Of a DNA stretch of 64,000 bases, positions 1 to 64,000 are shown piece after piece. The stretch lies in the IMG/VR virus record IMGVR_UViG_2731957753_000001, positions 1 to 64,000 of that record, one strand, 5' to 3'. Source of the DNA: a virus (taxonomy: Duplodnaviria; Caudoviricetes). The position numbers and the translations under genes were made by a program. The notes below the pieces were generated by a model. It did no database searches and had not been told where the DNA came from. It saw only the letters and a list, made by a program, of their open reading frames with translations. Within the stretch, counting starts at the first letter, position 1, and each line of letters starts with the position of its first letter.

Positions 1-383
1 TTAGCCACCCGACACCAATGCGGCGCCTGCGGATCATCCCCAAACACGGTCCCCCACGGCACCATCAACTCGTCATCTTCGGCACGCGGAACAACATGCA
101 CATGCAGGTGAAACACGCTCTGTGTCGCAGCCCGCCCCATGCTCGTAATCACGTTCGCCGAATCATGCCGGCCAGCAGCATATTGGGCGGCCCGGCGCAT
201 GGTCGCGGCCGTGACCTTCGGGTCCTCGGTGAAGTCGGCGACATGCAGCTTCGGGATCACCAGGACGTGGCCGTCGACTACTGGGCCGAGCGGGACGATA
301 GCGAGGGCGTCGGACCACTCGTCGACGATCGTGGCCGGCGCTTCGCCTCGGTTGATCTTGCAGAACACACAATCAGGGTTCAT
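1..383 (-). CDS. HIT family nucleotide hydrolase (3' end runs off the window)
   Basis: Manual translation from ATG 383: MNPDCVFCKI...GHVLVIPKLH...QSVFHLHVHVVPR, with the HxHxH triad and N-terminal CxxC; absent from the ORF track because there is no stop in the window. Confidence 0.85.
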   Translation of the reverse strand, partial: MNPDCVFCKINRGEAPATIVDEWSDALAIVPLGPVVDGHVLVIPKLHVADFTEDPKVTAATMRRAAQYAAGRHDSANVITSMGRAATQSVFHLHVHVVPRAEDDELMVPWGTVFGDDPQAPHWCRVA

Positions 384-610
384 CAGTCTGTCTCCACACT
401 CTCGTTTGTTTCTGTTCCGATCGGCTGCGACATGTCAGCCATCACCGCCCACGCAGACCAGCCCATCACCATGTCGGCCGCCATCTCGCCGGCCAACTCC
501 CGATCACTCTCGAACGGCGGGATACCGAGCAGGATGTCCGCGAACCCCGAAAGAGTGGACGCGATGATCCCAGTAAGTCGATCCACCTCAGCCGACAACA
601 GGACGTTCAC
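383..610 (-). CDS. Hypothetical phage protein (75 aa)
   Basis: Start/stop overlaps with both neighbours. Confidence 0.55.
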   Translation of the reverse strand: MNVLLSAEVDRLTGIIASTLSGFADILLGIPPFESDRELAGEMAADMVMGWSAWAVMADMSQPIGTETNESVETD

Positions 611-1107
611 GCCGCGGCCTCAGCTCTCAGTTCTGCCAGTTTCTCCCGGCACGCAGCCTCAACCCGGTCACGGCCGACACCCCACACGACCACCGCGCAA
701 TGATTCGGCACCTCAGACGGGCCCACCTCACGTACGGCATCGAATGCTGGAAGATACTGGAACGTACGCCGCATCTCCATCAACTCCGAGAGCGTGTACG
801 GATCCCGACGTTCACGGCGACGATGCACCCGCGACTGCAACACATCCGCCGGCTCCTCCCACACAATCTCCGACGACGACGAGAACGACGGCTCAACCTC
901 CAGCTCGTCCAGCCAGAACGAGCCGCGCGCCGTCCACACCTCCCAACGCTCAGGCAGACCAGACAGCACATCCCACTCGCCTACCTCGTCGGTAGAGCCG
1001 TGGTTGATCAGCCGCGAATACTCCTCAGCCGTCTCCAGGTTGTCGAACACGTGCCGCACCGGTTCCTCGCCGTACCCGAGGTATTCATGCACCAAGTAAA
1101 CCTTCAC
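607..1107 (-). CDS. Hypothetical phage protein (166 aa)
   Basis: Coupled ORF with natural acidic composition. Confidence 0.7.
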   Translation of the reverse strand: MKVYLVHEYLGYGEEPVRHVFDNLETAEEYSRLINHGSTDEVGEWDVLSGLPERWEVWTARGSFWLDELEVEPSFSSSSEIVWEEPADVLQSRVHRRRERRDPYTLSELMEMRRTFQYLPAFDAVREVGPSEVPNHCAVVVWGVGRDRVEAACREKLAELRAEAAA

Positions 1108-1367
1108 GCCACCGTCTCCTGCCCGGCCAGCCGCGCGAGATCAGCCCGATACTGCTCCTCGAACCTGAGCCACGCGCGAACTGGGATACCCGTCACACCC
1201 TCTAACCGTTCCGCCCGCGAGAAGGTCACCGCCGCGTACCCGTCCAGCAACTCGTACACCAGGCCAGGGCTGGCCTCTAACAAGTCCGCCATCTGGTCGA
1301 CGTGGTTCTCTTCCATCCACTCCGCCAGGAACTCGCCCGGCGCGACCGCATAGTTCGTTTCAGTCAC
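1104..1367 (-). CDS. HigA-like XRE/HTH protein (orphan antitoxin type)
   Basis: APGEFLAEWMEE...ELLDGYAAVTFSRAERLEGVTGIPVRAWLRFEEQY matches the HigA pattern (PGExL...W..LQ..Y). Confidence 0.7.
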   Translation of the reverse strand: MTETNYAVAPGEFLAEWMEENHVDQMADLLEASPGLVYELLDGYAAVTFSRAERLEGVTGIPVRAWLRFEEQYRADLARLAGQETVA

Positions 1368-1948
1368 GCCGCAGCCTCAAGACTCTTCAACCGCGACACT
1401 TCCCGCTCCAGGAACCAAATCGCTTTGGTCAAATCCTCGATCGGATCACCCTTGACCTTGCCGTCGATCCGAGTCGCCCGGATCACATACTGCGCGGCCT
1501 GAGACCCGCACGCCGACAACCACTGCGTAATATCGATTGCTTCCGCGCCGTTCGGGAAGCAGTAATAATTCGGGTTAATCGGATCCGCACCGGCGCCAGT
1601 CTCGGGCGGCAACTGCCCGCCACCGAACATGCTTGCGCGCCGATAAAATTCGGGCAGACCGTCCATGTTCTTCTCCTGATTCAAGTGCACGGGAATCGTC
1701 GGCAACCTCAACTCGGCCGCGACGATCACCCGATGATGCCCATCCCACATCCGCAAACGACCATCCACGGTGCGCGCGACCTCGATCGGCGCCCGGATCC
1801 CGTGTTCGCGAAGATCAGCCTTCAACGCCTTCATCCGCTCGGGTTCCAGCTCCCACAGGCGGGCGGCCTCATCACTCCAACTCCAGCCGTCACCGGTCTC
1901 GACGTTGTTGATGATGTGCTTGACCGTCCAAAGCTCGATGCCGCTCAC
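1364..1948 (-). CDS. ParB/Srx-like N-terminal domain fused to a DUF3310-like domain
   Basis: LREHGIRAPIEV...DGHHRV (ParB/Srx) and DPINPNYY...AIDI...EDLTKAIWFLERE (DUF3310); GTG start overlaps the upstream TGA. Confidence 0.7.
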   Translation of the reverse strand: MSGIELWTVKHIINNVETGDGWSWSDEAARLWELEPERMKALKADLREHGIRAPIEVARTVDGRLRMWDGHHRVIVAAELRLPTIPVHLNQEKNMDGLPEFYRRASMFGGGQLPPETGAGADPINPNYYCFPNGAEAIDITQWLSACGSQAAQYVIRATRIDGKVKGDPIEDLTKAIWFLEREVSRLKSLEAAA

Positions 1949-2187
1949 TCTGTTCTCCTCGGTTTTGCGAACTGCTCGAACGTCTTGAACACGGCACGCC
2001 TCCACTTCTGCTGCTCCTCATGCCACTCGACATGCCGAACCTGATCCCCCACCACGACGCCGCAGGATGCACACGAATCGGTTTGGAGCAACTGCCGGCG
2101 GATGTGCTCGACACGCGCCTTCTCCGCCGCGACCGCCTGCTGCACGAACTCCGCGGCACCGTCACGCAACGTCTGGTCGTCCCTCAC
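1945..2187 (-). CDS. Hypothetical protein (80 aa, CxxC...H..H)
   Basis: GTG start coupled to the upstream TGA; this is the C-terminal part of the listed 129-aa ORF. Confidence 0.55.
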   Translation of the reverse strand: MRDDQTLRDGAAEFVQQAVAAEKARVEHIRRQLLQTDSCASCGVVVGDQVRHVEWHEEQQKWRRAVFKTFEQFAKPRRTE

Positions 2188-2363
2188 AACGTCACCACCA
2201 GCAGCAGCCCGGCCACCGTCAACGCCAACACCAACACGGCCGACATCGACTTCGCCAACAGCCAAAACAAGTCCCGCCACGGCGCAGGGGTCACCAACCC
2301 GAGAACGGCCAGCACACCGATCACGCCCGCCCACGTCAACAACGGCCAGATAGTCGAGTTCAA
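2184..2363 (-). CDS. Small two-TM membrane protein (59 aa)
   Basis: Manual translation MNSTIWPLLTWAGVIGVLAVLGLVTPAPWRDLFWLLAKSMSAVLVLALTVAGLLLVVTL; coupled at both ends. Confidence 0.5.
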   Translation of the reverse strand: MNSTIWPLLTWAGVIGVLAVLGLVTPAPWRDLFWLLAKSMSAVLVLALTVAGLLLVVTL

Positions 2364-2722
2364 CGGATCGCAGACTTCAGTACGTCGCGGGGCGCCAACA
2401 ACACTCCCGACTTTCCGGCAACATGCACCTCAGCGACCTCGATAAGCTCGCTATCCTGGTCCAGGTAGTCGATCTTCACGTAATCGAACTTCTGCGACGG
2501 CAACACCACAACAACAAGCCCGGACTCGTCGCGATTCACTCCGATCAGCGGCTCAACTGGGCTGAAAGCGGACTCGCCGCCAACGCGCGCGCTGCCGGCC
2601 AGCCATGCCCGACCGCCCTCGTCGTAACCCAGCGCGGACATGGGAGCGAACCCGGACTCGCCGACCTGCATGGTTCGGACGGTCAGGTTCATGTGTTCAC
2701 GGGGAAGGATGGCGTGCTTCAT
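2360..2722 (-). CDS. Hypothetical protein (120 aa)
   Basis: Strong RBS AGGAG-aaaccaaa-ATG. Confidence 0.7.
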   Translation of the reverse strand: MKHAILPREHMNLTVRTMQVGESGFAPMSALGYDEGGRAWLAGSARVGGESAFSPVEPLIGVNRDESGLVVVVLPSQKFDYVKIDYLDQDSELIEVAEVHVAGKSGVLLAPRDVLKSAIR

Positions 2723-2765
2723 TTTGGTTTCTCCTGGTAAATGGGTGGTTTGATGTCAGCGGCGG

Positions 2766-3227
2766 TCAGAACGGCGGCTCATCGTCGGGCGCGCTGCTGG
2801 TGAACGAACCACCCTGCGGGCTACTACCCCACGGATCCTCTGCGGCACGCGAACCACCGCCACCCTTACTGACTTTCGTCACCTTGACGGTCGCGTACTT
2901 CGTCGACACCCCGAACTCGTCGACCTCCAACTCCTGCACGGTCCGCTTCTCCCCCTCACGGGTTTCGAAACTGCGGGACTTCAGCCGGCCAGTCACGATC
3001 ACACGCGTGCCCTTGTCCAGGTTGGATTCCGCGAGTGCTTCAGCGGGTTCGCCCCAAATGTTGCAGCGTTGGAAGAGGGTTTCGCCGTTCTTCCATTCGT
3101 TGGTGTTCTTGTCCAAGTAGCGTGGGGTACTCGCCACCGTGAAGTTGGCTACCGCTTTACCGGCCGGAGTGAATCGGATTTCTACTGGCGCGGTCAGTCC
3201 GCCGATGATTGTCAATGTCGCAGACAT
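2766..3227 (-). CDS. ssb: Single-stranded DNA-binding protein
   Basis: [31 protein letters not shown]...[18 protein letters not shown]... with acidic tail DDEPPF. Confidence 0.95.
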
Positions 3228-3281
3228 AAGCTTGTGTCGCTTTCGGGAATGCCGGACTCCTGAATACCGGCGATACAACTA

Positions 3282-3310
3282 ATTCTCTCGCGCGAGTCAA
3301 ACCACGAATT
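3282..3310 (-). promoter_or_regulatory. Repeated phage promoter-like motif, copy 1 (upstream of ssb)
   Basis: AATTCG TGGTTTGACTCGCGCGA GAGAAT. Confidence 0.7.
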
Positions 3311-3675
3311 CAGGCCGCAGAATCATCGTCGACCAAGAACCAATCCCCAACCGTCGACGGCTGCAACGCGAACACCTCAACCCGCGGCGCCTCACCATCC
3401 ACCAAGACCGTCCGCCCACAGAGCGATCCGTCCCCGCTCCTGTCTTGGGGCAGGTCGAACACCTCCCAGGCGCCCCAAATCCGCGTGGTGTTCCCGAAAT
3501 AGTGCACGTCCCTGTACGGTCGCAGACTTATGCACTGCTGAGGCCGGTAGATGATCCTGGGAGGCATCGCGGTGAAGTCGTCGAGGTCGCGGCCTGTCGC
3601 GTCGCCCCATTGGAGTTCGACACGGGACTGTGGGTCGAGGCGCCACCAACGCGGCCGTACTGCAAGGTCAGACAT
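3310..3675 (-). CDS. Hypothetical protein (121 aa)
   Basis: ATG at 3675 overlaps the end of the upstream gene. Confidence 0.6.
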   Translation of the reverse strand: MSDLAVRPRWWRLDPQSRVELQWGDATGRDLDDFTAMPPRIIYRPQQCISLRPYRDVHYFGNTTRIWGAWEVFDLPQDRSGDGSLCGRTVLVDGEAPRVEVFALQPSTVGDWFLVDDDSAA

Positions 3676-3877
3676 CCCGGTTCGCCTCCCGCACCTGCTT
3701 AACCGCCATCCGCATAGCCCAACGCCACTCATCGGTATCTGAGTACTGGATCAACTCCACCAGATCGTTGCCCGAATGCCGGAATAAGAACACACGCCAC
3801 AACGTGTGCCCGTGTCCGCAATGGAAACTGCATGTACCGCGCGTCAACTGGCGAACGTCCGCCCGGTATTCACTCAT
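3668..3877 (-). CDS. Hypothetical protein (69 aa)
   Basis: Coupled ORF. Confidence 0.55.
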   Translation of the reverse strand: MSEYRADVRQLTRGTCSFHCGHGHTLWRVFLFRHSGNDLVELIQYSDTDEWRWAMRMAVKQVREANRDV

Positions 3878-4130
3878 CGCGGGCTTCCTTCTCCAACACC
3901 GCACTCCGCGCAACACCGATCGGAGGCAACTGCTGCGACCAACGACCATCAGGACGCTTAGTCACCGGAAACTCACTGCGCGCCCACTCATACGCCCACA
4001 AAGCACGATCAAGACGGGCAGCAGGAGAATTAGAAATATAACCTTTCGGGTGCGGGTCATCCATCATCAACGCTTCAAGAGCGGCATGGAAACCCGAACG
4101 ATCCACCTGAATAGCGCCGGTTTCGGTCAT
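3870..4130 (-). CDS. Hypothetical protein (86 aa), probably leaderless
   Basis: ATG lies 6 nt downstream of the -10-like hexamer of motif copy 2. Confidence 0.65.
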   Translation of the reverse strand: MTETGAIQVDRSGFHAALEALMMDDPHPKGYISNSPAARLDRALWAYEWARSEFPVTKRPDGRWSQQLPPIGVARSAVLEKEARDE

Positions 4131-4136
4131 GAATCA

Positions 4137-4165
4137 ATTTTCCCGCCCGAGTCAAACCACCAAAA
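4137..4165 (-). promoter_or_regulatory. Repeated phage promoter-like motif, copy 2
   Basis: TTTTGG TGGTTTGACTCGGGCGG GAAAAT. Confidence 0.7.
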
Positions 4166-4228
4166 TGGGCGCGAAATGGGAAATGGGCGCGCGTTAAACA
4201 TTCACCAGCATCGACTAGAATACGTTTT

Positions 4229-4381
4229 ATGAGCGACCAGCCCCCGTTATGCCAGAAATGCTACGAACAGCCCGCCGGCGAGGGGCGCATGCTCTGCCCC
4301 GACTGCCGGGAACGCATCAGCGGACGCGCGCAGGACCCGTACGGGGCTTGGTTCGAGGAAGCACGGGCCGCGGGCAGCTGA
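4229..4381 (+). CDS. Small CxxC-x11-CxxC zinc-finger protein (50 aa), leaderless
   Basis: MSDQPPLCQKCYEQPAGEGRMLCPDCRERISGRAQDPYGAWFEEARAAGS; TAGAAT at 4216-4221 is 7 nt before the ATG. Confidence 0.6.
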   Translation: MSDQPPLCQKCYEQPAGEGRMLCPDCRERISGRAQDPYGAWFEEARAAGS

Positions 4382-4392
4382 GCTGGTTTGCG

Positions 4393-4566
4393 TCAGAGTC
4401 TGCCGAGGATGCGGTAGACGGTGTTGCGGCCGAGTCCCATGAGGGTGTGGATTCGGTTGATGGGTACGCCGGCCGCATCGGCTGCGCGGACCAGCTCGTC
4501 GCGTCGTTCGTAGGTGACGCGCCAGGCGTTTAGCTCTGCTTCGGCTTGCTCTGGAGTCCAGGTCAT
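4393..4566 (-). CDS. Small HTH DNA-binding protein (57 aa)
   Basis: RRDELVRAADAAGVPINRIHTLMGLGRNTVYRIL; resembles 35272-35532. Confidence 0.7.
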   Translation of the reverse strand: MTWTPEQAEAELNAWRVTYERRDELVRAADAAGVPINRIHTLMGLGRNTVYRILGRL

Positions 4567-4644
4567 GCTCCAAATGCTACATGTTCCAATCGGGACAACA
4601 AACCACTTGCATGTATCGTTTGGAGCATGTATCGTTTGGAGCAT
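4565..4644. repeat. Operator-like repeats between divergent genes
   Basis: GCATGTATCGTTTGGA at 4609-4624 and 4625-4640; inverted near-copy at 4565-4583 overlapping the HTH start codon. Confidence 0.75.
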
Positions 4645-4679
4645 CAGCAGGCACGAAAACTACAGAGAGTGAGAGCAAG

Positions 4680-4916
4680 ATGGACGAGATTGATGCATTC
4701 TTCGCCGAATTCGACGCAGAGCCCACCATCGAGGACATCGTTTGGGAGACCGCTTTCCACCCGATCATCACCCAGGTAATGCGGAACACCCGGGAACACG
4801 AACTCCGGATGGCACAAGAAGCCAACGCTCGCGGCCCCATGTCCCGCCGGGACAAGCGCCGGGGACCGCGCACATTCCGCGCCGAGAACGCTCGGGTCAC
4901 CTACCACCGGCCCTGA
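4680..4916 (+). CDS. Hypothetical protein (78 aa), acidic N-terminus and basic C-terminus
   Basis: MDEIDAFFAEFDAEP...; followed directly by a terminator. Confidence 0.55.
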   Translation: MDEIDAFFAEFDAEPTIEDIVWETAFHPIITQVMRNTREHELRMAQEANARGPMSRRDKRRGPRTFRAENARVTYHRP

Positions 4917-4944
4917 AACAGCCACCCGAAAGGGTGGCTGTTTT
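4916..4944. terminator. Bidirectional intrinsic terminator
   Basis: AAACAGCCACCC-GAAA-GGGTGGCTGTTT between convergent genes. Confidence 0.85.
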
Positions 4945-4967
4945 CGTTTGTCTACTCATCCACTCAC

Positions 4968-5462
4968 CTACCCCTGCCTGTACCGGGCACCGCCGACCCC
5001 GAGCGCATCCATCACCCGGTCATGCCACTCGCCGTCATTGGCGTACCCGTCGGCTTCGACCTGCTGCAACACGTCCAGGATCGGCGTGATCACGACAGCA
5101 TTGAACGCGGCATCGTTCGCACGCCGCTGCTCGGCCCGCGCACGCTCCACAGCCTCCAACTCGGCCCACCGGAGCGGCCCATCCAACCAATACCGGTACT
5201 CGTTCTCGTCGTCGATGAACCGCGCACGCGACTCACCGGCCTCAATGACCAGGTACGACCACGACTCATCGGAACAGCAGCCGTCACCGCAGCCAGTCAG
5301 TGTCTCGACTTCCTCCGACAGCCAGATCGGGACGTGCTTGTTGCCGCCGACCCTTCCCCGGATCTCATCCGCCAACACACCGACCGCACGCGCGCAAGGG
5401 TCGACCACATTATTCGCGTACTCGTCCCACTCGCCGTAAGTCGCTACCGTCCGCTCGCTCAT
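4968..5462 (-). CDS. Hypothetical protein (164 aa)
   Basis: ATG 5462 coupled to the upstream stop. Confidence 0.65.
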   Translation of the reverse strand: MSERTVATYGEWDEYANNVVDPCARAVGVLADEIRGRVGGNKHVPIWLSEEVETLTGCGDGCCSDESWSYLVIEAGESRARFIDDENEYRYWLDGPLRWAELEAVERARAEQRRANDAAFNAVVITPILDVLQQVEADGYANDGEWHDRVMDALGVGGARYRQG

Positions 5463-6046
5463 TCGTCCGCTCCCGCCGTGATTCGTTCTTCGACCCACTT
5501 CAACGGCACCGGCGCCAAACCGTGCGCGTCCACGCCCACATGCAGTTCACGGCCACGCTGCTTCACCGAGGAGTGCGTGTGCCCGTGCAGCAGCCAACGC
5601 CCGACGTCCGGGAAACGCCATTCGGGATACCGGATGACCTCGGTGTGATCGCCGCCCTCACCCGCGTACGGGAAATGGCTGAGCAGGACACGCTGCCCCG
5701 CGAACTTCCTGACCGCGGACTGCTGCACCGTCGCGAACACCGTCAACCACTGCGGGAGAGCCTTGTACGCGCCCGAATGCAACGGATGCACATCATCATG
5801 GTTCCCGGCGATCAAATGCTTCACACCGGGCCGGGCCGCAATCCATGCGAGCCCGGCCTCCTCATGCCCCCGCCGGCCGATCACATCCCCGAGCACCCAG
5901 ACTTGATCATCCGGACGCACCACCGCATCCCAACGGCGCGCCAACTCGGCATCATGCGCGTCAGTGTTCTCACCGAAACCGCGCAGGCCAGCAACAAGCT
6001 TGTGTCCGCCCACGTGCAGGTCGCTACAGAACCAGATCCCGGTCAC
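5459..6046 (-). CDS. Calcineurin-like metallophosphoesterase
   Basis: SDLHVG, LGDV, GNHD, SHFPY and HGHTH motifs. Confidence 0.9.
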   Translation of the reverse strand: MTGIWFCSDLHVGGHKLVAGLRGFGENTDAHDAELARRWDAVVRPDDQVWVLGDVIGRRGHEEAGLAWIAARPGVKHLIAGNHDDVHPLHSGAYKALPQWLTVFATVQQSAVRKFAGQRVLLSHFPYAGEGGDHTEVIRYPEWRFPDVGRWLLHGHTHSSVKQRGRELHVGVDAHGLAPVPLKWVEERITAGADE

Positions 6047-6561
6047 GCTGCCCCTTCCGACCCTTTGCCGCAGACTCGTAGAAACGTGCCATCCAACCCG
6101 CATCCAGCGAGCAATTCAGCGTCACGCTCGCCATACGCGACAAGCACGGACGGCGCGCCAGCATTGCCCTGCGCGCGAGCGCCATCCGGCAAATGGAAAT
6201 GCAGCCTGCCATGCAGAAACAACACCGCGGTAGCCCGCCGCCATACCAGATCAACGAACCACCGGGTCTCAGTGCGCGCGAACACCAACGCCGTCCCCTG
6301 CCCATGGTCCGCGAGCTTTCCCAACCACACTGGAAGACCCGTGTACGGCGGGTTCAGAAACACTCGACCCACCCATTCGGCCGACAACCCATCCTCGGGC
6401 GGCGCGATATGCCGACGCGCCGTATCCCACGGCCGCGGATCAGCTGCGCACGGATCGAGATCGAACACACCCAACGCCCCAATGATGCCCGGAGGGGTCA
6501 GCCACACGTTCGACCCCGACCGCGCCGAATGATGTCCACCAATTGCGCGACCTGTTGTCAC
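6043..6561 (-). CDS. Phage N6-adenine DNA methyltransferase
   Basis: WLTPP...FDLDPCA...WVGRVFLNPPY; likely GTG start at 6561. Confidence 0.85.
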   Translation of the reverse strand: MTTGRAIGGHHSARSGSNVWLTPPGIIGALGVFDLDPCAADPRPWDTARRHIAPPEDGLSAEWVGRVFLNPPYTGLPVWLGKLADHGQGTALVFARTETRWFVDLVWRRATAVLFLHGRLHFHLPDGARAQGNAGAPSVLVAYGERDAELLAGCGLDGTFLRVCGKGSEGAA

Positions 6562-6593
6562 TCTCTGCTCCAAATCGAATAACCCCCACGAAC

Positions 6594-6622
6594 AGCCTGC
6601 ACCCCCGGTCAAACCACAAACC
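6594..6622 (-). promoter_or_regulatory. Repeated phage promoter-like motif, copy 3 (inside an 8-bp hairpin)
   Basis: GGTTTG TGGTTTGACCGGGGGTG CAGGCT; CCCCCGGT/ACCGGGGG stem. Confidence 0.55.
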
Positions 6623-6642
6623 GGGGGCAGACACCGAACCAA

Positions 6643-8040
6643 TCAGGCCGCGACCGACTCCGGACCGCTCACCGTTACCCCCAGCGCCTCAGCGACAACC
6701 CCGACCAGATCCCGCGCAGCCGGCGGAGTCACAGCATTACCCGCCATCCGCACCTGCTCCCGCCGATTCCCCAACACCACATAATCGCGCGGGAAATCCA
6801 TCGCCGCAATGATCTCCCGCGGCTCCAACATCCGGAACCGGACATCAGCGATATCCAAAGACGGGCCCATCGCCACACCGTCGGTCTCCCGAGTAGTACG
6901 CGTCGGGATCGGTTCAGCAGTGCTCGTCGCCCGCTCCCGCCACGTACCACCCGCCGGAGTCACCAACCCATGATGCCCACCACCCGCCGTCACCGTGCAC
7001 AACGGCTCAGACACCAAACGATGCTTCGACCCACCACCACGCAACTCCGCCATAAACGCCAACCCCGTCTCATTCCGGGTCGACATAGTCCGCAACGGCC
7101 CATCCACCGGACGAGCCTGCTTCCCCTCACGCCCCTCAACCGGGACCGCAAGAGCATCGTTCGACCAATACTTCTCGATCCCCGACTGAATCCGCGCCAG
7201 CGTCTTCGCCGCCAACGGTTTCGCCCGATCCCCAATCCGAGTCCCCAGCATCGACCAGTCGATAATGTCCGACGCAGGACGCACCGCAGGCTCAACCACC
7301 CGGTTCTGGCACTTCACATTCGGGCACCGGAACACATACTGTGCCCGATACCGCGCCACCGGAGACGACCCCGGCTTGAACACCTGCATCGCCTGCACCG
7401 GGCCACACTCCAGGCAAACCGCCGCCGGACGAGTCACCCGCCGAAGATCCGGGCGACGATCACCCTTCCGCCAAAACACCACATACATGCGGTCCCGAGA
7501 CTGCGGCGCACCCGCCCCGAACAACTGGGCGTGCATCGAGTTCAGGAACACAACCTCATGGTCGTAACCCATCCCGTCCATCGTCGACAGCCACGACCGG
7601 AACAACGTCCCCTTCTCCGGCGACCACTCAGGCGCCCAGTCGATCGCGTCAGCCACGTTCTCGACAATCACTGCCCGATACCCGTGCGCCTCAGCGAACC
7701 TTGGCACATCCCACATCGTTGCCCGCGACCGCTCCGCAGCCTCATCCGGCAGCGGCTCATCAAACAGGGTCGCCGGCTGAAGCTTCTTCGTGCCCTTCGC
7801 CCGAGAATGGTTGGTGCACTCGGGTGACGCCCACAGGATGTCAGTGGTCGGGAAGTAGCGGGGGTCGATCTGCGACAGGTCCGCGCAGATGTGGTCTGCG
7901 TCGGCGTGGTTCGTGTTGTGGGTTTCCACTGCCAGCTTCCAATGGTTCGAAGCCACCCGCACTTCGATGCCGGGAATCTGGACCGCGCCCGTCGATGAAC
8001 CGCCGGCGCCGCAGAACAAATCGGTCAGGGTCAGACTCAC
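6643..8040 (-). CDS. C5-cytosine DNA methyltransferase
   Basis: Motif I DLFCGAGG, motif IV ASPEC, motif VI ENV, motif VIII QSRDR, motif X GNAVTPP. Confidence 0.95.
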   Translation of the reverse strand: MSLTLTDLFCGAGGSSTGAVQIPGIEVRVASNHWKLAVETHNTNHADADHICADLSQIDPRYFPTTDILWASPECTNHSRAKGTKKLQPATLFDEPLPDEAAERSRATMWDVPRFAEAHGYRAVIVENVADAIDWAPEWSPEKGTLFRSWLSTMDGMGYDHEVVFLNSMHAQLFGAGAPQSRDRMYVVFWRKGDRRPDLRRVTRPAAVCLECGPVQAMQVFKPGSSPVARYRAQYVFRCPNVKCQNRVVEPAVRPASDIIDWSMLGTRIGDRAKPLAAKTLARIQSGIEKYWSNDALAVPVEGREGKQARPVDGPLRTMSTRNETGLAFMAELRGGGSKHRLVSEPLCTVTAGGGHHGLVTPAGGTWRERATSTAEPIPTRTTRETDGVAMGPSLDIADVRFRMLEPREIIAAMDFPRDYVVLGNRREQVRMAGNAVTPPAARDLVGVVAEALGVTVSGPESVAA

Positions 8041-8258
8041 AGCGCACTCCTAGCAATCGCGGGATGGTAGAGGGATTCAAGACGGATTTCGGGTATAGAC
8101 AGTCGGATTCGATCCGTTCGACCGTCAGCGTTGAAACTGGGCAGCATTACGGGCGCATCCTGAGCGAGCTCGGCCACCACGCAACTACAGGATCCGTCGC
8201 CGGAAACTGCGTCTGGTATTAAAATACCGTTACTGTGTACAGTATACGCAATTGTCAT
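8037..8258 (-). CDS. Small hypothetical protein (73 aa) with atypical AT-rich 5' part
   Basis: ATGA coupling to the upstream gene and GTGA coupling to the C5 methylase. Confidence 0.45.
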   Translation of the reverse strand: MTIAYTVHSNGILIPDAVSGDGSCSCVVAELAQDAPVMLPSFNADGRTDRIRLSIPEIRLESLYHPAIARSAL

Positions 8259-8425
8259 TTCTCCCCCTCGATACTCCACACGAACACGCTTTCGCCTTCG
8301 TCGAGGAGGTCTGCGATATGCAGGAGCGCTTCCCGGAGTTGACCGCCGGGGAGTGTCCGGGCGAAGTTTCGGAGGGTCGCGCGGTCGCCTGGCGTGGTTT
8401 TCGCGGCGTCGATGTGGCCGTTCAT
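8255..8425 (-). CDS. Hypothetical protein (56 aa)
   Basis: Coupled ORF. Confidence 0.55.
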   Translation of the reverse strand: MNGHIDAAKTTPGDRATLRNFARTLPGGQLREALLHIADLLDEGESVFVWSIEGEK

Positions 8426-8817
8426 GCCGCGGTCTTCTTTCCGACGAGACGCACCATGCAGGGTGCGTGTGTTTCGTGTCCGGTTTCGGGGTTGGTGCAG
8501 GTTTCGCCCGGTTGGGCGCCGCAGCGCGGACACTGGTCGCTGAACGCACCGTTGACGTGGTAGGCGCCCATACGTGCCCTGCGCATGGGCCGCTGCGACG
8601 GTTTCCGTTCAGCGATTTCGCCAGCAATGTCGATGACGTGCTGGGTGTCGATGCGACTGGGGTTGATCTTGTAGTGGAGGTGAACAGCTTCGACCGCAGC
8701 AGGTTTCGGCAAATGCCCGATCTGCTCGTGCCATTCGGTGATGAGGTCGGGGGTGATCTCGCGCTGGTCGTAGTCGCGAACCAGTTCCAGGATCGCGACC
8801 GTGTCAACCCGGTTCAT
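8422..8817 (-). CDS. Replication-module protein with C-terminal zinc finger (possible helicase loader/inhibitor)
   Basis: Helical N-terminus plus CPRCGAQPGETC...H...R; downstream of the initiator. Confidence 0.6.
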   Translation of the reverse strand: MNRVDTVAILELVRDYDQREITPDLITEWHEQIGHLPKPAAVEAVHLHYKINPSRIDTQHVIDIAGEIAERKPSQRPMRRARMGAYHVNGAFSDQCPRCGAQPGETCTNPETGHETHAPCMVRLVGKKTAA

Positions 8818-9398
8818 GACGCACGCTCCACCGAGTACAGGTCGGCGACACGGAGGGCTTGGGCAAGTTCTCGCCGGCGGTCCCGGAACCCGAGGGCGGC
8901 TTGCTTCTTGGCGGCGAACAGGGCTTTGAATTCGTCGAGCCGTTCGGGCTCCAGTTGGCCGCGGGGTGTACGTCCGAGCGCGACCGCCAAAGCGACCTCA
9001 CGGGAGAACGCGTGTGCTTCCCGCGGCGTGTAACCCATGTCCTGGAACACGTGGTTCGCCAGCTCCATTTCGTCGACCCGGTCTTTCGGCAACTGAGCGA
9101 GGACGTCCCGACGGAAGGCGTGGGCGTGACGGATGATGTCATCCGGCGTCGGCCGGAACTGCTCGGCTTTCTCGCCACGCTGCTCGGACCGGGTGGTGTT
9201 GATGCGACTGTGGTGGTCTCGGGCGTGTTCGACGCCGGCAACCAAGTCCTCGACACACAACCCGGTCTTCTGGAAGTGGTTGGCCCAGGCTGCGGCGGTG
9301 GGGACGCTGATCTTCGGGAACCACAGATCGAAGTCTTGGAGGTTTTGGAAGACGGCTTTGGCGGCGTCGAGGTAGTAGGGGTCTGGTGTCGCGTTCAT
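8814..9398 (-). CDS. Hypothetical replication-module protein (194 aa)
   Basis: Coupled directly downstream of the initiator. Confidence 0.65.
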   Translation of the reverse strand: MNATPDPYYLDAAKAVFQNLQDFDLWFPKISVPTAAAWANHFQKTGLCVEDLVAGVEHARDHHSRINTTRSEQRGEKAEQFRPTPDDIIRHAHAFRRDVLAQLPKDRVDEMELANHVFQDMGYTPREAHAFSREVALAVALGRTPRGQLEPERLDEFKALFAAKKQAALGFRDRRRELAQALRVADLYSVERAS

Positions 9399-10495
9399 GC
9401 GGTGGCGCTCCAGTCGGTGAAGTCGATGGCGGGCTGTGCGGGTTCGGCGTCGATGACTTGCATCAGTGGCCGCTGGTGGGCGACTTGACGGTTGAGTTCG
9501 TCGAATGTGGCGTTGAGGTCGGCGCGTTTCCTGTCGCCTGCGGTTGCCGGGGGGCCAGGGGTGGCGTGGGTTGCGGGCCGTGGACGCGCTTTGCCGAGCC
9601 AGGTATGGAATGCGGCGTTCCAGTCGACTTGGAGGCGTCCGTTGGCGAGGGCGTGGTTACGGAACTGATCGGCTTCGTGTTCGAGGTCGACGCCCATGCG
9701 CCCGGCTTTGTGTCGATGTGTGTCGGTTGGCGCCCACTCCTCGGGGATGGGGGCGGGTTCGCGCCTGCGCTGCCGACTGGTTTGCGCTGGGGGTGGCGCG
9801 TCCGGCTCGCCGGGGTCTGCCGCGCGAGCGGTATGAGGTATGTAGGTCTGCTGTATGCGGTCTGCCGTATGCAGGTAGGAAACGGACCGATCCGCATTAC
9901 CAATCGGATTGCCAATCGCATTACCAATCCGATTGGTGTTCTCGACCGGTTCGGCATTACCAATCCGATTACCAATGTGATTACCAATGTGGTTGGTAAT
10001 CCGGTTGGTGTAGCCGTGCTCTTCCAGGTCCGGGCGGGTCATCAACCGGGCCAGGTGCTCACCTGAGATCGGGGACGAGAACGACGAGTACTCGGGGTGC
10101 TCGGCGTGGGCTCGCTTCACCTCGGTCACGACGGCGGCACGCAGGGTGCGGGAGGCTACGGCCCCGTAGGCGCGGACAACGGAGATCCCCATCTTCGGGT
10201 TCCGCAGGAGTTCGTCGCTGCGGATTAGTGCCCGAACCAACGCCTCTTCGGTGTCGGGGTCGAACAGCACGAACCGGGCTTCTTCGAGTTCCGCCGCGGC
10301 TGATTCGATGCGTTCGGGGGTCCAGCCGGCGGCGCGGACACGCAACCGGGTGGGGCGCCAGTCGACGCGACCGCAGTAGGACATTTCGGGGTCGGTGGCG
10401 AGGACGAAGTAGAGGTGCTGTGCGGGTGGAGTGAGGTTGAGGAAGTCGTCGTCTTCCCACATGGACAACTGGAAACGGGCATATTCGCGAGGCAT
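9395..10495 (-). CDS. Putative replication initiator protein
   Basis: N-terminal winged-helix-like region (WEDDDFLNLTPPAQHLYFVL), internal tandem DNA repeats, C-terminal DWNAAFHTWL motif. Confidence 0.75.
   Translation of the reverse strand: MPREYARFQLSMWEDDDFLNLTPPAQHLYFVLATDPEMSYCGRVDWRPTRLRVRAAGWTPERIESAAAELEEARFVLFDPDTEEALVRALIRSDELLRNPKMGISVVRAYGAVASRTLRAAVVTEVKRAHAEHPEYSSFSSPISGEHLARLMTRPDLEEHGYTNRITNHIGNHIGNRIGNAEPVENTNRIGNAIGNPIGNADRSVSYLHTADRIQQTYIPHTARAADPGEPDAPPPAQTSRQRRREPAPIPEEWAPTDTHRHKAGRMGVDLEHEADQFRNHALANGRLQVDWNAAFHTWLGKARPRPATHATPGPPATAGDRKRADLNATFDELNRQVAHQRPLMQVIDAEPAQPAIDFTDWSATA
9846..10003. repeat. Iteron-like tandem repeats inside the initiator gene (putative origin)
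   Basis: 12-mers ATT(A/G)CCAAT(C/G)NN in two blocks of three (9896-9931, 9956-9991), plus two 14-mers GTCTGCYGTATGCR (9846-9873). Confidence 0.75.
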
Positions 10496-11688
10496 TAGGC
10501 ACTCCCTGCCGGGGTCTGCTCGATGTATTCGAGGTAGTGGCGCGCGAACTCGGGTAGCAGCTCGGGGGTGTAGGCGTCGAGCTGGCCGCGCAGGAACGTG
10601 TACGTGAAGTGGAAAGCGCCCGCAAAAGTGAGACCCGCTTCACGGATGGCGGTTGTCAAGTTCGTTGCGAGCTGGTTGTCATGGGAATAGTCGGCCGGAA
10701 GTACTTCCCACAGGATTACCCGTAGGATCAGGTCAATGACGTCATGCGTGACCGGAAGATCGTTCGTTGCGTAGTGGTTGAATTTCGATTCCAGTCCGGC
10801 CAGCACCCGATGGTTTGCAAACATTTCAGTGATGGCCTCCGGCGACAGCGGCACCTTCTCGCCGCTGTCGTCCGCGCATCGACGTTCGATGATGTATCGC
10901 ACCAATTCGACGGCGGGCATTTCATCGCTGTCCATCCAGCGTCCGCCGTTGGCCGCCGCGTGCCATTGAGTAATCGACGCGTCGTCAACTTTGATCCCAC
11001 CGAGTTTCGAAGCCAGTTGAAGGATGTCGAGAACTTGTTCACGGCTCCACTCGTTGCCGCTGGCAATCTGACGGGTCACTCCCTCTGGCTCGGCATGTCG
11101 CCCGCGCACATGGAACTCGCTCACCTGACCGCCCGCGATCTCCCGGGCCCGCACCTGTGCCTGCTCGATGCGCTTCCAGCAGCAGCCGCAGAAGTATTTC
11201 CAGACTCGTTCGGCGCCGCGGACGGTTCTCGTGTTCATGGCGACGTCAACGAGCGCCTCCAAATCGGAGAACGTCAGGCCAGCGGCGAGAAACTGACGGA
11301 CCGACAATCCGAAGCCGCTAGGGAGTTCAAGTGGACGGCCACCCGCAGTCCATTCCTCCCATATGGCCCGGAACCTGTCCTCCGTGGCGCGATTGTCGGC
11401 GTACTCGGCTTCCCGTTCCGCGGCGGCCTGTTTGAGCGCGTCGGACCAGCGGATGGCGTCGGCTGACACTTCGGCGACGCGGGCAGCATCGGGTGCGATG
11501 GAGGTTTTGCCGCCATTGCAGTCAGCGCAGGCAGTGAACAGGTTCCCGGGCTCGTCGGTGCCACCGAGAGCAACCGGGGTTACGTGGTCGATGGTGAGCT
11601 TCACGTCGGGCGCCGTTGCACCGCAATAGCGGCAAGTGTGCGCGTCGCGGCGGAAGATTTCGAATCGGAGGCGGCGTGATACGGCCAT
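10495..11688 (-). CDS. HNH endonuclease domain protein with long helical C-terminus (397 aa)
   Basis: RFEIFRRDAHTCRYCG...IDHVTPVALGGTDEPGNLFTACADCNGGK; true start is ATG 11688. Confidence 0.85.
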   Translation of the reverse strand: MAVSRRLRFEIFRRDAHTCRYCGATAPDVKLTIDHVTPVALGGTDEPGNLFTACADCNGGKTSIAPDAARVAEVSADAIRWSDALKQAAAEREAEYADNRATEDRFRAIWEEWTAGGRPLELPSGFGLSVRQFLAAGLTFSDLEALVDVAMNTRTVRGAERVWKYFCGCCWKRIEQAQVRAREIAGGQVSEFHVRGRHAEPEGVTRQIASGNEWSREQVLDILQLASKLGGIKVDDASITQWHAAANGGRWMDSDEMPAVELVRYIIERRCADDSGEKVPLSPEAITEMFANHRVLAGLESKFNHYATNDLPVTHDVIDLILRVILWEVLPADYSHDNQLATNLTTAIREAGLTFAGAFHFTYTFLRGQLDAYTPELLPEFARHYLEYIEQTPAGSA

Positions 11689-11714
11689 GAGTGTTCGGGT
11701 TCCTTCGAGGAGGT

Positions 11715-12440
11715 TTAGGCGGCGGTTTGTTGGCGGCGGGCGGCTGCTCGTTCGCGTTGGCCGCGCATGCATTCGGCGCAGGCCCGGTGTCCGCGCCGCC
11801 CGGTGACGGTGTTTGCTGGGGTGCGGGGATGGTTGTTGACGCACACGGGCCGGTCCTGGACTTTGATGCCGGCCGCTATCCAGTCGGGTTGTGCACGCGG
11901 GTCGTCGATATCGATGCCGTCCCATGCGAGCGGGGGGACGTGTCCCGCTGCGCGGGCGACTTGGATGCTTTTCCGGCTGGGGCCGGGGGTTCCGGACAGG
12001 GCGTTGTACAGGTCGCGGATTTCGGCCCACCGCTGGTAGGTGACGTGTTTGCGGCGGGCGCACAGGTTGAGTCCGCTTACGTCGATTCCGAGCCGGTCGG
12101 CGAGCAGTGTGGTGGACCATCCGATGGCGTTGAGTGCGCGGAGGCGGCGTGCGGCGCCGATGCCGAGGACCCTGTTTTGTTTCGGGTGGGGGTGGTGGGT
12201 GGTGGCTCGGATGGCGGCGGCGAGTTCGACGCGGACGCGTTCGATGGCGCCGATGTCGATGTAGCGGATGCATTGTTTGGTGCATCCTGCGCTGGCGGCG
12301 ATCATCGGATAGTTGATTCCGATGGTGGTGAGTGACCGGATGTGTTCTTGGATTGGGGCGGTGTCGGTGTATACCTGGATGTTGTTGGCTTTCCGGTACC
12401 GGTAGCGTTTCGTTCTGCGGGTGCCTGACGTGATGGTCAT
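11715..12440 (-). CDS. Multi-HTH DNA-binding protein with C-terminal CxxxH...CxxC finger
   Basis: GAARRLRALNAIGWSTTLLADRLGI...PPLAWDGIDIDDP; paralog of the next gene. Confidence 0.75.
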   Translation of the reverse strand: MTITSGTRRTKRYRYRKANNIQVYTDTAPIQEHIRSLTTIGINYPMIAASAGCTKQCIRYIDIGAIERVRVELAAAIRATTHHPHPKQNRVLGIGAARRLRALNAIGWSTTLLADRLGIDVSGLNLCARRKHVTYQRWAEIRDLYNALSGTPGPSRKSIQVARAAGHVPPLAWDGIDIDDPRAQPDWIAAGIKVQDRPVCVNNHPRTPANTVTGRRGHRACAECMRGQRERAAARRQQTAA

Positions 12441-13255
12441 GCCGCCTCCCGCAGGGTTTTATTTCGGGCACGCCTCAACCCGATGTCGGCGGCTTCAGCG
12501 GACACCTGGAGTAGTTCCGCGACACGGGCGGCTGTGTATCCGCGCCGGGCTGCGAGCCGGTACGCGGCGCCCTTCTCTGCCCGGTTGAGCGGCCCAGAAT
12601 CGACACCATCGACGACGCGTTCAATCCGCACCCAGTCCACCCCGTGCGCGGCGTCGGGGTCACCGAAATCGGGGCTACTGTCGGGATGGTCGATGTCGAT
12701 TCCGTCCCACGCCATAGGGGGCGCGTCCCCATTGAGTCGCGCGAGGTACGCCGCTTCATCTGACGAGCCAGGCACATGCGACAGGTCGCGGTAGAGGTCG
12801 GCTACCCGCAGCCAGGTGGCGCCGGCGATGCGATGCTTATTGCAGATATTCGATACCGCGTTGGGGCCGACGCCGAGCAGTGGCGCGATATCCCGATTGG
12901 AATGCCCCAACGCTCGCAGTGCGCGCAACCGTCGCCCGGCGCCGAGAGCAGGCACCCGGAACGATGCCTGATTCGCGGTGGGGACATGGGTAAGCGTCCG
13001 GATGCGTACTGCGCGACTGGTGTAGACGATGTTCTGGTTGCGGTGCCCGATGCGGATGTGCCGGATCGCCATCTGGGAGATTCCCGCTTCGGCGGCGAGC
13101 GCCTGATCGGTGAATCCGAGACCGGAAAGCCATCGCAAATGCTGCTGCAATGGCGTGATATCGGTGTACCCGGAAATTCCGCGGGCTCGCCGGATAGAAC
13201 TGCTCTTGCAGCGAAGGTACGGATCTTGCACTGGGATCTGCGTGTACACGTTCAC
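12437..13255 (-). CDS. Multi-HTH DNA-binding protein with C-terminal sigma-4-like HTH (272 aa)
   Basis: GAGRRLRALRALGHSNRDIAPLLGV...PPMAWDGIDIDHP...GYTAARVAELLQVS; GTG start at 13255. Confidence 0.75.
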   Translation of the reverse strand: MNVYTQIPVQDPYLRCKSSSIRRARGISGYTDITPLQQHLRWLSGLGFTDQALAAEAGISQMAIRHIRIGHRNQNIVYTSRAVRIRTLTHVPTANQASFRVPALGAGRRLRALRALGHSNRDIAPLLGVGPNAVSNICNKHRIAGATWLRVADLYRDLSHVPGSSDEAAYLARLNGDAPPMAWDGIDIDHPDSSPDFGDPDAAHGVDWVRIERVVDGVDSGPLNRAEKGAAYRLAARRGYTAARVAELLQVSAEAADIGLRRARNKTLREAA

Positions 13256-13695
13256 GCGGCTACCCCCAGGTGATGGTTGATGCGGGTCCAGGAGATGCCG
13301 AGCTTTCGGGCGATCTGGTTGCGGTTCCAGCCGTGTTCCGTGTACAGGGCTCGCGCGTATGCGGGTTTGTCTACGGCGGCGACTGTGACGTCTGCACCGG
13401 AGATGATGCGGTCTAGGATGATCGCGTCCACATAGGGTGTGCCGCGGGAGTACTGGTCTATGGCGGTCTCCGGGTCGATCCGGTTTATGGCTGCGGCTAG
13501 GTTTGGGTGCACAAAGCTGGCGCGGCCCTGCCAGATCCGGTTGAGGGTGGTGGAGTGCACTCCGAGCCCGTTGGCGAGACGGTTCGGGACGACGCCTTGG
13601 TTGATGAGGTCGCGGAGTTTGGTTCGGCTCGGTTCGGCGGGCCGGTATCCACGGGCGAGCCAGTAGCGGCTGTTGCCGGCAGTGGTGCCGCTCAT
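13252..13695 (-). CDS. Double-HTH DNA-binding protein (147 aa)
   Basis: NRLANGLGVHSTTLNRIW and GWNRNQIARKLGISWTRI. Confidence 0.7.
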   Translation of the reverse strand: MSGTTAGNSRYWLARGYRPAEPSRTKLRDLINQGVVPNRLANGLGVHSTTLNRIWQGRASFVHPNLAAAINRIDPETAIDQYSRGTPYVDAIILDRIISGADVTVAAVDKPAYARALYTEHGWNRNQIARKLGISWTRINHHLGVAA

Positions 13696-14381
13696 GCCGC
13701 AGTCGCTTTCTGGGTGCGCACGGGCCACTCGACGGAGACGTCGTCGAAGGGCCGGTTGTTGCGGCGGAGGTAGTCGATGTAGGAGTACTGGCGTTCCCGG
13801 TACCAGTTGGCTTGGGATTCCATGAGACTGTCGGCAGACGCGAGAGCGAGGACGTGATAGACGCGCGGCATCTTCCACGCCAGGCGAGCCGCGGCGAGGG
13901 CGTCACCGTCGGCCGAGTGGGCGCCATCGAGGCGCACCCCATAGTGTTCGCAAACATCCGCGAGGGTCCGCTTACCTTTCCGGTATGCGTCGAATTCGCG
14001 GTCGATGGTGAACGGGTCCACGATCAGACCCCGGACCTCGAACCCCGGCGAATGGTTCGCGATGACCGTGAAATCGAAGCTCGCGTTATAAGCGACGACG
14101 GCGCGACCGGACTCCCACGCGACGTACAGGGCTTCCACAACCTCCGCGACCACTTCATCGTGCGGCCGTCCGTGTTCGCGGACGTACTCGTTCGTGATGC
14201 CATGCACGTCGGTCGCCTCAGCAGGTATTTCGATCCCGGGATTCGCTACCCAGGTGCGGGAGTCGACCTCGGATCCGTTGATTGCGGCGACGCATGCCGT
14301 GACGAGACGCGCGGTGTTCGGGTCTGCGGAGGTCGTCTCGGTGTCGACCGCGCAGAGCGGCATATCAACCCAGCTAGTCAC
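13692..14381 (-). CDS. DnaQ-like (DEDDh) 3'-5' exonuclease
   Basis: AVDTETT, YNASFD, GAHSADGDA. Confidence 0.9.
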   Translation of the reverse strand: MTSWVDMPLCAVDTETTSADPNTARLVTACVAAINGSEVDSRTWVANPGIEIPAEATDVHGITNEYVREHGRPHDEVVAEVVEALYVAWESGRAVVAYNASFDFTVIANHSPGFEVRGLIVDPFTIDREFDAYRKGKRTLADVCEHYGVRLDGAHSADGDALAAARLAWKMPRVYHVLALASADSLMESQANWYRERQYSYIDYLRRNNRPFDDVSVEWPVRTQKATAA

Positions 14382-14586
14382 TGTTTTCCTCGGCTTCGAG
14401 AATGGATTCACCTGGCGCCATGTAGAGGGCACGGAATCCGGGATTGTCATTGGAATAGCGGAGGGCACGAAGTTCGGAGAGGTCGTCGTTCCCGAAGTAA
14501 CGGACCTCGAACGCGTCCCCGCCGGCGCCTGGCTGGTCCCCGACGTTCGGATAGGCCAACCAGGCGCCGTTGTCGATGCGAGCCAT
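14374..14586 (-). CDS. Hypothetical protein (70 aa)
   Basis: Coupled ORF. Confidence 0.6.
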   Translation of the reverse strand: MARIDNGAWLAYPNVGDQPGAGGDAFEVRYFGNDDLSELRALRYSNDNPGFRALYMAPGESILEAEENSD

Positions 14587-14589
14587 TGC

Positions 14590-15228
14590 CTATCCCTGCG
14601 GATCCGGCGGGAAAATGCCCTCATCGGCGGGCGGGATGTCGCTCTCTGTGGGGGCCTTGACCTCGTTGCTGAGGGTGTTGGCGCGTTCTTTCCAAAGCTG
14701 CACGAGCCGGTTCCGGTGCTGCCCGAGATCGAATGTCTTCAACTGGGCGGTGATCGCATCGAGTTCCGCGCGGTCGGCGGCGGTCTCGATCTCTGCTGCG
14801 ATCTCATGCGCCTGGTCGTCGGTGATCATCGGCAGTCCGGCAGGCAACGGCTCGACGACGTACGGCGCCCGCTTCCCACGTGTCACAGTCAGGGCGAGGG
14901 TGAGCCGTTTGTCGATGTGCGACATGTGGGAGATGCGGATCCCACCGACCTTTTCCGGCCCGAACTTGATCTCGGGGTCGCGGTAGATCTTCAACCGGCG
15001 GCCCGCGTAGGTACTCGACTCGGCACCCCAGGCGTTGATGAGCACGCGGATCATGCTTTTCCCAGGCCGATACGGGCGTTTGGGCCCGAATTCGGCGGTC
15101 ACGATCTCGACCGGCTGTTCAGCGTTGCCGCGGCGGGTTTCGACGATGGTGACGACCCGCGGCCCGGACATCAGATCATCTGCGTTGATCTGGTCGCTCT
15201 TGGGTGCGGCGGCTTCGGAGATGTCCAT
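14590..15228 (-). CDS. Conserved phage protein beside the YqaJ exonuclease (positional candidate for the ssDNA-annealing partner)
   Basis: MDISEAAAPKSDQINADDLMSGP...FGPEKVGGIRISHMSHI; true start is ATG 15228 and the listed 689-aa ORF is a frame artefact upstream. Confidence 0.7.
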   Translation of the reverse strand: MDISEAAAPKSDQINADDLMSGPRVVTIVETRRGNAEQPVEIVTAEFGPKRPYRPGKSMIRVLINAWGAESSTYAGRRLKIYRDPEIKFGPEKVGGIRISHMSHIDKRLTLALTVTRGKRAPYVVEPLPAGLPMITDDQAHEIAAEIETAADRAELDAITAQLKTFDLGQHRNRLVQLWKERANTLSNEVKAPTESDIPPADEGIFPPDPQG

Positions 15229-15690
15229 CAAATTGCCTTTCGGGAGCGTGCTTTTCGATGCTTGATGCCTGCCTGTCGTTGACAGGCGCGGCAGAAGCGT
15301 TTGCCTGATGGAGCCACGTACAGGTTGGCTCCGGAGTAGGGATGGCCCGCCGGGCACTGACTCTTGCGATGGTTGCCGAGGGAGCGCCGGTAGTTCTCGT
15401 CTCGGGTGACCGCTTCGAGGTGCCTGGGGTTGACGCACAGCCGGTTGCGGCACAGGTGGTCGATCTCCAATGCCCTCTGGGATGGGCCCGACGTAGTGCT
15501 CATAGGACCAGCGGTGCGCATAGACGCGGCCCGTCTGGTCGAGGGATGTTCGCCCGGCAAAGAAGTACCCGTACCCCGACTGGCTCGCGGTGCCCGCAGT
15601 CCACACGACGCATCCGTTTTCGCCCGGTTCGGTCTTTTCGACGAAGCGCTCCAGAGCTGGCCGCAGCACGTGGCCGACCTCGAAGACCAT
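15228..15690 (-). pseudogene. HNH endonuclease gene with a +1 frameshift at ~15471
   Basis: GCVVWT...GYG...[17 protein letters not shown] continues as [26 protein letters not shown] only if one A (GGC-A-TTG) is removed; 463 nt = 3n+1. Confidence 0.8.
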
Positions 15691-15692
15691 GG

Positions 15693-16433
15693 CTAGAACA
15701 CCAACCCGTGCTCGATGACCCGCTCGGTCACGGGAAGTCCCTCGACGCGCTCCATGTACAGGCGCGTCATCTCTGCGGCGTTGTCTTCGAACGCCTGCAA
15801 AGCCGCGATGATCGCTTCGAACCAGCGCGGGTCCGGGTACACCCGCTTCGTCCACATCGGCATCCCGCCGCAATATGAGATGTAGTCCAGCCACTGACGA
15901 CCCGACACGAGCAGCCCGCACTGCAACTGCGGCATGACCTCGGCCGGGGGCTGTCCGGCCAGGATGTGCGCGAGGTGGATTTTCGACTTCCGGGACTTGA
16001 TCTCGATCAATCCGTCGCCGTCGACGAGCCCGTCCGGTGAGTAGCCGATCCGGACACCTTCCAGTTCGCGGACCATGAAACCGGTTTCGTGGACGGGGGC
16101 GTAGTGCTGGCTGTAGATGTCTCGGGCGCGGGGTTCGTCTTCGATGCCACGGAACATGTCGTCGCTCATGAACGTCGGGTCGGTCCAGCCCGTGATGCGT
16201 TCGGCGACGAGCAGGGCGGTGAGTCCGCGGGATGTGTCGTTGTTGGCGGGTTTCAGCGTTTTCGCGGTGACGAGGTCGCCGATAACCGAGGCGGTGACGA
16301 GTCCGCGGCGTGCTGCCAACCATTCGTCCGAGCCCTGGACGAGGTCCGGGTAGACGGTGATGGGTGCTTCGAGCCATGCGCGGGTGTCTGGTGTGTGGGG
16401 CTCGACGAGCCGGAGCCTGTTTGGGGTGGTCAT
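15693..16433 (-). CDS. YqaJ/lambda-exonuclease-like recombination nuclease
   Basis: QGSDEWLAARRGLVTAS, GYSPDGLV, IEIKS, QLQCGLLVSGR. Confidence 0.92.
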   Translation of the reverse strand: MTTPNRLRLVEPHTPDTRAWLEAPITVYPDLVQGSDEWLAARRGLVTASVIGDLVTAKTLKPANNDTSRGLTALLVAERITGWTDPTFMSDDMFRGIEDEPRARDIYSQHYAPVHETGFMVRELEGVRIGYSPDGLVDGDGLIEIKSRKSKIHLAHILAGQPPAEVMPQLQCGLLVSGRQWLDYISYCGGMPMWTKRVYPDPRWFEAIIAALQAFEDNAAEMTRLYMERVEGLPVTERVIEHGLVF

Positions 16434-16588
16434 CAGTTGCTCCAGAGGGTGCTTGACCAGTCGAGGAGGTAGGCGATGGCGCCGAAGAACACGCCGGTCG
16501 CGATGCAGAACAGGGCGGCGATTGCGTTGTCGGCGAGGGCGCGGAGCCTGGATGGTTTGGGGGGTGCCGTATTGTTGGTGGTGGACAT
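16433..16588 (-). CDS. Small membrane protein (51 aa)
   Basis: One hydrophobic segment; ATG at 16588. Confidence 0.55.
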   Translation of the reverse strand: MSTTNNTAPPKPSRLRALADNAIAALFCIATGVFFGAIAYLLDWSSTLWSN

Positions 16589-16678
16589 GCCACGGCCTTT
16601 CGGTTCGGTTTGGTGCGTGGGTGTCTGGCCCGTCTCCAATGCCAGTTGGGGGCGGGCATTTTCGTTTAGGGGGCTCGC

Positions 16679-16900
16679 CTAGCTGGTGGTGAAGTAGACG
16701 TTCAACAGTTCGCCGGGGAAGGCGCGTTGGAAGCCTGCGACGAATCGGTGTCCGGGGTCGGCGTGGCCGTTGAGGATTCGGCTCAGGGTGGCGCGGTTGA
16801 CGCCGAGGTGTTGGGCCATGCCGGTTTTGGAGGTGATGCCTCGACGGTGCATGAGCTGGGTGAATGGTTCGGGGCGGAGTTTGAGGACGGGTCGAGACAT
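16679..16900 (-). CDS. cro: Cro-like XRE HTH regulator
   Basis: MAQHLGVNRATLSRILNG; divergent from the repressor and first gene of the early operon. Confidence 0.85.
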   Translation of the reverse strand: MSRPVLKLRPEPFTQLMHRRGITSKTGMAQHLGVNRATLSRILNGHADPGHRFVAGFQRAFPGELLNVYFTTS

Positions 16901-16942
16901 GAGGGGTGTTTACCTTTCGGTGTAGTGGCTGTTCTACACCCT

Positions 16943-16971
16943 AGTGTAAACACGGACGCAGGTTACGTCAA
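16943..16971 (-). promoter_or_regulatory. SigA-type early promoter (cro)
   Basis: TTGACG-N17-TACACT. Confidence 0.8.
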
Positions 16972-17088
16972 CGCGACGGTGCCAGTACGGATGTACGGGT
17001 TGAAATGTGAATGTCTCAGATGCGCCGTGACCTGCGCGTTTTGTCCGTATCGGATGCGTAAATGTGACGGCCGGTACGAGTCAAACTG

Positions 17089-17117
17089 TTGGAACTAACA
17101 AGTGGTTGATCTACTAT
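17089..17117 (+). promoter_or_regulatory. Putative repressor promoter
   Basis: TTGGAA-N17-TACTAT, overlapped by a GGTTGA...TCAACC inverted repeat. Confidence 0.6.
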
Positions 17118-17158
17118 CGTGAAGTCAACCCTCTATACCCCTACCGGAAGGCCGCGCA

Positions 17159-17620
17159 GTGAGCGACACCGACAACGACAGCAGCCCCCCGGCCTCCTAC
17201 AGCTGGATCGACTACGTCAACTCCCTCTGCCACATACACCACCTCACCCTCCACCAATTCACACAGAGAATCGGCGCCAGCGCCTCCGTCAGCACCAAAT
17301 GGAAAGAAGGCGGCACCGTCCGCGCCGGCACCGCCCTCACCATCGCCCGCGAGTTCAACATCCCCTACCAGGAGGTGCTGATCGCGGCGGAACTGGCCGA
17401 ACCCTCGGACTTCGACTACAAGGGCAGTTCGCAAGTCCTCCAGCTCGCGGCACTGCCGAACGACACACTCATCGAGATCTTGAAAGAGCGGTTGATCCCC
17501 GACGAGGAACGCGACCCCACCCTTGCCAAGCCCGCCCCTAAGTCCGGTGATCTGCGGCGCCGGCGGATACCTGTAGAGGAGCCGCCCCGGGTTGCGCGTC
17601 GTCGCACCAACGGGAAATAG
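17159..17620 (+). CDS. Immunity repressor (XRE HTH)
   Basis: FTQRIGASASVSTKWKEGG...ALTIAREFNIPYQEVLIAAEL; divergent from cro. Confidence 0.85.
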   Translation: MSDTDNDSSPPASYSWIDYVNSLCHIHHLTLHQFTQRIGASASVSTKWKEGGTVRAGTALTIAREFNIPYQEVLIAAELAEPSDFDYKGSSQVLQLAALPNDTLIEILKERLIPDEERDPTLAKPAPKSGDLRRRRIPVEEPPRVARRRTNGK

Positions 17621-17685
17621 CGGAAACGTGGCCGCTCCCCCACCGGGACCGGCCACGACACCTAATCTGTCTTCTATGCGGCGGC

Positions 17686-18087
17686 TTACGCTGCCGTATC
17701 GCCCTGCACGGGCTGTTGCTGCCATTCCGTGCGCTTCCTCAAGTCGTCGGCGCTGGACTCGATGCACATTGCGTACTCCCAATAGTCCCCGCGGTCGCCG
17801 TCTGTGCGCAACGTCCACCCCGTCTCATGTGAGGGCTTCCGGTAGGACGCTTCGAATCCTGCGCCGCGCAGTACTTCGAGGTCGCGGGCGTCTATGCCGA
17901 TGTAGGGCCACAGTTCGATAACGCCGCCGGAGACGGTGACGCGGCCGATTTCCCGCCAGATGTCGCCGAGGTCGTCGGTTGAGTGCGTCCAGGGTTCGCT
18001 GGTGGTTCGGGTGATGACACCGACGCGGGACAAGTCGACCGAAGCGGGGATCCGGCTGGCGTGGAACCGGTGATAGGAGTGGGGCAT
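17686..18087 (-). CDS. Hypothetical protein in the immunity region (133 aa)
   Basis: ATG at 18087; natural-looking composition; convergent on the repressor. Confidence 0.6.
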   Translation of the reverse strand: MPHSYHRFHASRIPASVDLSRVGVITRTTSEPWTHSTDDLGDIWREIGRVTVSGGVIELWPYIGIDARDLEVLRGAGFEASYRKPSHETGWTLRTDGDRGDYWEYAMCIESSADDLRKRTEWQQQPVQGDTAA

Positions 18088-18220
18088 GGTGTTCCTAATT
18101 GTGTCTATGGTCGTGCCCCCGGCCCCCGGTGGCATGTATTCAGGTTTTCCGGCATTCCCGGCCCTACCACCCGGCCGTAATGTCGTGTCGCGCTTCAGTC
18201 CCCGACTGTTTGGTGTAGAC

Positions 18221-18257
18221 CGGTACCCGTCGGCGGAGTGTTTGCCGACGGGTACCG
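18221..18257. other. Perfect 14-bp hairpin
   Basis: CGGTACCCGTCGGC-GGAGTGTTT-GCCGACGGGTACCG. Confidence 0.7.
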
Positions 18258-18496
18258 AGTTGCTCAGAGCGTACCGCTTGGCATGAATACTTTTTATAAC
18301 AATCCTCTAAATCCTGCAATTATGTTGCCGCAGGTTGAGAGGGGTGAAAAGTGTCGGGTGACCGAACTTTTCGGGTTCGAGCAAGAGGGAACAGAGGCCC
18401 GGCGGGTGGCTGATAGTCCGCGGGGGATCTGATTGCGAATCGGTAGCTATATGGGCTGTGTTACACACCTGCCACGCCGCGCATGATTACGCTATC

Positions 18497-18511
18497 GTGT
18501 AGTTACTACAC
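18497..18511. promoter_or_regulatory. Palindromic operator upstream of xis
   Basis: GTGTAGT-T-ACTACAC just downstream of a TATCGT -10-like hexamer; the same half-sites occur at 16920-16939. Confidence 0.6.
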
Positions 18512-18532
18512 TACACGAAAGCTGAGGCAGCG

Positions 18533-18724
18533 ATGATCGACACCGCCGAAGATTGGATGACCCGCCGAGAGGTTGCCGGATACCTGCGCGTCAGCCAAGG
18601 CACCCTCGCGAACTGGGCGACGCAACGCAAGGGCCCCAAGTTCGTTCGCCTCGGCGGCGGCAAAGTCCTATACAACCGCGCCGCCGTCAACGACTACCTG
18701 AACAGCCTCCAGACAGCAGCCTGA
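18533..18724 (+). CDS. xis: Excisionase / recombination directionality factor (MerR-like winged HTH)
   Basis: WMTRREVAGYLRVSQGTLANWATQRKGPKFVRLGGGKVLY; directly upstream of int. Confidence 0.88.
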   Translation: MIDTAEDWMTRREVAGYLRVSQGTLANWATQRKGPKFVRLGGGKVLYNRAAVNDYLNSLQTAA

Positions 18725-18728
18725 CCTC

Positions 18729-20084
18729 ATGCCGAAGCAAGAACTCGCCCTCGGAGAGTTGGGCGACATCAGCTACACCGCCATACGCAAGGGCGGCAAG
18801 ATCACTGGATACCGGGCGCGCGCACGATGGCGCCGCCCCACCGACGGCGAGATCCTGCCGAAGGAACGATCCGGGAAAAGCAAGGGCGCCGCGAAGACCG
18901 CCTTGAAGAAGTACGTCACCGAGTTGAACGAGTACGCGGCCGGCGGCAGCGAGACCATCACACGGGATACGAAGATCCCGGTGTTGGCGGACCTGTGGCT
19001 GGCTGAGTGCGAGTTGGATGAGGGCATGGATGATGCGTCGGTGGAGCGGTATCGGGAGGAGATCGAGCCGACGGAGATGCGGTACCGGAAGGACGGCAGC
19101 CCGGACCGCAGGGTGAAGCCGGATGCGTTGAAGATCAAGACGGCGTTCGCGAACATATCGGTGTGGGAGTTGAACACGCCCCGCTATGACCGGCATGAGA
19201 AGGCGATCCTGGCGACGGGTGCGAAGCAGAAGGCGCGGTTTCATCGGATCATCGTGTCCGGGATGATGGATCTCGCGGTCCGGCATGGGGCCATCAAGCC
19301 GGGGGATCATCCGGTGCGGAGTTTGAAGGCGATTCGCCGGGAGCGGAAGAATCCGCGGGCTCTGGAGCAAGGGCAACTGTCGGAGTTGCGGGCGCAGTTG
19401 CGTGCGTGGTTGCGGGGTGAGGCGATCGAGGGCACGGAGGCGTATACGCATGGTCCTGCGCGTGACCCGGATGTGGTTCGGATCGGTGATCTGATGTTGG
19501 CGACGGGTGCCCGTCCTGGGGAGGTTCTAGGCTTCCGGAAGTGTGATATTCATCTCCCTGCCAGTCCGGGTGACCCGTGGCTGGTGGATGTGTTCGGGAC
19601 GGTGAAGCCGGACAGGAACGGGAAGCTGAACCGGGTTCCGCATACGAAGACCGGTGAGGACGGTAAGCGGACGGTGATCTTGCCGAAGTTCGGGGTGGCG
19701 GTGCTCGCGGAGATGGGCGCTTATGAGTGGGAGCCGGGTGATGAGTCGCCGGTGTTTCCGTCTCGGGCTGGCACTTGGCGGTGGCCTGCGAATTTTCGGC
19801 GGTCGTGGCGTGAGGCGCGGGGTTCGAAGTTCGCGTGGGTGGAGCCGAAGACGTTCCGGAAGACTGTGGCGACTGTCATAGCTGACGAGTACGGGCATGA
19901 GCGGGCTGGGGCTCAGTTGGGGCACACTCCGGGCTCGAAGGTGACCCAACTCAGTTACATCCAGCGCGCCTTGCTTGTGGCGGACTCCACTCCGGCCTTG
20001 GATAGGTTCTCGGAGATACCGGCCGTGACGGAGGAGGTGGAGGTTCTGGATATGGGCGAGTCCGACGGGGAAACTGTGGGATAA
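18729..20084 (+). CDS. int: Tyrosine integrase
   Basis: LATGARPGE (Arg), TKTG (Lys), KTFRK (HxxR variant), QLGH, SYI (Tyr). Confidence 0.95.
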   Translation: MPKQELALGELGDISYTAIRKGGKITGYRARARWRRPTDGEILPKERSGKSKGAAKTALKKYVTELNEYAAGGSETITRDTKIPVLADLWLAECELDEGMDDASVERYREEIEPTEMRYRKDGSPDRRVKPDALKIKTAFANISVWELNTPRYDRHEKAILATGAKQKARFHRIIVSGMMDLAVRHGAIKPGDHPVRSLKAIRRERKNPRALEQGQLSELRAQLRAWLRGEAIEGTEAYTHGPARDPDVVRIGDLMLATGARPGEVLGFRKCDIHLPASPGDPWLVDVFGTVKPDRNGKLNRVPHTKTGEDGKRTVILPKFGVAVLAEMGAYEWEPGDESPVFPSRAGTWRWPANFRRSWREARGSKFAWVEPKTFRKTVATVIADEYGHERAGAQLGHTPGSKVTQLSYIQRALLVADSTPALDRFSEIPAVTEEVEVLDMGESDGETVG

Positions 20085-20326
20085 CCGTGGGATGCGTCGA
20101 GTCCTGGCCGTTACCGCGTGGTGGCGGAGTGGCGTTGACCTGGTGTTTATGGTGCGCCATCAGGGACTCGAACCCCGAACCCGCTGTTCTCGGGTCGCGG
20201 GTAACGGTGAATCATTGTCGTTCATGCTGAATCATGTCTACCTGCCGGTTTGCCCGATTGAGTGAACAAGCGTGAACCATCGTGAACCCACGTTATCGAA
20301 CTCAAACCGTGGGGGAACCGTGGGAG
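20072..20326. repeat. attP accessory sites: two pairs of arm-type repeats and three 10-bp-phased repeats
   Basis: AAC(T/C)GTGGGAT x2 at 20072-20093; AACCGTGGG(G/A)G x2 at 20305-20326; GTGAAC at 20262, 20272 and 20282. Confidence 0.75.
20150..20186 (-). other. attP common core (3' half of a tRNA-Lys(CTT)-like gene)
   Basis: Reverse complement CAGCGGGTTCGGGGTTCGAGTCCCTGATGGCGCACCA gives T-arm, acceptor strand and CCA; the 5' half is absent; 65 bp after int. Lys assignment is from recalled actinobacterial tRNA sequence. Confidence 0.85.
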
Positions 20327-20370
20327 AACGTCAAATCCCCACACTCCCAGACAACCACCCCAGACACACG

Positions 20371-20404
20371 AAAAGCTGCCCCTGAACCAAGGCTCAGGGG
20401 CAGC
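20371..20404 (-). terminator. Intrinsic terminator ending the late operon
   Basis: GCTGCCCCTGA/TCAGGGGCAGC stem followed by TTTT on the minus strand. Confidence 0.85.
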
Positions 20405-20426
20405 ACCCGCGGAGGACTCCACACTT

Positions 20427-21374
20427 CTAAGGTTTCGTCACCCGGACATAACTAGCAGAATCATTGGCCGAACTGATCATCCCGGACTGACTTGCCTGGG
20501 CCGTCACACGAACCAGCGACCCCGCCTCCACAGTCACGCCAGAAACCGACGCATTAACAATCGTCCCGGAACCACTGGACACGGTCACGGCCCCACTGGA
20601 CGCGACCTCCACACCATCCAGAAGAATCCTCAAAATAATCGTCCTACCACCAAGGGAGGCCGTGAACCTGATGGACGCGCTCAGGACCACTCCCTCACCA
20701 GCGGACTGCACCACCAGATCACTGCCGGACAACGACGACCCCGGATAGTTATCTGTATCGGGCGCCCACCCAGTGATCTGGGCCGGTGACGTACCGAATG
20801 ACGACCCAGACCCGGACCTGAACATCCCGGACGGCGCGAACGTCTGAATCTCCACCGACGCCGTACCCTCCGATGTCGCGACCGGAGACAGCAGCCCGAC
20901 CATCGTCGCCGACGCAGAAGTCGAGCCCTCCGAGTCTGCCGACGCGTCAATACCGAACTCGACCGCCGCAGTGCCCTCAGCCGACGCATCCACCGGCAAC
21001 AGGGCCGCGACATCCGCTGATGCTGTGCCCTCACTGTCGGTCGTGACCGTGAGGCCTTTAGCATCCGTCACTTCAGCAGTGGCGGTGCCCTCACCGTCGG
21101 CGTCGACCGTCAAGTAGCGGACCGCAGCCAACCCCACGCTCGCGTCACCGGTACTGGTGGCGTCGGAGTAGATGTGGGTGTACCCGAGAACCGAAGCGGA
21201 TGCTGTGCCCTCAGAGTCGGTGTCGACGAAAATCCGGGGCGGGATGTAGGGGATGACGCCCTTCGGGAGAACCGTTCGGGACGCCCGCGGCAACAATGCC
21301 TGAGCTTCGGTGCCTCCGGGGAGTGGGGCGCGCCACCGTGTAGCCCCGGGCAGTGATGCTGTAGTGGTGCCCAC
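20427..21374 (-). CDS. Minor tail protein
   Basis: Ala/Ser/Thr-rich xSEGTA repeats; beta-rich C-terminal domain; last gene of the tail block. Confidence 0.7.
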   Translation of the reverse strand: MGTTTASLPGATRWRAPLPGGTEAQALLPRASRTVLPKGVIPYIPPRIFVDTDSEGTASASVLGYTHIYSDATSTGDASVGLAAVRYLTVDADGEGTATAEVTDAKGLTVTTDSEGTASADVAALLPVDASAEGTAAVEFGIDASADSEGSTSASATMVGLLSPVATSEGTASVEIQTFAPSGMFRSGSGSSFGTSPAQITGWAPDTDNYPGSSLSGSDLVVQSAGEGVVLSASIRFTASLGGRTIILRILLDGVEVASSGAVTVSSGSGTIVNASVSGVTVEAGSLVRVTAQASQSGMISSANDSASYVRVTKP

Positions 21375-21383
21375 CCCAACCCC

Positions 21384-21755
21384 CTATGTTTGCGTGTACC
21401 GGGGCGTGACCCGCAGCTTGCCCGCAGCGGACTCGAACGTGATATCGGCCGAATCAACCCAGTCGACGAGGTCGCCCTCACTGTCGAGGTAGCCGACGTG
21501 GGTTACCTCCGTGCCCATCGGCACATCGAATTCGACTTCGTCACCGACCGCAGTCGCCACGGTGCCGTTGTCGGTCGCGCCATCCCACGATGCAGTCTTG
21601 CGGGCATACGCGGGAGACCCGCCCGTCACCTCGTTCGCGGGTGTCGGCCCGGATCCGGGGCTACCGGTGTGCAGGGACAGGGATACGACACGGGCCGCGT
21701 AGTCGTCTGCCTGAGCGATACGCGTTGCAGCGATTTTGATAGCCATGTTCACCAC
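21384..21755 (-). CDS. Minor tail protein
   Basis: SLHTGSPG...ANEVTGGSPAYARKTASW, a family typical of tail modules. Confidence 0.75.
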   Translation of the reverse strand: MVNMAIKIAATRIAQADDYAARVVSLSLHTGSPGSGPTPANEVTGGSPAYARKTASWDGATDNGTVATAVGDEVEFDVPMGTEVTHVGYLDSEGDLVDWVDSADITFESAAGKLRVTPRYTQT

Positions 21756-21803
21756 CGAGTGATAAAGAAAGTGAGAAAGAACCGAGAAAGAAAGCGATAA
21801 AGA

Positions 21804-22115
21804 TCAGCCCTGGCGGGCGACTGGGCCCGCGTACCAGCAGTAGTCCGAGCCGTCCGAATAGTGGACGTACACACGGAATCTGGCTGGAATGTTGATCGTG
21901 TCCGCGACCGCTTTATCTACTTCCCAGCGGGCAATGTCCTCGTCGACCGTCGCGTCCCACGTCGCAACCACACTGCCGGCCTGGTCGTAAATGATCAGTT
22001 CGACAGTGGTAGTTGGCGGGAACTCGACCCCCAAGGGCGGGCCGATTTCGTGAATGAAGTCTTGCCCATAAACCAGGACGATCGTCTCCGGGATGGGGTC
22101 ATTACCAAGGGACAT
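21804..22115 (-). CDS. Minor tail/baseplate protein (103 aa)
   Basis: Position; resembles LtfC/p132-like beta-sandwich actinophage tail proteins. Confidence 0.65.
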   Translation of the reverse strand: MSLGNDPIPETIVLVYGQDFIHEIGPPLGVEFPPTTTVELIIYDQAGSVVATWDATVDEDIARWEVDKAVADTINIPARFRVYVHYSDGSDYCWYAGPVARQG

Positions 22116-22145
22116 ATTCGCCTCGCCTTGCAGAATTAGAGAGAA

Positions 22146-23405
22146 TCAGCCGAGACCCGAGAAGATCCTGACATCGTTCCAAGAATGGGAATTGCCGGAG
22201 CTACCGCGACCGACCCGAAGCCCTGCATAATTGTTCGCCGCAGGAACCACACCATGCATCCAGCCAACACATAGCTGCGGGACATCATTGATTTCGATCC
22301 AGCCGATACCGTTATATATCGAGAACGCCACCCGGTCACCGGACTTCACAGTCAAACCGAAGCTCTCCGGGAGATCCTGCATCATCGTGAACGAAGCTGT
22401 CGCGATGTTCCCCGACCAGTTAGACACCCACAATTTGTTGCCGAAAATATTCGCGGCAAGCCCCTGGTCTGCGGCCGTGTTCGTGGCAAGAATCAACGCG
22501 CTCGCGGCACCATTGTTCGGTCCGATATTCCCGCCAACAGTCGCCTCGATACGCTGACGCCCCGACAGGTTACCGGTATCCCGCAGCAGCCCCTGCCAGT
22601 TCCCTTCCGTCGTAGCAGTGGTGGACCAGGAATCCGCAACTACGGCAGCATCCGCCCCGTACTGGACCCAGCCATTCACGCCATTCTGGTTACCGCTCCG
22701 ACCATTGAAATCGTCGTAGAAATCCTGCTGCCACACAGTCTTCGGCGGAATCGACGGCGGACGATCATAGTGGTACAACTTCCGGATCCACGTATCACAC
22801 AAGGCCGCATTAACAAAACGAAGGCAACGCCGACCCGGCCCCAACCGGAACGCTGGACGGATCATCTGCGAACCCACATAGGTACCATTCATCCAAATAC
22901 GGATCCACTTATCGTCCTCGCACCAAATCTGCACAGTATGCCATTGCCCGAAGAACGAAGCCGGAGCACTCCAGTAGCTAAGATTGTCGTCCGCCGACAT
23001 CATGCTATAGAAATGCACAAGCTGAAATACGTGACCGCTATACACCAATGGTGCATTCATCAACCGGACACCGACACAATTCTGGAATGCCCCACCGATC
23101 GTGGTCCAAGAGTCGGTAAAATATATAGCGAAACTCTGAACCACCAAGCCTTCAACGGGGAAGTACACCTCCAGCTCGACACCCCAGTTCGGGGTAAACG
23201 GTTGATACGCATACGACTCGCCGCCGCCAGTGACAGTCGCCACATTCGACGGGATATGCAGCGTGTCATCCTCCGTGATGTCCGCTGTCGTACCGTCCCC
23301 GAGATGCCTCCAAGGAAGCTGAATCGAGCCCGTCGTATACGACGTGAAATCATCAAACCAGCCCGCCCACGCAAGGGGCAGGTTCCGGCGCATCAGAAAA
23401 CTCAT
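22146..23405 (-). CDS. Minor tail protein, putative receptor-binding (two lectin-like beta domains)
   Basis: Two W/F-rich repeats starting FDDFTSY and FYDDFNG. Confidence 0.7.
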   Translation of the reverse strand: MSFLMRRNLPLAWAGWFDDFTSYTTGSIQLPWRHLGDGTTADITEDDTLHIPSNVATVTGGGESYAYQPFTPNWGVELEVYFPVEGLVVQSFAIYFTDSWTTIGGAFQNCVGVRLMNAPLVYSGHVFQLVHFYSMMSADDNLSYWSAPASFFGQWHTVQIWCEDDKWIRIWMNGTYVGSQMIRPAFRLGPGRRCLRFVNAALCDTWIRKLYHYDRPPSIPPKTVWQQDFYDDFNGRSGNQNGVNGWVQYGADAAVVADSWSTTATTEGNWQGLLRDTGNLSGRQRIEATVGGNIGPNNGAASALILATNTAADQGLAANIFGNKLWVSNWSGNIATASFTMMQDLPESFGLTVKSGDRVAFSIYNGIGWIEINDVPQLCVGWMHGVVPAANNYAGLRVGRGSSGNSHSWNDVRIFSGLG

Positions 23406-23734
23406 TCGACCTCGATCACGCCAGAAATCCGAGCATCCGGATAGTTCACAAGGTCCCGTCGAATAGACAGCAGTCGAGTCCTATAGCCGCGGACCCCCAG
23501 CTTCTCCTCCGAAGTGATCACCCTCCGGATATCGTCGCTACGTTCCGCCAGGCGGGCCACGGCCGCGTCGATGACAGGGATCGCATCCACCGACGCGGTC
23601 ATATCAAAAAGGCCACTGAGGTCGTCCACGTCGAAAATCAGTTTCCAAGCCGCCTCTTGATAGTCATAGACAACCACGTTCTCAACCGAGGAACCGGACA
23701 GAAGTGTTTCAATCAGCTTCAACGAATGCCCCAA
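23402..23734 (-). CDS. Hypothetical protein (110 aa)
   Basis: Overlaps both neighbours in the tail block. Confidence 0.55.
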   Translation of the reverse strand: MGHSLKLIETLLSGSSVENVVVYDYQEAAWKLIFDVDDLSGLFDMTASVDAIPVIDAAVARLAERSDDIRRVITSEEKLGVRGYRTRLLSIRRDLVNYPDARISGVIEVE

Positions 23735-24350
23735 AAACTAGTATCTGCAACACCTGCGGCGCCACAGTCCCCGTAACGCTCGTCACATTGATGAAAAGGC
23801 GCTCACGATGGATGACGTTGTAATTGATTGCCCAGCTCTGTCGGTTTGTTCCCGCGTCCATCGAATATGTGCCGAGCACCGAAGACACGGTGCCGTCCGG
23901 ATCCCACTTCTTCAACTCGAACGTCAACCCGTTCGGCTGCGACAGAAATGCGATGTGCATATCCGTGATGACGCGTTCGAGCCCGCCCGGAACGTTCTGA
24001 CACGGGCCGATCAACAACTCATTCACACCCAGAACCACGGCAGCAGACGCCACCACAAACTCTGTCTCCCAATAAGAGACAGCTTCGAGTGCTGCTGCCG
24101 CTGTAGCTTCAGCCGAAACGGCAGCATTGAGAGCAGCCTGAGAATCAGTTACAGCCTGATCCGCCGCGCCCTCAATAATTACAATCGGATCCCGGAACTG
24201 CGCACCCATATTCGAATGCGCAGTCCCATAAGACACGCGCGCACCCTGCGTCAACGACGCCTGAGTATCCTCAGCCGTCATATCCTGCAACGCCGCAAAA
24301 GTACCCGGAACCTGCGAACCCTCAGGAATAGGAGCATTAGGGGCAGTCAC
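23709..24350 (-). CDS. Minor tail protein (213 aa)
   Basis: PEGSQVPGTFAALQDMT N-terminus, coiled-coil linker, beta-rich C-terminus. Confidence 0.7.
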   Translation of the reverse strand: MTAPNAPIPEGSQVPGTFAALQDMTAEDTQASLTQGARVSYGTAHSNMGAQFRDPIVIIEGAADQAVTDSQAALNAAVSAEATAAAALEAVSYWETEFVVASAAVVLGVNELLIGPCQNVPGGLERVITDMHIAFLSQPNGLTFELKKWDPDGTVSSVLGTYSMDAGTNRQSWAINYNVIHRERLFINVTSVTGTVAPQVLQILVFGAFVEAD

Positions 24351-24372
24351 AGAAGATCACCCCCAACCCTCA

Positions 24373-24696
24373 TCAAATCTCGTTCAAAATCTCATCCGGA
24401 ATAGGCGGCGGAGGAGGAGCAGGAACATGCGTACGAATAAACGCCAACAAATCCTTCACATAATCAACCAGCACGTCGATACGACGCACATCCTGAATAT
24501 GCTGCAACGTATCCGCACGATGCTGAAGCTCAAGCTCATGCACCCGACCGCGAATGTCCCTCAACTCATCCCGCGTCGGAGCCAACACAGCCTCAAAATC
24601 CGCGCGCTGCGACTCCAGCGAACGCGACCGCGGGGCAACAAACCCCACGACCACGCCCACAACCCCCGCAGCCGCCGGAATGACGACCTCCCACAT
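24373..24696 (-). CDS. Lysis-cassette membrane protein (N-terminal TM plus coiled coil)
   Basis: Follows the holin. Confidence 0.7.
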   Translation of the reverse strand: MWEVVIPAAAGVVGVVVGFVAPRSRSLESQRADFEAVLAPTRDELRDIRGRVHELELQHRADTLQHIQDVRRIDVLVDYVKDLLAFIRTHVPAPPPPPIPDEILNEI

Positions 24697-24702
24697 AGCG
24701 GG

Positions 24703-25041
24703 TCAGATCACAGGAGTCTTGTACGCGGCCACACCAAGGCCCAGCGCAGCCGACACGACAGCAGCCACAGCCGACGCCTGAGCATCACTGAACACGCTGT
24801 ACGCGACCAGGAGCGGCTGAGCAGCACCAAGAACGCCATACAGCCACGTACGCCAAGTACTCATCGAATTCGCGCCGGCCACACCGAAACCGACCAGAGC
24901 AGCAACAGCGCCACCCCACAGAGCAGCATCAGAATCATTGAGCAGACCAAGAGTTACCAGGAGAACCTGAACCGAACCCAGCGTGGCATAAATACGGCCA
25001 CGAGCCTCAGCAGTCAGGTCACGGATAGCGTCAAAAGACAT
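24703..25041 (-). CDS. Holin (4 TM, 112 aa)
   Basis: Four hydrophobic helices directly after the endolysin; ATG at 25041. Confidence 0.8.
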   Translation of the reverse strand: MSFDAIRDLTAEARGRIYATLGSVQVLLVTLGLLNDSDAALWGGAVAALVGFGVAGANSMSTWRTWLYGVLGAAQPLLVAYSVFSDAQASAVAAVVSAALGLGVAAYKTPVI

Positions 25042-25084
25042 GGAGGTACCCACTTCGAAAATAGAGGAATGGAATAGAAAGAGG

Positions 25085-25903
25085 TCAGGCGGCCTTGTCC
25101 GGGAATCCCGGGATGTTGATGACCGGGCAGTCCTTCGCCTCAAGGGCGTCCAGCCGCTTCAGAACCTCGGCCACGGCGTCAACCAGGGTCGCGCCATTCA
25201 ACTGCGGCCACCCCTTATACCCGCCCGCGTCACGCTGACCGAGACCGCACAACTGCTCCCGGATATCCTTCACATCAGAACCGATCGGGCCGACAAAGCC
25301 CTTAACAAAATCCTGGATCTGCTTAACTTCAGCAGCACTCATAGGGGCATCTCCCTTACGATCAATGATTGTCTGAACATCCCGGCGGAAGGCATTCATG
25401 TCGATGCCCCACGGGTCTATTTTTCCTTCGGACGAGTACTCGCGATGTGCGACACAATCACCCGAACCACGGCCAATGCGGCGCAGGATCGCAGCGCAAC
25501 CGCGCTTATAGGCGTCCAACTGCACCGCCGGCCATGGCTGCGAACCGGTGCCGCTATTCACGGCCTCGATGCCGATAACGCTGTAGTTCGCGTTGTTCGT
25601 CGGCCAGCCATTCCAGCTACCTCGACCCGCATGCCAGCAGACCCCAGCAGCAATCACGCGGTACGTACCGTCGCGTTCCAGGACTAGCTGGGCGAGAGGG
25701 CCAGGCAAGTCGGAGCGGCCGTTCTGCACGATGCGCCAGTCGTTCTCGCCGCCCCCTGCCGTGTGATGACAAAGGACGCCAATCACATTTCCGAAATCTC
25801 CATGACCGCGAAATTTCCAGCCGTCATGCTCAATTACTTTCAGACCCTCGGCGCGGAGAACATCCGCAAGCCACAGGGGATCCCCGGACCAAGCCATTTT
25901 CAC
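25085..25903 (-). CDS. Endolysin, N-acetylmuramoyl-L-alanine amidase (Amidase_2)
   Basis: VLCHHTAG, CWHAGRG, IGIEAVN, VAHREY, KIDP. Confidence 0.92.
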   Translation of the reverse strand: MKMAWSGDPLWLADVLRAEGLKVIEHDGWKFRGHGDFGNVIGVLCHHTAGGGENDWRIVQNGRSDLPGPLAQLVLERDGTYRVIAAGVCWHAGRGSWNGWPTNNANYSVIGIEAVNSGTGSQPWPAVQLDAYKRGCAAILRRIGRGSGDCVAHREYSSEGKIDPWGIDMNAFRRDVQTIIDRKGDAPMSAAEVKQIQDFVKGFVGPIGSDVKDIREQLCGLGQRDAGGYKGWPQLNGATLVDAVAEVLKRLDALEAKDCPVINIPGFPDKAA

Positions 25904-25947
25904 CGACTTTCGGCTTCCGCCAATATGTTAGAATTGGAAGCTCAATA

Positions 25948-26010
25948 GAAAGACCCCCGCGTCTGCGCCAACAGACCGGGGGCATGGCCGAACTTTGGAG
26001 GAGTTCGACG
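25948..26010 (+). promoter_or_regulatory. Conserved structured leader, copy A, upstream of an HNH gene
   Basis: GAAAGACCCCCGC-GTCTG-CGCCAA-CAGAC-CGGGGGCATGGCCGA...GGAGGAGTTCGACG-ATG. Confidence 0.7.
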
Positions 26011-26619
26011 ATGACTGATGTTACATGCTCTGTTCCCGCATGCATACGACCGCGGGGTACCCGAGGATACTGCTCAGGCCACTACGACCGGTGGAAGAAA
26101 TACGGGCACCCCGACGCCGCCCGACCACTGAACACCAAAGTCCCCCGCGGGGCATCGCTTCGAGAGCGCCTGATGTGGCGCGTAGACCCCGATCTCAGCC
26201 CTGACGAATGCTGGATCTGGCGCGGAGCGCGAGGCGGCACCAAAAAGCGTACAGGCATCGGATACGGGAAATTCACCGTCAACGGTCGCCAATACGACGC
26301 GCACCGCGTGTCATGGGAGATCCACAACGGCCAGCCCGTGCCACCCGGAATGCAGGTCCTGCACTCGTGCGATAATCCGCTGTGCGTCAACCCCAAGCAC
26401 CTGAGCATCGGCAGCAACCGGGACAACGTCGACGACATGGTCTCCAAGATGCGGCAGACCTACGGCGAGCGAAACCCGCAATCGGTACTCACCGATGAGG
26501 CCGTCCGCGACATACGATCAAGCTCGGCGAGCGACGCCGCACTTGCAGTGAAGTACGGTGTCGGCAAGTCATGCATCGCCGATGCACGTTACGGGCGAAC
26601 CTGGCGGCACATCGCGTAG
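26011..26619 (+). CDS. Free-standing HNH homing endonuclease, antisense inside the late operon
   Basis: CSVPAC...CSGH finger; ECWIWRG...AHRVSW...VLHSCDNPLCVNPKHLSIGSNRDNVDD; C-terminal HTH. Confidence 0.9.
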   Translation: MTDVTCSVPACIRPRGTRGYCSGHYDRWKKYGHPDAARPLNTKVPRGASLRERLMWRVDPDLSPDECWIWRGARGGTKKRTGIGYGKFTVNGRQYDAHRVSWEIHNGQPVPPGMQVLHSCDNPLCVNPKHLSIGSNRDNVDDMVSKMRQTYGERNPQSVLTDEAVRDIRSSSASDAALAVKYGVGKSCIADARYGRTWRHIA

Positions 26620-26626
26620 CAATCGA

Positions 26627-26660
26627 TCCCCGGAGTGGGGCTACACACCCACTTCGGGGA
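26627..26660. terminator. Hairpin between convergent genes
   Basis: TCCCCGGAGTGGG/CCCACTTCGGGGA. Confidence 0.6.
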
Positions 26661-27339
26661 ATCGATCCAAAATTGTCTTCCGGGGCCGCTTCGACAGGTG
26701 ACGCTCAACCATCAGGACCCGTTCCCGCTCGGCGTCGTCGACGGCCGCCAGGTACTCCAGAACCTCGTCAACTGTGTGTAAAGCTGGATTCCAGCCCGGA
26801 TCTTTGACGGGATAATTGGTCACGTACGCACCGTCACGTGACACTGGCCCGGTCTTGAGCTGTTTGCCCTCCCCCGTCACCCCAGCAACGATCTGCCCGT
26901 CCTCCGGCAACGGCGCGTTCGTGTCGAACCCGAGCGCTTCCGCCAACTGCCGCTTCGTATCCTGCGGCAGCGACGCCACGAACTCTTTGATATCGAACTT
27001 CGAGCGGTCGGGAGCATCCGCCGGCACCCACACGCCCGGACTGGTGAGCCAGTGCGGGTCAGTGTTCTTCGGCTGCTGGTACTTGATCTTCCGTTCCGGC
27101 GGGATCACCGAGTCCATCGGCCGCACGCCACAATCCCACTGCCGACGCGAGACCTCTTTCAGGTACTCGATCGGAAACGGAAGCGGGGCCCCCTTCATGC
27201 CGGGCAACCCGGCGAAGGTATGGAGCAGAGCCTCCTCTGGACAATTTGGGTTGGTGTTCTCCAAGGTGGGAAACTCGCCCGGTTTCAACCAGGGCGAGGT
27301 ATCCACTTCGACGGGACGCGAAGACTTCTTCGACATCAA
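26641..27339 (-). CDS. DUF2744-like tail-region protein
   Basis: PNCPEEALL...LPGMKGAPL...KIKYQQP...PGVWVP; position between the minor tail and the lysin. Confidence 0.75.
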   Translation of the reverse strand: MMSKKSSRPVEVDTSPWLKPGEFPTLENTNPNCPEEALLHTFAGLPGMKGAPLPFPIEYLKEVSRRQWDCGVRPMDSVIPPERKIKYQQPKNTDPHWLTSPGVWVPADAPDRSKFDIKEFVASLPQDTKRQLAEALGFDTNAPLPEDGQIVAGVTGEGKQLKTGPVSRDGAYVTNYPVKDPGWNPALHTVDEVLEYLAAVDDAERERVLMVERHLSKRPRKTILDRFPEVGV

Positions 27340-27349
27340 AACTCCTGGA

Positions 27350-29071
27350 CTATTTGCCCTGCACAGCCAACTGCTGCACGAGCGATCCGAGGTCAGCGAT
27401 CATCGCCAACGCACGCTGCCCGCGGTCTTTGTTCTTTTCCTTCTCGCCGATGACGGGCAGCCACTCAGGCGGAGACTCCCGATCCCAAGCAAGCGTGAGT
27501 TCACGGACGCGGTCGACATAGATGGTGTGGTCATCGACGTACAGCACCGTCGGGCCGTTCCCGACGACTGTGGAGCCGATCACCTGGGCGCCGATACGGT
27601 CACCGATGAAGAAATGCCCGCGCCCCTGATCACCGACGAACCACGGCGCCCCATCCCGGATGTTGATTTCGTGGCTGAACCACGATCTCGTGTCGTGCAG
27701 GGCTTTCCGCATCGACAGCAGCATTTCCAGCGTGTACGCCCGGTCGGAGCCGGACGCTAGCACTTCGAATGGGCTCGCCCACCCACCATTTGTTGCGCGG
27801 CCGGCGGATTCCAAGTTGGCCCAGGCGGCGATGGTGTCCCAGTAGAAGATTTGGGCGACGGCGTCCACCGCGCCACCAATGGGCGGTACCACGATTGCCG
27901 CTGCGAGCAAATCGCCCGCAGTCTGGATGGCAGCCGAGATAAGCTCATTCACGAATGGGAAACTGTGTCCACCGGCCACAATTTGTTTCGCGGTGCTCGG
28001 CGTGAACGTGAACTTGGACGATTCGATACCCGTCTCTTCGCCCTCAAGATAGATGACGTACGGGCACGTCTTGTCCGTCAACCGCAGGCCAGGAACGTTG
28101 TACGACGCCGGGGTTTCCGGCGACACAACGTCTTCCTCGATCACATCAAGGAAGTCCTCAGCCCACTGCGCGAACGTGCGTTCCAGCCCAGTGAACGGGT
28201 TACCGCCGTTCGACGTGTCCGTGAAGTACCCGGACTTGTCGACGATGTCCACGACCAGCGCGCCGTTACGCAGGGTTTGGCCTTCGATCGGCTGCTCGTC
28301 ATCATCGGCGATGTAGCGGCGGACCTGGATAGACAGTTGCGCGTCTTCCAGGATGTCCTTCGCCATATCGACCCAGCGTTTAAACCGGGAGTTCGGGACA
28401 GACCAGATCGTGCCCGCAGCCATGTCCTCAGCGAATGTCGTCGGTTTTACAACAACGGACCAGTTGCCCATTCCGGGCGCCGACGAATTCTGGTCCATCG
28501 GGTCATCCGGCAAACCCCACAAGCTAATTTGCTCACGCATAACGTTCAGAAAAAGGGCCGTTTTCAATGCCCAAATCGACGGACCCGCGATGAAGAATAC
28601 GCGCGGGAATTGTACGAAGGCGGGCAAGAACGGCGAGGCCCATGCCAGGTAGTAGTCCAGGACGCCCAGATCGTGGAGAAAGCGGACCACCAATACCCAG
28701 GTGCCGTCTTCTCTTTTTTCAAGAACCTGATCGTGAAGTCTTCCAGACCACCGGGCGCCGTCTTTGTCTACAGTGATGTAGACGTGCAGTTTCTCGCCGC
28801 GCTGTATGCGTGGCGCTACCTGGTATATCCACTTTGCCAACGGGTCATCGAGCGGAATTTCCACCTGGCCGGGGCCGACCTCGTTATCGAGCCATGTGAA
28901 GCTGGCAGAGTATTCCGAGTTCAGGATCCCCTGTAAACGAAAATCGCCATCCCAGAGCCTCATCAAAGGCGGTTCGAGGCGTGCCCTGCGGTCTGCTTCC
29001 TCCGCCGCGTTAGTGGCTTCCCAGATTGCTTCGCATTGCTCCTGCAAACTGAGGGTTGAGAGGTCCGTCAT
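27350..29071 (-). CDS. Minor tail protein (baseplate hub / Tal, Gp37-like)
   Basis: RLWDGDF N-terminus, FFIGDRIG C-terminus; second gene after the tape measure. Confidence 0.88.
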   Translation of the reverse strand: MTDLSTLSLQEQCEAIWEATNAAEEADRRARLEPPLMRLWDGDFRLQGILNSEYSASFTWLDNEVGPGQVEIPLDDPLAKWIYQVAPRIQRGEKLHVYITVDKDGARWSGRLHDQVLEKREDGTWVLVVRFLHDLGVLDYYLAWASPFLPAFVQFPRVFFIAGPSIWALKTALFLNVMREQISLWGLPDDPMDQNSSAPGMGNWSVVVKPTTFAEDMAAGTIWSVPNSRFKRWVDMAKDILEDAQLSIQVRRYIADDDEQPIEGQTLRNGALVVDIVDKSGYFTDTSNGGNPFTGLERTFAQWAEDFLDVIEEDVVSPETPASYNVPGLRLTDKTCPYVIYLEGEETGIESSKFTFTPSTAKQIVAGGHSFPFVNELISAAIQTAGDLLAAAIVVPPIGGAVDAVAQIFYWDTIAAWANLESAGRATNGGWASPFEVLASGSDRAYTLEMLLSMRKALHDTRSWFSHEINIRDGAPWFVGDQGRGHFFIGDRIGAQVIGSTVVGNGPTVLYVDDHTIYVDRVRELTLAWDRESPPEWLPVIGEKEKNKDRGQRALAMIADLGSLVQQLAVQGK

Positions 29072-29101
29072 TCGAAATCAACTCCAAACGAGCGGAACCG
29101 C

Positions 29102-30028
29102 TCAACCATTCAGCCACGGATGAGACCATCGACGCTGGCAATAAACTTCAACCCGGCCACCACCCGCCGGCGCGGCCTCGACTTTCACGGGCAAGTTGGT
29201 TTCGGGGGTCTTCGGGGGCACGCGATGAAGGAACGCTATTCCATTCATCCGGCCAGCAAGGTTCGTGCCGAATAAGTCGCGTACCTGCAACTTGTCTCGG
29301 TACAGGGTGACCCGCGCCCCACCCTCAACATCACCGAGACCAGGCAGAGTGATCTTCCGGTTGGCGTGTTCTCCGCCTGGTATTCGCTGGTGTTTCTTCC
29401 CGACCCACGAATAGTCCGGGAGTGTCCAAACGCCGCGAGTAACGACCCATTGCAGCCACATTGGTTGGTCGCACGGGTTAGATATGGTCACCCAGCCTTC
29501 CGAGGTCCCAGCCGACGAGGTTTCGAAATAGTCGACCGGGGTGTTCTCGTAGGCGTCTTCGAAATAGAGTGGCTGGTCGGCGACGACCGCCATTTTTTCG
29601 AGCGATGACCGGGTTAGATGCGGCGCATGCTCGTATTCGGACGGCACCGTGTCACTCAGCGCCAACCACAGAGAACGTGTCCCTGCGGTCGGCGTGGTGA
29701 TCGACAGTTTCGTGAGTGTCGAGTCCAAATCCCACGGGTCGTTTTCGTAATCCCACATGGAATGCCACTCGTTGTGGAGTGACTGCCATTCCTCGGGGGT
29801 TTCGCCCTTAAGGTGGACACCGAACGTGATGTCACGTTGGTCGTATGATTTCCCTTGGTACGTCGAACCCTTCTGGAACGCCGATGAACGTCGGCGCGTG
29901 ACTACGGGCGCCTCGAATAGGCCGCGTGGATCTGTTGCCAGATACAGCTTTTTCGAGGCTCCTGAGCCGCTGATGACCATGTGTTTGCCATCTTTGAAGA
30001 TTTCGACGCGGGGACCTTCCCGCATCAA
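29102..30028 (-). CDS. Distal tail protein (Dit)
   Basis: First gene after the tape measure; SNPCDQPMWLQW motif. Confidence 0.85.
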   Translation of the reverse strand: MMREGPRVEIFKDGKHMVISGSGASKKLYLATDPRGLFEAPVVTRRRSSAFQKGSTYQGKSYDQRDITFGVHLKGETPEEWQSLHNEWHSMWDYENDPWDLDSTLTKLSITTPTAGTRSLWLALSDTVPSEYEHAPHLTRSSLEKMAVVADQPLYFEDAYENTPVDYFETSSAGTSEGWVTISNPCDQPMWLQWVVTRGVWTLPDYSWVGKKHQRIPGGEHANRKITLPGLGDVEGGARVTLYRDKLQVRDLFGTNLAGRMNGIAFLHRVPPKTPETNLPVKVEAAPAGGGRVEVYCQRRWSHPWLNG

Positions 30029-30043
30029 CAGAGTTCTCCCCTT

Positions 30044-33000
30044 TTAACCGGTGTATGGGATTGCCCGCAGGTCCGCCATCTGGTTCAGTTTCCGGAACGC
30101 GTCAGCATCGTTCTTGACGGTCAGATTGACTGTCATCGAGTTATCGACGCTGCTGATCTGCGACCCGGACGGATTCGACTGGACCACTTGGTTCGCGGCC
30201 CCGACCGCATGCTGTCCAGCCTGGTAATACCCGGACTGGTTGAGCAACGCTTGCGAGTCGACGCCTGGTGCTTGGGCTTTCGCCTTGTTCCATTCGTCGA
30301 ACGTTTTCGCGTACGCAGTGACTTCGGACGGGATCAAATCCCGCGGATCCGGCAGCCCCAACGGCCCCAAGGTGGAGTCGACAAGCGAGTTGAACCCGGT
30401 CGCGAACGCCCCAGACTCGCCGAAGAACCGATCCATGGTCTTCTTCTTCAGCGAACCGACCGTGTCCACACCCGCAACCGGCGGGCCACCCCAAATGTTG
30501 GTGTCCGGGGGTTCGGCGCCACCGTTGGGCGGCTGGTTCGGGTCGAACGGTGCCGGACCCCGCTGCTCCAGCGTTTTCGCCTGCGGCTTTGCGCCACCGT
30601 TGATGGCCTCCAACAGCGGACCCCACTGGCCGGCCGCGGCAGCATTCACGACGAATTCACCGTTGGACAGCAACGCCCGGATCTTGTCTGCGAGCGGACC
30701 ACCAGGACCGTTCACCCAGCCACCGTTGGCGTATCCGTGGCCGTGTCCCCACTCGGTGGTGAGGTCTGAGCCGTAGGTGTCCCGGTAGTAGTTGAGTGCG
30801 GCGACCATGTTCGCCATCGGGTCGGTGCGGTCGTTCGGCAGGCTGGGGTCACGGTAGGCGGCGAAGGTTCCGGGGATCACCTGAAGCAATCCCTGGGCTT
30901 CGTTACCACCACTGTTGACGTCCTGTACCTGCTGAAGAATCGACGGGTTACCGCCGGATTCGGACTTGATCTGCGCCATCATCGCGTTGACTTGGTTCTC
31001 GTCATCCGCGTTGAACCCCGTACGCCGCATGGCCTCTTTCGCGAGGTCACGCCAGCGTTCAACATTCCCGGTGGCCTCGTAATCGACGAGACCACCACCG
31101 GACCCGCCCAGCTTGGACGAGATGAACGAGGTGACAGCGTCGGCCATCTTCCGCGCGAACGCCTTCGGGATCTGCCCGAACTCACCCATACCGGGGAAGT
31201 CAGGGACACGATCCACCAAAGCGTTCAGCGGCTTGCGGACGAGGTTGTCGAGCGCGAAACCACGGCCGGCACCCATCGCGGACCCGAGAGCGTTCTTCAC
31301 CCGGTCGAACAGGCCGGCCTTCTCCTCGTCGGAGAGCTGGGTGAGGAAGTCGTTCGCAGCCCAGTGGACGTGGTCCCTGTGCGCTTCGTTCGTCGCCGAA
31401 CCAAAATCGAACGGCTTGCCTTCATCGAGGTTCGACCACCCGTTGAGCGGCCAGTGAATCAACTCCGCGGACTGCGGATACGTGTCATAGATCCAGCGGG
31501 CAATCTCATCCATCGGCCCCGCAAGGTCGATAGCCTTGCCCTGCATGTGCAGGTCGTAGCCCGAGCCGACATCCACGAAGCGTTGCCCCGAAGTGAGGAT
31601 CGCACCCGGAATCGCAGACGACACCAGATCCCACAAATGCTGCTGAATCGGCTGCAACGGATCCGACGTGGCGACAATGCCGCCGTCCGCATAACCCGGC
31701 AGAGGGCCGTCAGCCTTCGACTGCTTCCCGCCCGTACCGAGCACGCCTTTACGCATGCGGTACATGGCGTCATGGCCGCCAGCCGCAGCAACCTCATCCG
31801 CAGTCCACACATGCTCGCCGGCCGACAACCGGTACAGTCCGGCTTTGTCTTCCTTCGGGCCACCAGGACCACGCACCGGACCACCAGGGCCACCCATCCA
31901 ACGGGCACCGATCGGGGTTGCGGTCGGGTTCTCCTTGCCCATCTGCCCGACAGCCCCGACGTGCCCGAGCGGTTCCCATTTCGGGAGCCCGAGCTTGTCA
32001 GCGACCTTGTTCCAGATATCGCCGAACCCGTTCAGCACATCCACGACGGCATTGATCGGCCCATGGAACTGCGACGGCAGCTTCCCGAGAATCGAACCGA
32101 AATTCGAGACCGCGGCGTCGAAGAACGGGCCCAAGCTGTTGAACCCGTTTTTAAGCTTCTCAAGCGGGCCTTCAGTGCCGAGGATCCCATCGGTGATCTG
32201 ACCGAGGTTCGTGCTGAACAGGCCCCAGAAACCCTCACCGTCAGTGAGGCTGGTGCCCATTTCGCCGATGAACGTGCTGATCTTCGTCTTGATGCTCGGC
32301 AGCGTCTCGTCGCCGAGGACACCGCCGAACTCGGTCGCCGAAGTCAGGACACTCTTGAACCCATTGGCGGCCTTGTTCTTGAAATCAACCCAAGTCTTGG
32401 CGCCCCATGTGCCGACCTTCGCGGACTGTTGCGGAAGCCATTCGTCGGTGAAACTAGTCCAAAGCTCCTTGGCCTCGTTGAACCCGAGCTTGCCGAGGAA
32501 GACGGGAGGGGACGGCGCCAGCAGCCCGCCACCGATGTCTTTAGCCCGGTCCCAACCAGTCTTCTGGGAGCCGTCTTCATTGGTGTCTTCGGTGAACCCT
32601 CCAACGACCTTCGCGAACGGGTTCCCTTCCATCGCCCCGTTGAGCCAGTCGGCCAGTTCGACAGCCTTCGTCAGCAGGGTCGTGATCGAGTTGACGGTGT
32701 CGCGGACGTCTTTGAAGAAGTCCTTGATCTTCTGCTGCCCCTCCTCCGAGGAGAGGAAGTCGTTCCAGCGGTCCAGGGTTTGCGTGATCGAGTCGAGCCA
32801 GCCCTCACCGGTCTCATCGCTGCCGCGGAAGATATTGCGGACCAGGTCGATAAGACGGGTGCCGATGCCCCAGATCTTCCCGAACGCGTCCAGCGACTCC
32901 CGCAAGAAGTCACGGAACTTCTGCTGCCCCTCCGGCGACTCGGCCCACTCCCGGAACTTCTGTGCGAAATCAGCGAACCCACCCGACAGGCCGGGCAGGA

Positions 33001-35068
33001 ACTCGGATCCGACCTGAGACAGAGACAAGAAGCCCTGGAGGACATCGTTGATGCCGTCGATCAGCGGACCGACAGACTTAGTGGTGTTATCGAAGATCAC
33101 GGACAGCTTGCCGCGGGTGGCCTCAGTGTTCAGATCGGCCAAGGCCCGCCGCAAACCCTCATTGATCTGCGTAGCGATCCCACCCAAACCGGTTTTCAGT
33201 GTCGGCAGGTAGGCGTAGGCGAGATCTGACACCGACTGCCCGAGACGATCGAACAGAGCGTCTTGCAGTTCGTTTTTCAGGCCCTTGTATGCGTCTTTGA
33301 CATCAAGGAGCTTCCGCACGAAATCCTGAGCGTTCGGCGACAGCTTCGCCATCGCCTCGTCGAAAGCCTTAGCAGCAGTGCTGCCCTCATTCATGGCTTC
33401 AGTGACCGCGACCTGCGCTTCAGCAAGCGTGGCGTGGGCGTCCGCGAGACGTTCCTGAGCATCAATCTCGCCCTGCGCAGCGTCCGCTACAGCTTCCTTC
33501 GCAGCAACAACCTGGTCGCTGCCTTCGACACCCTTCGTGTTCGCGTCCGCTACCTTGTCGGCGAGCCGCTGGTTGTCAATGAGAAGGTCCGACTGGTCCG
33601 CCAACGCCTGGTTATACGAGTTGACTGCACGAGCGCGGTCGATCGCGTCCGATTCCGGGTCGCTGAACGTCTGCAACATCTCCCGATGCGCTTCCGCTAC
33701 AGCGATCGCGGCAGCCTGCTCTGTGAGCACGGTCCGACCCAATGCCCGGTTGAGGTCGTCGATCTCGTCTTTCGCGTCCTTACGGGCCCTGTTCAGGCCC
33801 TTCTGCGCACGCTCGGACGCCTTCTGCGCTGTGACAACACCACGCTCAGCCGACGCGACACCCTTAACCGCGGACGCGACCTGCTTCTGCGCAGCAGCGA
33901 CAGCCTTACCGCGAGCCTCCATATCGGAGCCTGCGGAATCGGATGCCTTCTTCGCTGCTTCGAACGCGTCATTAACCCCAGACAGGCCGATCTTCACCGC
34001 GGCGAATACGGACACGGCTCCGGCCAGGGCGGCCGGGAACAGCCCGAGCACGCCCGCGGCCTGTGCGAGCTGACCGATCAACGGCACCAGTGACACTGCG
34101 GCAAGAGCTATGAGTCCGACGAGGGCGACATTCACGATGTTGCTGAAGTTGAACATGTTCGCGGCGGCGGAACCGATGGCGCTGACGAGCCCGCGCATGC
34201 CTACGCCTGCGAGCCCAAAGAACCCATTGCGGTCGTTGCGGGCGCCGTCGAGGCGCCGGCGGGCGTTGTGTTCGTCGTCCATCAGGGACAGCACGCGGCC
34301 CTGTGCGTCTGCCTGAGCGTTCCGGGCGCGGGTGAGTGCCTGTGTGGCGGCGAGACGCTGGGAGTCGGTCGCGGACGATCGCGCCATCACTTCGGCGTGC
34401 CGCTGCTCTGCGAGCGCCAACCGGTCCGTAGCAGTCGTCTGCTGGTTTCGGGCCTGCGAAAGGCGAGCCGCGACCGAAGCCACCTCAGCCTCAGCGCGCG
34501 CAACGGATGCCCGGTCGATCTCGATCTGCATGCGGATCGCCCGCACGGGGCGCGTGAAAATACCGCCGGTCAGACGACGTTGGGTTGCGGGACTGAGCAC
34601 AGAGCGCGCGTTCAACCCGTTGACCTGATTCGTCACGGTAGACGCGAGGGACCGCAACGCCATCAACTGTGCGACGGCGGCCGTGGTGTCCACGTTGACA
34701 TTCAGGGCGAGGGGCTGCGCTGCGACCTGCGTCCGGAACGCCTGCATCTGGGAGATCGCGCGTGTCAGGTCGAGGTCGACACCGAGGCGAGCGTTCGGCA
34801 TGTTCGCGGTCGCTGCACGAACTTGGGAGCGGACGCGTGATGCGTCAACAGTGACGCCGACCCTCGCGTTCACTCCCTGCGAGGCGGCGCGGACCATGTT
34901 CCGGAGTTCGGTGCGGAATCGGGGGGCCAACTGGGGGCGGACCTGGACACGGATTGATTCGTTGATCGGCTGCAAGAGCGCGCGGACTTGAGACTTAAAA
35001 CCGGTCGCTAGCTGCGGTTTTAATGAAATTCGAGCGCTGCCGGCATGGAAGGCGGGCCAGTTAGCCAT
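30044..35068 (-). CDS. Tape measure protein with C-terminal peptidase-like and lytic transglycosylase domains
   Basis: 1674 aa, Ala-rich coiled coil; HMQGKAIDL...HRDHVH; QIKSESGGNP...GLLQVIPGTF...DPMANMVAALNY. Confidence 0.95.
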   Translation of the reverse strand: MANWPAFHAGSARISLKPQLATGFKSQVRALLQPINESIRVQVRPQLAPRFRTELRNMVRAASQGVNARVGVTVDASRVRSQVRAATANMPNARLGVDLDLTRAISQMQAFRTQVAAQPLALNVNVDTTAAVAQLMALRSLASTVTNQVNGLNARSVLSPATQRRLTGGIFTRPVRAIRMQIEIDRASVARAEAEVASVAARLSQARNQQTTATDRLALAEQRHAEVMARSSATDSQRLAATQALTRARNAQADAQGRVLSLMDDEHNARRRLDGARNDRNGFFGLAGVGMRGLVSAIGSAAANMFNFSNIVNVALVGLIALAAVSLVPLIGQLAQAAGVLGLFPAALAGAVSVFAAVKIGLSGVNDAFEAAKKASDSAGSDMEARGKAVAAAQKQVASAVKGVASAERGVVTAQKASERAQKGLNRARKDAKDEIDDLNRALGRTVLTEQAAAIAVAEAHREMLQTFSDPESDAIDRARAVNSYNQALADQSDLLIDNQRLADKVADANTKGVEGSDQVVAAKEAVADAAQGEIDAQERLADAHATLAEAQVAVTEAMNEGSTAAKAFDEAMAKLSPNAQDFVRKLLDVKDAYKGLKNELQDALFDRLGQSVSDLAYAYLPTLKTGLGGIATQINEGLRRALADLNTEATRGKLSVIFDNTTKSVGPLIDGINDVLQGFLSLSQVGSEFLPGLSGGFADFAQKFREWAESPEGQQKFRDFLRESLDAFGKIWGIGTRLIDLVRNIFRGSDETGEGWLDSITQTLDRWNDFLSSEEGQQKIKDFFKDVRDTVNSITTLLTKAVELADWLNGAMEGNPFAKVVGGFTEDTNEDGSQKTGWDRAKDIGGGLLAPSPPVFLGKLGFNEAKELWTSFTDEWLPQQSAKVGTWGAKTWVDFKNKAANGFKSVLTSATEFGGVLGDETLPSIKTKISTFIGEMGTSLTDGEGFWGLFSTNLGQITDGILGTEGPLEKLKNGFNSLGPFFDAAVSNFGSILGKLPSQFHGPINAVVDVLNGFGDIWNKVADKLGLPKWEPLGHVGAVGQMGKENPTATPIGARWMGGPGGPVRGPGGPKEDKAGLYRLSAGEHVWTADEVAAAGGHDAMYRMRKGVLGTGGKQSKADGPLPGYADGGIVATSDPLQPIQQHLWDLVSSAIPGAILTSGQRFVDVGSGYDLHMQGKAIDLAGPMDEIARWIYDTYPQSAELIHWPLNGWSNLDEGKPFDFGSATNEAHRDHVHWAANDFLTQLSDEEKAGLFDRVKNALGSAMGAGRGFALDNLVRKPLNALVDRVPDFPGMGEFGQIPKAFARKMADAVTSFISSKLGGSGGGLVDYEATGNVERWRDLAKEAMRRTGFNADDENQVNAMMAQIKSESGGNPSILQQVQDVNSGGNEAQGLLQVIPGTFAAYRDPSLPNDRTDPMANMVAALNYYRDTYGSDLTTEWGHGHGYANGGWVNGPGGPLADKIRALLSNGEFVVNAAAAGQWGPLLEAINGGAKPQAKTLEQRGPAPFDPNQPPNGGAEPPDTNIWGGPPVAGVDTVGSLKKKTMDRFFGESGAFATGFNSLVDSTLGPLGLPDPRDLIPSEVTAYAKTFDEWNKAKAQAPGVDSQALLNQSGYYQAGQHAVGAANQVVQSNPSGSQISSVDNSMTVNLTVKNDADAFRKLNQMADLRAIPYTG

Positions 35069-35174
35069 AGTCGGCCTCCGTATTCCAGCGCTATACGCTG
35101 CGTTTATGCCCTCATTGGGGTGTTCGGGGACCGCGCCCGCACGTTTGGGGGCTGCGTGTCTGACACGTGAATGG

Positions 35175-35204
35175 TTGACTGCACCGTGGTGTAGCGTTTA
35201 CGCT
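35175..35204 (+). promoter_or_regulatory. Putative promoter of the inserted cassette
   Basis: TTGACT-N18-TACGCT, overlapped by the GTAGCGT-TT-ACGCTAC inverted repeat. Confidence 0.5.
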
Positions 35205-35271
35205 ACGGTGTAATATCGGAGCATCGGGAAGGATCGACCATGGGGCAGCATCTTGCGAGCAGGTTCCTGGG

Positions 35272-35532
35272 ATGATCGACACCATGGCACTGACGAAGGA
35301 AGAGGCAGAGCGCTTGCTCAGGGAGGTCAAGGCGACATCCGACCGGTCGCGCGACGCGAAAGAAGAGGCCAACCGGATAGTTAGAGAGGCCGCCGAGGCG
35401 AGAGGGAACGCAGTCCAGGCCGCACTAGACGCGGGCCTACCTCGCGAGTTGATCGCAGTATCGGCAGGCGTTCACAGGAACCTGCTCTACCGAATTGCCG
35501 GGAAAACGTCCCAGCAGAAAAAACGCAACTAG
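35272..35532 (+). CDS. Small HTH DNA-binding protein (86 aa)
   Basis: ARGNAVQAALDAGLPRELIAVSAGVHRNLLYRIA. Confidence 0.75.
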   Translation: MIDTMALTKEEAERLLREVKATSDRSRDAKEEANRIVREAAEARGNAVQAALDAGLPRELIAVSAGVHRNLLYRIAGKTSQQKKRN

Positions 35533-35603
35533 TACTGGTTGCATCGACGTCAAGCCGTAGTGTACAGTCGAGTTTGCAACCAGTACTGGTTGCAAACTCG
35601 ACT
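35525..35603. promoter_or_regulatory. Twin 18-bp palindromic operators; the second extends to a perfect 38-bp palindrome
   Basis: GCAAC(T/C)AGTACTGGTTGC at 35525-35542 and 35576-35593; AGTCGAGTTTGCAACCAGT/ACTGGTTGCAAACTCGACT at 35566-35603; TTGCAT-N18-TACAGT lies between them. Confidence 0.85.
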
Positions 35604-35671
35604 AAACCTCGTTATGGCCTCCGTACCCGCCAAAGTCCGGGAAGCCATACTTAACCGAATGGAGATTCGGC

Positions 35672-36484
35672 GTGCCTCAGGGTACCAACTTTTCCCCCGT
35701 CCACGTCAACGCACAGGGCGGAGGTGATGCAAACAACTCCCCGTTCGACGCGATCAGGCGCGTCCGCCCGGACGGCTCCGAATACTGGTCGGCGCGTGAC
35801 CTCATGCCGTTGCTCGGCTACGACCGGTGGGACCGAGTCCCCGAAGTTCTCGATCGCGCCAAAGCATCCGCGCAAGCAAGCGGGCAAGACGTGGCGAACC
35901 TTTTCCGACCCTCCTCGGAAAAGTCAGGTGGACGGCCGCGCAGCAACTACGAGCTGTCTCGGGTCGCCTGCTACCTCGTGGCTATGAACGGCGATCCGAG
36001 AAAGCCGGAGGTCGCGGCGGCCCAGGCGTACTTCGCGATCCGCACTCGTCAGGCCGAGGTTGTCGAGGCTCACGTTCTCGATACCCGCGCCCGCGCCCAG
36101 ATCGAACTGGCGAAGGGGCGCATGGAGTTGATCCGCCTCGCTGATGGGCTCATCGATCCGAAGCATCTCGACGTCAAGGCCCGTGTTGTGCTGGCTCACG
36201 GCCTGGGGGAGACTCCCGAGATCGAGGCCACCAGTATGCCGCTCTATGTGCAGACCTTCCTGCACGAAAAGGTAAAGTCGGCGAAGCGCGTCAAGCAGCT
36301 CAATCGGCCGTTTGGTTCGGCCGTGAAGGATGCCTACATCCTGAAGTACGGAACCGAGCCGAAGAAGTACCCGCTCGATATCGGGAACGGCCAGGTTCGC
36401 CCCGCCAACGCCTACACGGAAGCGGATCGACACCTGATGGAAGAGATCTGGACTGCGCGTTTCGCAGGCGAGGAGGCGGCGTGA
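35672..36484 (+). CDS. DinD/BRO-like antirepressor-type protein
   Basis: EYWSARDLMPLLGY...LSRVACYLVAMNGDPRKPEVAAAQAYFAIRTRQAE. Confidence 0.85.
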   Translation: MPQGTNFSPVHVNAQGGGDANNSPFDAIRRVRPDGSEYWSARDLMPLLGYDRWDRVPEVLDRAKASAQASGQDVANLFRPSSEKSGGRPRSNYELSRVACYLVAMNGDPRKPEVAAAQAYFAIRTRQAEVVEAHVLDTRARAQIELAKGRMELIRLADGLIDPKHLDVKARVVLAHGLGETPEIEATSMPLYVQTFLHEKVKSAKRVKQLNRPFGSAVKDAYILKYGTEPKKYPLDIGNGQVRPANAYTEADRHLMEEIWTARFAGEEAA

Positions 36485-36927
36485 CGAACGCGGATAATCC
36501 GAATTACACGTCGCTCGACGCGCTCAAGTACCTCGCACGCGAGGTCATCAACACCATCGAGTGGACGTTGGACAGCCTCTCAGGGAATGGCGTCAGCGAA
36601 GACGACCACTACGAGATCGAAGCACTCTGGGGCTTGGCCGAGCAAACCAGCGAACTGCTGGGGCCGCTCGTCGAGGACTGGAACCACTACAGCGACGGCC
36701 GAGAAATATCCTCCCAAGTCGAGATCGAGTACGGCCACGTATACGAACACCGCTGGCACCCCGACCCGACCGTCGACAAGCCGAGTGTTTCGACCGGGCG
36801 CCTGCTGGCGGACCCGGGCGAGGACAACGGAACCTATGAGGTCCGTATCGTCCCGCCGCAGTCTGTGACCGTGCACAGGTTCCCGAAGGGGCCGGGGAAC
36901 GTGGTCCCGCTCCGCCGACTGGAGTAG
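36481..36927 (+). CDS. Hypothetical acidic protein (148 aa)
   Basis: GTGA coupling to the antirepressor. Confidence 0.7.
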   Translation: MTNADNPNYTSLDALKYLAREVINTIEWTLDSLSGNGVSEDDHYEIEALWGLAEQTSELLGPLVEDWNHYSDGREISSQVEIEYGHVYEHRWHPDPTVDKPSVSTGRLLADPGEDNGTYEVRIVPPQSVTVHRFPKGPGNVVPLRRLE

Positions 36928-37044
36928 ACCTCACCGTTCCCCGGCAACCGTTGCCTTGGGAGCAACAGTTGCCCCTCCTCTAGGCCCCGCGCAATGGGCC
37001 GTGCTCGTCGCGCGGGGCTTTCTCATACCCTCAGGAGCTTTGTC

Positions 37045-37380
37045 GTGCCCGAATCCATGCAGCACATCGACAGTTTCCATACCGCGCTCGGCATCCACCT
37101 CGAACCACCCGAAGGCGTCGGCCGATTCTGGGCAATCCCCGGAACCGCCATGTTCGAGGAAATCGGGAGCCTCCGCGTCTACCTCGACGGCACCACCCGC
37201 ATCCTCCCGCGCAAGCGGGTCGCGGGTCTCGGACATATCGAAGCCTTGCGCAGCGCAGCAACACACGCCCTGTACGGGCCCGCCGTCACCATGTACGGCA
37301 CCTGGGCGCAAACCCTCCACCCGGACGGCGAACTCCACTACGTCGAAACCGCCATCTCGGTACCACGCGGCCCACGCTGA
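37045..37380 (+). CDS. Hypothetical protein (111 aa)
   Basis: AGGAG RBS 7 nt before GTG 37045; followed by a terminator. Confidence 0.65.
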   Translation: MPESMQHIDSFHTALGIHLEPPEGVGRFWAIPGTAMFEEIGSLRVYLDGTTRILPRKRVAGLGHIEALRSAATHALYGPAVTMYGTWAQTLHPDGELHYVETAISVPRGPR

Positions 37381-37385
37381 ACACT

Positions 37386-37422
37386 CGAAAGGGCCCGGAC
37401 CACACAGGTTCGGGCCCTTTCG
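37386..37422. terminator. Bidirectional terminator
   Basis: CGAAAGGGCCCGGAC...GTTCGGGCCCTTTCG between convergent genes. Confidence 0.85.
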
Positions 37423-37427
37423 TCACG

Positions 37428-37832
37428 TTACGCCTGAGGCGGCTTGCGGTACTCCGTCCACATCTCGCCATCAAACCAACGCAGTTGCCCTTGTTGGTCC
37501 GGATACCAACCAGGCGGCGGCAAAGTCATGGAAGGCGGAGGAAGCTGCCAACCATGCGCTTGCGGTCTGCCACTCTTCCGCACAAGGGCGAGAATCACGG
37601 CGAACAGCAGCACGAACGGCAACGCCAGGAACAGCAGCAGCGTGATCGCGCCACCGCTCAAACCCATCGACGACAGCACCCAGCATGTCAACAAGAACCC
37701 GAACAGCAGCATCAGCGGCGTAAACCACCACTGGGCACCGAACCAGTTCAACGACCATCGCGGGTGCGGGGCTGGGAATCCGGGCGGTATCGGTGGACGA
37801 CGCCCGTAAGGTCCGGTAGGTGGCTGGTTCAT
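37428..37832 (-). CDS. Membrane protein with C-terminal DUF2510-type motif
   Basis: Two TM helices; PPPGWYPDQQGQLRWFDGEMWT. Confidence 0.8.
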   Translation of the reverse strand: MNQPPTGPYGRRPPIPPGFPAPHPRWSLNWFGAQWWFTPLMLLFGFLLTCWVLSSMGLSGGAITLLLFLALPFVLLFAVILALVRKSGRPQAHGWQLPPPSMTLPPPGWYPDQQGQLRWFDGEMWTEYRKPPQA

Positions 37833-38236
37833 TCGGGGCCTCGCCGGAATTCGGTCCACGCCTGCCCGTCAAACCAGCGGATCACGCCCTCCGCGTCCGG
37901 GTACCAGCCCGCCGGCGGAAGCTGCGTAGTCGGGGGCGACACCACCACAGGCGGCGGCCGCTTGTTCCCCACCCGAATCAGAGCGCGAATAATGAGGACG
38001 AGCAGCACTAACCCGGTTACCGGGAGTGCAAGGACAGCTAAGGCGCCCAGACTGATGCTGTCCCAGAGGATCGCGGCGATCACTGCGCCGATCCCGACGA
38101 GAACGACAGGCGTCCAGCGTTCGGCATTCGTCTTCTGGCCACCGCTGCCGTAGACGAGCCAATTGCCGATGGATCTTCGCGGTAGTTCGACGCCAGGCCG
38201 CGGCAGGTACTGGTCGTCGCTGTTCGGATCGGTCAT
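37829..38236 (-). CDS. Membrane protein with C-terminal DUF2510-type motif (paralog)
   Basis: Two TM helices; PPAGWYPDAEGVIRWFDGQAWT. Confidence 0.8.
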   Translation of the reverse strand: MTDPNSDDQYLPRPGVELPRRSIGNWLVYGSGGQKTNAERWTPVVLVGIGAVIAAILWDSISLGALAVLALPVTGLVLLVLIIRALIRVGNKRPPPVVVSPPTTQLPPAGWYPDAEGVIRWFDGQAWTEFRRGPE

Positions 38237-38316
38237 GGTGTCCCCTGCTGGGTGAAGGATGTCACCCGAGGATCGGATACCACGCTCAAGGCGTTACCGG
38301 AGGGTGTAGGAGAAGC

Positions 38317-38784
38317 CTAACCCTGCGATGCAACCCCAAGAATCAGATCCACCGCGTTCTTCACGTTCAGGGTTTCCAGCTCGTCCCGGATCCGCTCTTC
38401 AGCGGTTTGCGGGCGCGGTTCCGGTCGGATCGGCGGCGGCAGCTTGCCAGAGAACACGGACGCAGTGACCCGCATCAACTCTTTCAGCAGGTCGATCTGC
38501 CGCAGTTGCAGCAGAACCGGGAGACTGTACCCGAGCGGCGATATCGGTCCAGCCTTCTCCGGCCTGTCCTGCATCGCCCGCGCATACCCGATCTCCTCAT
38601 CCATCGCGATCGCCGACTGATACCAGCCATGCGGCGGCAACCGTTTCAAAAACCGGAACAGTTGCCCCCACGGACGGACGCCACGAAAGTAGTCGAGGAG
38701 ATCGACCCGCAAGTGTTCTTGCAGGTCGTATTCGATTTCCTCCCCGTACTCCTCAATCAGGAATACGAGGTTTACGAACCCCCC
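38317..38784 (-). CDS. Tail assembly chaperone, frameshifted (G-T) extension
   Basis: The -1 frame stays open from the slippery site: GGFVNLVFLIEEYGEEIEYDLQEHLRVDLLDYFRG... Confidence 0.85.
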   Translation of the reverse strand, partial: GGFVNLVFLIEEYGEEIEYDLQEHLRVDLLDYFRGVRPWGQLFRFLKRLPPHGWYQSAIAMDEEIGYARAMQDRPEKAGPISPLGYSLPVLLQLRQIDLLKELMRVTASVFSGKLPPPIRPEPRPQTAEERIRDELETLNVKNAVDLILGVASQG

Positions 38785-39137
38785 GGAACATCACCCGAAC
38801 CGTTGAAATGGTTGGTGATGTCTTCCAGCAGCAGGATCAACAGCTCGGCAGGCTTATCCCGCAGAACCTCCCACGCCTCGTCGAACCGGGCACCGAAGAA
38901 CAAGCCGAAGATACGGCGGATCCGTGGCGCGTCGAGGTCTTCGAGGTTTTCCATGATGAACCCGACCTCCAGGACGTCCTCCACAGTGCTGGGAGGAAGT
39001 ACCTCGATCGGCGGCTCAACACCGTCGAACACGTACGGTTCAACCTTGGCGGTCTTCTCGTTGGCCTCAGCCAGCAGCCGCGCGAAACGCGACTCAGCCT
39101 TCGGCTCGATCTTCGGACGGGGGGCACGTGCAGCCAT
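38772..39137 (-). CDS. Tail assembly chaperone (gpG-like)
   Basis: Downstream of the major tail gene; ends in a slippery site. Confidence 0.85.
   Translation of the reverse strand: MAARAPRPKIEPKAESRFARLLAEANEKTAKVEPYVFDGVEPPIEVLPPSTVEDVLEVGFIMENLEDLDAPRIRRIFGLFFGARFDEAWEVLRDKPAELLILLLEDITNHFNGSGDVPGGS
38778..38784 (-). other. Programmed -1 frameshift heptamer G GGG GGT
   Basis: CCG GGG GGT TCG TAA at the end of the chaperone gene. Confidence 0.85.
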
Positions 39138-39160
39138 AGCAGTCTCCTGGCAGAGAGTTG

Positions 39161-39397
39161 TTACTTGGAAGTGGTCTTGGGGGCCGGTTCCGGTTTCGGT
39201 TCCGGCTTCACCGCGGCAGGCTTCGACGCCTCCCGAATGAACTCCTGCGCGCTCGGGCTCAACTTCGCCTCAGCGGCCGGCAGTTTCGGGGCGGTCTCGC
39301 TGTAGCCCTTCACGCGGAGCTGTTCACGCTCGACGGCGGACCCGACCAGAGTTTTACGGCCGTCCGGCGCATACATGTAGATAGGTTCAAAAGCCAT
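39161..39397 (-). CDS. Small tail-region protein (78 aa)
   Basis: MYAPDGRKTLVGSAVEREQLRVKGY, plus a Pro/Lys tail. Confidence 0.65.
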   Translation of the reverse strand: MAFEPIYMYAPDGRKTLVGSAVEREQLRVKGYSETAPKLPAAEAKLSPSAQEFIREASKPAAVKPEPKPEPAPKTTSK

Positions 39398-39497
39398 TCG
39401 GGGTCTCCCGGCAAAGAATGACCTGGCAGTTTGGGAGAGAGTCGCCCCGTGCGCGGCCAGGAAACACGCACGGGGCGACGAACAGGGGCCTGACGAA

Positions 39498-40412
39498 TCA
39501 GGCGTAGGTGACGGAGTAGTTCGCCGAAGCACCGGTCGCGTTGGTCACCACGACGTTGTGAGCGCCCGCGGTCTTCGCCGGGCTGTTGATCGCCAGAGTG
39601 GTGTCATTCACGACCTGGAAATCATCCGCAGCAGTACCACCCACAGTCACACCCGTAGTACCGGTGAAGTTCTTACCCAACAGCACCACAGACTCGCCAC
39701 CCGCAGCAGCGAGCGTGCCCGCCGGCAGATGCGAAGACACGATCGGAACCGCAGCCGTAGCGGTGAAGCCCATCTCATCCAGGCGTGCAGCGATACCGGG
39801 ACCACAGAACACGTTCTTCACGCTGTAGCCGAGATCCTCGTCGATCTTCGCGGACCACGTGATGTTGTAGGTCAGACCACCCTCCTGCGACCACGACTGC
39901 TCACCAACACTGGTGACAATCGCGCGGGGCAGGATCCGCAGATGGAAAATCGTGTCCGCACCCGCACCATCAACGAGACCGAACACCAGACGGTGATAAC
40001 GGGACTCAGGCGAGGTCGGGTCGTTCCACTGGAGTTCACCCGTGGTGCCGTCCGCTTCGATCGCAGACAGGTCCAGGCCACCATAAAGTTCCAGCGTGCG
40101 ACGCTTGGTCTCGATCAGAGTCGTCGAGACGGTCATCTTGCGGGAGATGATGTCAGTCCGGGGCGGCTCCAGAGCACCCCAGGCCTCGATATCGTTGGTC
40201 TCGACCTCGGGCGTCCACGACGGGGGCGCATCCTTAGCGGTCATACCCAGCGACTCGAAATCGGTGAGCGCCTGGAACTCCGCGGCGACACCATCAGTGA
40301 ACGCGGTGGGAATGGTTGCGTCCAGGTCACCGATCAGCACAAACCCCTTGTTGGGGCGAAGCACCAGGCTCGACTTCCAGTCCGCGAGCTGTTCATAGGT
40401 AACAGCAGGCAT
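39498..40412 (-). CDS. Major tail (tube) protein with C-terminal IPT/TIG Ig-like domain
   Basis: ETNDIEAWG...RTDI...TLIET; GGESVVLLGKNFTGTTGVTVGG. Confidence 0.9.
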   Translation of the reverse strand: MPAVTYEQLADWKSSLVLRPNKGFVLIGDLDATIPTAFTDGVAAEFQALTDFESLGMTAKDAPPSWTPEVETNDIEAWGALEPPRTDIISRKMTVSTTLIETKRRTLELYGGLDLSAIEADGTTGELQWNDPTSPESRYHRLVFGLVDGAGADTIFHLRILPRAIVTSVGEQSWSQEGGLTYNITWSAKIDEDLGYSVKNVFCGPGIAARLDEMGFTATAAVPIVSSHLPAGTLAAAGGESVVLLGKNFTGTTGVTVGGTAADDFQVVNDTTLAINSPAKTAGAHNVVVTNATGASANYSVTYA

Positions 40413-40491
40413 AAGCTGTGTCCTTGCTTTAGGCACGCCCAGAGACCCGCAACCGAAAATTGGTGCGGGTGGCGTGCAGAAGAGAAAAGAG

Positions 40492-40869
40492 TTAGGCGCG
40501 AGGGCGCCGATAAGAGAAGCGGTTCGTAGCGATAAACTCACGCATATCCCGCTGCTGAGGCGACATCGGCATAGCGCCAGTCACTTCCTCAGCCACATCA
40601 ATCAGAAACCCGCCGGGCGCAGTGTTCCCACAGTGTCGAACCCGCTCCTGACCAGCCTTCTTCAAAGCCTTAGAAGCGGCACGAGTCGGACCCACGTACT
40701 CGACATCGACGACAGGGTTATCGAACACCCCATCTTCACGGCCGCCGACACGCTGCACATAGATGTACTCGGCCGGCAGGTCATCGTCGATGAACGTCAC
40801 CACCGGGGCGAGACCGTCGAACAGGGCCTTCAGGACTTCGTCGTACTCCGGATAATCAGGCAGAGACAC
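40492..40869 (-). CDS. Tail terminator protein
   Basis: YIYVQRVGGREDGVFDNPVVDVEY; position. Confidence 0.8.
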   Translation of the reverse strand: MSLPDYPEYDEVLKALFDGLAPVVTFIDDDLPAEYIYVQRVGGREDGVFDNPVVDVEYVGPTRAASKALKKAGQERVRHCGNTAPGGFLIDVAEEVTGAMPMSPQQRDMREFIATNRFSYRRPRA

Positions 40870-40877
40870 GGCGCCTC

Positions 40878-41177
40878 CTAGCCTTCGATATCGCGGATGA
40901 AGTCCCGCATGACGTGTTCGGCCTTGTTGTAGCGGGTGCCGTGCTCACGGAAGCGGGCGTAATGCCCGTGTGCGTAGACGACGCCTTCGATGCGGCCGTC
41001 ATCGCCTGGACCGGACAGTGCTTGAACGCTCGTAGCGTTGTAGCCCGTCCGCCACTTGCTTCGTGCAGCCCACCTGTCGGCGCCCTGTTCAGCGAGTTCG
41101 TGAACGAACCTCTCCAGTTCGGCAGACTCCCGCATGAACGTCCGGTCGAGGTCGAAATCAGCTCCGTCGTACTCCAC
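40878..41177 (-). CDS. Neck/tail completion protein (HK97 gp10-like)
   Basis: YARFREHGTRYNKAEH; position. Confidence 0.75.
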   Translation of the reverse strand: MEYDGADFDLDRTFMRESAELERFVHELAEQGADRWAARSKWRTGYNATSVQALSGPGDDGRIEGVVYAHGHYARFREHGTRYNKAEHVMRDFIRDIEG

Positions 41178-41529
41178 TGGAACCGTCCTTCGCGATCGTG
41201 AACCGCACCCCGGTAGACCAGCCCGTAAACGGATTCGGAGTCTCCCGAACCTGCCCGTCGATCACAAAGATTCGACCGTCAGGCAACTGGATCCGATCCG
41301 ACGAGACGACATCCGAACCATGCGGCGCCGTCACCCGCGCCGTGAGCACGAGCAGTTCCCCGCGCTCGTTGTCCTCGGTGTCAGTCCCCCACTTGAGATC
41401 ACACGGCCCGATCTGATGCGGCGCCCCACCAGCACCGACAGGATCGCCCTGCCAGTCACGATCAGGCGAATCCCGCAGGACAGTCAGCATCGTCCCGCCC
41501 GGATACTGCGGGTGCGCATACGTCACCAC
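41158..41529 (-). CDS. Head-to-tail stopper
   Basis: DRDWQGDP...SSDRIQLPDGRIFVIDGQV. Confidence 0.8.
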   Translation of the reverse strand: MVTYAHPQYPGGTMLTVLRDSPDRDWQGDPVGAGGAPHQIGPCDLKWGTDTEDNERGELLVLTARVTAPHGSDVVSSDRIQLPDGRIFVIDGQVRETPNPFTGWSTGVRFTIAKDGSSGVRRS

Positions 41530-41942
41530 GTGTCCGGCCTTGTCGACGCGAGCCCAGCAGACTTGAGGATCCCGAGAGCGACCGGGGACAGGAAATTCAG
41601 CGACCGTTCGACCTCTTCAGCCGAGACACTGTCCCCATAGGTGACCGAGCCGCCATCCGCGGACTGTGACTGGATGCCGATCTCTCGGCCAGCAGAACCA
41701 GCGGCCGGATTGATACCGGCCTCGATCCACATCGCCGCATGCGCGCACGTAGCGTCACGCATCGCCTCGATCACATCCGGTTCAGTCGGCGAACCAGCAG
41801 GGTCGACCTCATAGTGGTCGCAGGATGTGGCCCGACGCACCAGCGCCGACGCGAACTTGATCGCCCGCAACGCAACCGGTTCTTCCGGTACGTCGACCAG
41901 CCAGCCGTCCATCAAATCATCAGGGGCGGCATACACCAGCAT
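41523..41942 (-). CDS. Head-to-tail adaptor
   Basis: VYAAPDDL...ASALVRRAT...AMRDATCAHA. Confidence 0.8.
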   Translation of the reverse strand: MLVYAAPDDLMDGWLVDVPEEPVALRAIKFASALVRRATSCDHYEVDPAGSPTEPDVIEAMRDATCAHAAMWIEAGINPAAGSAGREIGIQSQSADGGSVTYGDSVSAEEVERSLNFLSPVALGILKSAGLASTRPDTW

Positions 41943-42250
41943 TATTCGCTCCCAGCGACCTTCTTGGCCGGCGCCTTGCGAGGAGCAGCCTTCTTCGCGG
42001 GAGCTTTCTTCGGCTCAGGCGCAGGTTCCGGCTCGACAACCAGCTCAGGCTCAAATGCAGCATCTGCGGCAGGTTCCGGCTCCGCCACCTGGGCGGGCTC
42101 AACGACCGGTTCGACAACAGGCTCCGGCTCCGCCTCAGCGGGCGCGTCGACCTCAACCCAGTACGCCCACTCCAAAAGGTCAGGGCGCGGATCCTCGGAC
42201 TCAACCAGCAAATCCTGGTCACCGCCCAAATACTTATAGAAGTAAGGCAC
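41942..42250 (-). CDS. Small capsid-associated protein with low-complexity Pro/Glu/Ala and Lys tail
   Basis: Follows the major capsid gene. Confidence 0.65.
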   Translation of the reverse strand: MPYFYKYLGGDQDLLVESEDPRPDLLEWAYWVEVDAPAEAEPEPVVEPVVEPAQVAEPEPAADAAFEPELVVEPEPAPEPKKAPAKKAAPRKAPAKKVAGSE

Positions 42251-42319
42251 TACCGTTCTCCAAGTCAGACAGCCGATCGACTGCGCCGCCCACCATTTGG
42301 CAGGCGGCGCAGGTCAAAA

Positions 42320-43237
42320 TCAGGCTTCCAGCGCGCCACGCAGCAGAACACTGCGGTTCGCATCGAGGGTCGACACGCCATACAGAACGCTGAAGCTGAC
42401 AACGTTCTGCATCTTGTTCTGGTCGTACGCGCGGGTCACACGCAGGCTGATGCCCTTGTACGACTCGATCGCATACGCGGTGCCGTCCATCGGCCGCGGC
42501 AGAGCAGCCGAAGTGAACGTGAACGCCGTCTCATGGAACGCCAAACCAACCTCAGTGGTCGGCTGACCGCTCGCGGGATCCGCAGCCGGCTGGACGATGT
42601 TCTGGGTCATGTAAGCGTCGAAACCGAACAGATTCCGGCCGATCGAGCCCTGACGGAGGGCATCGGTAGAACCACTCTGGTCGGCCTGCTTGATCAGAGT
42701 CGAGTTCAGCCAGTTCGCGCGGGCGGTCGGACCAACGACGGCGTGACGCCGCTGAGTCGGAACCTTCGCGATGTTCAGCAGCCGGTCAGCCTCAATCAGG
42801 ACTTCGGGCTTGTTCCACTCGAACCCGGTCGGGGTCACGCCAGCAACGGCGGTGGTCGCCGTCTTGGCGTGGGCGATGATCGCGCGGTCGATGTGCTGAG
42901 CGATTGCCTCAGCAGCAGGCTGGGAGACCTGAGTGTCGAACGACTCCAGCTCAAGCAGGTACTGCTCATCCGGGATCGGCAGCGACACCTCAACGATCTT
43001 GTCCAGCTTCACCGGGACGCTGCCCTCTTCCGCGTCCTGCAACTGGATACCGTCTGCACGGTTAAACAGGTTCGCGGTCAGCACAGCAGGCTTGCGGACG
43101 TTGACGGTGTCACCGATCTTCGCATTGAACTCCTGCGAATGATCCCGATGCACCAGCGGCAGCATGACCAGGTTCTCGTACAGGTTCGCGAGAGTCTGAC
43201 GCGCAATAACGTCAGGGGTCAGAAAATTGTTAGCCAA
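42320..43237 (-). CDS. Major capsid protein (P22 coat-like family)
   Basis: ANNFLTPDVIARQTLANL...KIGDTVNVRKP...FSVLYGVSTLD; AGGAG RBS before a TTG start. Confidence 0.92.
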   Translation of the reverse strand: MANNFLTPDVIARQTLANLYENLVMLPLVHRDHSQEFNAKIGDTVNVRKPAVLTANLFNRADGIQLQDAEEGSVPVKLDKIVEVSLPIPDEQYLLELESFDTQVSQPAAEAIAQHIDRAIIAHAKTATTAVAGVTPTGFEWNKPEVLIEADRLLNIAKVPTQRRHAVVGPTARANWLNSTLIKQADQSGSTDALRQGSIGRNLFGFDAYMTQNIVQPAADPASGQPTTEVGLAFHETAFTFTSAALPRPMDGTAYAIESYKGISLRVTRAYDQNKMQNVVSFSVLYGVSTLDANRSVLLRGALEA

Positions 43238-43251
43238 TTTAGGCTCCTAGA

Positions 43252-44001
43252 TCAGAATCCGTCGCGTTCACGCTGTTCGCGTTTACGCCGCCGGATTTCT
43301 TCGACAGAATCCCGACCGGGCGACGGCTTAGGTGCCGCGTTCCCGCCGGAGAGGTCTCCGCCGCTTCGAGGAGCCGCCGCCTGGGCGGGCGCCTTTTTCA
43401 GCTTCGGATTAGCTTCGACAGCCTCCGCCACAATTTCGGCCACCTGGGCAGCGAAATCGTCGGAATCGGTGTCAAGTTTCTCGACGGCCTTCGAAATTTT
43501 GACCGAATCGAGAATGGAATCAAGGTCACCCTCAGCCGTCTTAGCGGCAGCAGAAAGGGCGTCTTTCCGTGCATAGTTGCGCAGCTTTTCAGCGACCGAG
43601 TCACGCTCGGTTGCCAGCTGCGTCTCCCGCTCCTGCGCTGCACGCAGCAGCTCCGCGGGATCAGGTTCAGCGTCGTCCTCGACGAGCCCCAGAACCTTGC
43701 CGAGCTTCGAAACCAGTTCTTCACTGGCTTTCTTCGCAGCCTCCTGGGCCGCTTTCTCGGCTTTCTCGTTGCCCTTTACGCGGTTCGCGGCGGCTTCTTT
43801 ACGGAGCCGATCCACTTCCTTGTTCAGGCGCGAGATTTCCGGGTCCGCCTCAGTTTTCGAGGCTTCAGTTTCGGCCGGTTTATCGGTTTCGGTGGCCTGT
43901 ACAGCGTCACCGGCTTCCGAATTCTCGACCGAGGTGTCGACAGCTTCGTCGACGGATACATTTTCAGTTGTGGTTTCCTGGTTTGCGGCTTCGTCGGCCA
44001 T
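43252..44001 (-). CDS. Capsid scaffolding protein
   Basis: Acidic N-terminus, LRKEAAANRVK coiled coil, SGGDLSGG C-terminus; ATG at 44001. Confidence 0.85.
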   Translation of the reverse strand: MADEAANQETTTENVSVDEAVDTSVENSEAGDAVQATETDKPAETEASKTEADPEISRLNKEVDRLRKEAAANRVKGNEKAEKAAQEAAKKASEELVSKLGKVLGLVEDDAEPDPAELLRAAQERETQLATERDSVAEKLRNYARKDALSAAAKTAEGDLDSILDSVKISKAVEKLDTDSDDFAAQVAEIVAEAVEANPKLKKAPAQAAAPRSGGDLSGGNAAPKPSPGRDSVEEIRRRKREQRERDGF

Positions 44002-44120
44002 GAATGTCTCCTGGACATGTAGAAACACCCGAATGGCAACCTGGCCTATTCGGGTGCAGATATGACGAAACCCCCGAATAGAATTCGAGGGTCAGAACCC
44101 GCTATAGAAAAGCGGGAAGC

Positions 44121-45089
44121 TTAATCGGATTGCGCCACATACCGGACGCGGTCATTACGGCGCTCACGGCGCGCCAACGCGCGAGCACGGCGGCGCTCAG
44201 CGCGCACAGAATCAGGGACACGCACCGCACGGGGCGGCGCCGGATCATCCGGAGTCCACACGCTGGCTACGTGCCTACAGTTCGGGTGCCAGAGGCCACG
44301 TGCACGAGCCTCAGCAACCGAACCCCACACTGTCACAGTGACAGTCCGGCCCGAGGTCGCTTCTCTCGCAATCGCGCCGACTGTAGCCCCCGAGATTGAG
44401 AGCACCTGACCTTCAAACGGCGAACACAGCGGGCAGCTACCCGCCACATCGGACACCACGATCAGATCGTGCCCTGCCGCGGCAACCTGCGCACAATACG
44501 CATCCACCTCAGCGCGAGTAATCGCCGACCGGACCGCCATCTCCACATACGAGACGAGATCCCAACGCCGGCCACGCGCATCCACAAACCCCGTGATGCC
44601 GCGGCGCGCGAACGCATCTAGCGCGCGCTGCACGACACGGGCACGATCAGTGTTCCCACGGTCACGCTCCGCCCGCACAGCCTCATCAACGACAGCCCGA
44701 TACGCGCCATCCAAGACAGTCGGAACATGCGCATGCGTACGCCGCACCGTATCGACCGCCTCATCAATCAGACGCTCCACCGGACCCTCATCAGCGCGAG
44801 GAGCACCAGGGATGTCATGTCGAGCCGCTGCAACACCGTCGCGCCACGCACCCAACACCGCAGCACGAACTGCCGGCGCCATATCCCGATCAGTCTCGGC
44901 AACATCACGCTCAACATTGCGCCGAAACCGCGGCAACCGAGCCAGCAGCCGCATCGCCCACACCACCGCATGCCCGACACCCGGCGCCACCGCCATAGCA
45001 AGACGCTCCAGCAGGCGACGCTCCAAGCGCCGATACAAGCGGGTGACCGGGCCGATACGACGATCACCGAAGGACGGAGTAAGAGGCAT
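44121..45089 (-). CDS. Minor capsid / MuF-like head morphogenesis protein
   Basis: GITGFVDARGRRWDLVSYVEMAVRS, CPLCSPFEGQV, HPNCRH. Confidence 0.88.
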   Translation of the reverse strand: MPLTPSFGDRRIGPVTRLYRRLERRLLERLAMAVAPGVGHAVVWAMRLLARLPRFRRNVERDVAETDRDMAPAVRAAVLGAWRDGVAAARHDIPGAPRADEGPVERLIDEAVDTVRRTHAHVPTVLDGAYRAVVDEAVRAERDRGNTDRARVVQRALDAFARRGITGFVDARGRRWDLVSYVEMAVRSAITRAEVDAYCAQVAAAGHDLIVVSDVAGSCPLCSPFEGQVLSISGATVGAIAREATSGRTVTVTVWGSVAEARARGLWHPNCRHVASVWTPDDPAPPRAVRVPDSVRAERRRARALARRERRNDRVRYVAQSD

Positions 45090-46702
45090 CAGGCCGCCTC
45101 CGCAACCTCAACGTCAGGCTCGACCTCGTCCTGGAAGTCGTTGCGCGGTTCATCCTCGGCGGACTCGAACTCACCGCCGTCGGGGTCCGGGACCGTCAGC
45201 GCGACCTCATCGAGAATCCGCGCCACTTCCTCTTCGACCTCGTCGTTCGACCAGTTCGGGTTGAACATGCGCACCGCGGTTTCGGTACTGATCGCCTGCG
45301 CAATTTTCAGGTTGCTGATGGCAGTCGACAACGCGACCGGATCCTGATCCACACGCACCGGGAAGTGCAGCTCTGGGGCTTCCTTCAACCCGAAATCCGG
45401 ACCGCCGAAGACCTTGTAGTCTAGACGGAGTGCCGCGAGTCCGAATGGCCGGAGTTCAGCCTGGACATATAGCAGTTTCCGGTTCCGGGTCTGATTCGAC
45501 TTGTCCTTACGCGCAGACACCTCGGTAGCCGTCATCGACACCGAATCAGCGTCATCGAAATCCGCAGCCGAATAGCCCGCCCCCCGCAGGATCTGCTTCA
45601 GCAAGTCCTGGCAGGTCTTCGCATGCTCCTCAACCCGAATACTGAACTGCTGCGCCTGCACCAGTTGGTTCGGGCCGTCCTCCGGCAGCATCTGATTACC
45701 AGGAACCGGAGTGAAAATCTCTTGCTCACGATCGAACGAAGACCCCATACCGGGGCCCTTGTCCTCCAGAGCTTCCTGCGCGACGAACAACCGGGCCTTC
45801 CCCAGGTCCAGGTCACGCATCCAGGACGACCACGCTTCATCAAGCGCATCGAACAAGGGCTCCAAACCCTCAAAATCCGAGCGTCCCAACGGCGACAAAC
45901 CTGGAGTGTTACGCCACCTGCGAGTAGGGCGAACGTTCGGGATGTAGCAGGCCGTCAACTCGTCGATACCGGTCGGGATCGACGACTCCTCATCCACCAG
46001 CTCCGCGGCCCAGAGGGTTTCGTCCATCGCGTCCAGAGGCATCCGCCGGCCGATCGCGCCATCATCCCCGCAATACAGGGCATGCTCAATCCGGCCTGGC
46101 TCATGATGCTCCAAATGCCGCCACGTGCCGAGCTTGTCTTTCCCGATGATCCGCCAGAACGTGACACCCGCAAGTTTCCCGTACCGCCATTGCGGCACGG
46201 CAGCGTCCGGGGCTACCGCGCCGATCATGACCTTTTTCGCGACAGATTCGTCCCACCAGAGCCGCAAGTAGGTTCCGCCCAATGCGGCGGCCCCCTCAGC
46301 GGCTTCCAGAAGGGTAGCGAGGGTGTCAGCGCCATCCAGGATGGTGTTCACGCGATCCTGCGCACCCTTTACGTCTGTGGCCGTCTCCTCGGTGCACAGC
46401 CAAGTCGGAGGCTGCCCAAACAGCAGATCCGCCGACATGGTCGCCAAATCGGCAGCTACAGGGATGTGAAGACGCTTCGTGTCGTTGAAAACAGGACGCC
46501 CCCACCAGAATCGACTGAGTGCGCCCCGCACCCCGCCTAAAAGTTGACTTGGGCGCACAGGCGCGGAGGGGACGGCCCGGCTGTAGATCTCTGCCAGATC
46601 GTCAGAATTCCCACTCCACCACGCGGTGTACTCCCCGTACATATCGGCAGCCAGGTCATGAGGCTTTGGGGGCCACTCGCCAGAATAATCGGGCATCGGC
46701 AC
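45089..46702 (-). CDS. Portal protein (SPP1/A118-like)
   Basis: YIPNVRP...LGRSDFEGLEPLFDALDEAWSSWMRDLDLGKARLFV. Confidence 0.92.
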   Translation of the reverse strand: MPMPDYSGEWPPKPHDLAADMYGEYTAWWSGNSDDLAEIYSRAVPSAPVRPSQLLGGVRGALSRFWWGRPVFNDTKRLHIPVAADLATMSADLLFGQPPTWLCTEETATDVKGAQDRVNTILDGADTLATLLEAAEGAAALGGTYLRLWWDESVAKKVMIGAVAPDAAVPQWRYGKLAGVTFWRIIGKDKLGTWRHLEHHEPGRIEHALYCGDDGAIGRRMPLDAMDETLWAAELVDEESSIPTGIDELTACYIPNVRPTRRWRNTPGLSPLGRSDFEGLEPLFDALDEAWSSWMRDLDLGKARLFVAQEALEDKGPGMGSSFDREQEIFTPVPGNQMLPEDGPNQLVQAQQFSIRVEEHAKTCQDLLKQILRGAGYSAADFDDADSVSMTATEVSARKDKSNQTRNRKLLYVQAELRPFGLAALRLDYKVFGGPDFGLKEAPELHFPVRVDQDPVALSTAISNLKIAQAISTETAVRMFNPNWSNDEVEEEVARILDEVALTVPDPDGGEFESAEDEPRNDFQDEVEPDVEVAEAA

Positions 46703-46719
46703 TGGTGGCCTCCTACAAG

Positions 46720-47943
46720 TTATGGGCGACTAGGCGACGCCCTTCGCATATCGGCGAAGTACGGCCATTTGTCAGATTTGGAAGAGTTGCAGGGTTGGCA
46801 TATCGGGCGCAGATTCGCTGGCATATGCGGGCCGCCCTTGTTCAGCGGCTTCACGTGGTCGGTCGCGGTCGCTTCACCACGGCAAACCCAGCAACGGTTA
46901 CCGAAATACTCCCACCGAGCGGTTACCGATTCAGGGCCGAACGGAATGATCGTGGCATTCTTCTTTTTCGCCTCGTACGCCTGACCGTATGCGCGCCACC
47001 GGTCCCGGTTTTCAGCATTCCAGCGCGCGGATGCAAGCGCTGCGGCTTTCGGTTTGCAGTCCTTGCAGTATGTTGCGCCGGGTGTTGTGGCGCTGAATGT
47101 CGTGGCACACATAGCGCATGGAATGCAGCGCGGCGGAGGGCCCGCAACATCGCCGTAGCGGTAATGCCGGTGCGCGTGGCGGCCGCAGTATCCCAGACTG
47201 CCAAGTCTCCCAATTACGTTCTCGCAGCCACTGACAGAGCACGGCGTTGCACGGTCCAGGACCGGCGGCTCCCGCAGTGGATCGCCGAAATGCTTCCAAC
47301 GCCAGTGATGGCGGGAGCACATCCCCAGCTTCTCGACTGGGTTTCCGCACTCGTCGACCGAACATCTGCGCTTCGCGCGGCATTCTTTACAGAGATTTTG
47401 GGCGCGGCCCCGGTCCCGCCGCCAGGTCATGCCGCAATCCTCGCAAGTTGAGGTAGCGAATTTTAGTGGGTCACCGAATTGCCTGAACGCCCAATAGTGA
47501 GATGGGCACCAGCCGCGGCTTCCCTTTTCCCCAACGAGGTTCTTGCATCCCTCGATTGCGCAGGGCTGGTCCTTGACGTATACGGGATCGTCCGTAGTGC
47601 CTGTCGCCAGCAGTCGCGCATAATGTGTCCCGCAGAGACTACGGGCGCTGACCGCCTTCGCGCAGCCTTCAACCTTGCACGCAACACCACGCCGCTCCCT
47701 AACCCGGGGAGCTAGGTCTTTTCCTCGATACCAGCGCTGATAATGCGGTGAGCAGTACCCGCGCCGGAGGTTCGGCCGTCCGCAGCCCTCCACCGTGCAT
47801 TCACCGGAGCGTTCGACTTTAGGGAGCAAGGCCAGTTCGCCAGTGCGGCGAGCTATTGCATAGTGAGTGCCGCAGTATCCACGGGCACGAAGGGGCTTCT
47901 CGCAGTCCACGGCCGTGCAGACACGTGGTGTATCCTTGGAAAT
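46720..47943 (-). CDS. HNH endonuclease with six tandem C3H zinc fingers and two C4 fingers (probable ATT start, 407 aa)
   Basis: Repeats CxxxxC-x9-12-CxxH; C-terminal CWVC...DHVKPLNKGGPHMPANLRPICQPCN; ATT start inferred from AGGAG spacing and completion of the first finger. Confidence 0.85.
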   Translation of the reverse strand: MSKDTPRVCTAVDCEKPLRARGYCGTHYAIARRTGELALLPKVERSGECTVEGCGRPNLRRGYCSPHYQRWYRGKDLAPRVRERRGVACKVEGCAKAVSARSLCGTHYARLLATGTTDDPVYVKDQPCAIEGCKNLVGEKGSRGWCPSHYWAFRQFGDPLKFATSTCEDCGMTWRRDRGRAQNLCKECRAKRRCSVDECGNPVEKLGMCSRHHWRWKHFGDPLREPPVLDRATPCSVSGCENVIGRLGSLGYCGRHAHRHYRYGDVAGPPPRCIPCAMCATTFSATTPGATYCKDCKPKAAALASARWNAENRDRWRAYGQAYEAKKKNATIIPFGPESVTARWEYFGNRCWVCRGEATATDHVKPLNKGGPHMPANLRPICQPCNSSKSDKWPYFADMRRASPSRP

Positions 47944-48005
47944 TGTCGACTCCTACTAGTCGGCCATGCCCCGGGAGTGTTAGCGCACTCGCCGGGGTCT
48001 TTTCT
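47944..48005 (-). promoter_or_regulatory. Conserved structured leader, copy B
   Basis: GAAAAGACCCCGGC-GAGTG-CGCTAA-CACTC-CCGGGGCATGGCCGA-CTAGTAGGAGTCGACA-ATT. Confidence 0.7.
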
Positions 48006-48048
48006 GTTGTCGTAATATCCAACGGTCCTGGGCGGGTTCATGTTCCGC

Positions 48049-49185
48049 CTAAACCAAGGAAAGATTCTCGAATTCTCGTCCGCGCGTTGTGTAGATCAAC
48101 GCGCCTTGCCGGGATTCGGCACCGGTCTTGTCGCGGTACCAGGCGCTCCCGCCGTCGAATGTTGGAGAGCAGATGATCGTCCGGGCAGCAGACTGCTGGA
48201 TACCGGTCTCGTGATAGTGCCCGTGCAGAAGAAAGTCGGCACCAGCGGGATTGCCCTGATGGTATGCCTGCGAAGCCCACCACGCGTCAGCTTTGCCCTT
48301 CCGGAACTGGTGTCCGTGCAGCAGCGTGAACACGCTTTCGCCGACCCGGACTGTCATGTAGCCCTGGTCTTTCGGCGGCACCTGGACACGCACATGCCCG
48401 TAGGCCGCGGTGTTCTCGGCGAGGGCATCGGCTACCGCGATAGCGCCTTCGGTGGCCCAGTTGTCGTCTGCGCGAGTCCGCACAGGCACGCGGGTGGCGT
48501 CATCATGGTTGCCGCCGATCACCGATACCGCAACCTCATCGGCGAGCGGAGCAAACGCCTTGACGGTCTCCAGCAGAGTTCTGCGCCACAGTCGAACCTG
48601 TTCGGTCACGGTAAGCGACTGCCGCCATGCAAGCGCCCCGCCCTGGGAGACTCCACCGTTCTCGATGCAGTCACCGACAAACGCGAGATGCACGGCGCCA
48701 ATCCGGTCCCGAGACTGCCGCCCCTTCAACTCCGCGAGCGCGCGATCTACCGACTGGAAGTAGCGGTTCACCGAGCCTTCCACGGAGTAGCCGTCGATCT
48801 TCCCAAATTGCATGTCCCCGGCCTGGTACACGAATACGCCATCGCCAGCCGACTCGGCCGGCCGATGGGGTTCACGGTCCCGGATCGAGGCAATCAGTTC
48901 TTCCAGCCCTGCGGCCGAAGCAGTTCGCGGCGCGATCTGGAACCGGTAGGCCGAGAGCCAGCGCTCATCGTAGGTTTGCCAACGGCTGATTCGTGGCGCG
49001 CCTACGATCTGCACTTCGTCCGGGTCGTACCCGAATTGCTTCAGCAACTCGACATGCGAGGCCGGCGGTTCGGCGAGCGGACCAGTCTGGAGATATCCAC
49101 CCGTCTGACCGTCGTACTCGGTGCGCGCCCGATGCTCGGCCTCGACCGCGGTCGGCTGCTTCAAGAGATCATCAGCGAGACTCAC
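48049..49185 (-). CDS. Metallophosphoesterase (calcineurin-like, 378 aa)
   Basis: GDMQFGK, VGDCIE, GGNHD, HGHQ, HGHYH; GTG start coupled to the upstream TGA. Confidence 0.88.
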   Translation of the reverse strand: MSLADDLLKQPTAVEAEHRARTEYDGQTGGYLQTGPLAEPPASHVELLKQFGYDPDEVQIVGAPRISRWQTYDERWLSAYRFQIAPRTASAAGLEELIASIRDREPHRPAESAGDGVFVYQAGDMQFGKIDGYSVEGSVNRYFQSVDRALAELKGRQSRDRIGAVHLAFVGDCIENGGVSQGGALAWRQSLTVTEQVRLWRRTLLETVKAFAPLADEVAVSVIGGNHDDATRVPVRTRADDNWATEGAIAVADALAENTAAYGHVRVQVPPKDQGYMTVRVGESVFTLLHGHQFRKGKADAWWASQAYHQGNPAGADFLLHGHYHETGIQQSAARTIICSPTFDGGSAWYRDKTGAESRQGALIYTTRGREFENLSLV

Positions 49186-49436
49186 GCAGCAACCTCCAGG
49201 CCGATGTAGCAGGTGCAACGCTTCTTGCAGTGCACCCGGAACTGGGTTTCGGAGGCGTCGCAGTTGTTCCGAACGGCAGTGTGGTGCAGGGTCCGCAACT
49301 GGCCGCCCTCCGCCACATACCGTTCGAACGCTGCCCGGTCCCGCTCGTCAAGCCCAGCAAGCCACACACCAGTAGTGCATGCGACTGGGCCACGTTTCCG
49401 CTGCCGGATGCTGTCGAGTTCGTCAGCGAGGGACAC
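49182..49436 (-). CDS. Small Cys/His protein (84 aa) preceding the phosphoesterase
   Basis: C...HCKKRCTC; AGGAGG RBS before GTG 49436. Confidence 0.7.
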   Translation of the reverse strand: MSLADELDSIRQRKRGPVACTTGVWLAGLDERDRAAFERYVAEGGQLRTLHHTAVRNNCDASETQFRVHCKKRCTCYIGLEVAA

Positions 49437-49466
49437 AATGCCTCCTGTTGATTTACCTACACGCAT

Positions 49467-49495
49467 ATGCTATGGGCGCAGGCAAACCACGAATT
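49467..49495 (-). promoter_or_regulatory. Repeated phage promoter-like motif, copy 4
   Basis: AATTCG TGGTTTGCCTGCGCCCA TAGCAT. Confidence 0.7.
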
Positions 49496-50837
49496 ATGAC
49501 ATCACACGCTTAACCAGCCGCGGTTCAACAGGCTCCGGCTCGACCGACAACGGCAGCTCGTTCAACTTGATCTGCCGCCGCCACTTCCGCTCAGCGGTAG
49601 TTAGGAGATAGCGGGCGGAATCGATGCCGTGGTCATTCAACTTGATCGGCTCGTCCTTACCCTTCTCGGTCGCCTTCGTATCCCACACATACCCCGGAAT
49701 CTCTTTGATCAACTCCGGGCAGCGATCGGAGAACTTCAGGCGGCCGGACGCGACAAGCGCGGTCATAGTCCGGATCCCGTACAACACGTCCTTTTTGGCG
49801 GGATGCGTCGGCAGTCCGTCTTGTTTCAACTGGACACGGAAGTCGGCAGCCGATTGGTCGGCGATCACATACCCGCGGAACCCTTCCGGGTTCTCCGGGT
49901 CCTCGCTGGGGTGATGTGCCTTATTGAGCCATTCCCGCAGGCCAGCCGACAACTGGACGTTCGTTTTACGTGCTTCCGCGTTGCTGGCCTTGTACCGCCA
50001 CTCATCCATGCAATACAGGACATCGTCGGAACCGTGCCCGATCATCACAGCGTGAGTCGGGTTGGTGGTGCCGTGGTCGACACCTACACCGAGGATCCAC
50101 CGCATGTCGGGCAACTCCGACCAGGGCACAACATGCTTGTCCGGGTCGAACATGTCGAAGATAGCGCCATCAGCAGCGACCCAGCGCCCGAGGATGTTCC
50201 GCAAATAGAACAAACCCGTGAACTCGGCTTTGATCGCCGCCACATACTCCGGCGCCAGGCTCGGGTTGTCGTCGAGCGTGAAATGCCACGCCCCGAGATT
50301 CATTCCCGACTCGCCGGCGCGGTCGATGAAGTTGACCTTCAAATAGTGGTTCGGGTTGTCCGGGTTCGTCGTCGCCAAACAGCGGGCACCGGGCACGGAC
50401 AGGCGGGCGAGGAGCTGGGTCCAGAAGTTCTCCGGCAACAAGGTCGCTTCGTCCACGAGTGCGAGGCAAGCTGTCAGGCCACGGAGTTTCCCTTCCGCCC
50501 GAACATCCGAGGCGCCGATCAAATGCACGGTCCGCCCGAGGATCACCGCAGTGTTCGACCCGCGCGTGTGATGCACCTCGTGCGCCCACTCACCGAACAC
50601 CATCTCGTCCTGCATCGGCTCGATGATGTTGCGTTCGATGGTCTGCAATGTTCGGCCGACGACAACGATCAACCCTGTGTCGGGGGCGTGCACGATCGCG
50701 TCGTAGAACGCGAGAATGCTCGCGATCGTCTTGCCGCTTCGTACAGCTCCGGCCCAGATGGACACTCGATGACGCCGGGATTCGATGATGCTGACGATCT
50801 GTTTCCGGGATAGCGGCAGTTCGTCGAGGACGCTCAC
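49494..50837 (-). CDS. terL: Terminase large subunit (PBSX-like)
   Basis: GAVRSGKT Walker A, LVDEA Walker B, TTNPDNPNHY, GVDHGTTNP, DHGIDSARY. Confidence 0.95.
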   Translation of the reverse strand: MSVLDELPLSRKQIVSIIESRRHRVSIWAGAVRSGKTIASILAFYDAIVHAPDTGLIVVVGRTLQTIERNIIEPMQDEMVFGEWAHEVHHTRGSNTAVILGRTVHLIGASDVRAEGKLRGLTACLALVDEATLLPENFWTQLLARLSVPGARCLATTNPDNPNHYLKVNFIDRAGESGMNLGAWHFTLDDNPSLAPEYVAAIKAEFTGLFYLRNILGRWVAADGAIFDMFDPDKHVVPWSELPDMRWILGVGVDHGTTNPTHAVMIGHGSDDVLYCMDEWRYKASNAEARKTNVQLSAGLREWLNKAHHPSEDPENPEGFRGYVIADQSAADFRVQLKQDGLPTHPAKKDVLYGIRTMTALVASGRLKFSDRCPELIKEIPGYVWDTKATEKGKDEPIKLNDHGIDSARYLLTTAERKWRRQIKLNELPLSVEPEPVEPRLVKRVMS

Positions 50838-51361
50838 TCGGATTCGCCCGGTTCGTCGGTGTCGGGTTCGTCGTCTTGTTCGCCGACTGTGGCCTGTTCT
50901 GCGGCTACGAGTTCTTCGAGCCGGCCGAAGAAGTTCCCGATCATCGACGCGGTTTCGGTCGCGAGCCCGCCCTTGGCCTCAGCGATCGCTTTCAGTTCAG
51001 CGGCCTTGTACGACCCTGTGAGCTTGGCGCGCTGTTCCATGATCGCCAGCGCCCGGTCGATGTTCCAGGTTTGCCTCTTGTATTCGTCGTCGCTGTCTGG
51101 GTCGACGATCTGCCCCCAGATAGCGGCCCACATCTCGTCTAGCCGCTGGAGTTCGAGTTCGAGGTATTCTTCGGCGTTTTCGCGGGTGATGTCCGCGATC
51201 GCGTCTTTGATGTATTTGGAGACGTTCTGTTTGGACCAGCCGGTTTCTCGAACGATCTGGGCTTGTGTCATTCCGGAGAGCCGCAGTTCGAGCGCGTAGT
51301 TGCGTTTCTCTTGCGTTTCGACGAGTTTCTCGACGGGGATGTGTCGACGGTTTCGTGCCAT
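50834..51361 (-). CDS. terS: Terminase small subunit
   Basis: N-terminal HTH (ALELRLSGMTQAQIVRETGWS); coupled to terL. Confidence 0.85.
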   Translation of the reverse strand: MARNRRHIPVEKLVETQEKRNYALELRLSGMTQAQIVRETGWSKQNVSKYIKDAIADITRENAEEYLELELQRLDEMWAAIWGQIVDPDSDDEYKRQTWNIDRALAIMEQRAKLTGSYKAAELKAIAEAKGGLATETASMIGNFFGRLEELVAAEQATVGEQDDEPDTDEPGESE

Positions 51362-51548
51362 TTTCGGCGACCTCCGAGAGCGTGACGGCGCCTGGCCTGT
51401 GCACGCACGTTAGGGGGTGGGGGATGGTTCGCCGCCTGGGCTGAACCATGAGCTGGGGTGGTCGCTGGAAATGTGCAGGTTCGGACAGGTGTCCGAGTTT
51501 GCACTATACGGTAGCGTAAGCAGCGAACCGAAGTGTAATCTCAAATGT

Positions 51549-51791
51549 ATGAACAGTGCTCGGGACACAGATACTGTGGCGAGGTTGCGCAGGTCGATTG
51601 CGGTGGTGAAGCGCGGTAAGGAAGCCGCTAAAGAACGTGATCAGGCGATTGCGCGCCTGAAGTTGGAGATCAATCCGGCGACCGGTCGGCTGTGGACGTG
51701 GCCGCAGATCGCTGCCCTGTCCGGCCTGTCACGTATCGGCGTAATCGATGCGAGCAAGCGGGCGTTGCAGGACCAGCAGGACGTTAACTGA
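51549..51791 (+). CDS. Small HTH protein (80 aa), antisense and probably leaderless
   Basis: ERDQAIARLKL...WTWPQIAALSGLSRIGV; TAATCT 7 nt before the ATG; palindrome TCGGACA-GG-TGTCCGA at 51481-51496. Confidence 0.65.
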   Translation: MNSARDTDTVARLRRSIAVVKRGKEAAKERDQAIARLKLEINPATGRLWTWPQIAALSGLSRIGVIDASKRALQDQQDVN

Positions 51792-52017
51792 CTGTTCGCG
51801 CGAGTGCCGCGATCGGATCCCAGTGGGGCGGCAGATCGTTCGTGAGGTGGCGGGCGACCAGTTCGATAGCTACGCGTGTGAGCAGCGGCCTGCGTTCTAA
51901 GGCTCTATCGACGCCCTCACTCAGGGTGTGCCCTTCTGGGGCGATTGCGTCCGCGACGACTACGACCCCGATCACGACTAGCCACAAATGCCACGCCTTC
52001 AAACGCGCCCGGGTCAC
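51784..52017 (-). CDS. Small membrane protein (77 aa)
   Basis: AWHLWLVVIGVVVVADAIAPEGHTLSEGVDR; type seen near actinophage genome left ends. Confidence 0.7.
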   Translation of the reverse strand: MTRARLKAWHLWLVVIGVVVVADAIAPEGHTLSEGVDRALERRPLLTRVAIELVARHLTNDLPPHWDPIAALARTVS

Positions 52018-52175
52018 GGTTCGTCCGCTTCCTCTTCAGGGCACAGCATGTGCGGCATCATGTCCTGCGACATTGCGGACCACAGTGCGGTCACCAAATC
52101 GGTGGGCGATATCTGCACTGGTTCGGGCATCTGGATTTCGAGTTCGAAAGGCCCCATTTTCAAACGGAATCTCAT
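52014..52175 (-). CDS. Hypothetical protein (53 aa)
   Basis: MRFRLKMGPFELEIQ; GGAGG RBS. Confidence 0.55.
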   Translation of the reverse strand: MRFRLKMGPFELEIQMPEPVQISPTDLVTALWSAMSQDMMPHMLCPEEEADEP

Positions 52176-52195
52176 CGGGGCCTCCAAGTAAGTGT

Positions 52196-52432
52196 TCAGG
52201 CGACCTGCGAGGCCGCCCATTTCAACCATTCGGGTGCATACCCGTGCTTGTGGTGTTCGCCGACCACAGTTACCGGGGTGGATGCGTATCCGAGGCTGCG
52301 CAGGTACTCCCCCGCGGCAGGGTCCTCGGTCACATCGATCTTCCGATAGGTGGCGCCGAGCTGATCTAGCTTCCGGGCGACCGCCTTACACGGTTGACAA
52401 TCTGGGCGGCTATATACAGTTATTTCAAGCAT
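52196..52432 (-). CDS. nrdH: NrdH-like glutaredoxin
   Basis: TVYSRPDCQPCKAV...GYASTPVTVVG. Confidence 0.9.
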   Translation of the reverse strand: MLEITVYSRPDCQPCKAVARKLDQLGATYRKIDVTEDPAAGEYLRSLGYASTPVTVVGEHHKHGYAPEWLKWAASQVA

Positions 52433-53373
52433 CAGGGCAGGCGAATTCCAAGGTCAGGCAGCGGCGGCAACACGAGCGCCGGCAACGGGGGCGGGATATA
52501 GGCGAGGGCTTCGGCCGGCAAGTACTGCTCAACCTCGTCGGGCACGTACTCATGCAGCGGGGTCGGCTCGTACGGCGGCATGCCGTAGAAGTTCGGCAGT
52601 GGGCCTGGTTCCCATGTCGGGATCGGCGCGGCCGGGTATTCGGTGGGCAGCCCGGTCGGGGTCGACTCGGGAAGCACCGGGATCGGTGTCGGCGCCTGCA
52701 CCAGGGTTTCCTCACCCGCGGGGTATTCGTCGGCTTCACCGGGACGGTACGAATGCCAGCCCGACAGCGCACCAACAACACCCTGGACGAAACCAACAGG
52801 GTCACCGAGCGGGTTCGGCGAGTCGCAGGCTGCGTCGAATTCGTGGCAGACGCTCGTGGTGTTCGGGTGGTTCTCGCGCCGCCCCGGCGAACTCACACCC
52901 GGCAGGAACCCGGGCAGAGCATCATAGATACCGCCAGCAGTCCGCGGATCCCCATACACGACAACCTCATCGGCCAGCGCGGCCTCATCCCCCGCGATCT
53001 CCGCACCCAGAGAATGCCCAATCACCTTCACATGACCACCAGGGCACGCGGCGCGGTAGTCGGCGATAGTGTCCCGGAGGATAGCTTTCCCGTCGGCGAC
53101 CGATTCATCCCTCGTGTACGGTCCGGTCGGCCAAACCGAGGACTTGTAGTCCACCGAGACCGTCTGACGCCCCAACGTGGCCTCACGATCCAACTGCCGG
53201 CTCATCAAATTCGGCAGCCCAGCCGTCTCGACCAACCTTTGCCCGTTCCCGCCGACACCGATCGTGACCGGACGACAGTCCGGGGCACCAACAGCGGGCG
53301 TGGCGAACGCAAGCGGCCCGAGCCATACGACACCAGCGGTCACGCATACAGCGGCCGTGAGACGACGAGACAT
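52432..53373 (-). CDS. Secreted cutinase / PE-PPE-like alpha/beta hydrolase with Pro-rich tail
   Basis: Signal peptide, GHSLG nucleophile elbow, CHEFDAACD, GWHSY. Confidence 0.85.
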   Translation of the reverse strand: MSRRLTAAVCVTAGVVWLGPLAFATPAVGAPDCRPVTIGVGGNGQRLVETAGLPNLMSRQLDREATLGRQTVSVDYKSSVWPTGPYTRDESVADGKAILRDTIADYRAACPGGHVKVIGHSLGAEIAGDEAALADEVVVYGDPRTAGGIYDALPGFLPGVSSPGRRENHPNTTSVCHEFDAACDSPNPLGDPVGFVQGVVGALSGWHSYRPGEADEYPAGEETLVQAPTPIPVLPESTPTGLPTEYPAAPIPTWEPGPLPNFYGMPPYEPTPLHEYVPDEVEQYLPAEALAYIPPPLPALVLPPLPDLGIRLP

Positions 53374-53399
53374 GGCGCCTCCCGACGCTGCGAAGTTTG

Positions 53400-53740
53400 A
53401 GCCCGCCGGCTCCCAGGTAGCGACAACCGGCCGGCGGGCAGCCGCGGCGCCAAAGGCAGCCAGCGGCGAACGCCAGCGAGATCACCTACAACCGCGGCGT
53501 GAGATCCTGCGGCGGCCCCGGAAACGTGAATGGGGCACGAGAGCGCTGGCGAAATCTGTTAGAATGCAGGCGAAAGCCCCAGTGTGCGCCGCCTCTGCCA
53601 TAGCATGCGGCATCGCCTCTACCCCTGCTAGGGGGCAAGCGCCTGGGGCTCTCGCCATTCTCGCGGTAGGTGTTCTCCTGGCAGCACCGCCACTACCTTC
53701 ATTGCGATACCCCGCAGGGTCGCACCACGCATGTATGCGC
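53400..53740 (+). ncRNA. Candidate structured RNA, antisense to the late operon
   Basis: Nested helices closed by GAGATCACCTAC/GTAGGTGTTCTC; GAAA tetraloop; G-U pairs favour the + strand. Confidence 0.5.
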
Positions 53741-53749
53741 AGTTAAGAT

Positions 53750-53842
53750 TCAGCCGATCAAGGCGAGAATGTCGATCAGTGCTTCGACAACGATCATGCC
53801 GATCTTGCCGAGCAACAGAACAGAATCAAGATCAATGCTCAT
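53750..53842 (-). CDS. 30-aa hydrophobic peptide
   Basis: AGGAG-ccccgg-ATG; MSIDLDSVLLLGKIGMIVVEALIDILALIG. Confidence 0.6.
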   Translation of the reverse strand: MSIDLDSVLLLGKIGMIVVEALIDILALIG

Positions 53843-53856
53843 CCGGGGCTCCTAGA

Positions 53857-54033
53857 TCAGGCAGGGGTCTGCCAGGCATACCCGCCCGACGTCTTCGTGA
53901 GCACCTGACCTGTAGTACCGCCCGAGGGAACAAGCAGCAGTTCGTCACCGAGGACGTCTTTGATCGCAGCGACCAGTTCCTCAGCGGTGATGGTGCCGGA
54001 CTCGCCGGCGACAGTGAATGTATAGCCCGACAT
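53857..54033 (-). CDS. 58-aa protein carrying a tail-fibre-type repeat motif
   Basis: GGAGG RBS; ...VPSGGTTGQVLTKTSGGYAWQTPA. Confidence 0.7.
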   Translation of the reverse strand: MSGYTFTVAGESGTITAEELVAAIKDVLGDELLLVPSGGTTGQVLTKTSGGYAWQTPA

Positions 54034-54072
54034 GGGGCCTCCATGGTGATAGTGGGTTATTCGGTTCCTGGC

Positions 54073-54501
54073 TTAAGCCGCGGGACGCAACGTCACACGG
54101 ATAGCGCCGTCATCGGCTGTTTCGCGCACGATTTCCTGGAACCGTCGCCCTTCGATCCACCAGTCAGCGCCCTCGATGGTCGGCGCGAACCCTGGGGTCG
54201 CATAGTCCTCCGGGGTCGGCCAAACCAGCAGCGGCATCGACTTGTCCTCCAGCCACGACAACTCGACACCCCGGATACGGTTCTCTGTTACCACCGAGCG
54301 CCAGTTCTCCAGACGACCCGACCAGCGCTCACCCGACTCATCGTCATCGACAGTCAGGAACACAGGCTGGTCAGGGTCAGCGCTGCGGATAGCATGTGCG
54401 AGAGGATGCCCGAGATCCGGCAACCGCGAATAGTCCTCACCGGGCTCGAACGTGTACAGCAGAGCGAAGTTCCGGTCCCACACGCGAGCGAACTTGGACA
54501 T
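54073..54501 (-). CDS. Stand-alone paralog of the N-terminal domain of the baseplate-hub minor tail protein (142 aa)
   Basis: RVWDRNF...HPLAHAI...VFLTVDDDESGERWSGRL...WLED aligns with RLWDGDF...DPLAKWI...VYITVDKDGARWSGRL...FLHD of 27350-29071. Confidence 0.75.
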   Translation of the reverse strand: MSKFARVWDRNFALLYTFEPGEDYSRLPDLGHPLAHAIRSADPDQPVFLTVDDDESGERWSGRLENWRSVVTENRIRGVELSWLEDKSMPLLVWPTPEDYATPGFAPTIEGADWWIEGRRFQEIVRETADDGAIRVTLRPAA

Positions 54502-54701
54502 TATTCGAGTTCTCCTGGCAGATAGTGTCGGCAGCCGCAATCCGGGCCACCCTTCGGGCAGGCACGCCACTCAACCTCGGGCGGATCAACGTACTCGGAT
54601 TCCCAACGGGCAGTCTCACGCTTCTCACGCTGACGGGCAGTACCGCGCTCAGGTGGATGGCAGCAGCCCATCCAACAGTTCCGGTGCACCATCATCGCCA
54701 C
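54501..54701 (-). CDS. Small Cys-rich protein (~66 aa)
   Basis: GGAGG RBS; TAATG coupling to the next gene; NCWMGCC...CPKGGPDCGC. Confidence 0.5.
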   Translation of the reverse strand: MAMMVHRNCWMGCCHPPERGTARQREKRETARWESEYVDPPEVEWRACPKGGPDCGCRHYLPGELE

Positions 54702-54720
54702 GGGACGCCTCCGGAAAGTG

Positions 54721-54762
54721 AAAAGCCCGCCGAAGTGAGCACCGTTGGGAGGCTTGGCGGGC
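54721..54762 (-). terminator. Terminator-like hairpin after the tRNA
   Basis: GCCCGCC...GGCGGGC followed by TTTT. Confidence 0.65.
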
Positions 54763-54769
54763 ATCGTTG

Positions 54770-54844
54770 TGGCAGTGGTCGGATTTGAACCGACGTCCTC
54801 TTGGGTATGAACCAAGCGCGCTCACCGAACTGCGCCACACTGCT
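54770..54844 (-). tRNA. tRNA-Met (CAT), initiator-like, CCA not encoded
   Basis: Cloverleaf AGCAGTG/CACTGCC, D-arm GCGC/GCGC, anticodon arm CTTGG-TTCATAC-CCAAG, T-arm GTCGG-TTCAAAT-CCGAC. Confidence 0.92.
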
Positions 54845-55403
54845 ATGAGGCAGGCACCCTTGCGGGCGGTCTGCCATGTAGTCGCCCACCGAAGCGGACT
54901 GGTGGGCTCTACCCCACTGCTCGGCATCCCAGAACCTTGTGGGCTCCGTCTGCCGCAATTACTAAACCCGCCGCCAAAGACAACGGGTGGTATTCCAATG
55001 TCCGCAGGGGGAGGCCGAAGCCCGCAAGTCCCGCGGCCCAGTATGCGGCCCCGACGCAAGGGGTGATCAAGTCCGCAATACGCCGGGGCGGTTCAGAAAA
55101 GACCCCAAGCTACGAGAGCATGGGGTGGGCGACCCGATACAACGCCTCAGGTAAGGCGTTCCCCGCTCGCTTCAACCGCAACTGCTGGTCTTTACACGAC
55201 AAGGCCCACCGGCACGGGGAAGATCATGCCCCCGGCGACTTGCATCAGCGGCCCACCGGGGGTTTCGCGAAGGTTGGGTGCCCGATTCCATCGGGAGACC
55301 GACCCCACTTCGGCACCCCAGAGGATGCCGCAACCGATGCCCACCAAGCCGGAACGCCGACTGGATTTGGGCCCAAGTATCCGAAGACAGGGTCTCACAA
55401 GTA
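54845..55403 (-). ncRNA. Candidate large structured ncRNA co-transcribed with tRNA-Met
   Basis: No credible ORF; three cUUCGg loops, a GCAA loop, many stems and long-range GAGACC/GGTCTC pairing; promoter upstream. Confidence 0.6.
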
Positions 55404-55409
55404 GGTAGG

Positions 55410-55439
55410 ATTTTGCAAGTTTTGTTGCCGATTTGACAA
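55410..55439 (-). promoter_or_regulatory. Putative promoter of the ncRNA/tRNA transcript
   Basis: TTGTCA-N18-CAAAAT in an AT-rich segment. Confidence 0.5.
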
Positions 55440-55516
55440 GTATCTACCGCTTTTACCGCCCGCCAAAACGGCCCCCACCTGCAAAACAATCGCAAAATGT
55501 GATTTGTCCCACAATT

Positions 55517-56191
55517 CTAGGCTGCTGCCCGTTCGGGCGCCTCACTCGCTCGCAGGTCCTCGATGTGGTCGACCAAGCCGGGCGTCAACCGGAACCACTC
55601 CCTGGTATGCCGCGCCGACCGGAACTGTCCGTGGCGCTTCTTCTCCAGCTTCCGCGCGCCGAACTCGATCGCCGGCACTTCATCGTGCACGAGATTCGAA
55701 AGGCGGACGCCCAGGTTGCCCGTGTATCCGATTTTCAGATACGGGCCGAACCGCAGGTAGTAGACGACGCTCTTCCCAAACCCGTGAAACAGATGCGATT
55801 GCGTAAGCCGCCGCCGGTACTCGCGTTCATCACGCTCGAACGAACAGGACACGCACCGCGTGGTCTCACCGAGACTGTCCACCCACAACGTGTCGCGATC
55901 ACCGCATCCAGGACAACTCCACCGCAACCGCTCCGCGTCCGCGGGTACTACCTCGCGGACCTTCTCCTCACGCTCGAACTCGAACGCCCGCAAAGTCTCG
56001 GTAGCGACGTTGAAGTCCCGGATAGCTTTCTGCCAGTGCCAGGTACACAAGCTGACGGACGAGGCGAACGCGTCCGCTGCTGGCACGTCGCAATCAGGCT
56101 GCCCGCAAAGCGCGTGGCCGAAGGCCGACTCTGCGCTCCACTGCCTCCCAAACCCTGCCTTGTAGTGATACGTCGACGATTCGCTAGAAAT
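55517..56191 (-). CDS. Zinc-finger plus GIY-YIG-like (T5orf172/MUG113) protein; start uncertain (ATT 56191 or GTG 56086)
   Basis: VVYYLRFGPYLKIGYTGNLGVRL...E...HGQF...EWF; CxxC ribbon; the frame is open upstream and includes the CGQPDC...CTWH finger. Confidence 0.75.
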   Translation of the reverse strand: MSSESSTYHYKAGFGRQWSAESAFGHALCGQPDCDVPAADAFASSVSLCTWHWQKAIRDFNVATETLRAFEFEREEKVREVVPADAERLRWSCPGCGDRDTLWVDSLGETTRCVSCSFERDEREYRRRLTQSHLFHGFGKSVVYYLRFGPYLKIGYTGNLGVRLSNLVHDEVPAIEFGARKLEKKRHGQFRSARHTREWFRLTPGLVDHIEDLRASEAPERAAA

Positions 56192-56199
56192 AGCAACCC

Positions 56200-56252
56200 C
56201 CGTGCTGGTTTGACCTTGCTTCTATTCTCTCGCGCTGGTCAAACCACGAATT
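56200..56252. promoter_or_regulatory. Repeated motif copy 5 (minus) overlapped by an inverted copy (plus) that shares the -10 region
   Basis: Minus: AATTCG TGGTTTGACCAGCGCGA GAGAAT. Plus: TGGTTTGACCTTGCTTC TATTCT. Confidence 0.7.
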
Positions 56253-56856
56253 ACGCCGCTCTCCACCCGTACAGCGCGAGGACTTTCGGGATGTCTGGTG
56301 GCATGTAGGTGGGCGGTTTGACGATCTTATTTGCGTCGTTTCGCAGCACTTTCCCGCCCACGATCTTGCTGAGGTTGGACGCCTGAACTGACCTCCAGAC
56401 TGCTTCCATCGGCAACGCGAGGATCGAACCGAGTGCCGCAACCGACAGGACCAGGATTTCGGCGTAGTTGCAGGTGAGATGGTGTTCGCGCCGTTCGACT
56501 GCATATTTGAGGTTCGCGACCGCGCTCTCGATCTTCTCCGGGTAGTCCGTGAATTCGCTGTCGTACACATCCCATCCGGGCGCACGATGGGTGATGTTGA
56601 CGAGGTTCGGCAGATCAACAAGCGCACGCCCGCCGATCCGCAGAATCAGACCAGCGGTTACGTAGAGCAGGTCCGCGATTCCGTCGGCTACCTCGATCAT
56701 GTCCCGCGCGTTGAGGGCGTCACACAGTTCGCCGGCTTCCTCGTCGATCAGTGCGAGCGCGAGATCGATATCGGGGTGCGGCGGCCAACCGGGCTCATTC
56801 AACAGCAGGACATCGGCCGCACGGTTGAAGGTTTCGACGTCAGAGAGCAGGTCCAT
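56251..56856 (-). CDS. MazG-like / PRA-PH nucleotide pyrophosphohydrolase
   Basis: LIDEEAGEL...EVADGIADLLYV...VQASNLSK...KIVKPPTY. Confidence 0.88.
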   Translation of the reverse strand: MDLLSDVETFNRAADVLLLNEPGWPPHPDIDLALALIDEEAGELCDALNARDMIEVADGIADLLYVTAGLILRIGGRALVDLPNLVNITHRAPGWDVYDSEFTDYPEKIESAVANLKYAVERREHHLTCNYAEILVLSVAALGSILALPMEAVWRSVQASNLSKIVGGKVLRNDANKIVKPPTYMPPDIPKVLALYGWRAA

Positions 56857-57163
56857 GCTCGGGTTCCTTTCGTGCACAGCAGCCGCAGCAACCGTGGATG
56901 GTGTTGGCGAGTTGCCCGGTTTCCTCCCAGTACGCGTACTGGTCGGGGTCTGGGTGGCCGATGCCGTGTTCGGGGCACAGTCGTTCGAAGATGCCGCGGT
57001 CGTCCCGCCAGAGCAGCGTCCAAGCCCGCATGTGGTGGTCGGTGGGTGCGTGGATGACGCAGGCCCGTCCTTGACAAGCGGTTTCGGGGTGGACGTTGAC
57101 GAGTTCGCTGATGGCGGCCCCGAACCCATATCGGTCGGTGGCGAGCACCTGGAAGCCGCTCAC
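56840..57163 (-). CDS. Cys/His-rich hypothetical protein (107 aa)
   Basis: ERLCPEHGIGHPDPD...HGCCGCC; GTG at 57163. Confidence 0.7.
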   Translation of the reverse strand: MSGFQVLATDRYGFGAAISELVNVHPETACQGRACVIHAPTDHHMRAWTLLWRDDRGIFERLCPEHGIGHPDPDQYAYWEETGQLANTIHGCCGCCARKEPEHGPAL

Positions 57164-57765
57164 TTCTCCCCCAGCGATTCGAGGCAGCTGGTGAGGAAGT
57201 CGGCGGGCAGGTCGCCGTCGATTTCCATGCCGCGGCCGATGTACTTGTAGAAGTTCACTTCGGCCCCGGTTGGCTTGTACAGGAAGTTGGGCCGCATCTC
57301 GGGGCATGTCTTCATGTGCGGGTTCTCGCGCTCCCATGCCTGATAGGCAGGTTCCCGCTCGCAGGTGCAGTGCATCATCGCACCCGTTTCGGGCAGTCCC
57401 CATTCGCGGGCGATCTCGAAGCAGTCGACCTCGTCATGCGCGGGCAGGTTGGGGTCGTATTCGCTGTCGCGGTAGTTCCATGCGCCGCGCCGCTCCAGTT
57501 CGGATTGGTAGCAGGTGTTCGAGTGGGGGTGGGCGTCGAGCCATTCCGCCGACAGTTCCTGCCAGCCGCACAAACAGTCGCCCCACCAGAACGGGAACAT
57601 GGAGAACACGCTGGTCTCGTAATCGAACCCGTAGCCGTCTGGCCCGCCGAGCCCGCCGGCGAGTTGTTCACCGGTCACCTTGGCGATTGCGCGGGTCAAA
57701 TGTCGGAGGTCGGTAGATACTTTGTCGCTGCTGATGGCAGGCAGGACGATCCGCAGTTCGGTCAC
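57160..57765 (-). CDS. Hypothetical protein (201 aa)
   Basis: PFWWGDCLCG...PNFLYKPTGAEVNFYKYIGRGME, a conserved-looking phage family. Confidence 0.75.
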   Translation of the reverse strand: MTELRIVLPAISSDKVSTDLRHLTRAIAKVTGEQLAGGLGGPDGYGFDYETSVFSMFPFWWGDCLCGWQELSAEWLDAHPHSNTCYQSELERRGAWNYRDSEYDPNLPAHDEVDCFEIAREWGLPETGAMMHCTCEREPAYQAWERENPHMKTCPEMRPNFLYKPTGAEVNFYKYIGRGMEIDGDLPADFLTSCLESLGEK

Positions 57766-57944
57766 TGGTCTGCTTTCTCGATTTCATGAGTACGGAACAC
57801 GCATTCGGGGTGCAGGTCGCCGCTCTCATCCTCGATGGTGAACGCGACACCCACCGTGTCTCCGGACGTGTAGAGGACGACGCCCGCGAGACGGTCAGCG
57901 CCGAACGGGATCCACACCTTGTCACCGGGTTTCAGCGTCCCCAT
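57762..57944 (-). CDS. Small SH3-like hypothetical protein (60 aa)
   Basis: LKPGDKVWIPF; GGAGG RBS. Confidence 0.6.
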   Translation of the reverse strand: MGTLKPGDKVWIPFGADRLAGVVLYTSGDTVGVAFTIEDESGDLHPECVFRTHEIEKADQ

Positions 57945-58171
57945 CCGAGCCTCCTGAGGTTGCGTGCACGTGCACCGTGTTCTTTCTTCATGTACGTGCG
58001 GACAACGGCCCGGTCGTGGCGGCGGCAAAGCCAATGCCCACCACCGAGTGGCACTTTGAACCATTCGTGCGCGATGTTGTCGATCACGCACCAGACCATG
58101 GTTCCCTCGCAGTGGCAGAGCACCCCAATACGGTGCGCGTAATACCACCAATCGGCGAGTTTGGTTCTCAC
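57932..58171 (-). CDS. Hypothetical protein (79 aa)
   Basis: Coupled ORF. Confidence 0.55.
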   Translation of the reverse strand: MRTKLADWWYYAHRIGVLCHCEGTMVWCVIDNIAHEWFKVPLGGGHWLCRRHDRAVVRTYMKKEHGARARNLRRLGWGR

Positions 58172-58323
58172 TGCGCCTGTCCCAGCGCGGTCACGAGCAT
58201 CGTTTTCACCAGATCCATTGCCTGTTCTTCATCGAATCCGGCCTGCACGTATGCTTCGTACTGGTCGTACAGCAGGGCTGCGTGCTGGCGGGTGTTCGCA
58301 GCGGGTTCGAAATAGGGGTTCAT
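58168..58323 (-). CDS. Hypothetical protein (51 aa)
   Basis: MNPYFEP...YEAYVQAGFDEEQAMDLV; coupled at both ends. Confidence 0.6.
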   Translation of the reverse strand: MNPYFEPAANTRQHAALLYDQYEAYVQAGFDEEQAMDLVKTMLVTALGQAQ

Positions 58324-58994
58324 TCCAAAACTCCTTCGGGCAAGGGCGCGCCCAGGTCGTACGCGAGTGCTCGGTAGTTTTCAGGCGCCCAGTTCATGCC
58401 GCACGCCAAGCATTCGGCGCTGGACTGGCTGGCTTGCAGCACGTATTTGCGCACCATCTCCCCCGCCCCGTCATCCACCGACAGATACGTTTCACCGCAG
58501 GACGGGCAGGCTGCACGTAGCTCGTAGGTGTGCCGCTGGTCGGGTGCGAGCATGCTGTTGGCGCGCTCTACCCATTGTTCGACGGTGCGGGTCATGCGTT
58601 TCAGGTCCGCCAACTCGTCAGGCGTCCACGGCCAGTCGCACAGCGTGTACAGGCGGGCAACGGTCGGCTGATGTTCGGCACTGTCGACGTTCGGCCACCA
58701 CGAGCGAACAGTGCGGTCGATATCGTCGAGCAGGGAGATCGCGGAAACGTTCCCTGGCGCTGCGGAACCATGCGTGGCCCGCCGAACCGACTCGCTGCCT
58801 TGCTTCTCCCCGAACCGAAGCTCCTGCAACTCCTGGTACAGGCTGTCCAGGATCACATGCTCACGCATAAAATCGTCACGCTCAATCGAATCCGCACGCA
58901 AACCCACCAACAGGTGCACGGCATCGCTGAATGCAGTGCGCGCGCCGGCGACTAGCTCAGGAGTCTCGGTCAATCTCGTCTCCGTTGTCTTCAA
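58320..58994 (-). CDS. Conserved actinophage protein with C-terminal zinc ribbon (possible transcriptional regulator)
   Basis: DSLYQEL...ISLLDDID...CPSCG...CLACGMNW. Confidence 0.75.
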   Translation of the reverse strand: MKTTETRLTETPELVAGARTAFSDAVHLLVGLRADSIERDDFMREHVILDSLYQELQELRFGEKQGSESVRRATHGSAAPGNVSAISLLDDIDRTVRSWWPNVDSAEHQPTVARLYTLCDWPWTPDELADLKRMTRTVEQWVERANSMLAPDQRHTYELRAACPSCGETYLSVDDGAGEMVRKYVLQASQSSAECLACGMNWAPENYRALAYDLGAPLPEGVLE

Positions 58995-59106
58995 CCCACT
59001 CGTAGATGCACATGCCGTCGTGGCCGATTCCGACGCGGACGGGTTTCATTCGCGGGAGGTCGGCAGGCAGTAGCCCTCCGACCGTGTACTTCTCGTCGCC
59101 GCTCAT
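58957..59106 (-). CDS. Hypothetical protein (49 aa)
   Basis: ATGA coupling; MSGDEKYTVGG... Confidence 0.45.
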   Translation of the reverse strand: MSGDEKYTVGGLLPADLPRMKPVRVGIGHDGMCIYEWVEDNGDEIDRDS

Positions 59107-59462
59107 CGGCCGGGGTGCTGCATCTTGGAGAGGTTCGCGATCCGCTGGACACTCTTCGCGGCCTCGGCGACGTCGGTCACGTTGATAGTCACCGAGTGAT
59201 CCGCCGAAACCGCGTCCCGCCGAAGCTTCGTGTTCTCCTCGGACAGTTCACGGATCGCCTCGTTGCGGGCTTTCACCATCCCCGCCCACGCAATGCAGGC
59301 AACGTTCAATACACCGATGGTGAGCAGCAGGAACCCATCGAGGTAGTGGGTAGTGGCGAAGTTCAACACGGATATAGCGAACACGATCCCGGCAAGGACA
59401 CGGGCCGAGGTGCTCGCCGTGTTCCACGCGAGAACGAACACGGATTTGAGGCTTCCGAGCAT
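59103..59462 (-). CDS. Membrane protein (2 TM plus coiled coil, 119 aa)
   Basis: Hydropathy; ATG at 59462. Confidence 0.65.
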   Translation of the reverse strand: MLGSLKSVFVLAWNTASTSARVLAGIVFAISVLNFATTHYLDGFLLLTIGVLNVACIAWAGMVKARNEAIRELSEENTKLRRDAVSADHSVTINVTDVAEAAKSVQRIANLSKMQHPGR

Positions 59463-59974
59463 TATTTCTCTCCGGACTGGACGGCGGGAACGGTGTCGAC
59501 GAACGAGCATTCGCGGCCGTGGGTGCCGGACCACTGCCACTTCTTCTTGCAGGACAGTTCGAGCACGTCACCGCGTTTCACGGCAGCGCAACGGGTGTCA
59601 TCGCACCGGTAGTCGATGGCTTCACCGGTGAACCGGACTGCGAACATTTCGGACATGCCGCCCGCACCGTCGCCGAGCATCCGGGATTCGATCTGCGCTA
59701 CTTCACCGCGCACGGGTCGATGCTGGTGATATTCCCAGTTGAAAGGCCACCACACGGCCACGAACACACCGACGGTGCACAGCGCCGCAAAGAGGCCGCC
59801 GACGGCAACCCCGATCGCGAGCCCTGTATCGCCGTACCGCTGGTCTTTCTCATGCTGGTACCCGAGGTAGCCGAGTCCAGCTACAGCAAGGAACAGCAGA
59901 ACAATGATTGCGGCGGCGGGAAGTCCGATCAATGTTCCAGCCGAATACCGGACGTCACTGATGGGCTCAAGCAT
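59462..59974 (-). CDS. Membrane protein (2 TM plus OB-like extracellular domain)
   Basis: Two hydrophobic helices; YRCDDTRC. Confidence 0.75.
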   Translation of the reverse strand: MLEPISDVRYSAGTLIGLPAAAIIVLLFLAVAGLGYLGYQHEKDQRYGDTGLAIGVAVGGLFAALCTVGVFVAVWWPFNWEYHQHRPVRGEVAQIESRMLGDGAGGMSEMFAVRFTGEAIDYRCDDTRCAAVKRGDVLELSCKKKWQWSGTHGRECSFVDTVPAVQSGEK

Positions 59975-60221
59975 TGGGTTTCTCCTGGTTCGGGAAAATA
60001 TCGTTGGGTGTCGTCGGCCGGTGCATAATTACGTGCGCGTTCCGGACGGCTTGTATTTCCTCGGCATTCAACGGCCGACCTTCATACACCAAGCAGTTGT
60101 GTGTCACGCAATAGAATCGGACGGCCGTAACAGGTTTACTCATCTTCGGCCGATTCCAATAGGCCACCCAAAACAGCAGGCCAGCACACACCCACCGCAA
60201 CACCCACTCCACTAATCGCAA
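59967..60221 (-). CDS. Small membrane-anchored hypothetical protein
   Basis: Overlapping ORF. Confidence 0.45.
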   Translation of the reverse strand: MRLVEWVLRWVCAGLLFWVAYWNRPKMSKPVTAVRFYCVTHNCLVYEGRPLNAEEIQAVRNAHVIMHRPTTPNDIFPNQEKPNA

Positions 60222-60487
60222 TCCGGTCCACCGGGCTCCCCTTCCCGAGCCGCACCTGTCAGGAACTCGACAGCCCCAGCGATTTCCTGCCGTTCACTGT
60301 CGGGGATCAACCCACTGCTGTAGTCCGGTGACTGTATGCCCGCGAACCCCTGGATCGCGTCGTGAATGGCAATCAACGCATTCAACTGTGCACCCTGCAC
60401 CTCGAATGTGGAGGGCTGCCCAAACCCTGACCGCAGGTGCAGCAGTTTCGCTATTCTTCGAGCGTTCTCGATCGGCTCCATGTTCAC
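60212..60487 (-). CDS. Hypothetical protein (91 aa)
   Basis: GAGGAG RBS. Confidence 0.6.
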   Translation of the reverse strand: MNMEPIENARRIAKLLHLRSGFGQPSTFEVQGAQLNALIAIHDAIQGFAGIQSPDYSSGLIPDSERQEIAGAVEFLTGAAREGEPGGPDCD

Positions 60488-60612
60488 TCCTCGTCAAAGT
60501 CGACGGCAAGGAGACGAACAGTTCGCGGAGGGCCTTCATCGTCGGAGTGCGGCCATTCTGTCGGCCGACTATTCTCGAATAGATCCACTACCCACCTCCT
60601 TGCCTTAAAACA

Positions 60613-60641
60613 AGAATATGGCGGGAGTCAAACCACGAATT
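60613..60641 (-). promoter_or_regulatory. Repeated phage promoter-like motif, copy 6
   Basis: AATTCG TGGTTTGACTCCCGCCA TATTCT. Confidence 0.72.
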
Positions 60642-60646
60642 CGACG

Positions 60647-60832
60647 CTAATTCTCGCCGCAGAAAAGCCGATGCCCGCGCGTGTACTTGCTCAACTGTTC
60701 ACGAGACAACGACTGCTCGAAATCATCCACTTGTCCGCAGGCTCGACAGAACCAGAACGTCCAACCAAAGTCGTCGACGTAAGCGGTCGCGGGCGGCTCA
60801 TGGTCCAGCAGGAGAACGAAACGGCCGCTCAT
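60647..60832 (-). CDS. Small zinc-binding protein (61 aa)
   Basis: CRACG...H...C; ATGA coupling. Confidence 0.6.
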   Translation of the reverse strand: MSGRFVLLLDHEPPATAYVDDFGWTFWFCRACGQVDDFEQSLSREQLSKYTRGHRLFCGEN

Positions 60833-61263
60833 TCCTCGTCGGTATCCTCGGTGTAGATGTCTGCCAGGTCAGCAAATATCGCGTCGTACAGCCCGATTTC
60901 GACCCGGTACCCGTCGCACTGCTCGCACTCATGATCCAAGCCCGCGAGACCATTCCGGGTCGCGATCATCTGGCGCACAACCGACACCCAACGAAGCACA
61001 CGCGCAGGATCATGAGCGGCGATATGTTCCGCGACCCCGATATCCCGCGGTCCTCCACCGCTGTCCCCCTCCCAAATCGGGTCCGCAGCACCATTCACAG
61101 TCACCAAGTCGCAGAATTCATCAACCCGCCACCGTTCGGGCTCCCACGGCGGCCGCTTCTCAGGCCACTTCGTAACCGGTCGCGGCAAGTCCGTCGCAGC
61201 CCGCGCGAGCCGCTCGTCACGCTCCAGGCCGGCCAACAAGCGGGATATCGCATCCGCGCTCAT
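60829..61263 (-). CDS. DUF6221-like protein
   Basis: LLAGLERDERLARAA...HIAAHDPARVLR. Confidence 0.75.
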   Translation of the reverse strand: MSADAISRLLAGLERDERLARAATDLPRPVTKWPEKRPPWEPERWRVDEFCDLVTVNGAADPIWEGDSGGGPRDIGVAEHIAAHDPARVLRWVSVVRQMIATRNGLAGLDHECEQCDGYRVEIGLYDAIFADLADIYTEDTDEE

Positions 61264-61631
61264 GCTGCCCACTCCCACTCCGGATCGAAATCCTCATGCG
61301 CGCGCCACACCCGAGCCAACGGCCGCAGATCATCGTGGAATAGGGTCTCGTCGAGTGTGTCGTCGTCGATGTAGTGCGCCAGCCTCAGGCTCGCGATCAT
61401 GCAACGCAGGGCACGGCACATCTGAAGCGCCCGCGCCGGGTCGTGGCGGGCGATGTGCTCGGCCTCCTTCGGCCACGTGTGCTTGACGACCAGCGTGGAA
61501 TCGGCCGATCGAACCTCGGGCGCATCGGCGGACCACTGGGCAGTAGTCGGCGTGCCTGCCAGAAAGGCCGCACGGGCGATCCGCTCGTCCTCGCCGAGCC
61601 GGGCCTCGATGAACTCCTCGATGGAGGTCAT
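61260..61631 (-). CDS. DUF6221-like protein (paralog)
   Basis: FIEARLGEDERIARAA...HIARHDPARAL...LARVWRAHEDFDPEW. Confidence 0.8.
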   Translation of the reverse strand: MTSIEEFIEARLGEDERIARAAFLAGTPTTAQWSADAPEVRSADSTLVVKHTWPKEAEHIARHDPARALQMCRALRCMIASLRLAHYIDDDTLDETLFHDDLRPLARVWRAHEDFDPEWEWAA

Positions 61632-61894
61632 TTCCGCACGGCCTTCACTGCTTCAGTGACCCCAACCCATATGCCTGCTGCGATAAACAACCCGACAACC
61701 ACCCCGACGGCCTGCGCGGGCCACAACCAGATAGGCATAGCGACCCGCGTCCACGACCAGTCGAGGTTATCGGTGTATTTCAGCAACGCGAAAATGGCCG
61801 TGAGGACGATGTCGACCCTGAGTATTTTCAGCGAGAGGTTCCCGATAGACTTTGCGAGTTTCTTGTTGGGGCTGATTTCTGTTGTTGCGCTCAT
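61628..61894 (-). CDS. Membrane protein (88 aa)
   Basis: LTAIFALLKYTDNLDWSWTRVAMPIW. Confidence 0.7.
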   Translation of the reverse strand: MSATTEISPNKKLAKSIGNLSLKILRVDIVLTAIFALLKYTDNLDWSWTRVAMPIWLWPAQAVGVVVGLFIAAGIWVGVTEAVKAVRK

Positions 61895-62019
61895 TGATTC
61901 ACTTTCTCCAGTATGTCGTCTACCTCGGAAACCAACGCGCAATAGTCCGCGAGCCCAATCACGTATCCTGCGAGCCGCAATTCCATCCACGACATGGCGA
62001 TTGGTCGATCGTCTTCCAT
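61891..62019 (-). CDS. Hypothetical protein (42 aa)
   Basis: GAGGAG RBS; ATGA coupling. Confidence 0.5.
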   Translation of the reverse strand: MEDDRPIAMSWMELRLAGYVIGLADYCALVSEVDDILEKVNQ

Positions 62020-62040
62020 CAGGTCTCCTCGAATAGATCA

Positions 62041-62069
62041 AACGTATTAGGGGTGTCAAACCACCAATT
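62041..62069 (-). promoter_or_regulatory. Repeated phage promoter-like motif, copy 7
   Basis: AATTGG TGGTTTGACACCCCTAA TACGTT. Confidence 0.72.
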
Positions 62070-62074
62070 CCGGG

Positions 62075-62305
62075 TCAAGCAACCCGACGCCATACACTGG
62101 TGTGCACGGTCTGTTCCTCCACCGCAACCGCATATCCACAATCGCGTAGCTGCCGTTCGTACGCGTGCCTGGTGATCTCATCCGCGTACACCTCGAACAG
62201 GTCTCCAGCACTATCCCGGTACGTGATCCGGTACTTGCGCACACTGCGGGCGGGCGGGCTGGGACGGAGTTCGATCGGCTCCAAATCCCGTTCAGTGAGG
62301 TTCAC
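62075..62305 (-). CDS. Hypothetical protein (76 aa)
   Basis: GTGA coupling. Confidence 0.55.
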   Translation of the reverse strand: MNLTERDLEPIELRPSPPARSVRKYRITYRDSAGDLFEVYADEITRHAYERQLRDCGYAVAVEEQTVHTSVWRRVA

Positions 62306-62853
62306 GCTGCCTCCACAGTCGGGACCGAAAGCTTTTCGAGCACAGACCGGTTCAGCGCGGGAAGTTCGGCGAGTGGCCGGCCGATTAGATGCATGCCGAT
62401 GTCGAGCAGTGCGACCGCGTCGGCCACATCGTTTCCGGTGACCTCGATATCCAGGTATCGGCGGACGACCGCAGCGAGAACGGCGTCTTTGTCTGCGTTG
62501 CCTTTCCCGGTAGCGAACCGTTTCAGCACGGTCGGTTCGATCGGGAGGACAGTGCATCCGATGTCATGCAGGGTGTCCACTACCCGCCACCACAGGCCCG
62601 CCCGATCCCACACAGACCCGGTAGACGACCCGTAGGCGGGTGCCTCCACCAACACGAACGCATCGAAACTGATGCTGTCGGTGACCTGGTCGGCGAGTCG
62701 GTTGATGCGAGCCCTGCGCTGCCTCCACGTGTCGGTTTTAGCGCCTTTGGAACGGATCCGATGCGTCCGGATGTCACCGCGCGCATCCCAGGCCGCGATA
62801 CCGGTTGAGGTAAGCGAAAGGTCGAGGCCCACCACTTCGGGATAGTCGGTCAA
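62302..62853 (-). CDS. RuvC-like Holliday junction resolvase
   Basis: VGLDLSLTSTG, LVEAP, KRFATGKGNADK, NDVADA. Confidence 0.9.
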   Translation of the reverse strand: MTDYPEVVGLDLSLTSTGIAAWDARGDIRTHRIRSKGAKTDTWRQRRARINRLADQVTDSISFDAFVLVEAPAYGSSTGSVWDRAGLWWRVVDTLHDIGCTVLPIEPTVLKRFATGKGNADKDAVLAAVVRRYLDIEVTGNDVADAVALLDIGMHLIGRPLAELPALNRSVLEKLSVPTVEAA

Positions 62854-63077
62854 AGTTCGCTCCAGGTCAAATAGTCGTGAAGTGTCGGGTATTCGTGCCC
62901 GCAGCCGTCGCACGGGATGGGTTTCGTGCGTCGTCGGTAGGCGTCGGCAATAGCTTGCAGGCAGTCGGCGCACGCGTTCCGGGTTGCGCATCCATGCCAG
63001 TTGGTGACGTATTCGGCGGGCGGGGCGGGAGCGAACGGACCAAACAGGTGCAGATCCGATTCGCACAGGGCGGTCAT
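62850..63077 (-). CDS. Small zinc-binding protein (75 aa)
   Basis: HGC...CADC...CDGC. Confidence 0.65.
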   Translation of the reverse strand: MTALCESDLHLFGPFAPAPPAEYVTNWHGCATRNACADCLQAIADAYRRRTKPIPCDGCGHEYPTLHDYLTWSEL

Positions 63078-63346
63078 AACGGGGTCACCTGAACGCAGTC
63101 CTCGAACACGCGGAATGACTGCTTACAGGCGAAACAGTTCACCGCACCCTCCAGGACGACAATCTCATTGAATCGCTGGCGCCCAACCTTCATGCAGGCG
63201 ATACAGAGGGGGCCACCACCGCAACCGTGCTGGTCGGTGATGTAAGACGCCCGAGGGCGGTCGCCCTGATGGATGCTGGCGCAGCACTCGGGCGTGAAGT
63301 CCAGGTGCTCGATGCTCTCGACCCGTTCGCTGGTTTGGGTGCTCAT
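63074..63346 (-). CDS. Small zinc-binding protein (90 aa), similar pattern to the neighbour
   Basis: HGC...CIAC...CFAC. Confidence 0.65.
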   Translation of the reverse strand: MSTQTSERVESIEHLDFTPECCASIHQGDRPRASYITDQHGCGGGPLCIACMKVGRQRFNEIVVLEGAVNCFACKQSFRVFEDCVQVTPL

Positions 63347-63684
63347 GCTGCTTCTGCTTTCTTGCTGAGTGTTGAGGTGGTTTTGGTGGTGTGCCAGTGC
63401 TTCCCGGACGGGCACAGGTAGACGCGGGTGGGGCGGGTACCAGGACGCGGGGTGCGCAGGAATTTCGTGATCGCGTTCTCGGCTTGCTCGCGTGTGTTGT
63501 GCGCTTTCTTCCCCGGTGTCGGACAGGGACGTTCCGTCACAGTGATGATGTGCGCGTAAATCAGGGCCCGAGCCTTCGCACGCTCCGAATGCCGTCGTTC
63601 CGCCCCGCACGAACAGCGAGCCAGGAACCCGCTGTTCGTGCGACCCGTGTCCGGGATCAGATAGTGCGGCCGGCGGTTACGCAT
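63343..63684 (-). CDS. Zinc-binding hypothetical protein (113 aa)
   Basis: ARCSCG...CPTPGKK...VYLCPSGKHWHTT. Confidence 0.7.
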   Translation of the reverse strand: MRNRRPHYLIPDTGRTNSGFLARCSCGAERRHSERAKARALIYAHIITVTERPCPTPGKKAHNTREQAENAITKFLRTPRPGTRPTRVYLCPSGKHWHTTKTTSTLSKKAEAA

Positions 63685-64000
63685 GGCCTAGTTGCGCTTC
63701 GAGTTCAGCGATCCGGGCCGCGTCTCGCTGCTGCTTGGCTGCGATGGCGGCGTAATCCTGCTGCACGGCCTGCTGCAACCGACCGAGCGTGATGTGAGCG
63801 CCTTCCAACTGCTCCAGCAGCAGGGAGAGGTTGTTCACGGCCCAAGCGATCAGTTCGATATTCGGTTCGGCGGGCTCGTGATGCATGCGGGTCTGGTCGA
63901 CGGTCACGATCCTCTTGCAGAAACCGGTGTCACCGGCTTTGATGACCGTTTTCCGTCCGGCGCGCGTTCCGTCGATCTCCTCGACGACCTCCCACGGCCC
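63677..64000 (-). CDS. Hypothetical coiled-coil protein (5' end probably outside the window)
   Basis: The frame is open to the window edge (GPWEVVEEIDG...). Confidence 0.6.
   Translation of the reverse strand, partial: GPWEVVEEIDGTRAGRKTVIKAGDTGFCKRIVTVDQTRMHHEPAEPNIELIAWAVNNLSLLLEQLEGAHITLGRLQQAVQQDYAAIAAKQQRDAARIAELEAQLGHA

What the first reader, a model, noticed from the sequence alone, without database searches (positions are those of the whole stretch)
3282..62069. Novel promoter class: AATTCG-TGGTTTGAC-N8-nAnnnT, 7 copies in fixed register
Seen: seven minus-strand intergenic sites (3282, 4137, 6594, 49467, 56224, 60613, 62041), mostly right after a stop codon. All have TGGTTTG(A/C)C exactly 8 nt upstream of a hexamer with invariant A2 and T6 (GAGAAT, GAAAAT, CAGGCT, TAGCAT, GAGAAT, TATTCT, TACGTT). 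In copy 2 an ATG lies 6 nt after the hexamer, the leaderless spacing. The TTGAC sits at about -25, not -35. Known: mycobacterial PafBC activates promoters through a -26 element (sigma adaptation). Inference: a phage activator reprogrammes SigA-RNAP to a -26-like element to drive middle and some late genes.
Basis: partly seen in the sequence, partly recalled or inferred. Interest (0 to 1): 0.82.

Follow-up and report, generated by a model that had tools for sequence, protein, structure and literature searches.

The report
Phage-specific promoters lacking a -35 element
A roughly 89-kb phage genome assembled as its own contigs in a Nocardia-type bacterial assembly carries ten copies of an unusual promoter, a normal host -10 element plus a phage-only 9-base box one DNA turn too close for the usual -35, which is conserved in related phages and probably needs a still-unidentified phage protein to work.

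Summary
All seven sites are confirmed. I added three same-strand copies and one inverted copy.

- **Location:** all ten same-strand copies lie in non-coding gaps, oriented with the genes.
- **Geometry:** each has (G)TGGTTTG(A/C)C, then exactly 8 nt, then a hexamer with invariant A2 and T6.
- **Leaderless starts:** in three copies the first ATG of a real ORF lies 6 nt after the hexamer, which marks the hexamer as a true -10.
- **Host chromosome:** the 7.35-Mb host has no such site and no N8 spacing peak. It does have a PafBC-type regulon, TGTC(A/G)GTG-N8-TANNNT, with the same geometry.
- **Relatives:** all eleven related Nocardia phage sequences examined keep box and -10, ten of them at N8 (one reads N9), while the spacer sequence drifts.
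- **Not the immunity operator:** a separate palindrome, TACAC-N4-GTGTA, overlaps the canonical early promoter.
- **Phage proteins:** no WYL, PafC-type HTH, sigma-70, MotA or AsiA homolog is encoded.

Best reading (0.6): hybrid promoters without a -35, read by host SigA-RNAP with a phage-encoded adaptor, driving middle and late genes. The factor and the timing are inferred. Candidates are a three-HTH early protein, a WhiB-like protein and a DUF7341 zinc-ribbon protein.

No transcription start-site data exist.

The parts
3282..3310 (-). Box promoter: AATTCG-TGGTTTGAC-N8-GAGAAT. It starts immediately after the TGA stop of ORF 3310-3732 and drives the SSB gene 2766-3227, with a 5'UTR of about 48 nt.
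   Evidence: SSB PF00436 E 9.7e-26
4137..4165 (-). Box promoter: TTTTGG-TGGTTTGAC-N8-GAAAAT-N6-ATG. It is leaderless for ORF 3870-4130. It restarts minus-strand transcription after the hairpin at 4915-4944 and a small plus-strand insert.
6594..6622 (-). Box promoter: TGGTTTGAC-N8-CAGGCT. It lies 21 nt after the stop of the gene at 6643-8040 (C5-methyltransferase assigned by eye) and drives a Dam-like methyltransferase (GTG 6561 to 6043), followed by a Metallophos gene.
49467..49495 (-). Box promoter: AATTCG-TGGTTTGCC-N8-TAGCAT, overlapping the TAA stop of the large terminase gene. It drives the conserved 84-aa ORF 49182-49436 (phrog_1738) and downstream genes up to portal. The site is orthologous in all 10 Nocardia relatives.
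56224..56252 (-). Box promoter: AATTCG-TGGTTTGAC-N8-GAGAAT, overlapping the TAA stop of the MazG-like gene. It drives the MUG113/T5orf172 gene 55517-56086 with a 5'UTR of about 130 nt. An orthologous site is present in relative L240.
56206..56228 (+). Inverted second box: TGGTTTGAC-N23-GTCAAACCA together with the 56246 site. At N23 the A2/T6 rule is met automatically on both strands. There is no plus-strand gene downstream. Relative L240 lacks it. Its role is unexplained.
60613..60641 (-). Box promoter: AATTCG-TGGTTTGAC-N8-TATTCT. It is followed by AAGGAGG, a GTG and a 34-aa ORF, and heads the operon that contains the DUF7341 gene. Relatives have a box site 1-1.5 kb upstream of their own DUF7341 gene.
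62041..62069 (-). Box promoter: AATTGG-TGGTTTGAC-N8-TACGTT. It is followed by GAGGAG, an ATG and a 42-aa ORF, then two DUF6221 genes. An orthologous site in L240 has the same TACGTT hexamer.
16935..16971 (-). Canonical SigA-type early promoter, TTGACG-17-TACACT, overlapped by the palindrome TACAC-N4-GTGTA. This is the probable immunity operator. It is a different element from the box and heads the early operon.
17159..17620 (+). CI-like repressor gene, divergent from the Cro-like gene 16679-16900(-).
   Evidence: phrog_5301 E 9.9e-10; HTH hits
12437..13150 (-). Candidate trans-factor gene in the early operon: a 237-aa protein (P0013) with three helix-turn-helix modules. It belongs to phrog_1590 and to a large family, and orthologs occur in relatives G003, G004 and G005.
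13252..13695 (-). Adjacent 147-aa HTH protein that matches the same phrog_1590 profile, so a likely paralog and possible partner of P0013.
58320..58973 (-). Candidate trans-factor gene: a DUF7341 plus DUF7340 protein with a C-terminal four-Cys ribbon. It is conserved in all relatives and always lies downstream of a box promoter.

Best explanation
The sites are a phage-specific class of hybrid promoters.

**Architecture**
- A SigA-type -10 hexamer (nAnnnT at -12 to -7) is paired with the box (G)TGGTTTG(A/C)C at -30/-29 to -21.
- No -35 element sits at a canonical distance.
- The TTGAC-like part of the box lies one helical turn too close for sigma region 4 to use it as a -35.

**Proposed mechanism**
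- Host RNAP-SigA is proposed to fire these promoters only when a phage-encoded DNA-binding adaptor or activator occupies the box and replaces or repositions the sigma region 4 contact.
- This would work like PafBC 'sigma adaptation' or T4 MotA/AsiA, but with unrelated proteins.

**Proposed cascade**
- The canonical, operator-controlled early promoter at 16971-16943 expresses the early operon, which includes the multi-HTH proteins at 12437-13695.
- The factor then switches on the ten box promoters. These drive replication and accessory genes (SSB, Dam, an antirepressor-like gene) and the region leading into lysis, packaging and virion genes.

**Shown:** motif, geometry, orientation, intergenic placement, leaderless starts, conservation in relatives, absence from the host, and a distinct immunity operator.

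**Inferred:** dependence on a phage factor, its identity, and the timing.
For: 1. **Enrichment and specificity.**
   - 9 copies against 0.89 expected in the window.
   - 8 exact copies on the 76-kb C25 and 1 on the 13-kb C26, against 5 in the remaining 7.35 Mb.
   - The best host score with the site matrix (17.1) is below every phage site, which score 19.8 or more.
   - None of 266 other genomes of the genus has more than 2 copies.
2. **Fixed register.**
   - All 10 same-strand sites have N8 and then A2/T6.
   - The intragenic copy and the host copies do not.
3. **Leaderless starts.**
   - An ATG lies exactly 6 nt after the hexamer at 4159, C26:12645 and C25:74153.
   - In each case it is the first start codon of its ORF.
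   - The 74124 ORF has an ANT domain.
   - Leaderless genes carrying an ordinary -10 are documented in mycobacteria (PMC4633059).
   - The other sites are followed within 15-50 nt by an RBS and a start codon.
4. **Not a canonical promoter.**
   - The host shows the expected TTGAC-N18/19-TANNNT peak and no N8 peak.
   - GTTTG[AC]C-N8-TANNNT occurs 0 times in the host.
   - The -10 hexamers are weak: T1 is missing in 5 of 10, and no TGn extension is present.
5. **Same geometry as the host PafBC regulon.**
   - The host has 20 copies of TGTC[AG]GTG-N8-TANNNT with a sharp N8 peak.
   - The PafBC element lies at -23 to -28 and these promoters have no -35 (PMC8635444).
6. **Phylogenetic footprint.**
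   - Box and TAnnnT are kept after the terminase gene in all 10 Nocardia relatives while the spacer sequence varies. Spacing is N8 in nine and N9 in one, L005/G003.
   - Three of three orthologous sites are kept in closer relative L240; the invariant columns are GTGGTTTGAC, A2 and T6.
   - A box site lies upstream of the DUF7341 operon in four relatives.
7. **Not the immunity operator.**
   - No box lies in the CI/Cro region.
   - The palindrome TACAC-N4-GTGTA overlaps the canonical early promoter and a second promoter at C25:74893, and occurs 0 times in the host.
8. **Functional logic.** Site 4159 restarts the minus strand after a strong hairpin and an opposite-strand insert.
Against: - No transcription start-site or expression data exist; no sequencing run was listed.
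- No activator is identified. The phage has no WYL, HTH_PafC, sigma-70 region 2 or 4, MotA or AsiA match.
- Fold searches on two candidates gave only generic Xre-type HTH matches, or nothing.
- The box is asymmetric, oriented with transcription and placed right after stop codons. This also fits Cluster A 'stoperator' repressor sites (PMC9262239).
- The inverted pair at 56206/56246 looks more like an operator than a promoter.
- Relatives have only 2-3 sites each. The expansion to ten, and the AATTCG extension, are peculiar to this phage.
- A host factor cannot be fully excluded, because the box is shared by phages from different Nocardia species.
Confidence: 0.6

Rival explanations
1. The hexamers are self-sufficient promoters, and the box is the binding site of a phage repressor. 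It would be an operator or stoperator that silences many lytic transcription units in the lysogen, as L5 gp71 does in Cluster A mycobacteriophages.
For: - The box is asymmetric, oriented with transcription in all 10 same-strand copies, lies in short intergenic gaps and mostly follows a stop codon directly. This matches the published description of stoperators (PMC9262239).
- An inverted pair exists at 56206/56246.
- An antirepressor-like gene is controlled by the 74153 site.
Against: - No box lies at the CI/Cro region or at the canonical early promoter. That promoter carries a different palindrome.
- The -10 hexamers are weak and have no -35 or TGn partner, so they are unlikely to be strong unaided.
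- The exact N8 register between box and -10 is kept across relatives while the spacer sequence drifts. A promoter element requires this; a roadblock site does not.
Confidence: 0.15
2. A host protein reads the box, for example one of the host's 11 WYL-domain regulators or another sigma-adapting factor. The phage would be borrowing a host stress signal to time its lytic genes.
For: - The geometry is identical to the host PafBC regulon.
- The host encodes PafB/PafC plus 9 further WYL proteins.
- The box is conserved in phages found in different Nocardia species.
- No recognisable activator is encoded by the phage.
Against: - There is not one box-N8-TANNNT site in 7.35 Mb of host DNA, and none of 266 congeneric genomes has more than 2. 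A host regulator would be expected to have host targets, at least its own gene.
- The box sequence differs from the PafBC consensus, and the phage has no PafBC-type box.
Confidence: 0.12
3. An unrecognised, highly divergent phage-encoded sigma-like factor reads both the box and the hexamer.
For: - The motif is highly conserved and unlike host promoters.
- Weak sigma-70 region 4-type HTH hits, below threshold, occur in P0013 and in the 175-aa HTH protein next to the terminase gene.
- A few P0013 family members weakly match an ECF sigma model.
Against: - No sigma-70 region 2 or region 4 match at E of 1 or below on the phage contigs.
- Invariant A2/T6 is the signature of group-1 sigma -10 recognition.
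- From general knowledge, no sigma-70 family member uses a gap as short as the 8 nt between box and -10 hexamer.
- The P0013 model is three Xre-type HTH modules, not a sigma fold.
Confidence: 0.08

Closest known systems
PafBC-dependent hybrid promoters ('sigma adaptation') of mycobacteria and other actinobacteria (PMC8635444)
   Same: - Both have a canonical -10 and no -35.
- Both have a specific element about 9 nt long, separated from the -10 by exactly 8 nt, covering roughly -29 to -21.
- The same host genome uses this geometry for 20 PafBC-type sites.
   Different: - The box sequence is TGGTTTGAC rather than TGTC(A/G)GTG.
- The sites occur only on the phage.
- The phage encodes no WYL or PafC-type HTH protein.
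- Dependence on an activator is not demonstrated here.
T4 middle promoters (MotA box plus sigma-70 -10; MotA/AsiA sigma appropriation). From general knowledge; the PafBC paper mentions related phage factors only in general terms.
   Same: A phage-specific box replaces the -35 while the host primary sigma still reads the -10. In T4 the factor is an early gene product, which matches the cascade proposed here.
   Different: The T4 box is centred near -30, here near -25. No MotA or AsiA homolog is detectable. The host is an actinobacterium.
Repressor-stoperator sites of Cluster A mycobacteriophages such as L5 and Bxb1 (PMC9262239)
   Same: Both are many copies of a 13-15-bp asymmetric motif, in short intergenic gaps, in one orientation relative to transcription.
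   Different: - Here every copy has a -10 hexamer in fixed register, and three have leaderless starts.
- No copy lies at the early lytic promoter.
- A separate palindromic operator is present there.
Canonical SigA early promoters of actinophages (PMC9262239)
   Same: Both use a TANNNT-type -10, presumably read by host SigA.
   Different: There is no -35 at 16-19 nt. The TTGAC-like part of the box lies about 10 bp too close. The host shows no such spacing class.

Membership tests
PafBC-type -26 hybrid promoter (sigma adaptation) | Canonical -10 (TANNNT, with A2 and T6 critical) | tested here: met
   A2 and T6 are invariant in 10 of 10 same-strand sites. T1 is present in 5 of 10.
PafBC-type -26 hybrid promoter (sigma adaptation) | No -35 element at canonical spacing | tested here: met
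   None of the box sites was returned by the sigma-70-type scan. No consistent hexamer at 15-19 nt is seen by inspection.
PafBC-type -26 hybrid promoter (sigma adaptation) | Specific element at about -23 to -28, 8 nt upstream of the -10 | tested here: met
   The box lies at -29 to -21 with N8 in every copy. N8 is kept in ten of eleven relatives and reads N9 in one. The host PafBC boxes also peak at N8.
PafBC-type -26 hybrid promoter (sigma adaptation) | PafBC consensus sequence TGTC(A/G)GTG with the GTC triplet read by PafB | tested here: not met
   There are 0 such boxes on the phage and 20 in the host. The phage box is TGGTTTGAC.
PafBC-type -26 hybrid promoter (sigma adaptation) | Activation by a WYL-domain PafB/PafC heterodimer | tested here: not met
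   There is no WYL (PF13280) or HTH_PafC (PF19187) match on C25 or C26. The host has both. Whether host PafBC acts on these sites cannot be tested in silico.
T4 MotA/AsiA middle promoters | MotA and AsiA proteins encoded by the phage | tested here: not met
   PF09114 and PF09010 give no match at E of 1 or below in the whole assembly. Very remote homologs could be missed.
Cluster A stoperator/operator sites | Asymmetric motif, many copies, intergenic, one orientation relative to transcription | tested here: met
Cluster A stoperator/operator sites | One copy is the true operator overlapping the early lytic promoter next to the immunity functions | tested here: not met
   No box lies between 6616 and 37868. 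The early promoter at 16971-16943 carries TACAC-N4-GTGTA instead.
Cluster A stoperator/operator sites | Bound by the immunity repressor | not testable with these tools
   This needs EMSA or ChIP with the CI-like protein encoded at 17159-17620.
Canonical SigA (-35/-10) promoter | TTGACA-like hexamer 16-19 nt upstream of the -10 | tested here: not met
   The TTGAC of the box lies 8 nt from the hexamer. The host spacing histogram peaks at N18/19 only.

The most novel reading that the evidence does not exclude
This Nocardia phage lineage has evolved its own sigma-adaptation system, unrelated to WYL proteins. A phage protein would insert between sigma-A region 4 and DNA at a -25 box, converging on the geometry of the host's PafBC promoters. 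The protein could be the early three-HTH Xre-like protein of phrog_1590, alone or with its adjacent paralog or the phage WhiB-like sigma-A4 binder. If so, this would be the first defined middle/late promoter class and regulator for an actinophage group.
Probability: 0.3. Interest if true: 0.85.

Novelty: new variant of a known kind. Interest (0 to 1): 0.64.

Why it matters
How actinophages switch on their middle and late genes is largely unknown. A recent review states that few late promoters have been characterised and that their regulation needs study (PMC9262239).

This report gives a sharply defined promoter class that is conserved across relatives. It has a testable architecture (box, N8, -10), ten natural variants in one genome and orthologous sites in eleven related phages. 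It also gives a short list of candidate factors.

If a phage protein adapts SigA to a -25 box, sigma adaptation would no longer be a peculiarity of the WYL protein PafBC. It would be a general solution reached independently by a virus. That would also supply strong, orthogonal, inducible promoters for Nocardia and possibly other mycolic-acid actinobacteria.

Tried and rejected
- **Near relatives.** Megablast of two window stretches against 50,697 phage records found no match. One distant-mode call failed on a size limit.
- **Motif in literature.** Full-text searches for TGGTTTGAC or GGTTTGAC returned only unrelated primer sequences. Searches on phiC31 or actinophage promoter classes returned nothing relevant.
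- **Motif in public contigs.** Exact-pattern scans of viral contigs and metagenome contigs gave only single matches. No high-GC contig had several copies. I treat these as chance.
- **Sequencing runs.** None was listed, and no RNA holder was listed.
- **De novo k-mer search in four relatives.** This gave no exact repeated box family. Only a relaxed box with fixed spacing revealed their 2-3 sites each.
- **Gordonia phage VanLee.** This is among the closest cultured relatives (portal about 48% identical; Morgana is nearest at about 50%). It has no box sites.
- **Fold searches.**
  - The P0013 model (pLDDT 96) has no global PDB match. Only the N-terminal Xre-type HTH matches, at Z about 7.
  - The DUF7341 model (pLDDT 73) has no meaningful match.
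  - PDB sequence searches were empty.
  - None of this identifies the factor.
- **Rejected readings.**
  - SigF-type (GTTT-N16-GGGTA), ECF-type and sigma-54-type readings: spacing and -10 do not fit (my own knowledge).
  - A phage RNA polymerase: the two long unassigned ORFs tested (658 and 689 aa) match only HNH or unknown families, not a polymerase. The other large ORFs were called tape measure and tail proteins by homology to relatives.
  - A dispersed repeat or mobile element: conservation stops at about -36 and -7.
- **Exact-protein lookup.** A lookup for the 116-kb contig holding an identical DUF7341 protein returned nothing.

Full report
**1. Context**

The window is the first 64 kb of contig C25 (76,323 bp, GC 0.62) of a 7.44-Mb, 67%-GC assembly.

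- The contig is a siphovirus-type phage genome. Almost all of its genes are on the minus strand.
- Portal relatives at 58-71% identity all lie in Nocardia assemblies, several on contigs of 87-95 kb.
- The closest cultured phages are Gordonia phages of about 85 kb, with portal about 50% identical.
- Contig C26 (12,977 bp, GC 0.635) carries one motif copy and is part of the same element. Together the two contigs make about 89 kb.
- The sequence runs unbroken across the integrase region, so the assembled form is not integrated there (inference).

Annotation by Pfam and PHROGs gives the following:

| Feature | Coordinates |
|---|---|
| CI-like repressor | 17159-17620 (+) |
| Cro-like protein | 16679-16900 (-) |
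| Canonical promoter TTGACG-17-TACACT | 16971-16943 (-) |
| Early operon: YqaJ exonuclease, DnaQ-like exonuclease, two HTH proteins, HNH proteins, RepA-like initiator with internal repeats, methyltransferases, SSB | downstream of that promoter |
| LysB-like cutinase | 52432-53373 |
| Large terminase | 49494-50837 |
| Portal | 45089-46702 |
| Tape measure | 30044-35068 |

**2. The observation**

TGGTTTGMC occurs nine times in the window against 0.89 expected.

I found four more copies.

- **C26:12645(-).** TGGTTTGAC-N8-GAGAAT-N6-ATG.
- **C25:74153(-).** AATTCG-TGGTTTTAC-N8-TAGAAT-N6-ATG. It lies at the end of an 820-bp non-coding region and heads the long minus-strand block. Its leaderless ORF (233 aa) has a KilAC antirepressor domain.
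- **56206(+).** This inverted box forms TGGTTTGAC-N23-GTCAAACCA with the 56246 site. With 23 nt between the boxes, the A2 and T6 of one strand automatically supply T6 and A2 of the other. The plus-strand 'hexamer' is therefore not independent evidence.
- **37868(-).** This intragenic copy is a non-site, as are the six copies of the 9-mer elsewhere in the host. All of them lack A2/T6.

A position matrix built from the sites finds nothing else on the phage above background. The best host score is below every phage site. Conservation is confined to about -36 to -7, so these are short sites and not a dispersed repeat.

All ten same-strand copies are non-coding and co-oriented with the genes. With at least 83% of the contig coding by my crude calls, that placement is very unlikely by chance.

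**3. Why these are promoters**

- **Leaderless starts.** In three sites an ATG lies exactly 6 nt after the hexamer. In each it is the first start codon of an ORF of 86, 116 or 233 aa, and there is no room for a ribosome-binding site. Leaderless genes with an ordinary -10 hexamer upstream of the start-codon transcription start site are documented in mycobacteria (PMC4633059).
- **Leadered starts.** Six other sites are followed by a start codon. At four the start lies 15-26 nt from the predicted transcription start site and has a good Shine-Dalgarno (GAGGAG, AAGGAGG, AGGAGG, GGAG). The SSB gene has a leader of about 48 nt, and one site has a leader of about 130 nt.
- **Operon logic.** Site 4159 sits just downstream of a 13-bp-stem hairpin (4915-4944) and a small opposite-strand insert. 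A restart of minus-strand transcription is needed at that point.

**4. Why they are not ordinary promoters**

With the hexamer at -12 to -7, the box lies at -29 to -21. Its TTGAC is about 10 bp closer to the -10 than a -35 element would be.

The host chromosome shows the expected TTGAC-N18/19-TANNNT peak and no N8 peak. GTTTG[AC]C-N8-TANNNT occurs zero times in 7.35 Mb.

The hexamers are weak. Five of ten lack T1, and none has a TGn extension. An additional positive contact is therefore needed.

The same host does use exactly this geometry for another box. TGTC[AG]GTG-N8-TANNNT occurs 20 times with a sharp N8 peak; other spacings give 0-4. That is the PafBC regulon motif. The PafBC paper describes hybrid promoters that lack a -35 and carry a -26 element spanning -23 to -28. 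These promoters are read because PafBC inserts between SigA region 4 and DNA (PMC8635444).

The phage has none of those boxes, and the host has none of the phage boxes. The two systems are orthogonal in sequence and identical in layout.

**5. Conservation**

I ran it, and spacing is conserved.

- **After the terminase gene.** The intergenic gap after the large terminase gene is orthologous in all ten Nocardia relatives. It reads (C/G/T)GGTTTGCC-N8-TA(C/G)GAT. The spacer sequence differs between phages and its length is fixed. One relative (L005/G003) has N9.
- **Upstream of the DUF7341 operon.** Four relatives also carry a box-N8-TAnnCT site 1-1.5 kb upstream of their DUF7341 gene, as does this phage at 60635.
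- **Closer relative L240.** A 12.9-kb contig whose DUF7341 protein is 75% identical has three perfect TGGTTTGAC-N8-hexamer sites, orthologous to 62063, 60635 and 56246. Across the six sequences the invariant columns are GTGGTTTGAC, one spacer C, A2 and T6. The AATTCG extension and the inverted box are not conserved there.
- **Outside the lineage.** VanLee has no such sites. None of 266 other genomes of the genus has more than two copies of the strict pattern, which is similar to the reversed-pattern control.

The architecture is therefore a trait of this phage lineage. This member has expanded it from about 3 copies to 10.

**6. Not the immunity operator**

The canonical early promoter is overlapped by the palindrome TACAC-N4-GTGTA. 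That palindrome recurs over a second SigA-like promoter at C25:74893 and is absent from the host. There is no box anywhere in the CI/Cro region. This weakens the stoperator-type rival, although the orientation and stop-codon placement of the boxes do resemble stoperators (PMC9262239).

**7. Who reads the box**

The phage contigs give no match to WYL, HTH_PafC, sigma-70 region 2 or 4, MotA or AsiA. No ORF is large enough or similar enough to be an RNA polymerase.

Three conserved candidates remain.

- **Two adjacent early-operon HTH proteins, 13252-13695 and 12437-13150.**
  - Both match phrog_1590.
  - The second (P0013) belongs to a family with 3,921 representatives.
  - It folds with pLDDT 96 into three helix-turn-helix modules. 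The first is an Xre/controller-protein type, at Z about 7.
  - It is the only candidate transcribed from the canonical early promoter upstream of all box sites, which suits a cascade.
- **A divergent WhiB-like protein at C25:67357-67770.** It has four conserved Cys and a GVWGG turn, and is conserved in four relatives. WhiB-like proteins bind sigma-A region 4 (PMC13013590).
- **A DUF7341 plus DUF7340 protein with a four-Cys ribbon at 58320-58973.** It is conserved in all relatives and always lies downstream of a box promoter. Its model is mediocre and has no fold match.

None of these is demonstrated to act on the box.

**8. Verdict**

| Claim | My probability |
|---|---|
| The sites are real promoters | about 0.85 |
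| They are a phage-specific class without a -35 that needs a phage-encoded adaptor or activator | about 0.6 |

In relatives the conserved sites lie upstream of the DUF7341 operon, after the MazG-like gene and after the terminase gene. That placement points to middle/late control. In this phage the class also heads replication and accessory genes.

The concept has precedents in PafBC and in T4 MotA/AsiA. The box, its strict -25 position in a phage and the absence of any known adaptor family are new. I class it as a new variant of a known kind.

It is not independent evidence.

Noticed in passing
window 9900-9990 (-) and L156:9016-9036 (C25:73016-73036): ATTGGTAAT recurs five times with a 12-nt period inside the RepA-like initiator gene (phrog_3171). 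The perfect palindrome ATTACCAAT-CGG-ATTGGTAAT lies in a distant intergenic region. The word occurs 7 times against 0.07 expected. These are probably iterons.
   Followed up: partly
window 16935-16948 and L156:10893-10906 (C25:74893-74906): The palindrome TACAC-N4-GTGTA overlaps the -10 of the canonical early promoter and a second SigA-like promoter (TATACT -10) heading the plus-strand block. It occurs 0 times in the host. It is the likely operator of the CI-like repressor.
   Followed up: partly
window 56206-56246: Two boxes face each other (TGGTTTGAC-N23-GTCAAACCA) and share one A/T core. The plus-strand one would fire antisense into the MazG-like gene. The closer relative L240 lacks it. Function is unexplained.
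   Followed up: partly
window 4915-4944: A 13-bp-stem hairpin with T-runs on both sides lies between converging minus-strand and plus-strand genes. It is a probable bidirectional terminator just upstream of the 4159 promoter.
   Followed up: no
window 60590-60601 and 62024-62035: The 12-mer GATCTATTCGAG is shared downstream of the 60635 and 62063 promoters. TATTC(A/G)(A/G)G-like words also follow sites 3304, 4159 and 6616 at variable distance. It is not conserved in L240.
   Followed up: no
C25 and C26 of the assembly; contigs behind L005, L006, L007, L008: The phage is assembled as its own contigs, unbroken across the integrase region. Several Nocardia assemblies hold related phages as separate contigs of 87-95 kb. 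This hints at extrachromonomal or excised forms.
   Followed up: no
window 12437-13150 (-), protein P0013: This 237-aa protein has three HTH modules, is modelled at pLDDT 96 and has no global match in the PDB. It belongs to a large, unnamed actinobacterial and phage family (3,921 representatives at E of 1e-3 or below).
   Followed up: partly
host contigs, for example C17:315759-316927: The host has adjacent PafB/PafC genes, nine further WYL proteins and 20 exact TGTC(A/G)GTG-N8-TANNNT sites. This Nocardia-type host therefore has a clear PafBC-type regulon.
   Followed up: partly
L157:5998-7164 (-): A 388-aa protein with an N-terminal Xre-type HTH and an unassigned C-terminal part lies next to an S-adenosyl methyltransferase (PF04672) in the accessory region of C26. 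It is present in only one relative.
   Followed up: no

What the first reader, a model, noticed from the sequence alone, without database searches (positions are those of the whole stretch)
25948..48005. Covarying RNA leader shared by two unrelated HNH endonuclease genes
Copy A (+, 25948-26010) and copy B (-, 47944-48005) lie 22 kb apart on opposite strands. They share an A-run, an outer C/G stem, an inner stem with compensatory changes (GTCTG/CAGAC versus GAGTG/CACTC), a loop CGC(C/T)AA, then GCATGGCCGA, an RBS and TCGAC before the start. The downstream proteins share only a first C3H finger. Inference: a cis-regulatory RNA (translational repressor, attenuator, or C4-like antisense target) that travels with and restrains toxic nucleases, possibly bound by their own zinc fingers.
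Basis: partly seen in the sequence, partly recalled or inferred. Interest (0 to 1): 0.78.

Follow-up and report, generated by a model that had tools for sequence, protein, structure and literature searches.

The report
Antisense-RNA control cassette heading phage nucleases
The two look-alike "leaders" are copies of a widespread, uncatalogued ~95-base control cassette that sits in front of selfish DNA-cutting-enzyme genes of phages of actinobacteria, and its conserved fold, an inward-facing promoter box and a terminator-like tail all fit the strand opposite the gene, so it most likely makes a small antisense RNA that keeps the nuclease in check.

Summary
Copies A and B score 79 and 75 bits against a model of the family; the next window hit scores 11.7. 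They are the only two copies in the 7.4-Mb genome, both inside one prophage.

The element is a large family. It has over 100 members in IMG/VR, 1-3 copies in isolated Gordonia, Mycobacterium, Microbacterium and Rhodococcus phages, and occurs in 15 of 150 related genomes. It has no Rfam match, and I found no paper describing it.

It mostly heads homing-endonuclease genes of unrelated folds (HNH, HNH_3, EndoVII, GIY-YIG/T5orf172, one LAGLIDADG), and also small unknown ORFs. A Malisha/Asapag indel shows that promoter, leader and ORF move as one unit.

Both hairpins covary strongly. Three findings favour the opposite strand:
- Wobble pairs fit the antisense strand 66:7, and consensus fold energy is -33 against -21 kcal/mol.
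- Codons 3-5 hold a frame-independent TANNNT box on the antisense strand in 87 of 90 members.
- The antisense hairpin H1' is followed by a U-rich tail.

My best reading (0.55) is a ~67-nt cis-antisense RNA covering the Shine-Dalgarno and start codon, working with a weakly occluding mRNA hairpin, as in IS200 art200. No transcript has been shown.

Earlier notes of this scan describe analogous cassettes on other DNA (T4-like phages).

The parts
25929..25934 (+). Copy A: sense -10-like hexamer TAGAAT, 19 nt upstream of H1
   Evidence: Read directly. In the family, TANNNT lies 5-30 nt upstream of H1 in 60 of 80 members against 15.7 in shuffles, and TAGAAT occurs 23 times.
25942..25953 (.). Copy A: purine-rich tract on the sense strand, which is the U-rich tail (UCUUUCUAUUGA) after H1' on the antisense strand
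   Evidence: Family mean is 4.3 U in the first 9 nt against 1.49 in control windows.
25954..25982 (.). Copy A: hairpin H1/H1'. Six-bp outer stem, bulged C, five-bp inner stem, six-nt loop.
   Evidence: Folds. Covariation. Wobble asymmetry favours the - strand.
25983..26013 (+). Copy A: linker CATGG plus hairpin H2. Holds SD GGAGGAG (25997-26003), TCGAC and ATG (26011-26013).
26011..26619 (+). HNH-A gene, 202 aa: one Cys3His finger plus an HNH_3 domain. It is inserted antisense between a minor tail gene and the endolysin gene.
26018..26023 (-). Copy A: antisense -10 hexamer TAACAT, the reverse complement of sense +8..+13
   Evidence: Present at a fixed position in the family in 87 of 90 members.
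25945..26012 (-). Predicted cis-antisense RNA A, about 67 nt: H2' with anti-SD CCUCC in the loop, H1', then U-tail. The ends are inferred, not mapped.
   Evidence: Fold of -32.7 kcal/mol, z = -4.0. Inference.
47969..47997 (.). Copy B: hairpin H1/H1' (inner stem GAGTG/CACTC, loop CGCTAA)
47941..47968 (-). Copy B: linker plus H2 with SD AGGAG (47954-47950), TCGAC, and ATT (47943-47941) at the family's start position
46720..47943 (-). HNH-B gene, 407 aa if read from ATT: about seven Cys3His fingers plus a classical HNH domain. It lies between an Mre11-like exonuclease gene and the portal gene.
47931..47936 (+). Copy B: antisense -10 hexamer TATCCT
   Evidence: as the reverse complement of AGGATA. 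Family statistics.
47942..48009 (+). Predicted cis-antisense RNA B, about 67 nt, ending in UCUUUUCUGUUG. The ends are inferred.
   Evidence: Fold of -31.9 kcal/mol, z = -4.0.

Best explanation
Each copy is a portable control cassette of about 95 bp. It lies between two convergent -10-type promoter boxes and forms the head of a mobile, free-standing nuclease gene in a prophage. An outer box (TAGAAT in copy A) would start the nuclease mRNA a few bases before hairpin H1. An inner box (TANNNT on the opposite strand) is written into codons 3-5 of the nuclease ORF. It would start a ~67-nt antisense RNA at about the start codon. That RNA folds into H2', which carries the anti-Shine-Dalgarno CUCC in its loop, and into the GC-rich H1', which with its U-rich tail acts as the terminator. 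Being perfectly complementary to the whole 5' leader, the antisense RNA would pair with the mRNA, probably first loop-to-loop at the SD, and block ribosome binding and/or trigger cleavage. The mRNA's own weak hairpin H2 (about -7.6 kcal/mol) also partly occludes the spacer and start codon. The result would be a low, buffered level of a potentially harmful nuclease, whether the mRNA comes from the cassette's own promoter or from read-through of phage operons. Shown by computation: family membership, covariation, strand asymmetry, both promoter-like boxes, the U tail, the gene association and mobility as a unit. Inferred: that the antisense RNA is made, where it starts and ends, and that it represses.
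For: (1) Covariation: 92% of cells are paired against 79.5% in shuffles, with 252 double-sided changes against 71 (0 of 500 shuffles reach this). Pair 17-40 reads GC 48 / CG 39 and pair 49-75 reads GC 75 / AU 15 with no mispairs, although the search pattern left these columns free or did not cover them. (2) Strand: non-Watson-Crick pairs that are G.U only on the antisense strand outnumber sense-only ones 66:7 in the variable pairs, against a composition expectation of 0.59 (p=4e-9), across 13 distinct inner stems. The conserved C.A 'mismatch' (88 of 90) becomes a G.U on the antisense strand. Antisense MFE is lower in 87 of 90 members (-31.0 versus -25.8), and the RNAalifold consensus is -33.2 versus -20.6 kcal/mol. 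(3) Sense A(+8), T(+12), A(+13) read TANNNT on the antisense strand. This is present in 87 of 90 members. It sits at codon positions 2, 3 and 1, so protein selection cannot explain it. It keeps its distance to H2, not to the start codon, where the start is shifted (L014, L071, L073). (4) A U tail follows H1': at least 4 U of 9 in 79% of members against 4.4% of control windows. (5) A sense TANNNT lies upstream in 60 of 80 members against 15.7 expected. (6) The cassette plus ORF is one indel unit of about 735 bp in Malisha relative to Asapag. (7) Precedents: IS200 art200 combined with a 5'UTR hairpin (PMC4513863), and the cfrI antisense RNA at the F-CphI homing-endonuclease gene of cyanophage S-PM2, cited in PMC5931967.
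Against: There is no expression evidence: no RNA run was listed, and neither TSS nor 3' end is mapped. The U tails are imperfect (consensus UCUUU, weak in some members such as L047), and the simple terminator and promoter scans called nothing here. TANNNT is a short motif. Sense-only G.U pairs (84) occur where CRT could pair with the start codon, so the mRNA strand is probably structured too. The family members are related, so counts overstate the number of independent events. Most members were gathered with a pattern that fixed the outer stem of H1. About 30% of cassettes head non-nuclease ORFs, so 'restraining a nuclease' cannot be the whole story. Copy B lacks a clear sense promoter of its own.
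Confidence: 0.55

Rival explanations
1. It is purely a sense-strand mRNA leader. H1 is a 5'-terminal stabilising or insulating hairpin, and H2 is a translational attenuator that holds the SD, spacer and start codon, as in the T4 homing-endonuclease genes. No antisense RNA is made.
For: A promoter-like box lies upstream of H1. H2 encloses the SD and start codon, and RNAalifold pairs CRTG with the start codon. Sense-only G.U pairs (84) occur at those base pairs. T4 I-TevI, segB and mobE use RBS-sequestering hairpins (PMC2988022).
Against: The wobble asymmetry and fold energies favour the other strand. H2 is barely more stable than shuffled sequence (-7.6 versus -5.9), and the SD sits mostly in the loop. 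This reading does not explain the frame-independent A...TA inside the ORF or the purine tract before H1. It can coexist with the antisense model, as in IS200.
Confidence: 0.2
2. It is a DNA-level or transcription-architecture module: a promoter-plus-terminator cassette, like the PeSL cassettes of T4-type phages. It would insulate the inserted gene from flanking transcription and serve as a recombination anchor for swapping ORFs. No regulatory RNA is involved.
For: PeSLs are conserved promoter/stem-loop cassettes that flank accessory ORFs and mediate shuffling (PMC2839356). Malisha and Squiddly carry an identical leader in front of diverged EndoVII ORFs at the same site. Phages carry 1-3 copies per genome. 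H1' plus its U tail would stop antisense read-through.
Against: Position-specific conservation with compensatory change in both stems, rather than blocks of identity, points to selection on a folded transcript. The SD/anti-SD placement and the internal -10 box have no role in this reading. On the sense strand H1 lacks a U tract, so it is not an insulator for the gene's own direction.
Confidence: 0.12
3. It is an operator RNA or DNA bound by a protein: either the nuclease's own zinc fingers or a host or phage RNA-binding protein that recognises the sequence-invariant junction CSGGGG-CRTG-RCCGA.
For: The proximal stems and the linker are invariant in sequence while the distal stems vary. I-TevI autorepresses at an operator (PMC2988022).
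Against: The same cassette heads proteins with no finger and of unrelated folds. Part of the invariance was imposed by the search pattern. No candidate protein co-occurs with the cassette.
Confidence: 0.05

Closest known systems
IS200 art200 / tnpA 5'UTR (also IS10 RNA-OUT/RNA-IN)
   Same: A selfish element's gene is held down by a ~70-90-nt cis-antisense RNA encoded opposite the 5'UTR, covering the SD and start codon. The antisense promoter faces outward near or inside the start of the ORF. A separate mRNA hairpin also occludes the ribosome site (PMC4513863).
   Different: There is no sequence or Rfam relationship. The cargo is a homing-type nuclease or accessory ORF of actinophages, not a transposase. 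Hosts are actinobacteria, which from general knowledge lack Hfq. The antisense RNA here is only predicted.
RBS-sequestering hairpins of T-even homing-endonuclease genes (I-TevI/II/III, segB, Aeh1 mobE)
   Same: Homing-endonuclease genes carry their own conserved RNA structure at the ribosome site, which limits translation (PMC2988022).
   Different: In T4 a very stable hairpin acts on long early transcripts and is bypassed by a late promoter inside it. Here H2 is weak, the SD is in the loop, the internal promoter box points the other way, and the fold fits the antisense strand.
PeSL mobile regulatory cassettes of T4-type phages
   Same: Short conserved promoter-plus-stem-loop cassettes attached to accessory ORFs, present in several copies per genome and linked to modular exchange (PMC2839356).
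   Different: PeSLs are a promoter plus a terminator and have no role at the ribosome site. Here the cassette includes the SD, the start codon, the first 13 nt of the ORF and a convergent promoter box.
cfrI antisense RNA of cyanophage S-PM2 (Millard et al. 2010, cited in PMC5931967)
   Same: An expressed antisense RNA overlaps a free-standing homing-endonuclease gene in a phage.
   Different: cfrI is a single locus linking psbA and F-CphI. It is not a portable conserved cassette at the 5' end of many unrelated nuclease genes.
Type I toxin-antitoxin pairs such as SymE/SymR (from my own knowledge, not checked here)
   Same: A small antisense RNA whose promoter lies just inside the toxin ORF covers the toxin's SD and start codon.
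   Different: Those are chromosomal SOS-linked modules in enterobacteria. There is no homology, and no toxicity was tested here.

Membership tests
Any Rfam 15 family, including c4 antisense RNA families and HEARO | Covariance-model match at the gathering score (or at least E<=10) | tested here: not met
   The window at gathering score gave only tRNA-Met and a borderline abiF hit elsewhere. A scan at E<=10 of both loci, both strands, gave 0 hits.
cis-antisense control of the IS200 art200 / IS10 RNA-OUT kind | Antisense promoter near or inside the 5' end of the ORF, facing the leader | tested here: met
   TANNNT on the antisense strand at sense +8..+13 in 87 of 90 members, independent of reading frame. 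This is motif evidence only.
cis-antisense control of the IS200 art200 / IS10 RNA-OUT kind | The antisense transcript is a stable structured RNA with its own terminator | tested here: met
   The fold is better on the antisense strand, and a U-rich tail follows H1'. Termination itself was not measured.
cis-antisense control of the IS200 art200 / IS10 RNA-OUT kind | The antisense RNA is actually expressed and represses translation | not testable with these tools
   No RNA run was listed for this stretch, and no transcript data were found.
T-even homing-endonuclease translational hairpins | A very stable hairpin sequesters the RBS | tested here: inconclusive
   H2 covaries but is weak: -7.6 kcal/mol against -5.9 for shuffles. 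P(unpaired) is 0.56 for the SD and 0.42 for the start codon.
T-even homing-endonuclease translational hairpins | A same-sense late promoter inside the hairpin gives transcripts that lack the 5' arm | tested here: not met
   The only conserved internal promoter-like box points antisense. The sense box lies upstream of both hairpins.
PeSL cassettes | Sigma-70-type promoter followed by a stem-loop that terminates same-sense transcription | tested here: not met
   On the sense strand H1 is followed by GCRTGRCCGA, with no U tract. The U tract is on the other strand.
Free-standing homing-endonuclease gene cassette (mobile unit) | Presence/absence polymorphism between conserved neighbours, and a nuclease ORF of a homing family | tested here: met
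   Malisha and Squiddly carry a ~735-bp insert between the major tail gene and the tail-assembly-chaperone gene that Asapag and over 20 relatives lack. This was not shown for the two window copies, because no close relative was found.

The most novel reading that the evidence does not exclude
Free-standing homing endonucleases, and some other selfish accessory genes, of unrelated phage groups may each travel with a portable antisense-RNA 'governor' resembling a type I toxin-antitoxin pair. This scan has now seen such cassettes in actinophages and, according to earlier unverified notes, in T4-like phages. The variable distal stems and loops would act as specificity codes, so that co-resident cassettes (A and B here) are controlled separately. 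A resident cassette's antisense RNA could also silence the same cassette arriving on a co-infecting phage, which would be a form of homing immunity or multicopy inhibition.
Probability: 0.25. Interest if true: 0.85.

Novelty: new variant of a known kind. Interest (0 to 1): 0.7.

Why it matters
How free-standing homing endonucleases are kept harmless outside T4 is largely unknown. This cassette is abundant: hundreds of copies across Gordonia, Mycobacterium, Microbacterium, Rhodococcus and Streptomyces phages and prophages. It is conserved across at least three unrelated nuclease folds, absent from Rfam, and routinely swallowed by mis-called start codons in phage annotations.

If the antisense RNA is real, three things follow. 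It would be a new RNA family and the first portable antisense governor described for homing endonucleases in actinophages. It would give a ready annotation rule for true starts, for example in SEA-PHAGES genomes. It would also be a compact regulatory part (promoter, leader, antisense RNA) for mycobacterial and other actinobacterial genetics. It is directly testable in standard laboratory phage-host pairs.

Tried and rejected
- **Rfam:** scans at the gathering score and at E<=10 found nothing at the element.
- **Extra copies in the own genome:** the BLAST and model hits on C17, C4 and C16 lie inside coding regions and are chance matches.
- **E. coli-type promoter/terminator scan:** it called neither the boxes nor H1. 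It needs two hexamers or at least 5 T, so it does not bear on -10-only actinobacterial promoters.
- **RNA evidence:** no RNA holder was listed.
- **Indel for the window's own copies:** no close relative of this prophage exists among isolated phages.
- **Literature:** literal motif strings gave 0 papers, and several keyword searches found no description of the element.
- **Cluster A mycobacteriophage gp36 leader (Kalpine, Trixie):** it shares an H1-like hairpin but scores only 17 bits and lacks GCRTGRCCGA and the internal box. I do not count it as a member.
- **Idea that the short ORFs behind some cassettes are followed by a nuclease gene:** not supported.
- **ATG inside GCATGGCC as the real start:** rejected. 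It is in frame only in copy A, and stops after 3-4 codons in copy B and Malisha.
- **Genome contigs pattern scan:** mostly chance hits in GC-rich genomes. Only about 5 of the first 100 loci are true members by the model.
Full report
**Observation.** They form the second-longest inverted repeat of the window, 43 nt at 84%. ViennaRNA folds both into two hairpins with z-scores of -3.6 and -3.0. They are the only true copies in the 7.44-Mb genome.

**Setting.** The window is a prophage in an actinobacterial genome, with about 62% GC.
- The morphogenesis genes lie on the - strand: portal 45089-46702, minor head protein 44121-45089, a tape-measure-sized ORF 30044-35068 (1674 aa, named from its size and position; it was not run against any family library), minor tail proteins 27350-29071 and 26641-27339, and endolysin 25085-25903.
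- HNH-A (26011-26619, +) has one Cys3His finger and an HNH_3 domain. It is inserted antisense between the tail and lysis genes.
- HNH-B has about seven fingers and a classical HNH domain. It sits between an Mre11-like exonuclease gene and the portal gene.
- In copy B the family's start position holds ATT (47943-47941). It is in frame with the ORF and restores the first Cys of the finger.

**A large family.**
- BLAST of the 70-nt leaders against isolated phages found the same element in several hosts. It precedes HNH, 'endonuclease VII' or GIY-YIG genes in Gordonia phages Malisha, Squiddly, Asapag, Spooky and Faith5x5. It also occurs in Mycobacterium phage LilSpotty, Microbacterium phages Footloose and vB_MoxS-R1, and Rhodococcus phage REQ2.
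About 100 of these showed all the unconstrained features.
- With model R1, 84 of the first 100 IMG/VR loci score as members. Only about 5 of the first 100 pattern hits in bacterial genomes do, and three of those five are Streptomyces. The element is therefore phage- or prophage-borne.
- Isolated phages carry 1-3 copies each.
- In a sample of the host's family, 15 of 150 other genomes in 13 of 34 genera have 1-2 copies. None of 8 congeners does.
- Rfam 15 has no match even at E<=10. I found no paper describing the element.

**Cargo.**
- Of 85 distinct downstream ORFs, Pfam finds HNH in 16, HNH_3 in 12, Endonuclease_7 in 10, the GIY-YIG-type families in about eight ORFs (GIY-YIG 2, T5orf172 3, MUG113 3 family hits, which overlap; the count also draws), and LAGLIDADG_3 in 1.
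- Fifty ORFs form one BLAST-linked HNH/EndoVII/finger cluster. PHROGs agrees.
- About 25 are small or unknown ORFs, and one resembles a superinfection-exclusion protein.
- Prophage copies in related genomes head HNH, T5orf172, HTH_36 proteins and 63-67-aa ORFs.
- The cassette is therefore strongly, but not exclusively, tied to homing-type nucleases of unrelated folds. This argues against recognition by the nucleases' own fingers.

**Mobility.**
- Malisha and Squiddly carry a ~735-bp insert between the major tail and tail-assembly-chaperone genes. Asapag and over 20 relatives lack it.
- The insert begins about 42 nt upstream of H1, so it includes the sense promoter box. It ends at the nuclease stop codon.
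- Malisha and Squiddly have identical leaders but diverged ORFs.
- Annotators have several times placed the start codon upstream of the leader, so that the leader is read as coding: Malisha gp34, Spooky gp31 and LilSpotty gp83.

**Structure.** The analysis used a 90-sequence MAFFT alignment, A3.
- The two-hairpin model has 92.2% paired cells against 79.5% in shuffles and at most 47% when partners are slid.
- It has 252 double-sided changes against 71 in shuffles, and 0 of 500 shuffles reach this.
- Pair 17-40 is GC 48 / CG 39. Pairs 22-36, 23-35, 54-69 and 55-68 each show three to four pair types.
- R49-Y75 is GC 75 / AU 15 with no exception, although Y75 lay outside the search pattern.
- RNAalifold independently predicts nearly the same structure.

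**Which strand?** Earlier notes of this scan on T4-like phages proposed that similar cassettes fold on the opposite strand. I tested that idea on these sequences.
- Non-canonical pairs that are G.U only on the antisense strand outnumber sense-only ones 33:1 in H1 and 122:6 in the H2 core. Of the 122, 88 are a conserved C.A that becomes G.U.
- Restricted to the variable pairs, the ratio is 66:7 against a composition expectation of 0.59 (p=4e-9). This is spread over 13 different inner stems.
- Antisense MFE is lower in 87 of 90 members (-31.0 versus -25.8). The alignment consensus energy is -33.2 versus -20.6 kcal/mol.

**An internal promoter box.**
- Three nearly invariant ORF positions, A+8, T+12 and A+13, sit at codon positions 2, 3 and 1. 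Protein selection cannot explain them.
- Their reverse complement is TANNNT. From general knowledge, that is the actinobacterial -10 consensus.
- The box is present in 87 of 90 members, at one fixed offset from H2 in 76.
- It keeps its distance to H2, not to the start codon, where the start is displaced (L014, L071, L073).
- Transcription from it would begin at about the start codon, run through H2' (anti-SD in the loop) and H1', and meet a U-rich tail. The tail averages 4.3 U of 9 against 1.5 in controls, with at least 4 U in 79% against 4.4%.
- The predicted ~67-nt RNAs fold cleanly, with z about -4.

**The mRNA side.**
- A sense TANNNT, often TAGAAT, lies 5-30 nt upstream of H1 in 60 of 80 members against 15.7 in shuffles. 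Many cassettes therefore have two convergent boxes about 95 bp apart. Copy B has no clear sense box and probably relies on operon read-through.
- H2 on the mRNA is weak (-7.6 kcal/mol against -5.9 for shuffles). The SD is mostly in the loop and the start codon is partly paired to the conserved CRT.
- Sense-only G.U pairs occur there. The mRNA fold probably contributes too, as in IS200, where art200 and a 5'UTR hairpin act independently (PMC4513863).

**Comparison with known systems.**
- T-even homing-endonuclease genes use stable RBS-sequestering hairpins that are bypassed by same-sense late promoters (PMC2988022). Here the internal box points the other way.
- PeSL cassettes are a promoter plus a terminator and do not involve the ribosome site (PMC2839356).
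- An antisense RNA at a phage homing-endonuclease gene has a single-locus precedent, cfrI with F-CphI (cited in PMC5931967).

**Verdict.** The best-supported mechanism is IS200-like cis-antisense control combined with a weak mRNA hairpin (confidence 0.55). It rests entirely on sequence evidence, so mapping the transcript is the decisive test.

Noticed in passing
window 47941-47943 (- strand): HNH-B has ATT where every other family member has ATG or GTG. The next canonical start (GTG 47910) would cut off the first Cys of the first finger. This is either a rare ATT start that further damps translation, or a start-codon mutant.
   Followed up: partly
window ~15228-15700 (- strand): A third HNH_3-type gene is related to HNH-A (52-nt inverted repeat I1, 15418-15469 with 26351-26402). 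It is split over two reading frames, so it is frameshifted or a pseudogene. It abuts the upstream gene 15693-16433 and has no leader cassette.
   Followed up: partly
window 3282-3310, 4137-4165, 49467-49495, 56224-56252, 60613-60641: Five copies of a 29-nt direct repeat ending in GTCAAACCACGAATT, lying between genes of the prophage. It may be a phage promoter or operator motif.
   Followed up: no
window 54725-54761 (-) and 54769-54844 (-): A borderline Rfam abiF RNA hit (37.7 bits against a gathering score of 37) lies immediately next to a tRNA-Met gene inside the phage region.
   Followed up: no
L269 1079-1648 (Malisha gp34); L270 1022-1600 (Spooky gp31); L012 1902-2609 (LilSpotty gp83): The annotated HNH coding sequences start upstream of or inside the leader cassette, so the cassette is read as protein. 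The family alignment places the true starts about 70-160 nt further downstream.
   Followed up: partly
L009 versus L010, about 2440-3230: Malisha and Squiddly have 100% identical promoter and leader up to codon 3 at the same site. The EndoVII ORF bodies have diverged strongly and the 3' ends are similar again. This suggests allele swapping anchored in the cassette.
   Followed up: partly
L084, L087, L023, L100, L102, L130, L139 (74-83-aa ORFs); L021, L046, L132 (65-67 aa); L275, L279 (67 aa): Several families of small, often Cys-containing ORFs with no Pfam or PHROG match sit behind the same cassette. No nuclease gene follows them.
   Followed up: partly
window 9883-10009: A short array of ATTACCAATCNGATT-like repeats with internal dyad symmetry (D2 and I7 of the repeat scan).
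   Followed up: no
L018, L019 (Mycobacterium phages Kalpine and Trixie, upstream of gp36): An H1-like hairpin has the same CGCCAA loop, followed by an SD-in-loop hairpin. It lacks the linker motif and the internal TANNNT. It may be a distant or convergent relative.
   Followed up: partly

What the first reader, a model, noticed from the sequence alone, without database searches (positions are those of the whole stretch)
53400..53842. Antisense multi-helix RNA next to a 30-aa hydrophobic peptide: new ncRNA or type I TA-like module
The ~350 bp between the peptide and the cutinase has no credible ORF but contains nested helices: 53478-89/53666-77 (11 of 12 bp), GCGGCG/CGCCGC (53509/53587), GCCCCG/TGGGGC, GCGCTGG/CCAGTGT enclosing GGC-GAAA-GCC, TGCC/GGCA, and a 10-bp stem at 53401-53440. 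G-U pairs and the GAAA loop favour the + strand, convergent on the peptide gene, as in txpA/RatA-type type I TA pairs.
Basis: partly seen in the sequence, partly recalled or inferred. Interest (0 to 1): 0.7.

Follow-up and report, generated by a model that had tools for sequence, protein, structure and literature searches.

The report
New folded RNA in Nocardia phages
The gene-free stretch is a real, strongly conserved folded RNA of a family not described before. It occurs in one lineage of Nocardia temperate phages downstream of their tRNA genes, lies on the same strand as the neighbouring genes, and is not an antisense partner of the small peptide.

Summary
The interval 53395-53750 holds no conserved reading frame and is a conserved structured RNA. 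I found 21 distinct copies: Nocardia prophages, three metagenomic viral contigs, and one truncated copy. The core is more conserved (76-80% nt) than the neighbouring genes (66-68%). About 66 base pairs are kept: 95-99% of cells are paired, against 21-51% in slid controls. On model-fitted alignments, 29 pairs show changes on both sides.

G-U pairs put the RNA on the minus strand, the strand of the flanking genes and of the phage tRNA island 0.8-2.3 kb upstream.

Architecture, 5' to 3':
- two hairpins
- a hairpin with a candidate H-type pseudoknot
- an optional 104-144-nt insert
- a three-way junction
- a long bulged hairpin
- an 11-bp GC hairpin with the invariant loop CGCUACC

No Rfam family matches. 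The 30-aa peptide accompanies the RNA in 2 of 21 loci, so the type I toxin-antitoxin reading fails. All 16 Nocardia genomes with this phage's small-terminase lineage carry the RNA.

Function is unknown. My best guess is an autonomous ncRNA of the tRNA-island region, in the same genomic context as GOLLD/ROOL. A cis-acting antiterminator or leader is the main rival. The scan had not seen it on other DNA.

The parts
53395..53750 (-). Whole structured RNA element, long form (356 nt)
   Evidence: Both models match on the minus strand: R1 at 53395-53556 (123.9 bits) and R2 at 53661-53750 (82.2 bits). Homologues are in 16 Nocardia genomes and in viral contigs.
53744..53750 (-). Conserved single-stranded leader (consensus ACUUAAC). 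Its first bases overlap the stop codon of the peptide ORF.
   Evidence: Alignment A3; flanks.
53724..53743 (-). M1 hairpin, 7 bp, with a conserved G-U
   Evidence: Pair 11/24 is GU 13, GC 4, AU 2. Pair 10/25 is UA 11, CG 7. Coordinates.
53704..53723 (-). M2 hairpin (GCG-ACCYC / GRGGU-AA-CGC), the most conserved piece
   Evidence: 100% paired. Pair 34/45 is UA 14, UG 3, CG 2.
53663..53697 (-). Hairpin S1 (GGYAG/CURCC). Its loop (CGGUG or GCGGU) is complementary to CACCG or ACCGC 11-19 nt downstream, giving a candidate H-type pseudoknot with a purine-rich third loop.
   Evidence: S1 pair 64/77 is UG 13, CG 3, UA 3. S2 has 5-6 Watson-Crick pairs in 20/20 copies despite loop-length changes, but shows no covariation and is not rare by chance in any single sequence.
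53557..53660 (-). Optional insert domain. It is present in 9 full long-form members and in the truncated copy, and absent in 11 short forms.
   Evidence: Two forms seen. The basal stem GCCCCNG/CNGGGGC shows a C-G to A-U change. There are 2-3 copies of AGAGGCG.
53471..53551 (-). M4 three-way junction: closing stem, M4a, hairpin M4b, and variable hairpin M4c (loop AUCUCACG in most members)
   Evidence: M4 is CGCCAGC/GCUGGCG here and CGCCACC/GGUGGCG elsewhere. M4b is GC 16, AU 4. The M4c stem is fully replaced in G120 and L060.
53440..53468 (-). M5 long hairpin with two bulges
   Evidence: 6 of 12 pairs have changes on both sides.
53401..53439 (-). M6, an 11-bp GC-rich hairpin with the invariant loop motif CGCUACC
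   Evidence: 8 of 11 pairs have changes on both sides and 98% of cells are paired. The loop is invariant in A4.
53395..53400 (-). Conserved 3' tail (consensus CARCUUC)
53750..53842 (-). 30-aa hydrophobic peptide ORF. It is an upstream neighbour, not a conserved partner.
   Evidence: The only homologue is in L051 (37 aa, 45% identity).
52432..53373 (-). Downstream gene: secreted cutinase-like esterase. Its RBS sits in a small hairpin 20 nt after the RNA tail.
   Evidence: Pfam Cutinase / PE-PPE; flanks.
54769..54844 (-). Phage tRNA-Met, upstream on the same strand (context)
   Evidence: tRNA islands lie on the same strand in all 16 other loci with enough flank.

Best explanation
The interval encodes a discrete structured non-coding RNA. 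It is about 255 nt in short forms, 356 nt here, and up to 408 nt elsewhere. It belongs to a family not previously described and confined, as far as searched, to one lineage of Nocardia temperate phages.

Shown:
- Its fold is under selection.
- It lies on the minus strand, the strand of the phage tRNA island 0.8-2.3 kb upstream and of the terminase/structural genes 2-3 kb downstream.
- It has sharp conserved boundaries.
- Neither its upstream nor its downstream neighbour is constant.

Inferred:
- It is transcribed together with the tRNA-island region and accumulates as an autonomous folded RNA.
- It acts through its invariant loops and junctions (CGCUACC, the M2 hairpin, the pseudoknot region) by binding a host or phage macromolecule.
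- That makes it a scaffold or decoy tied to tRNA/translation or to counter-defence, rather than a regulator of one neighbouring gene.

Identity as a new structured RNA on the minus strand: about 0.85. The trans-acting mechanism: about 0.4.
For: - Conservation and structure. There are 21 distinct copies. A5 is 95.0% paired and A6 98.9%, against 21-51% for slid partners. 26 + 3 pairs change on both sides, and no shuffle reached the covariation score.
- Selection. The core shows 76-80% nt identity against 66-68% for the nrdH-like, MKFRLKL and DUF7427 genes in the same phage pairs. It is more conserved in 63 of 66 pairs.
- Non-coding.
- Strand. G-U counts are 39 versus 6 overall and 33 versus 1 in the 5' domain. 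tRNAs lie on the same strand in 17/17 loci.
- Autonomy. Three loci carry a promoter plus palindromic-operator cassette between the RNA and the next gene. One locus has a divergent upstream gene. One has the nrdH-like gene instead of the cutinase downstream.
- Modular build, with an optional insert and a variable M4c.
- Lineage-wide presence: 16 of 16 genomes with TerS at 43% identity or more, and 0 of 8 with a distant TerS.
- No Rfam match for three members at E up to 10.
- Context parallel: GOLLD and ROOL are phage/prophage RNAs 'often near tRNA islands' (PMC12286853).
Against: - There are no expression data, so no discrete transcript has been shown.
- There is no conserved promoter upstream and no U-rich terminator downstream. 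The RNA may exist only as part of a long mRNA.
- It abuts the stop codon of an upstream ORF, and in most loci it lies 20-60 nt before the RBS of a secreted-protein gene. That fits a cis element.
- All members come from closely related phages, so the counts are not independent.
- The strand signal in the 3' domain alone is weak (11 versus 13 on the model-fitted alignment, 9 versus 5 strand-neutral).
- The pseudoknot stem S2 has no covariation.
Confidence: 0.4

Rival explanations
1. It is a cis-acting element of the left-arm/late operon. Either it is a processive antiterminator RNA that modifies the transcribing RNA polymerase (as HK022 put or Bacillus EAR do), or it is an mRNA processing/stabilising structure. 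Either way it would secure expression of the roughly 30 kb of packaging and structural genes downstream.
For: - It is on the sense strand inside a co-directional gene array, with no promoter or terminator of its own.
- It always lies 2-3 kb upstream of terS on the same strand, in 16 of 16 genomes of the lineage.
- It has a candidate pseudoknot, as EAR has (from my own knowledge of EAR, not tested here).
Against: - At about 255 nt it is much larger and more ornate than put (about 70 nt) or EAR (about 120 nt).
- No Rfam match was found.
- Three phages have a promoter/operator cassette downstream of it, so the downstream genes need not depend on transcripts that contain it.
Confidence: 0.25
2. 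It is a riboswitch-like sensing leader that controls the downstream secreted cutinase-like gene.
For: - It has a complex fold with invariant junction nucleotides.
- In most loci it lies 20-60 nt upstream of the RBS of a signal-peptide protein gene.
Against: - The spacer to the RBS varies in length and sequence, and the RBS has its own local hairpin.
- There is no alternative pairing with an expression platform.
- M6 has an 18-nt invariant loop and no U tract.
- The downstream gene differs in L039 (nrdH-like).
- A promoter intervenes in L032, L036 and L037.
- The only strong alternative helix is specific to this window.
Confidence: 0.1
3. It is a self-processing RNA, a new ribozyme that cuts the polycistronic transcript between the tRNA-island region and the late genes.
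For: - The size, candidate pseudoknot, three-way junction and invariant unpaired nucleotides are of the kind seen in mid-sized ribozymes.
- The conserved boundaries are sharp.
Against: - There is no similarity to any ribozyme family in Rfam.
- Nothing in the sequence data points to a cleavage site.
Confidence: 0.07
4. This is the first reader's model: a plus-strand antisense RNA that acts as type I antitoxin to the 30-aa hydrophobic peptide.
For: - The peptide is hydrophobic and has a homologue at the same position in one other phage.
- The plus strand of the window folds well (z -3.7).
Against: - Wobble-pair statistics put the RNA on the peptide's own strand.
- There is no overlap with the peptide gene.
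- The peptide is absent in 19 of 21 loci.
- No plus-strand promoter-like site was found in the window.
Confidence: 0.03
5. It is a DNA-level site (cos/pac, origin or attachment site) rather than an RNA.
For: - It is a lineage-wide non-coding element a few kb upstream of the terminase genes.
Against: - Compensatory changes preserve helices.
- G-U is tolerated on one strand only (33 versus 1 in the 5' domain).
- Hairpins are swapped or inserted with the fold kept.
- Double-stranded DNA sites do not evolve this way.
Confidence: 0.05

Closest known systems
GOLLD and ROOL RNAs (large ornate phage/prophage RNAs)
   Same: Both are encoded in phages and prophages close to tRNA islands. One studied GOLLD lies downstream of a Met-tRNA (PMC12286853). 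They have multi-domain folds with pseudoknots, variable or optional regions, no known protein partner and no known function.
   Different: This RNA has 255-408 nt against roughly 500-800+. No Rfam model for any family matched at E up to 10. The secondary structure is different. Multimer or cage formation is untested. The distribution is very narrow (one Nocardia phage lineage).
Processive antiterminator RNAs (HK022 put, Bacillus EAR)
   Same: They are structured RNAs embedded in the sense strand at or near the head of a long operon, without a promoter or terminator of their own.
   Different: This RNA is two to four times larger and has no sequence or structure match. In three phages a promoter follows the element. 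The function is untested.
Non-coding RNAs of cluster A mycobacteriophages (L5/D29/StarStuff right-end RNA, D29 63-64 intergenic RNA)
   Same: They are actinobacteriophage intergenic RNAs of unknown function, seen by RNA-seq (PMC5712189).
   Different: blastn found no similarity to any record of the phage collection. The genome position is different, and those RNAs have no reported covariation-supported fold.
Type I toxin-antitoxin pairs such as txpA/RatA
   Same: A small hydrophobic peptide gene sits next to a structured non-coding interval in this window.
   Different: The RNA is co-directional with the peptide gene and does not overlap it. The peptide is missing from 19 of 21 loci.

Membership tests
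Type I toxin-antitoxin (txpA/RatA type) | Antitoxin RNA transcribed antisense to, and complementary with, the toxin mRNA | tested here: not met
   G-U statistics place the RNA on the peptide's strand (39 versus 6 overall; 33 versus 1 in the 5' domain). The element begins at the peptide's stop codon, with no real overlap.
Type I toxin-antitoxin (txpA/RatA type) | Toxin peptide and RNA inherited together | tested here: not met
   tblastn finds the peptide only in the window and in L051.
Type I toxin-antitoxin (txpA/RatA type) | Peptide toxic, and toxicity relieved by the RNA | not testable with these tools
   Needs expression experiments.
Any Rfam 15 family (4227 models, including GOLLD, ROOL, T-box, cobalamin, group I intron, EAR, pRNA) | Covariance-model match | tested here: not met
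   No relevant match even at E up to 10 for the window, L036 and L060.
GOLLD/ROOL-type phage RNAs | Phage or prophage location near tRNA islands | tested here: met
   tRNA islands of 1-14 tRNAs lie 0.8-2.3 kb upstream on the same strand in 17/17 loci with enough flank.
GOLLD/ROOL-type phage RNAs | Homo-oligomeric RNA-only assembly | not testable with these tools
   Needs native gels or cryo-EM.
Riboswitch | Aptamer coupled to an expression platform (a terminator, or an RBS-sequestering helix with alternative pairing) | tested here: not met
   The spacer is variable. A promoter cassette or a different gene lies downstream in 4 loci. No conserved alternative helix was found.
Processive antiterminator RNA (put/EAR) | Lies in the sense strand upstream of a long operon | tested here: met
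   Same strand as terS and 2-3 kb upstream of it, in 16/16 genomes.
Processive antiterminator RNA (put/EAR) | Confers terminator read-through in cis | not testable with these tools
   Needs transcription assays.

The most novel reading that the evidence does not exclude
This is a new class of mid-sized ornate RNA that phages keep beside their tRNA islands, a smaller actinobacterial counterpart of GOLLD/ROOL. It would have a biochemical activity of its own. That activity could be binding or disarming a host factor that targets tRNAs or ribosomes, self-assembly, or catalysis. It would not be a mere leader structure.
Probability: 0.3. Interest if true: 0.8.

Novelty: new variant of a known kind. 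Interest (0 to 1): 0.55.

Why it matters
Phage-encoded structured RNAs next to tRNA islands (GOLLD, ROOL) are a standing puzzle with no known function. This RNA is a compact example of about 255 nt, strongly supported by covariation, and has the same genomic habit. It occurs in culturable actinobacteria, including clinically known Nocardia species. Its small size, optional domain and natural truncated copy make it a tractable object for deletion, pull-down, probing and structure work. It also corrects a tempting misreading, because a hydrophobic micro-ORF next to a folded interval is not a type I toxin-antitoxin pair here.

Tried and rejected
- blastn (distant mode) of the window copy and of a typical short form against 50,697 phage records: no match.
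- Model R1 on 142 non-Nocardia genomes from 33 genera of the same GTDB family: none found in those searched.
- IMG/VR pattern scans gave two new true members (L060, L065). Low-GC hits to R2 (L059, L067, L063, L068 and relatives) proved to be coding sequences such as a terminase N-terminus, so they are chance matches to the search pattern.
- The metagenome scan added only L086, whose scores equal those of L065.
- An all-against-all column screen for extra covarying pairs was too noisy with 19 sequences.
- Pairing of the invariant CGCUACC loop with the phage tRNA-Met D-arm: no complement was found, and GGTAGCG is not enriched in the window.
- The same loop could pair with the S1 strand GGUAG, but three members with GGCAG/GGCAA do not covary, so this was not adopted.
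- Protein-coding reading: rejected.
- A conserved promoter upstream of the element: none seen.

Full report
**Setting.** The window is a phage or prophage region of a 7.4-Mb Nocardia genome; the genus comes from the record titles of the matching contigs. Around the finding all genes run on the minus strand. In transcription order they are:
- tRNA-Met (54769-54844)
- a 165-aa ORF and a 58-aa ORF with weak similarity to minor tail proteins
- the 30-aa hydrophobic ORF (53750-53842)
- the gene-free interval
- a secreted cutinase-like esterase (52432-53373)
- an NrdH-like glutaredoxin, a DUF7427 protein, and the small and large terminase subunits

The interval itself is conserved in other genomes:
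- blastn against 267 Nocardia genomes found it in 14 besides the window's own. The matches begin and end at the borders of the interval.
- Pattern scans and two covariance models added viral contigs from IMG/VR and a metagenome (L060, L065/L086) and a divergent copy in genome G120 that blastn had missed.
- In all I count 21 distinct copies, one of them truncated (L035, Nocardia thailandica).
- There are two forms. A short form has about 255 nt. Long forms carry an extra 104-144 nt at one fixed point (window 53557-53660).

**Selection.** In the same pairs of phages, the two core domains share 76-80% nucleotide identity. The neighbouring nrdH-like, MKFRLKL and DUF7427 genes share 66-68%. The RNA is the more conserved partner in 63 of 66 comparisons.

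**Structure.** A hand-drawn consensus was tested with pair counts.
- On MAFFT alignments, 98.8% (5' domain) and 92.2% (3' domain) of cells form standard pairs. When the 3' partners are slid by 1-3 columns this falls to 21-49%. Eleven pairs change on both sides.
- On alignments fitted to the models with 19-20 sequences, which lean towards the structure, the figures are 98.9% and 95.0% against 22-51% slid. Here 3 + 26 pairs change on both sides, and no shuffle reached the covariation score.
- The most divergent copies give the clearest cases. In G120 the M4c stem is wholly replaced, the M6 stem changes from CCGGAC/GUCCGG to CCAACAG/CUGUUGG, and M2 changes from ACCUC/GAGGU to ACCCC/GGGGU.
- In L060, M4a changes from CCCU/AGGG to CUCU/AGAG, and M5 changes from GCCGC/GCGGC to GCCGU/ACGGC.

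Read 5' to 3' on the minus strand, the RNA consists of:
- a leader, ACUUAAC
- hairpin M1
- hairpin M2, with an AA bulge
- hairpin S1, whose loop can pair with a stretch 11-19 nt downstream (S2), giving an H-type pseudoknot with a purine-rich third loop
- the optional insert, with its own basal stem and 2-3 AGAGGCG motifs
- a three-way junction (M4, M4a, M4b, M4c)
- a long bulged hairpin, M5
- an 11-bp GC hairpin, M6, with the invariant loop CGCUACC
- a short conserved tail

S2 is present in all 20 copies that have the 5' domain and survives changes of loop length. It never covaries, and a 5-bp match is not rare by chance in one sequence, so it remains a candidate.

**Strand.** A count that scores G-U and A-C alike when choosing the register gave 1087 Watson-Crick cells. 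Of the rest, 39 are G-U if the RNA is on the minus strand, 6 are G-U if it is on the plus strand, and 7 are other mismatches.

On the model-fitted alignments the 5' domain gives 33 versus 1. On the plus strand two positions would be A-C mismatches in 13 of 19 sequences, yet they alternate with G-C and A-U exactly as G-U pairs do. The 3' domain alone is uninformative at 11 versus 13, and six of those 13 are explained by a bulge that shifts by one base in M5. The strand-neutral count for that domain is 9 versus 5.

Independent support comes from the tRNAs. In every locus with enough flank (16 loci plus the window), a phage tRNA island of 1-14 tRNAs lies 0.8-2.3 kb upstream on that same strand. 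The RNA is therefore co-directional with its neighbours, not antisense.

Two agree with the consensus: the 53401-53440 stem is M6, and GCCCCG/TGGGGC is M4b.

The 11/12-bp helix 53478-89/53666-77 is strong only in this window (-27.5 kcal/mol, z -6.3). It vanishes in L051, L060 and L065, and it shows no covariation (self -15.2 versus cross -15.4 kcal/mol, p 0.66).

The other proposed helices either compete with covarying helices or depend on the optional insert. The GAAA hairpin is not conserved.

**The peptide.** The 30-aa ORF has one homologue, a 37-aa ORF at the same place in L051 (45% identity). It may be a real small membrane protein, but it accompanies the RNA in only 2 of 21 loci. Together with the strand result, this removes the basis for a type I toxin-antitoxin reading.

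**Neighbours and distribution.** The downstream module is syntenic across loci: a secreted cutinase-like or other signal-peptide protein, the NrdH-like gene, small conserved ORFs, DUF7427, then terS. The direct neighbours of the RNA are not constant:
- Upstream genes differ between loci. In L048 the upstream gene is divergent, leaving about 75 nt for a promoter.
- In L039 no cutinase gene follows; the nrdH-like gene starts 218 nt downstream.
- In L032, L036 and L037 a cassette lies between the RNA and the cutinase gene. It holds a good -10 hexamer (TACAAT, TAGAAT or TAGACT) and palindromic operators.

No promoter is conserved upstream, and no U-rich terminator follows M6.

The window's small terminase has close relatives (43% identity or more) in 16 of 267 Nocardia genomes. 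All 16 carry the RNA 2-3 kb upstream on the same strand. Eight genomes with only distant TerS relatives (35-40%) have none, with G120 serving as positive control.

The RNA was not found in 142 other genomes from 33 genera of the same family, nor in 50,697 phage records. Those are samples, not proof of absence.

**What is it?** No Rfam family matches the window copy, a typical short form or the most divergent long form, even at E up to 10. I found no paper describing it.

[quoted passage not shown] One studied GOLLD lies downstream of a Met-tRNA (PMC12286853). This RNA is two to three times smaller and unrelated in sequence and fold. [quoted passage not shown]

**Mechanism.** Four things are shown:
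- The fold is conserved and covarying.
- The RNA is on the gene strand.
- Its neighbours vary.
- It is present throughout the phage lineage.

The rest is inferred. I favour an autonomous folded RNA of the tRNA-island region, about 0.4. It would act by binding a macromolecule through its invariant loops, perhaps in tRNA/translation biology or counter-defence.

The main rival, about 0.25, is a cis-acting element of the late operon, such as a put/EAR-like processive antiterminator or a processing/stabilising structure. It fits the lack of a promoter and terminator of its own, and the fixed position ahead of terS. It fits the size poorly, and it fits poorly the promoters that follow the element in three phages.

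The remaining rivals rank lower:
- A riboswitch (0.1) is unlikely because no expression platform is conserved.
- A ribozyme (0.07) cannot be excluded.
- A DNA site (0.05) is contradicted by the strand-specific wobble pairs and by the compensatory changes.
- The type I antitoxin model (0.03) is contradicted by strand and co-occurrence.

**Verdict.** This is a real feature and a new RNA family of a known general kind (phage structured ncRNA near tRNAs). Its distribution is narrow and its function is unknown. The antisense/toxin-antitoxin interpretation is not supported.

Noticed in passing
L036:3230-3322 (also L037 and L032, just downstream of the element): A cassette lies between the RNA and the cutinase-like gene. 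It has a near-perfect -10 hexamer (TACAAT, TAGAAT or TAGACT) and palindromic operator-like repeats (for example TAGTGT-CA-ACACTA). This suggests repressor-controlled expression of the secreted esterase in these three phages.
   Followed up: partly
L035:545-830 (Nocardia thailandica): A natural truncated copy. The 3' domain and the insert are kept, but the whole 5' domain (M1, M2, pseudoknot) is replaced by unrelated sequence.
   Followed up: partly
window 53374-53394, and the same place in most loci: The RBS of the downstream secreted-protein gene sits in a small conserved palindrome (GGCC-RGGA-GGCC or GCGCC-AGGA-GGCGC) just before the ATG. This could be a local translational control hairpin.
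   Followed up: no
window 53750-53842 and L051:4226-4330: The 30-aa hydrophobic ORF has a 37-aa homologue (45% identity, shared LGKIG.IV..AL.D core) at the same position in a metagenomic phage. It is probably a real small membrane protein.
   Followed up: partly
L042:3516-5395, L040:11-1308, L035:3033-4885: Relatives of this phage carry tRNA islands of 8-14 tRNAs. The window's phage has only tRNA-Met.
   Followed up: no
window 54725-54761: A marginal Rfam hit to the abiF RNA motif (37.7 bits, threshold 37) lies directly downstream of the tRNA-Met on the minus strand.
   Followed up: no
start of the element in most loci (window 53742-53752): Upstream ORFs of different families end 0-10 nt before the conserved CUUAAC leader. 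In L051 the stop codon is the UAA inside that motif.
   Followed up: no
G171:C26:39069-39545 and G120:C1:49414-49884: The small-terminase homologues of two relatives contain one in-frame TGA each.
   Followed up: no
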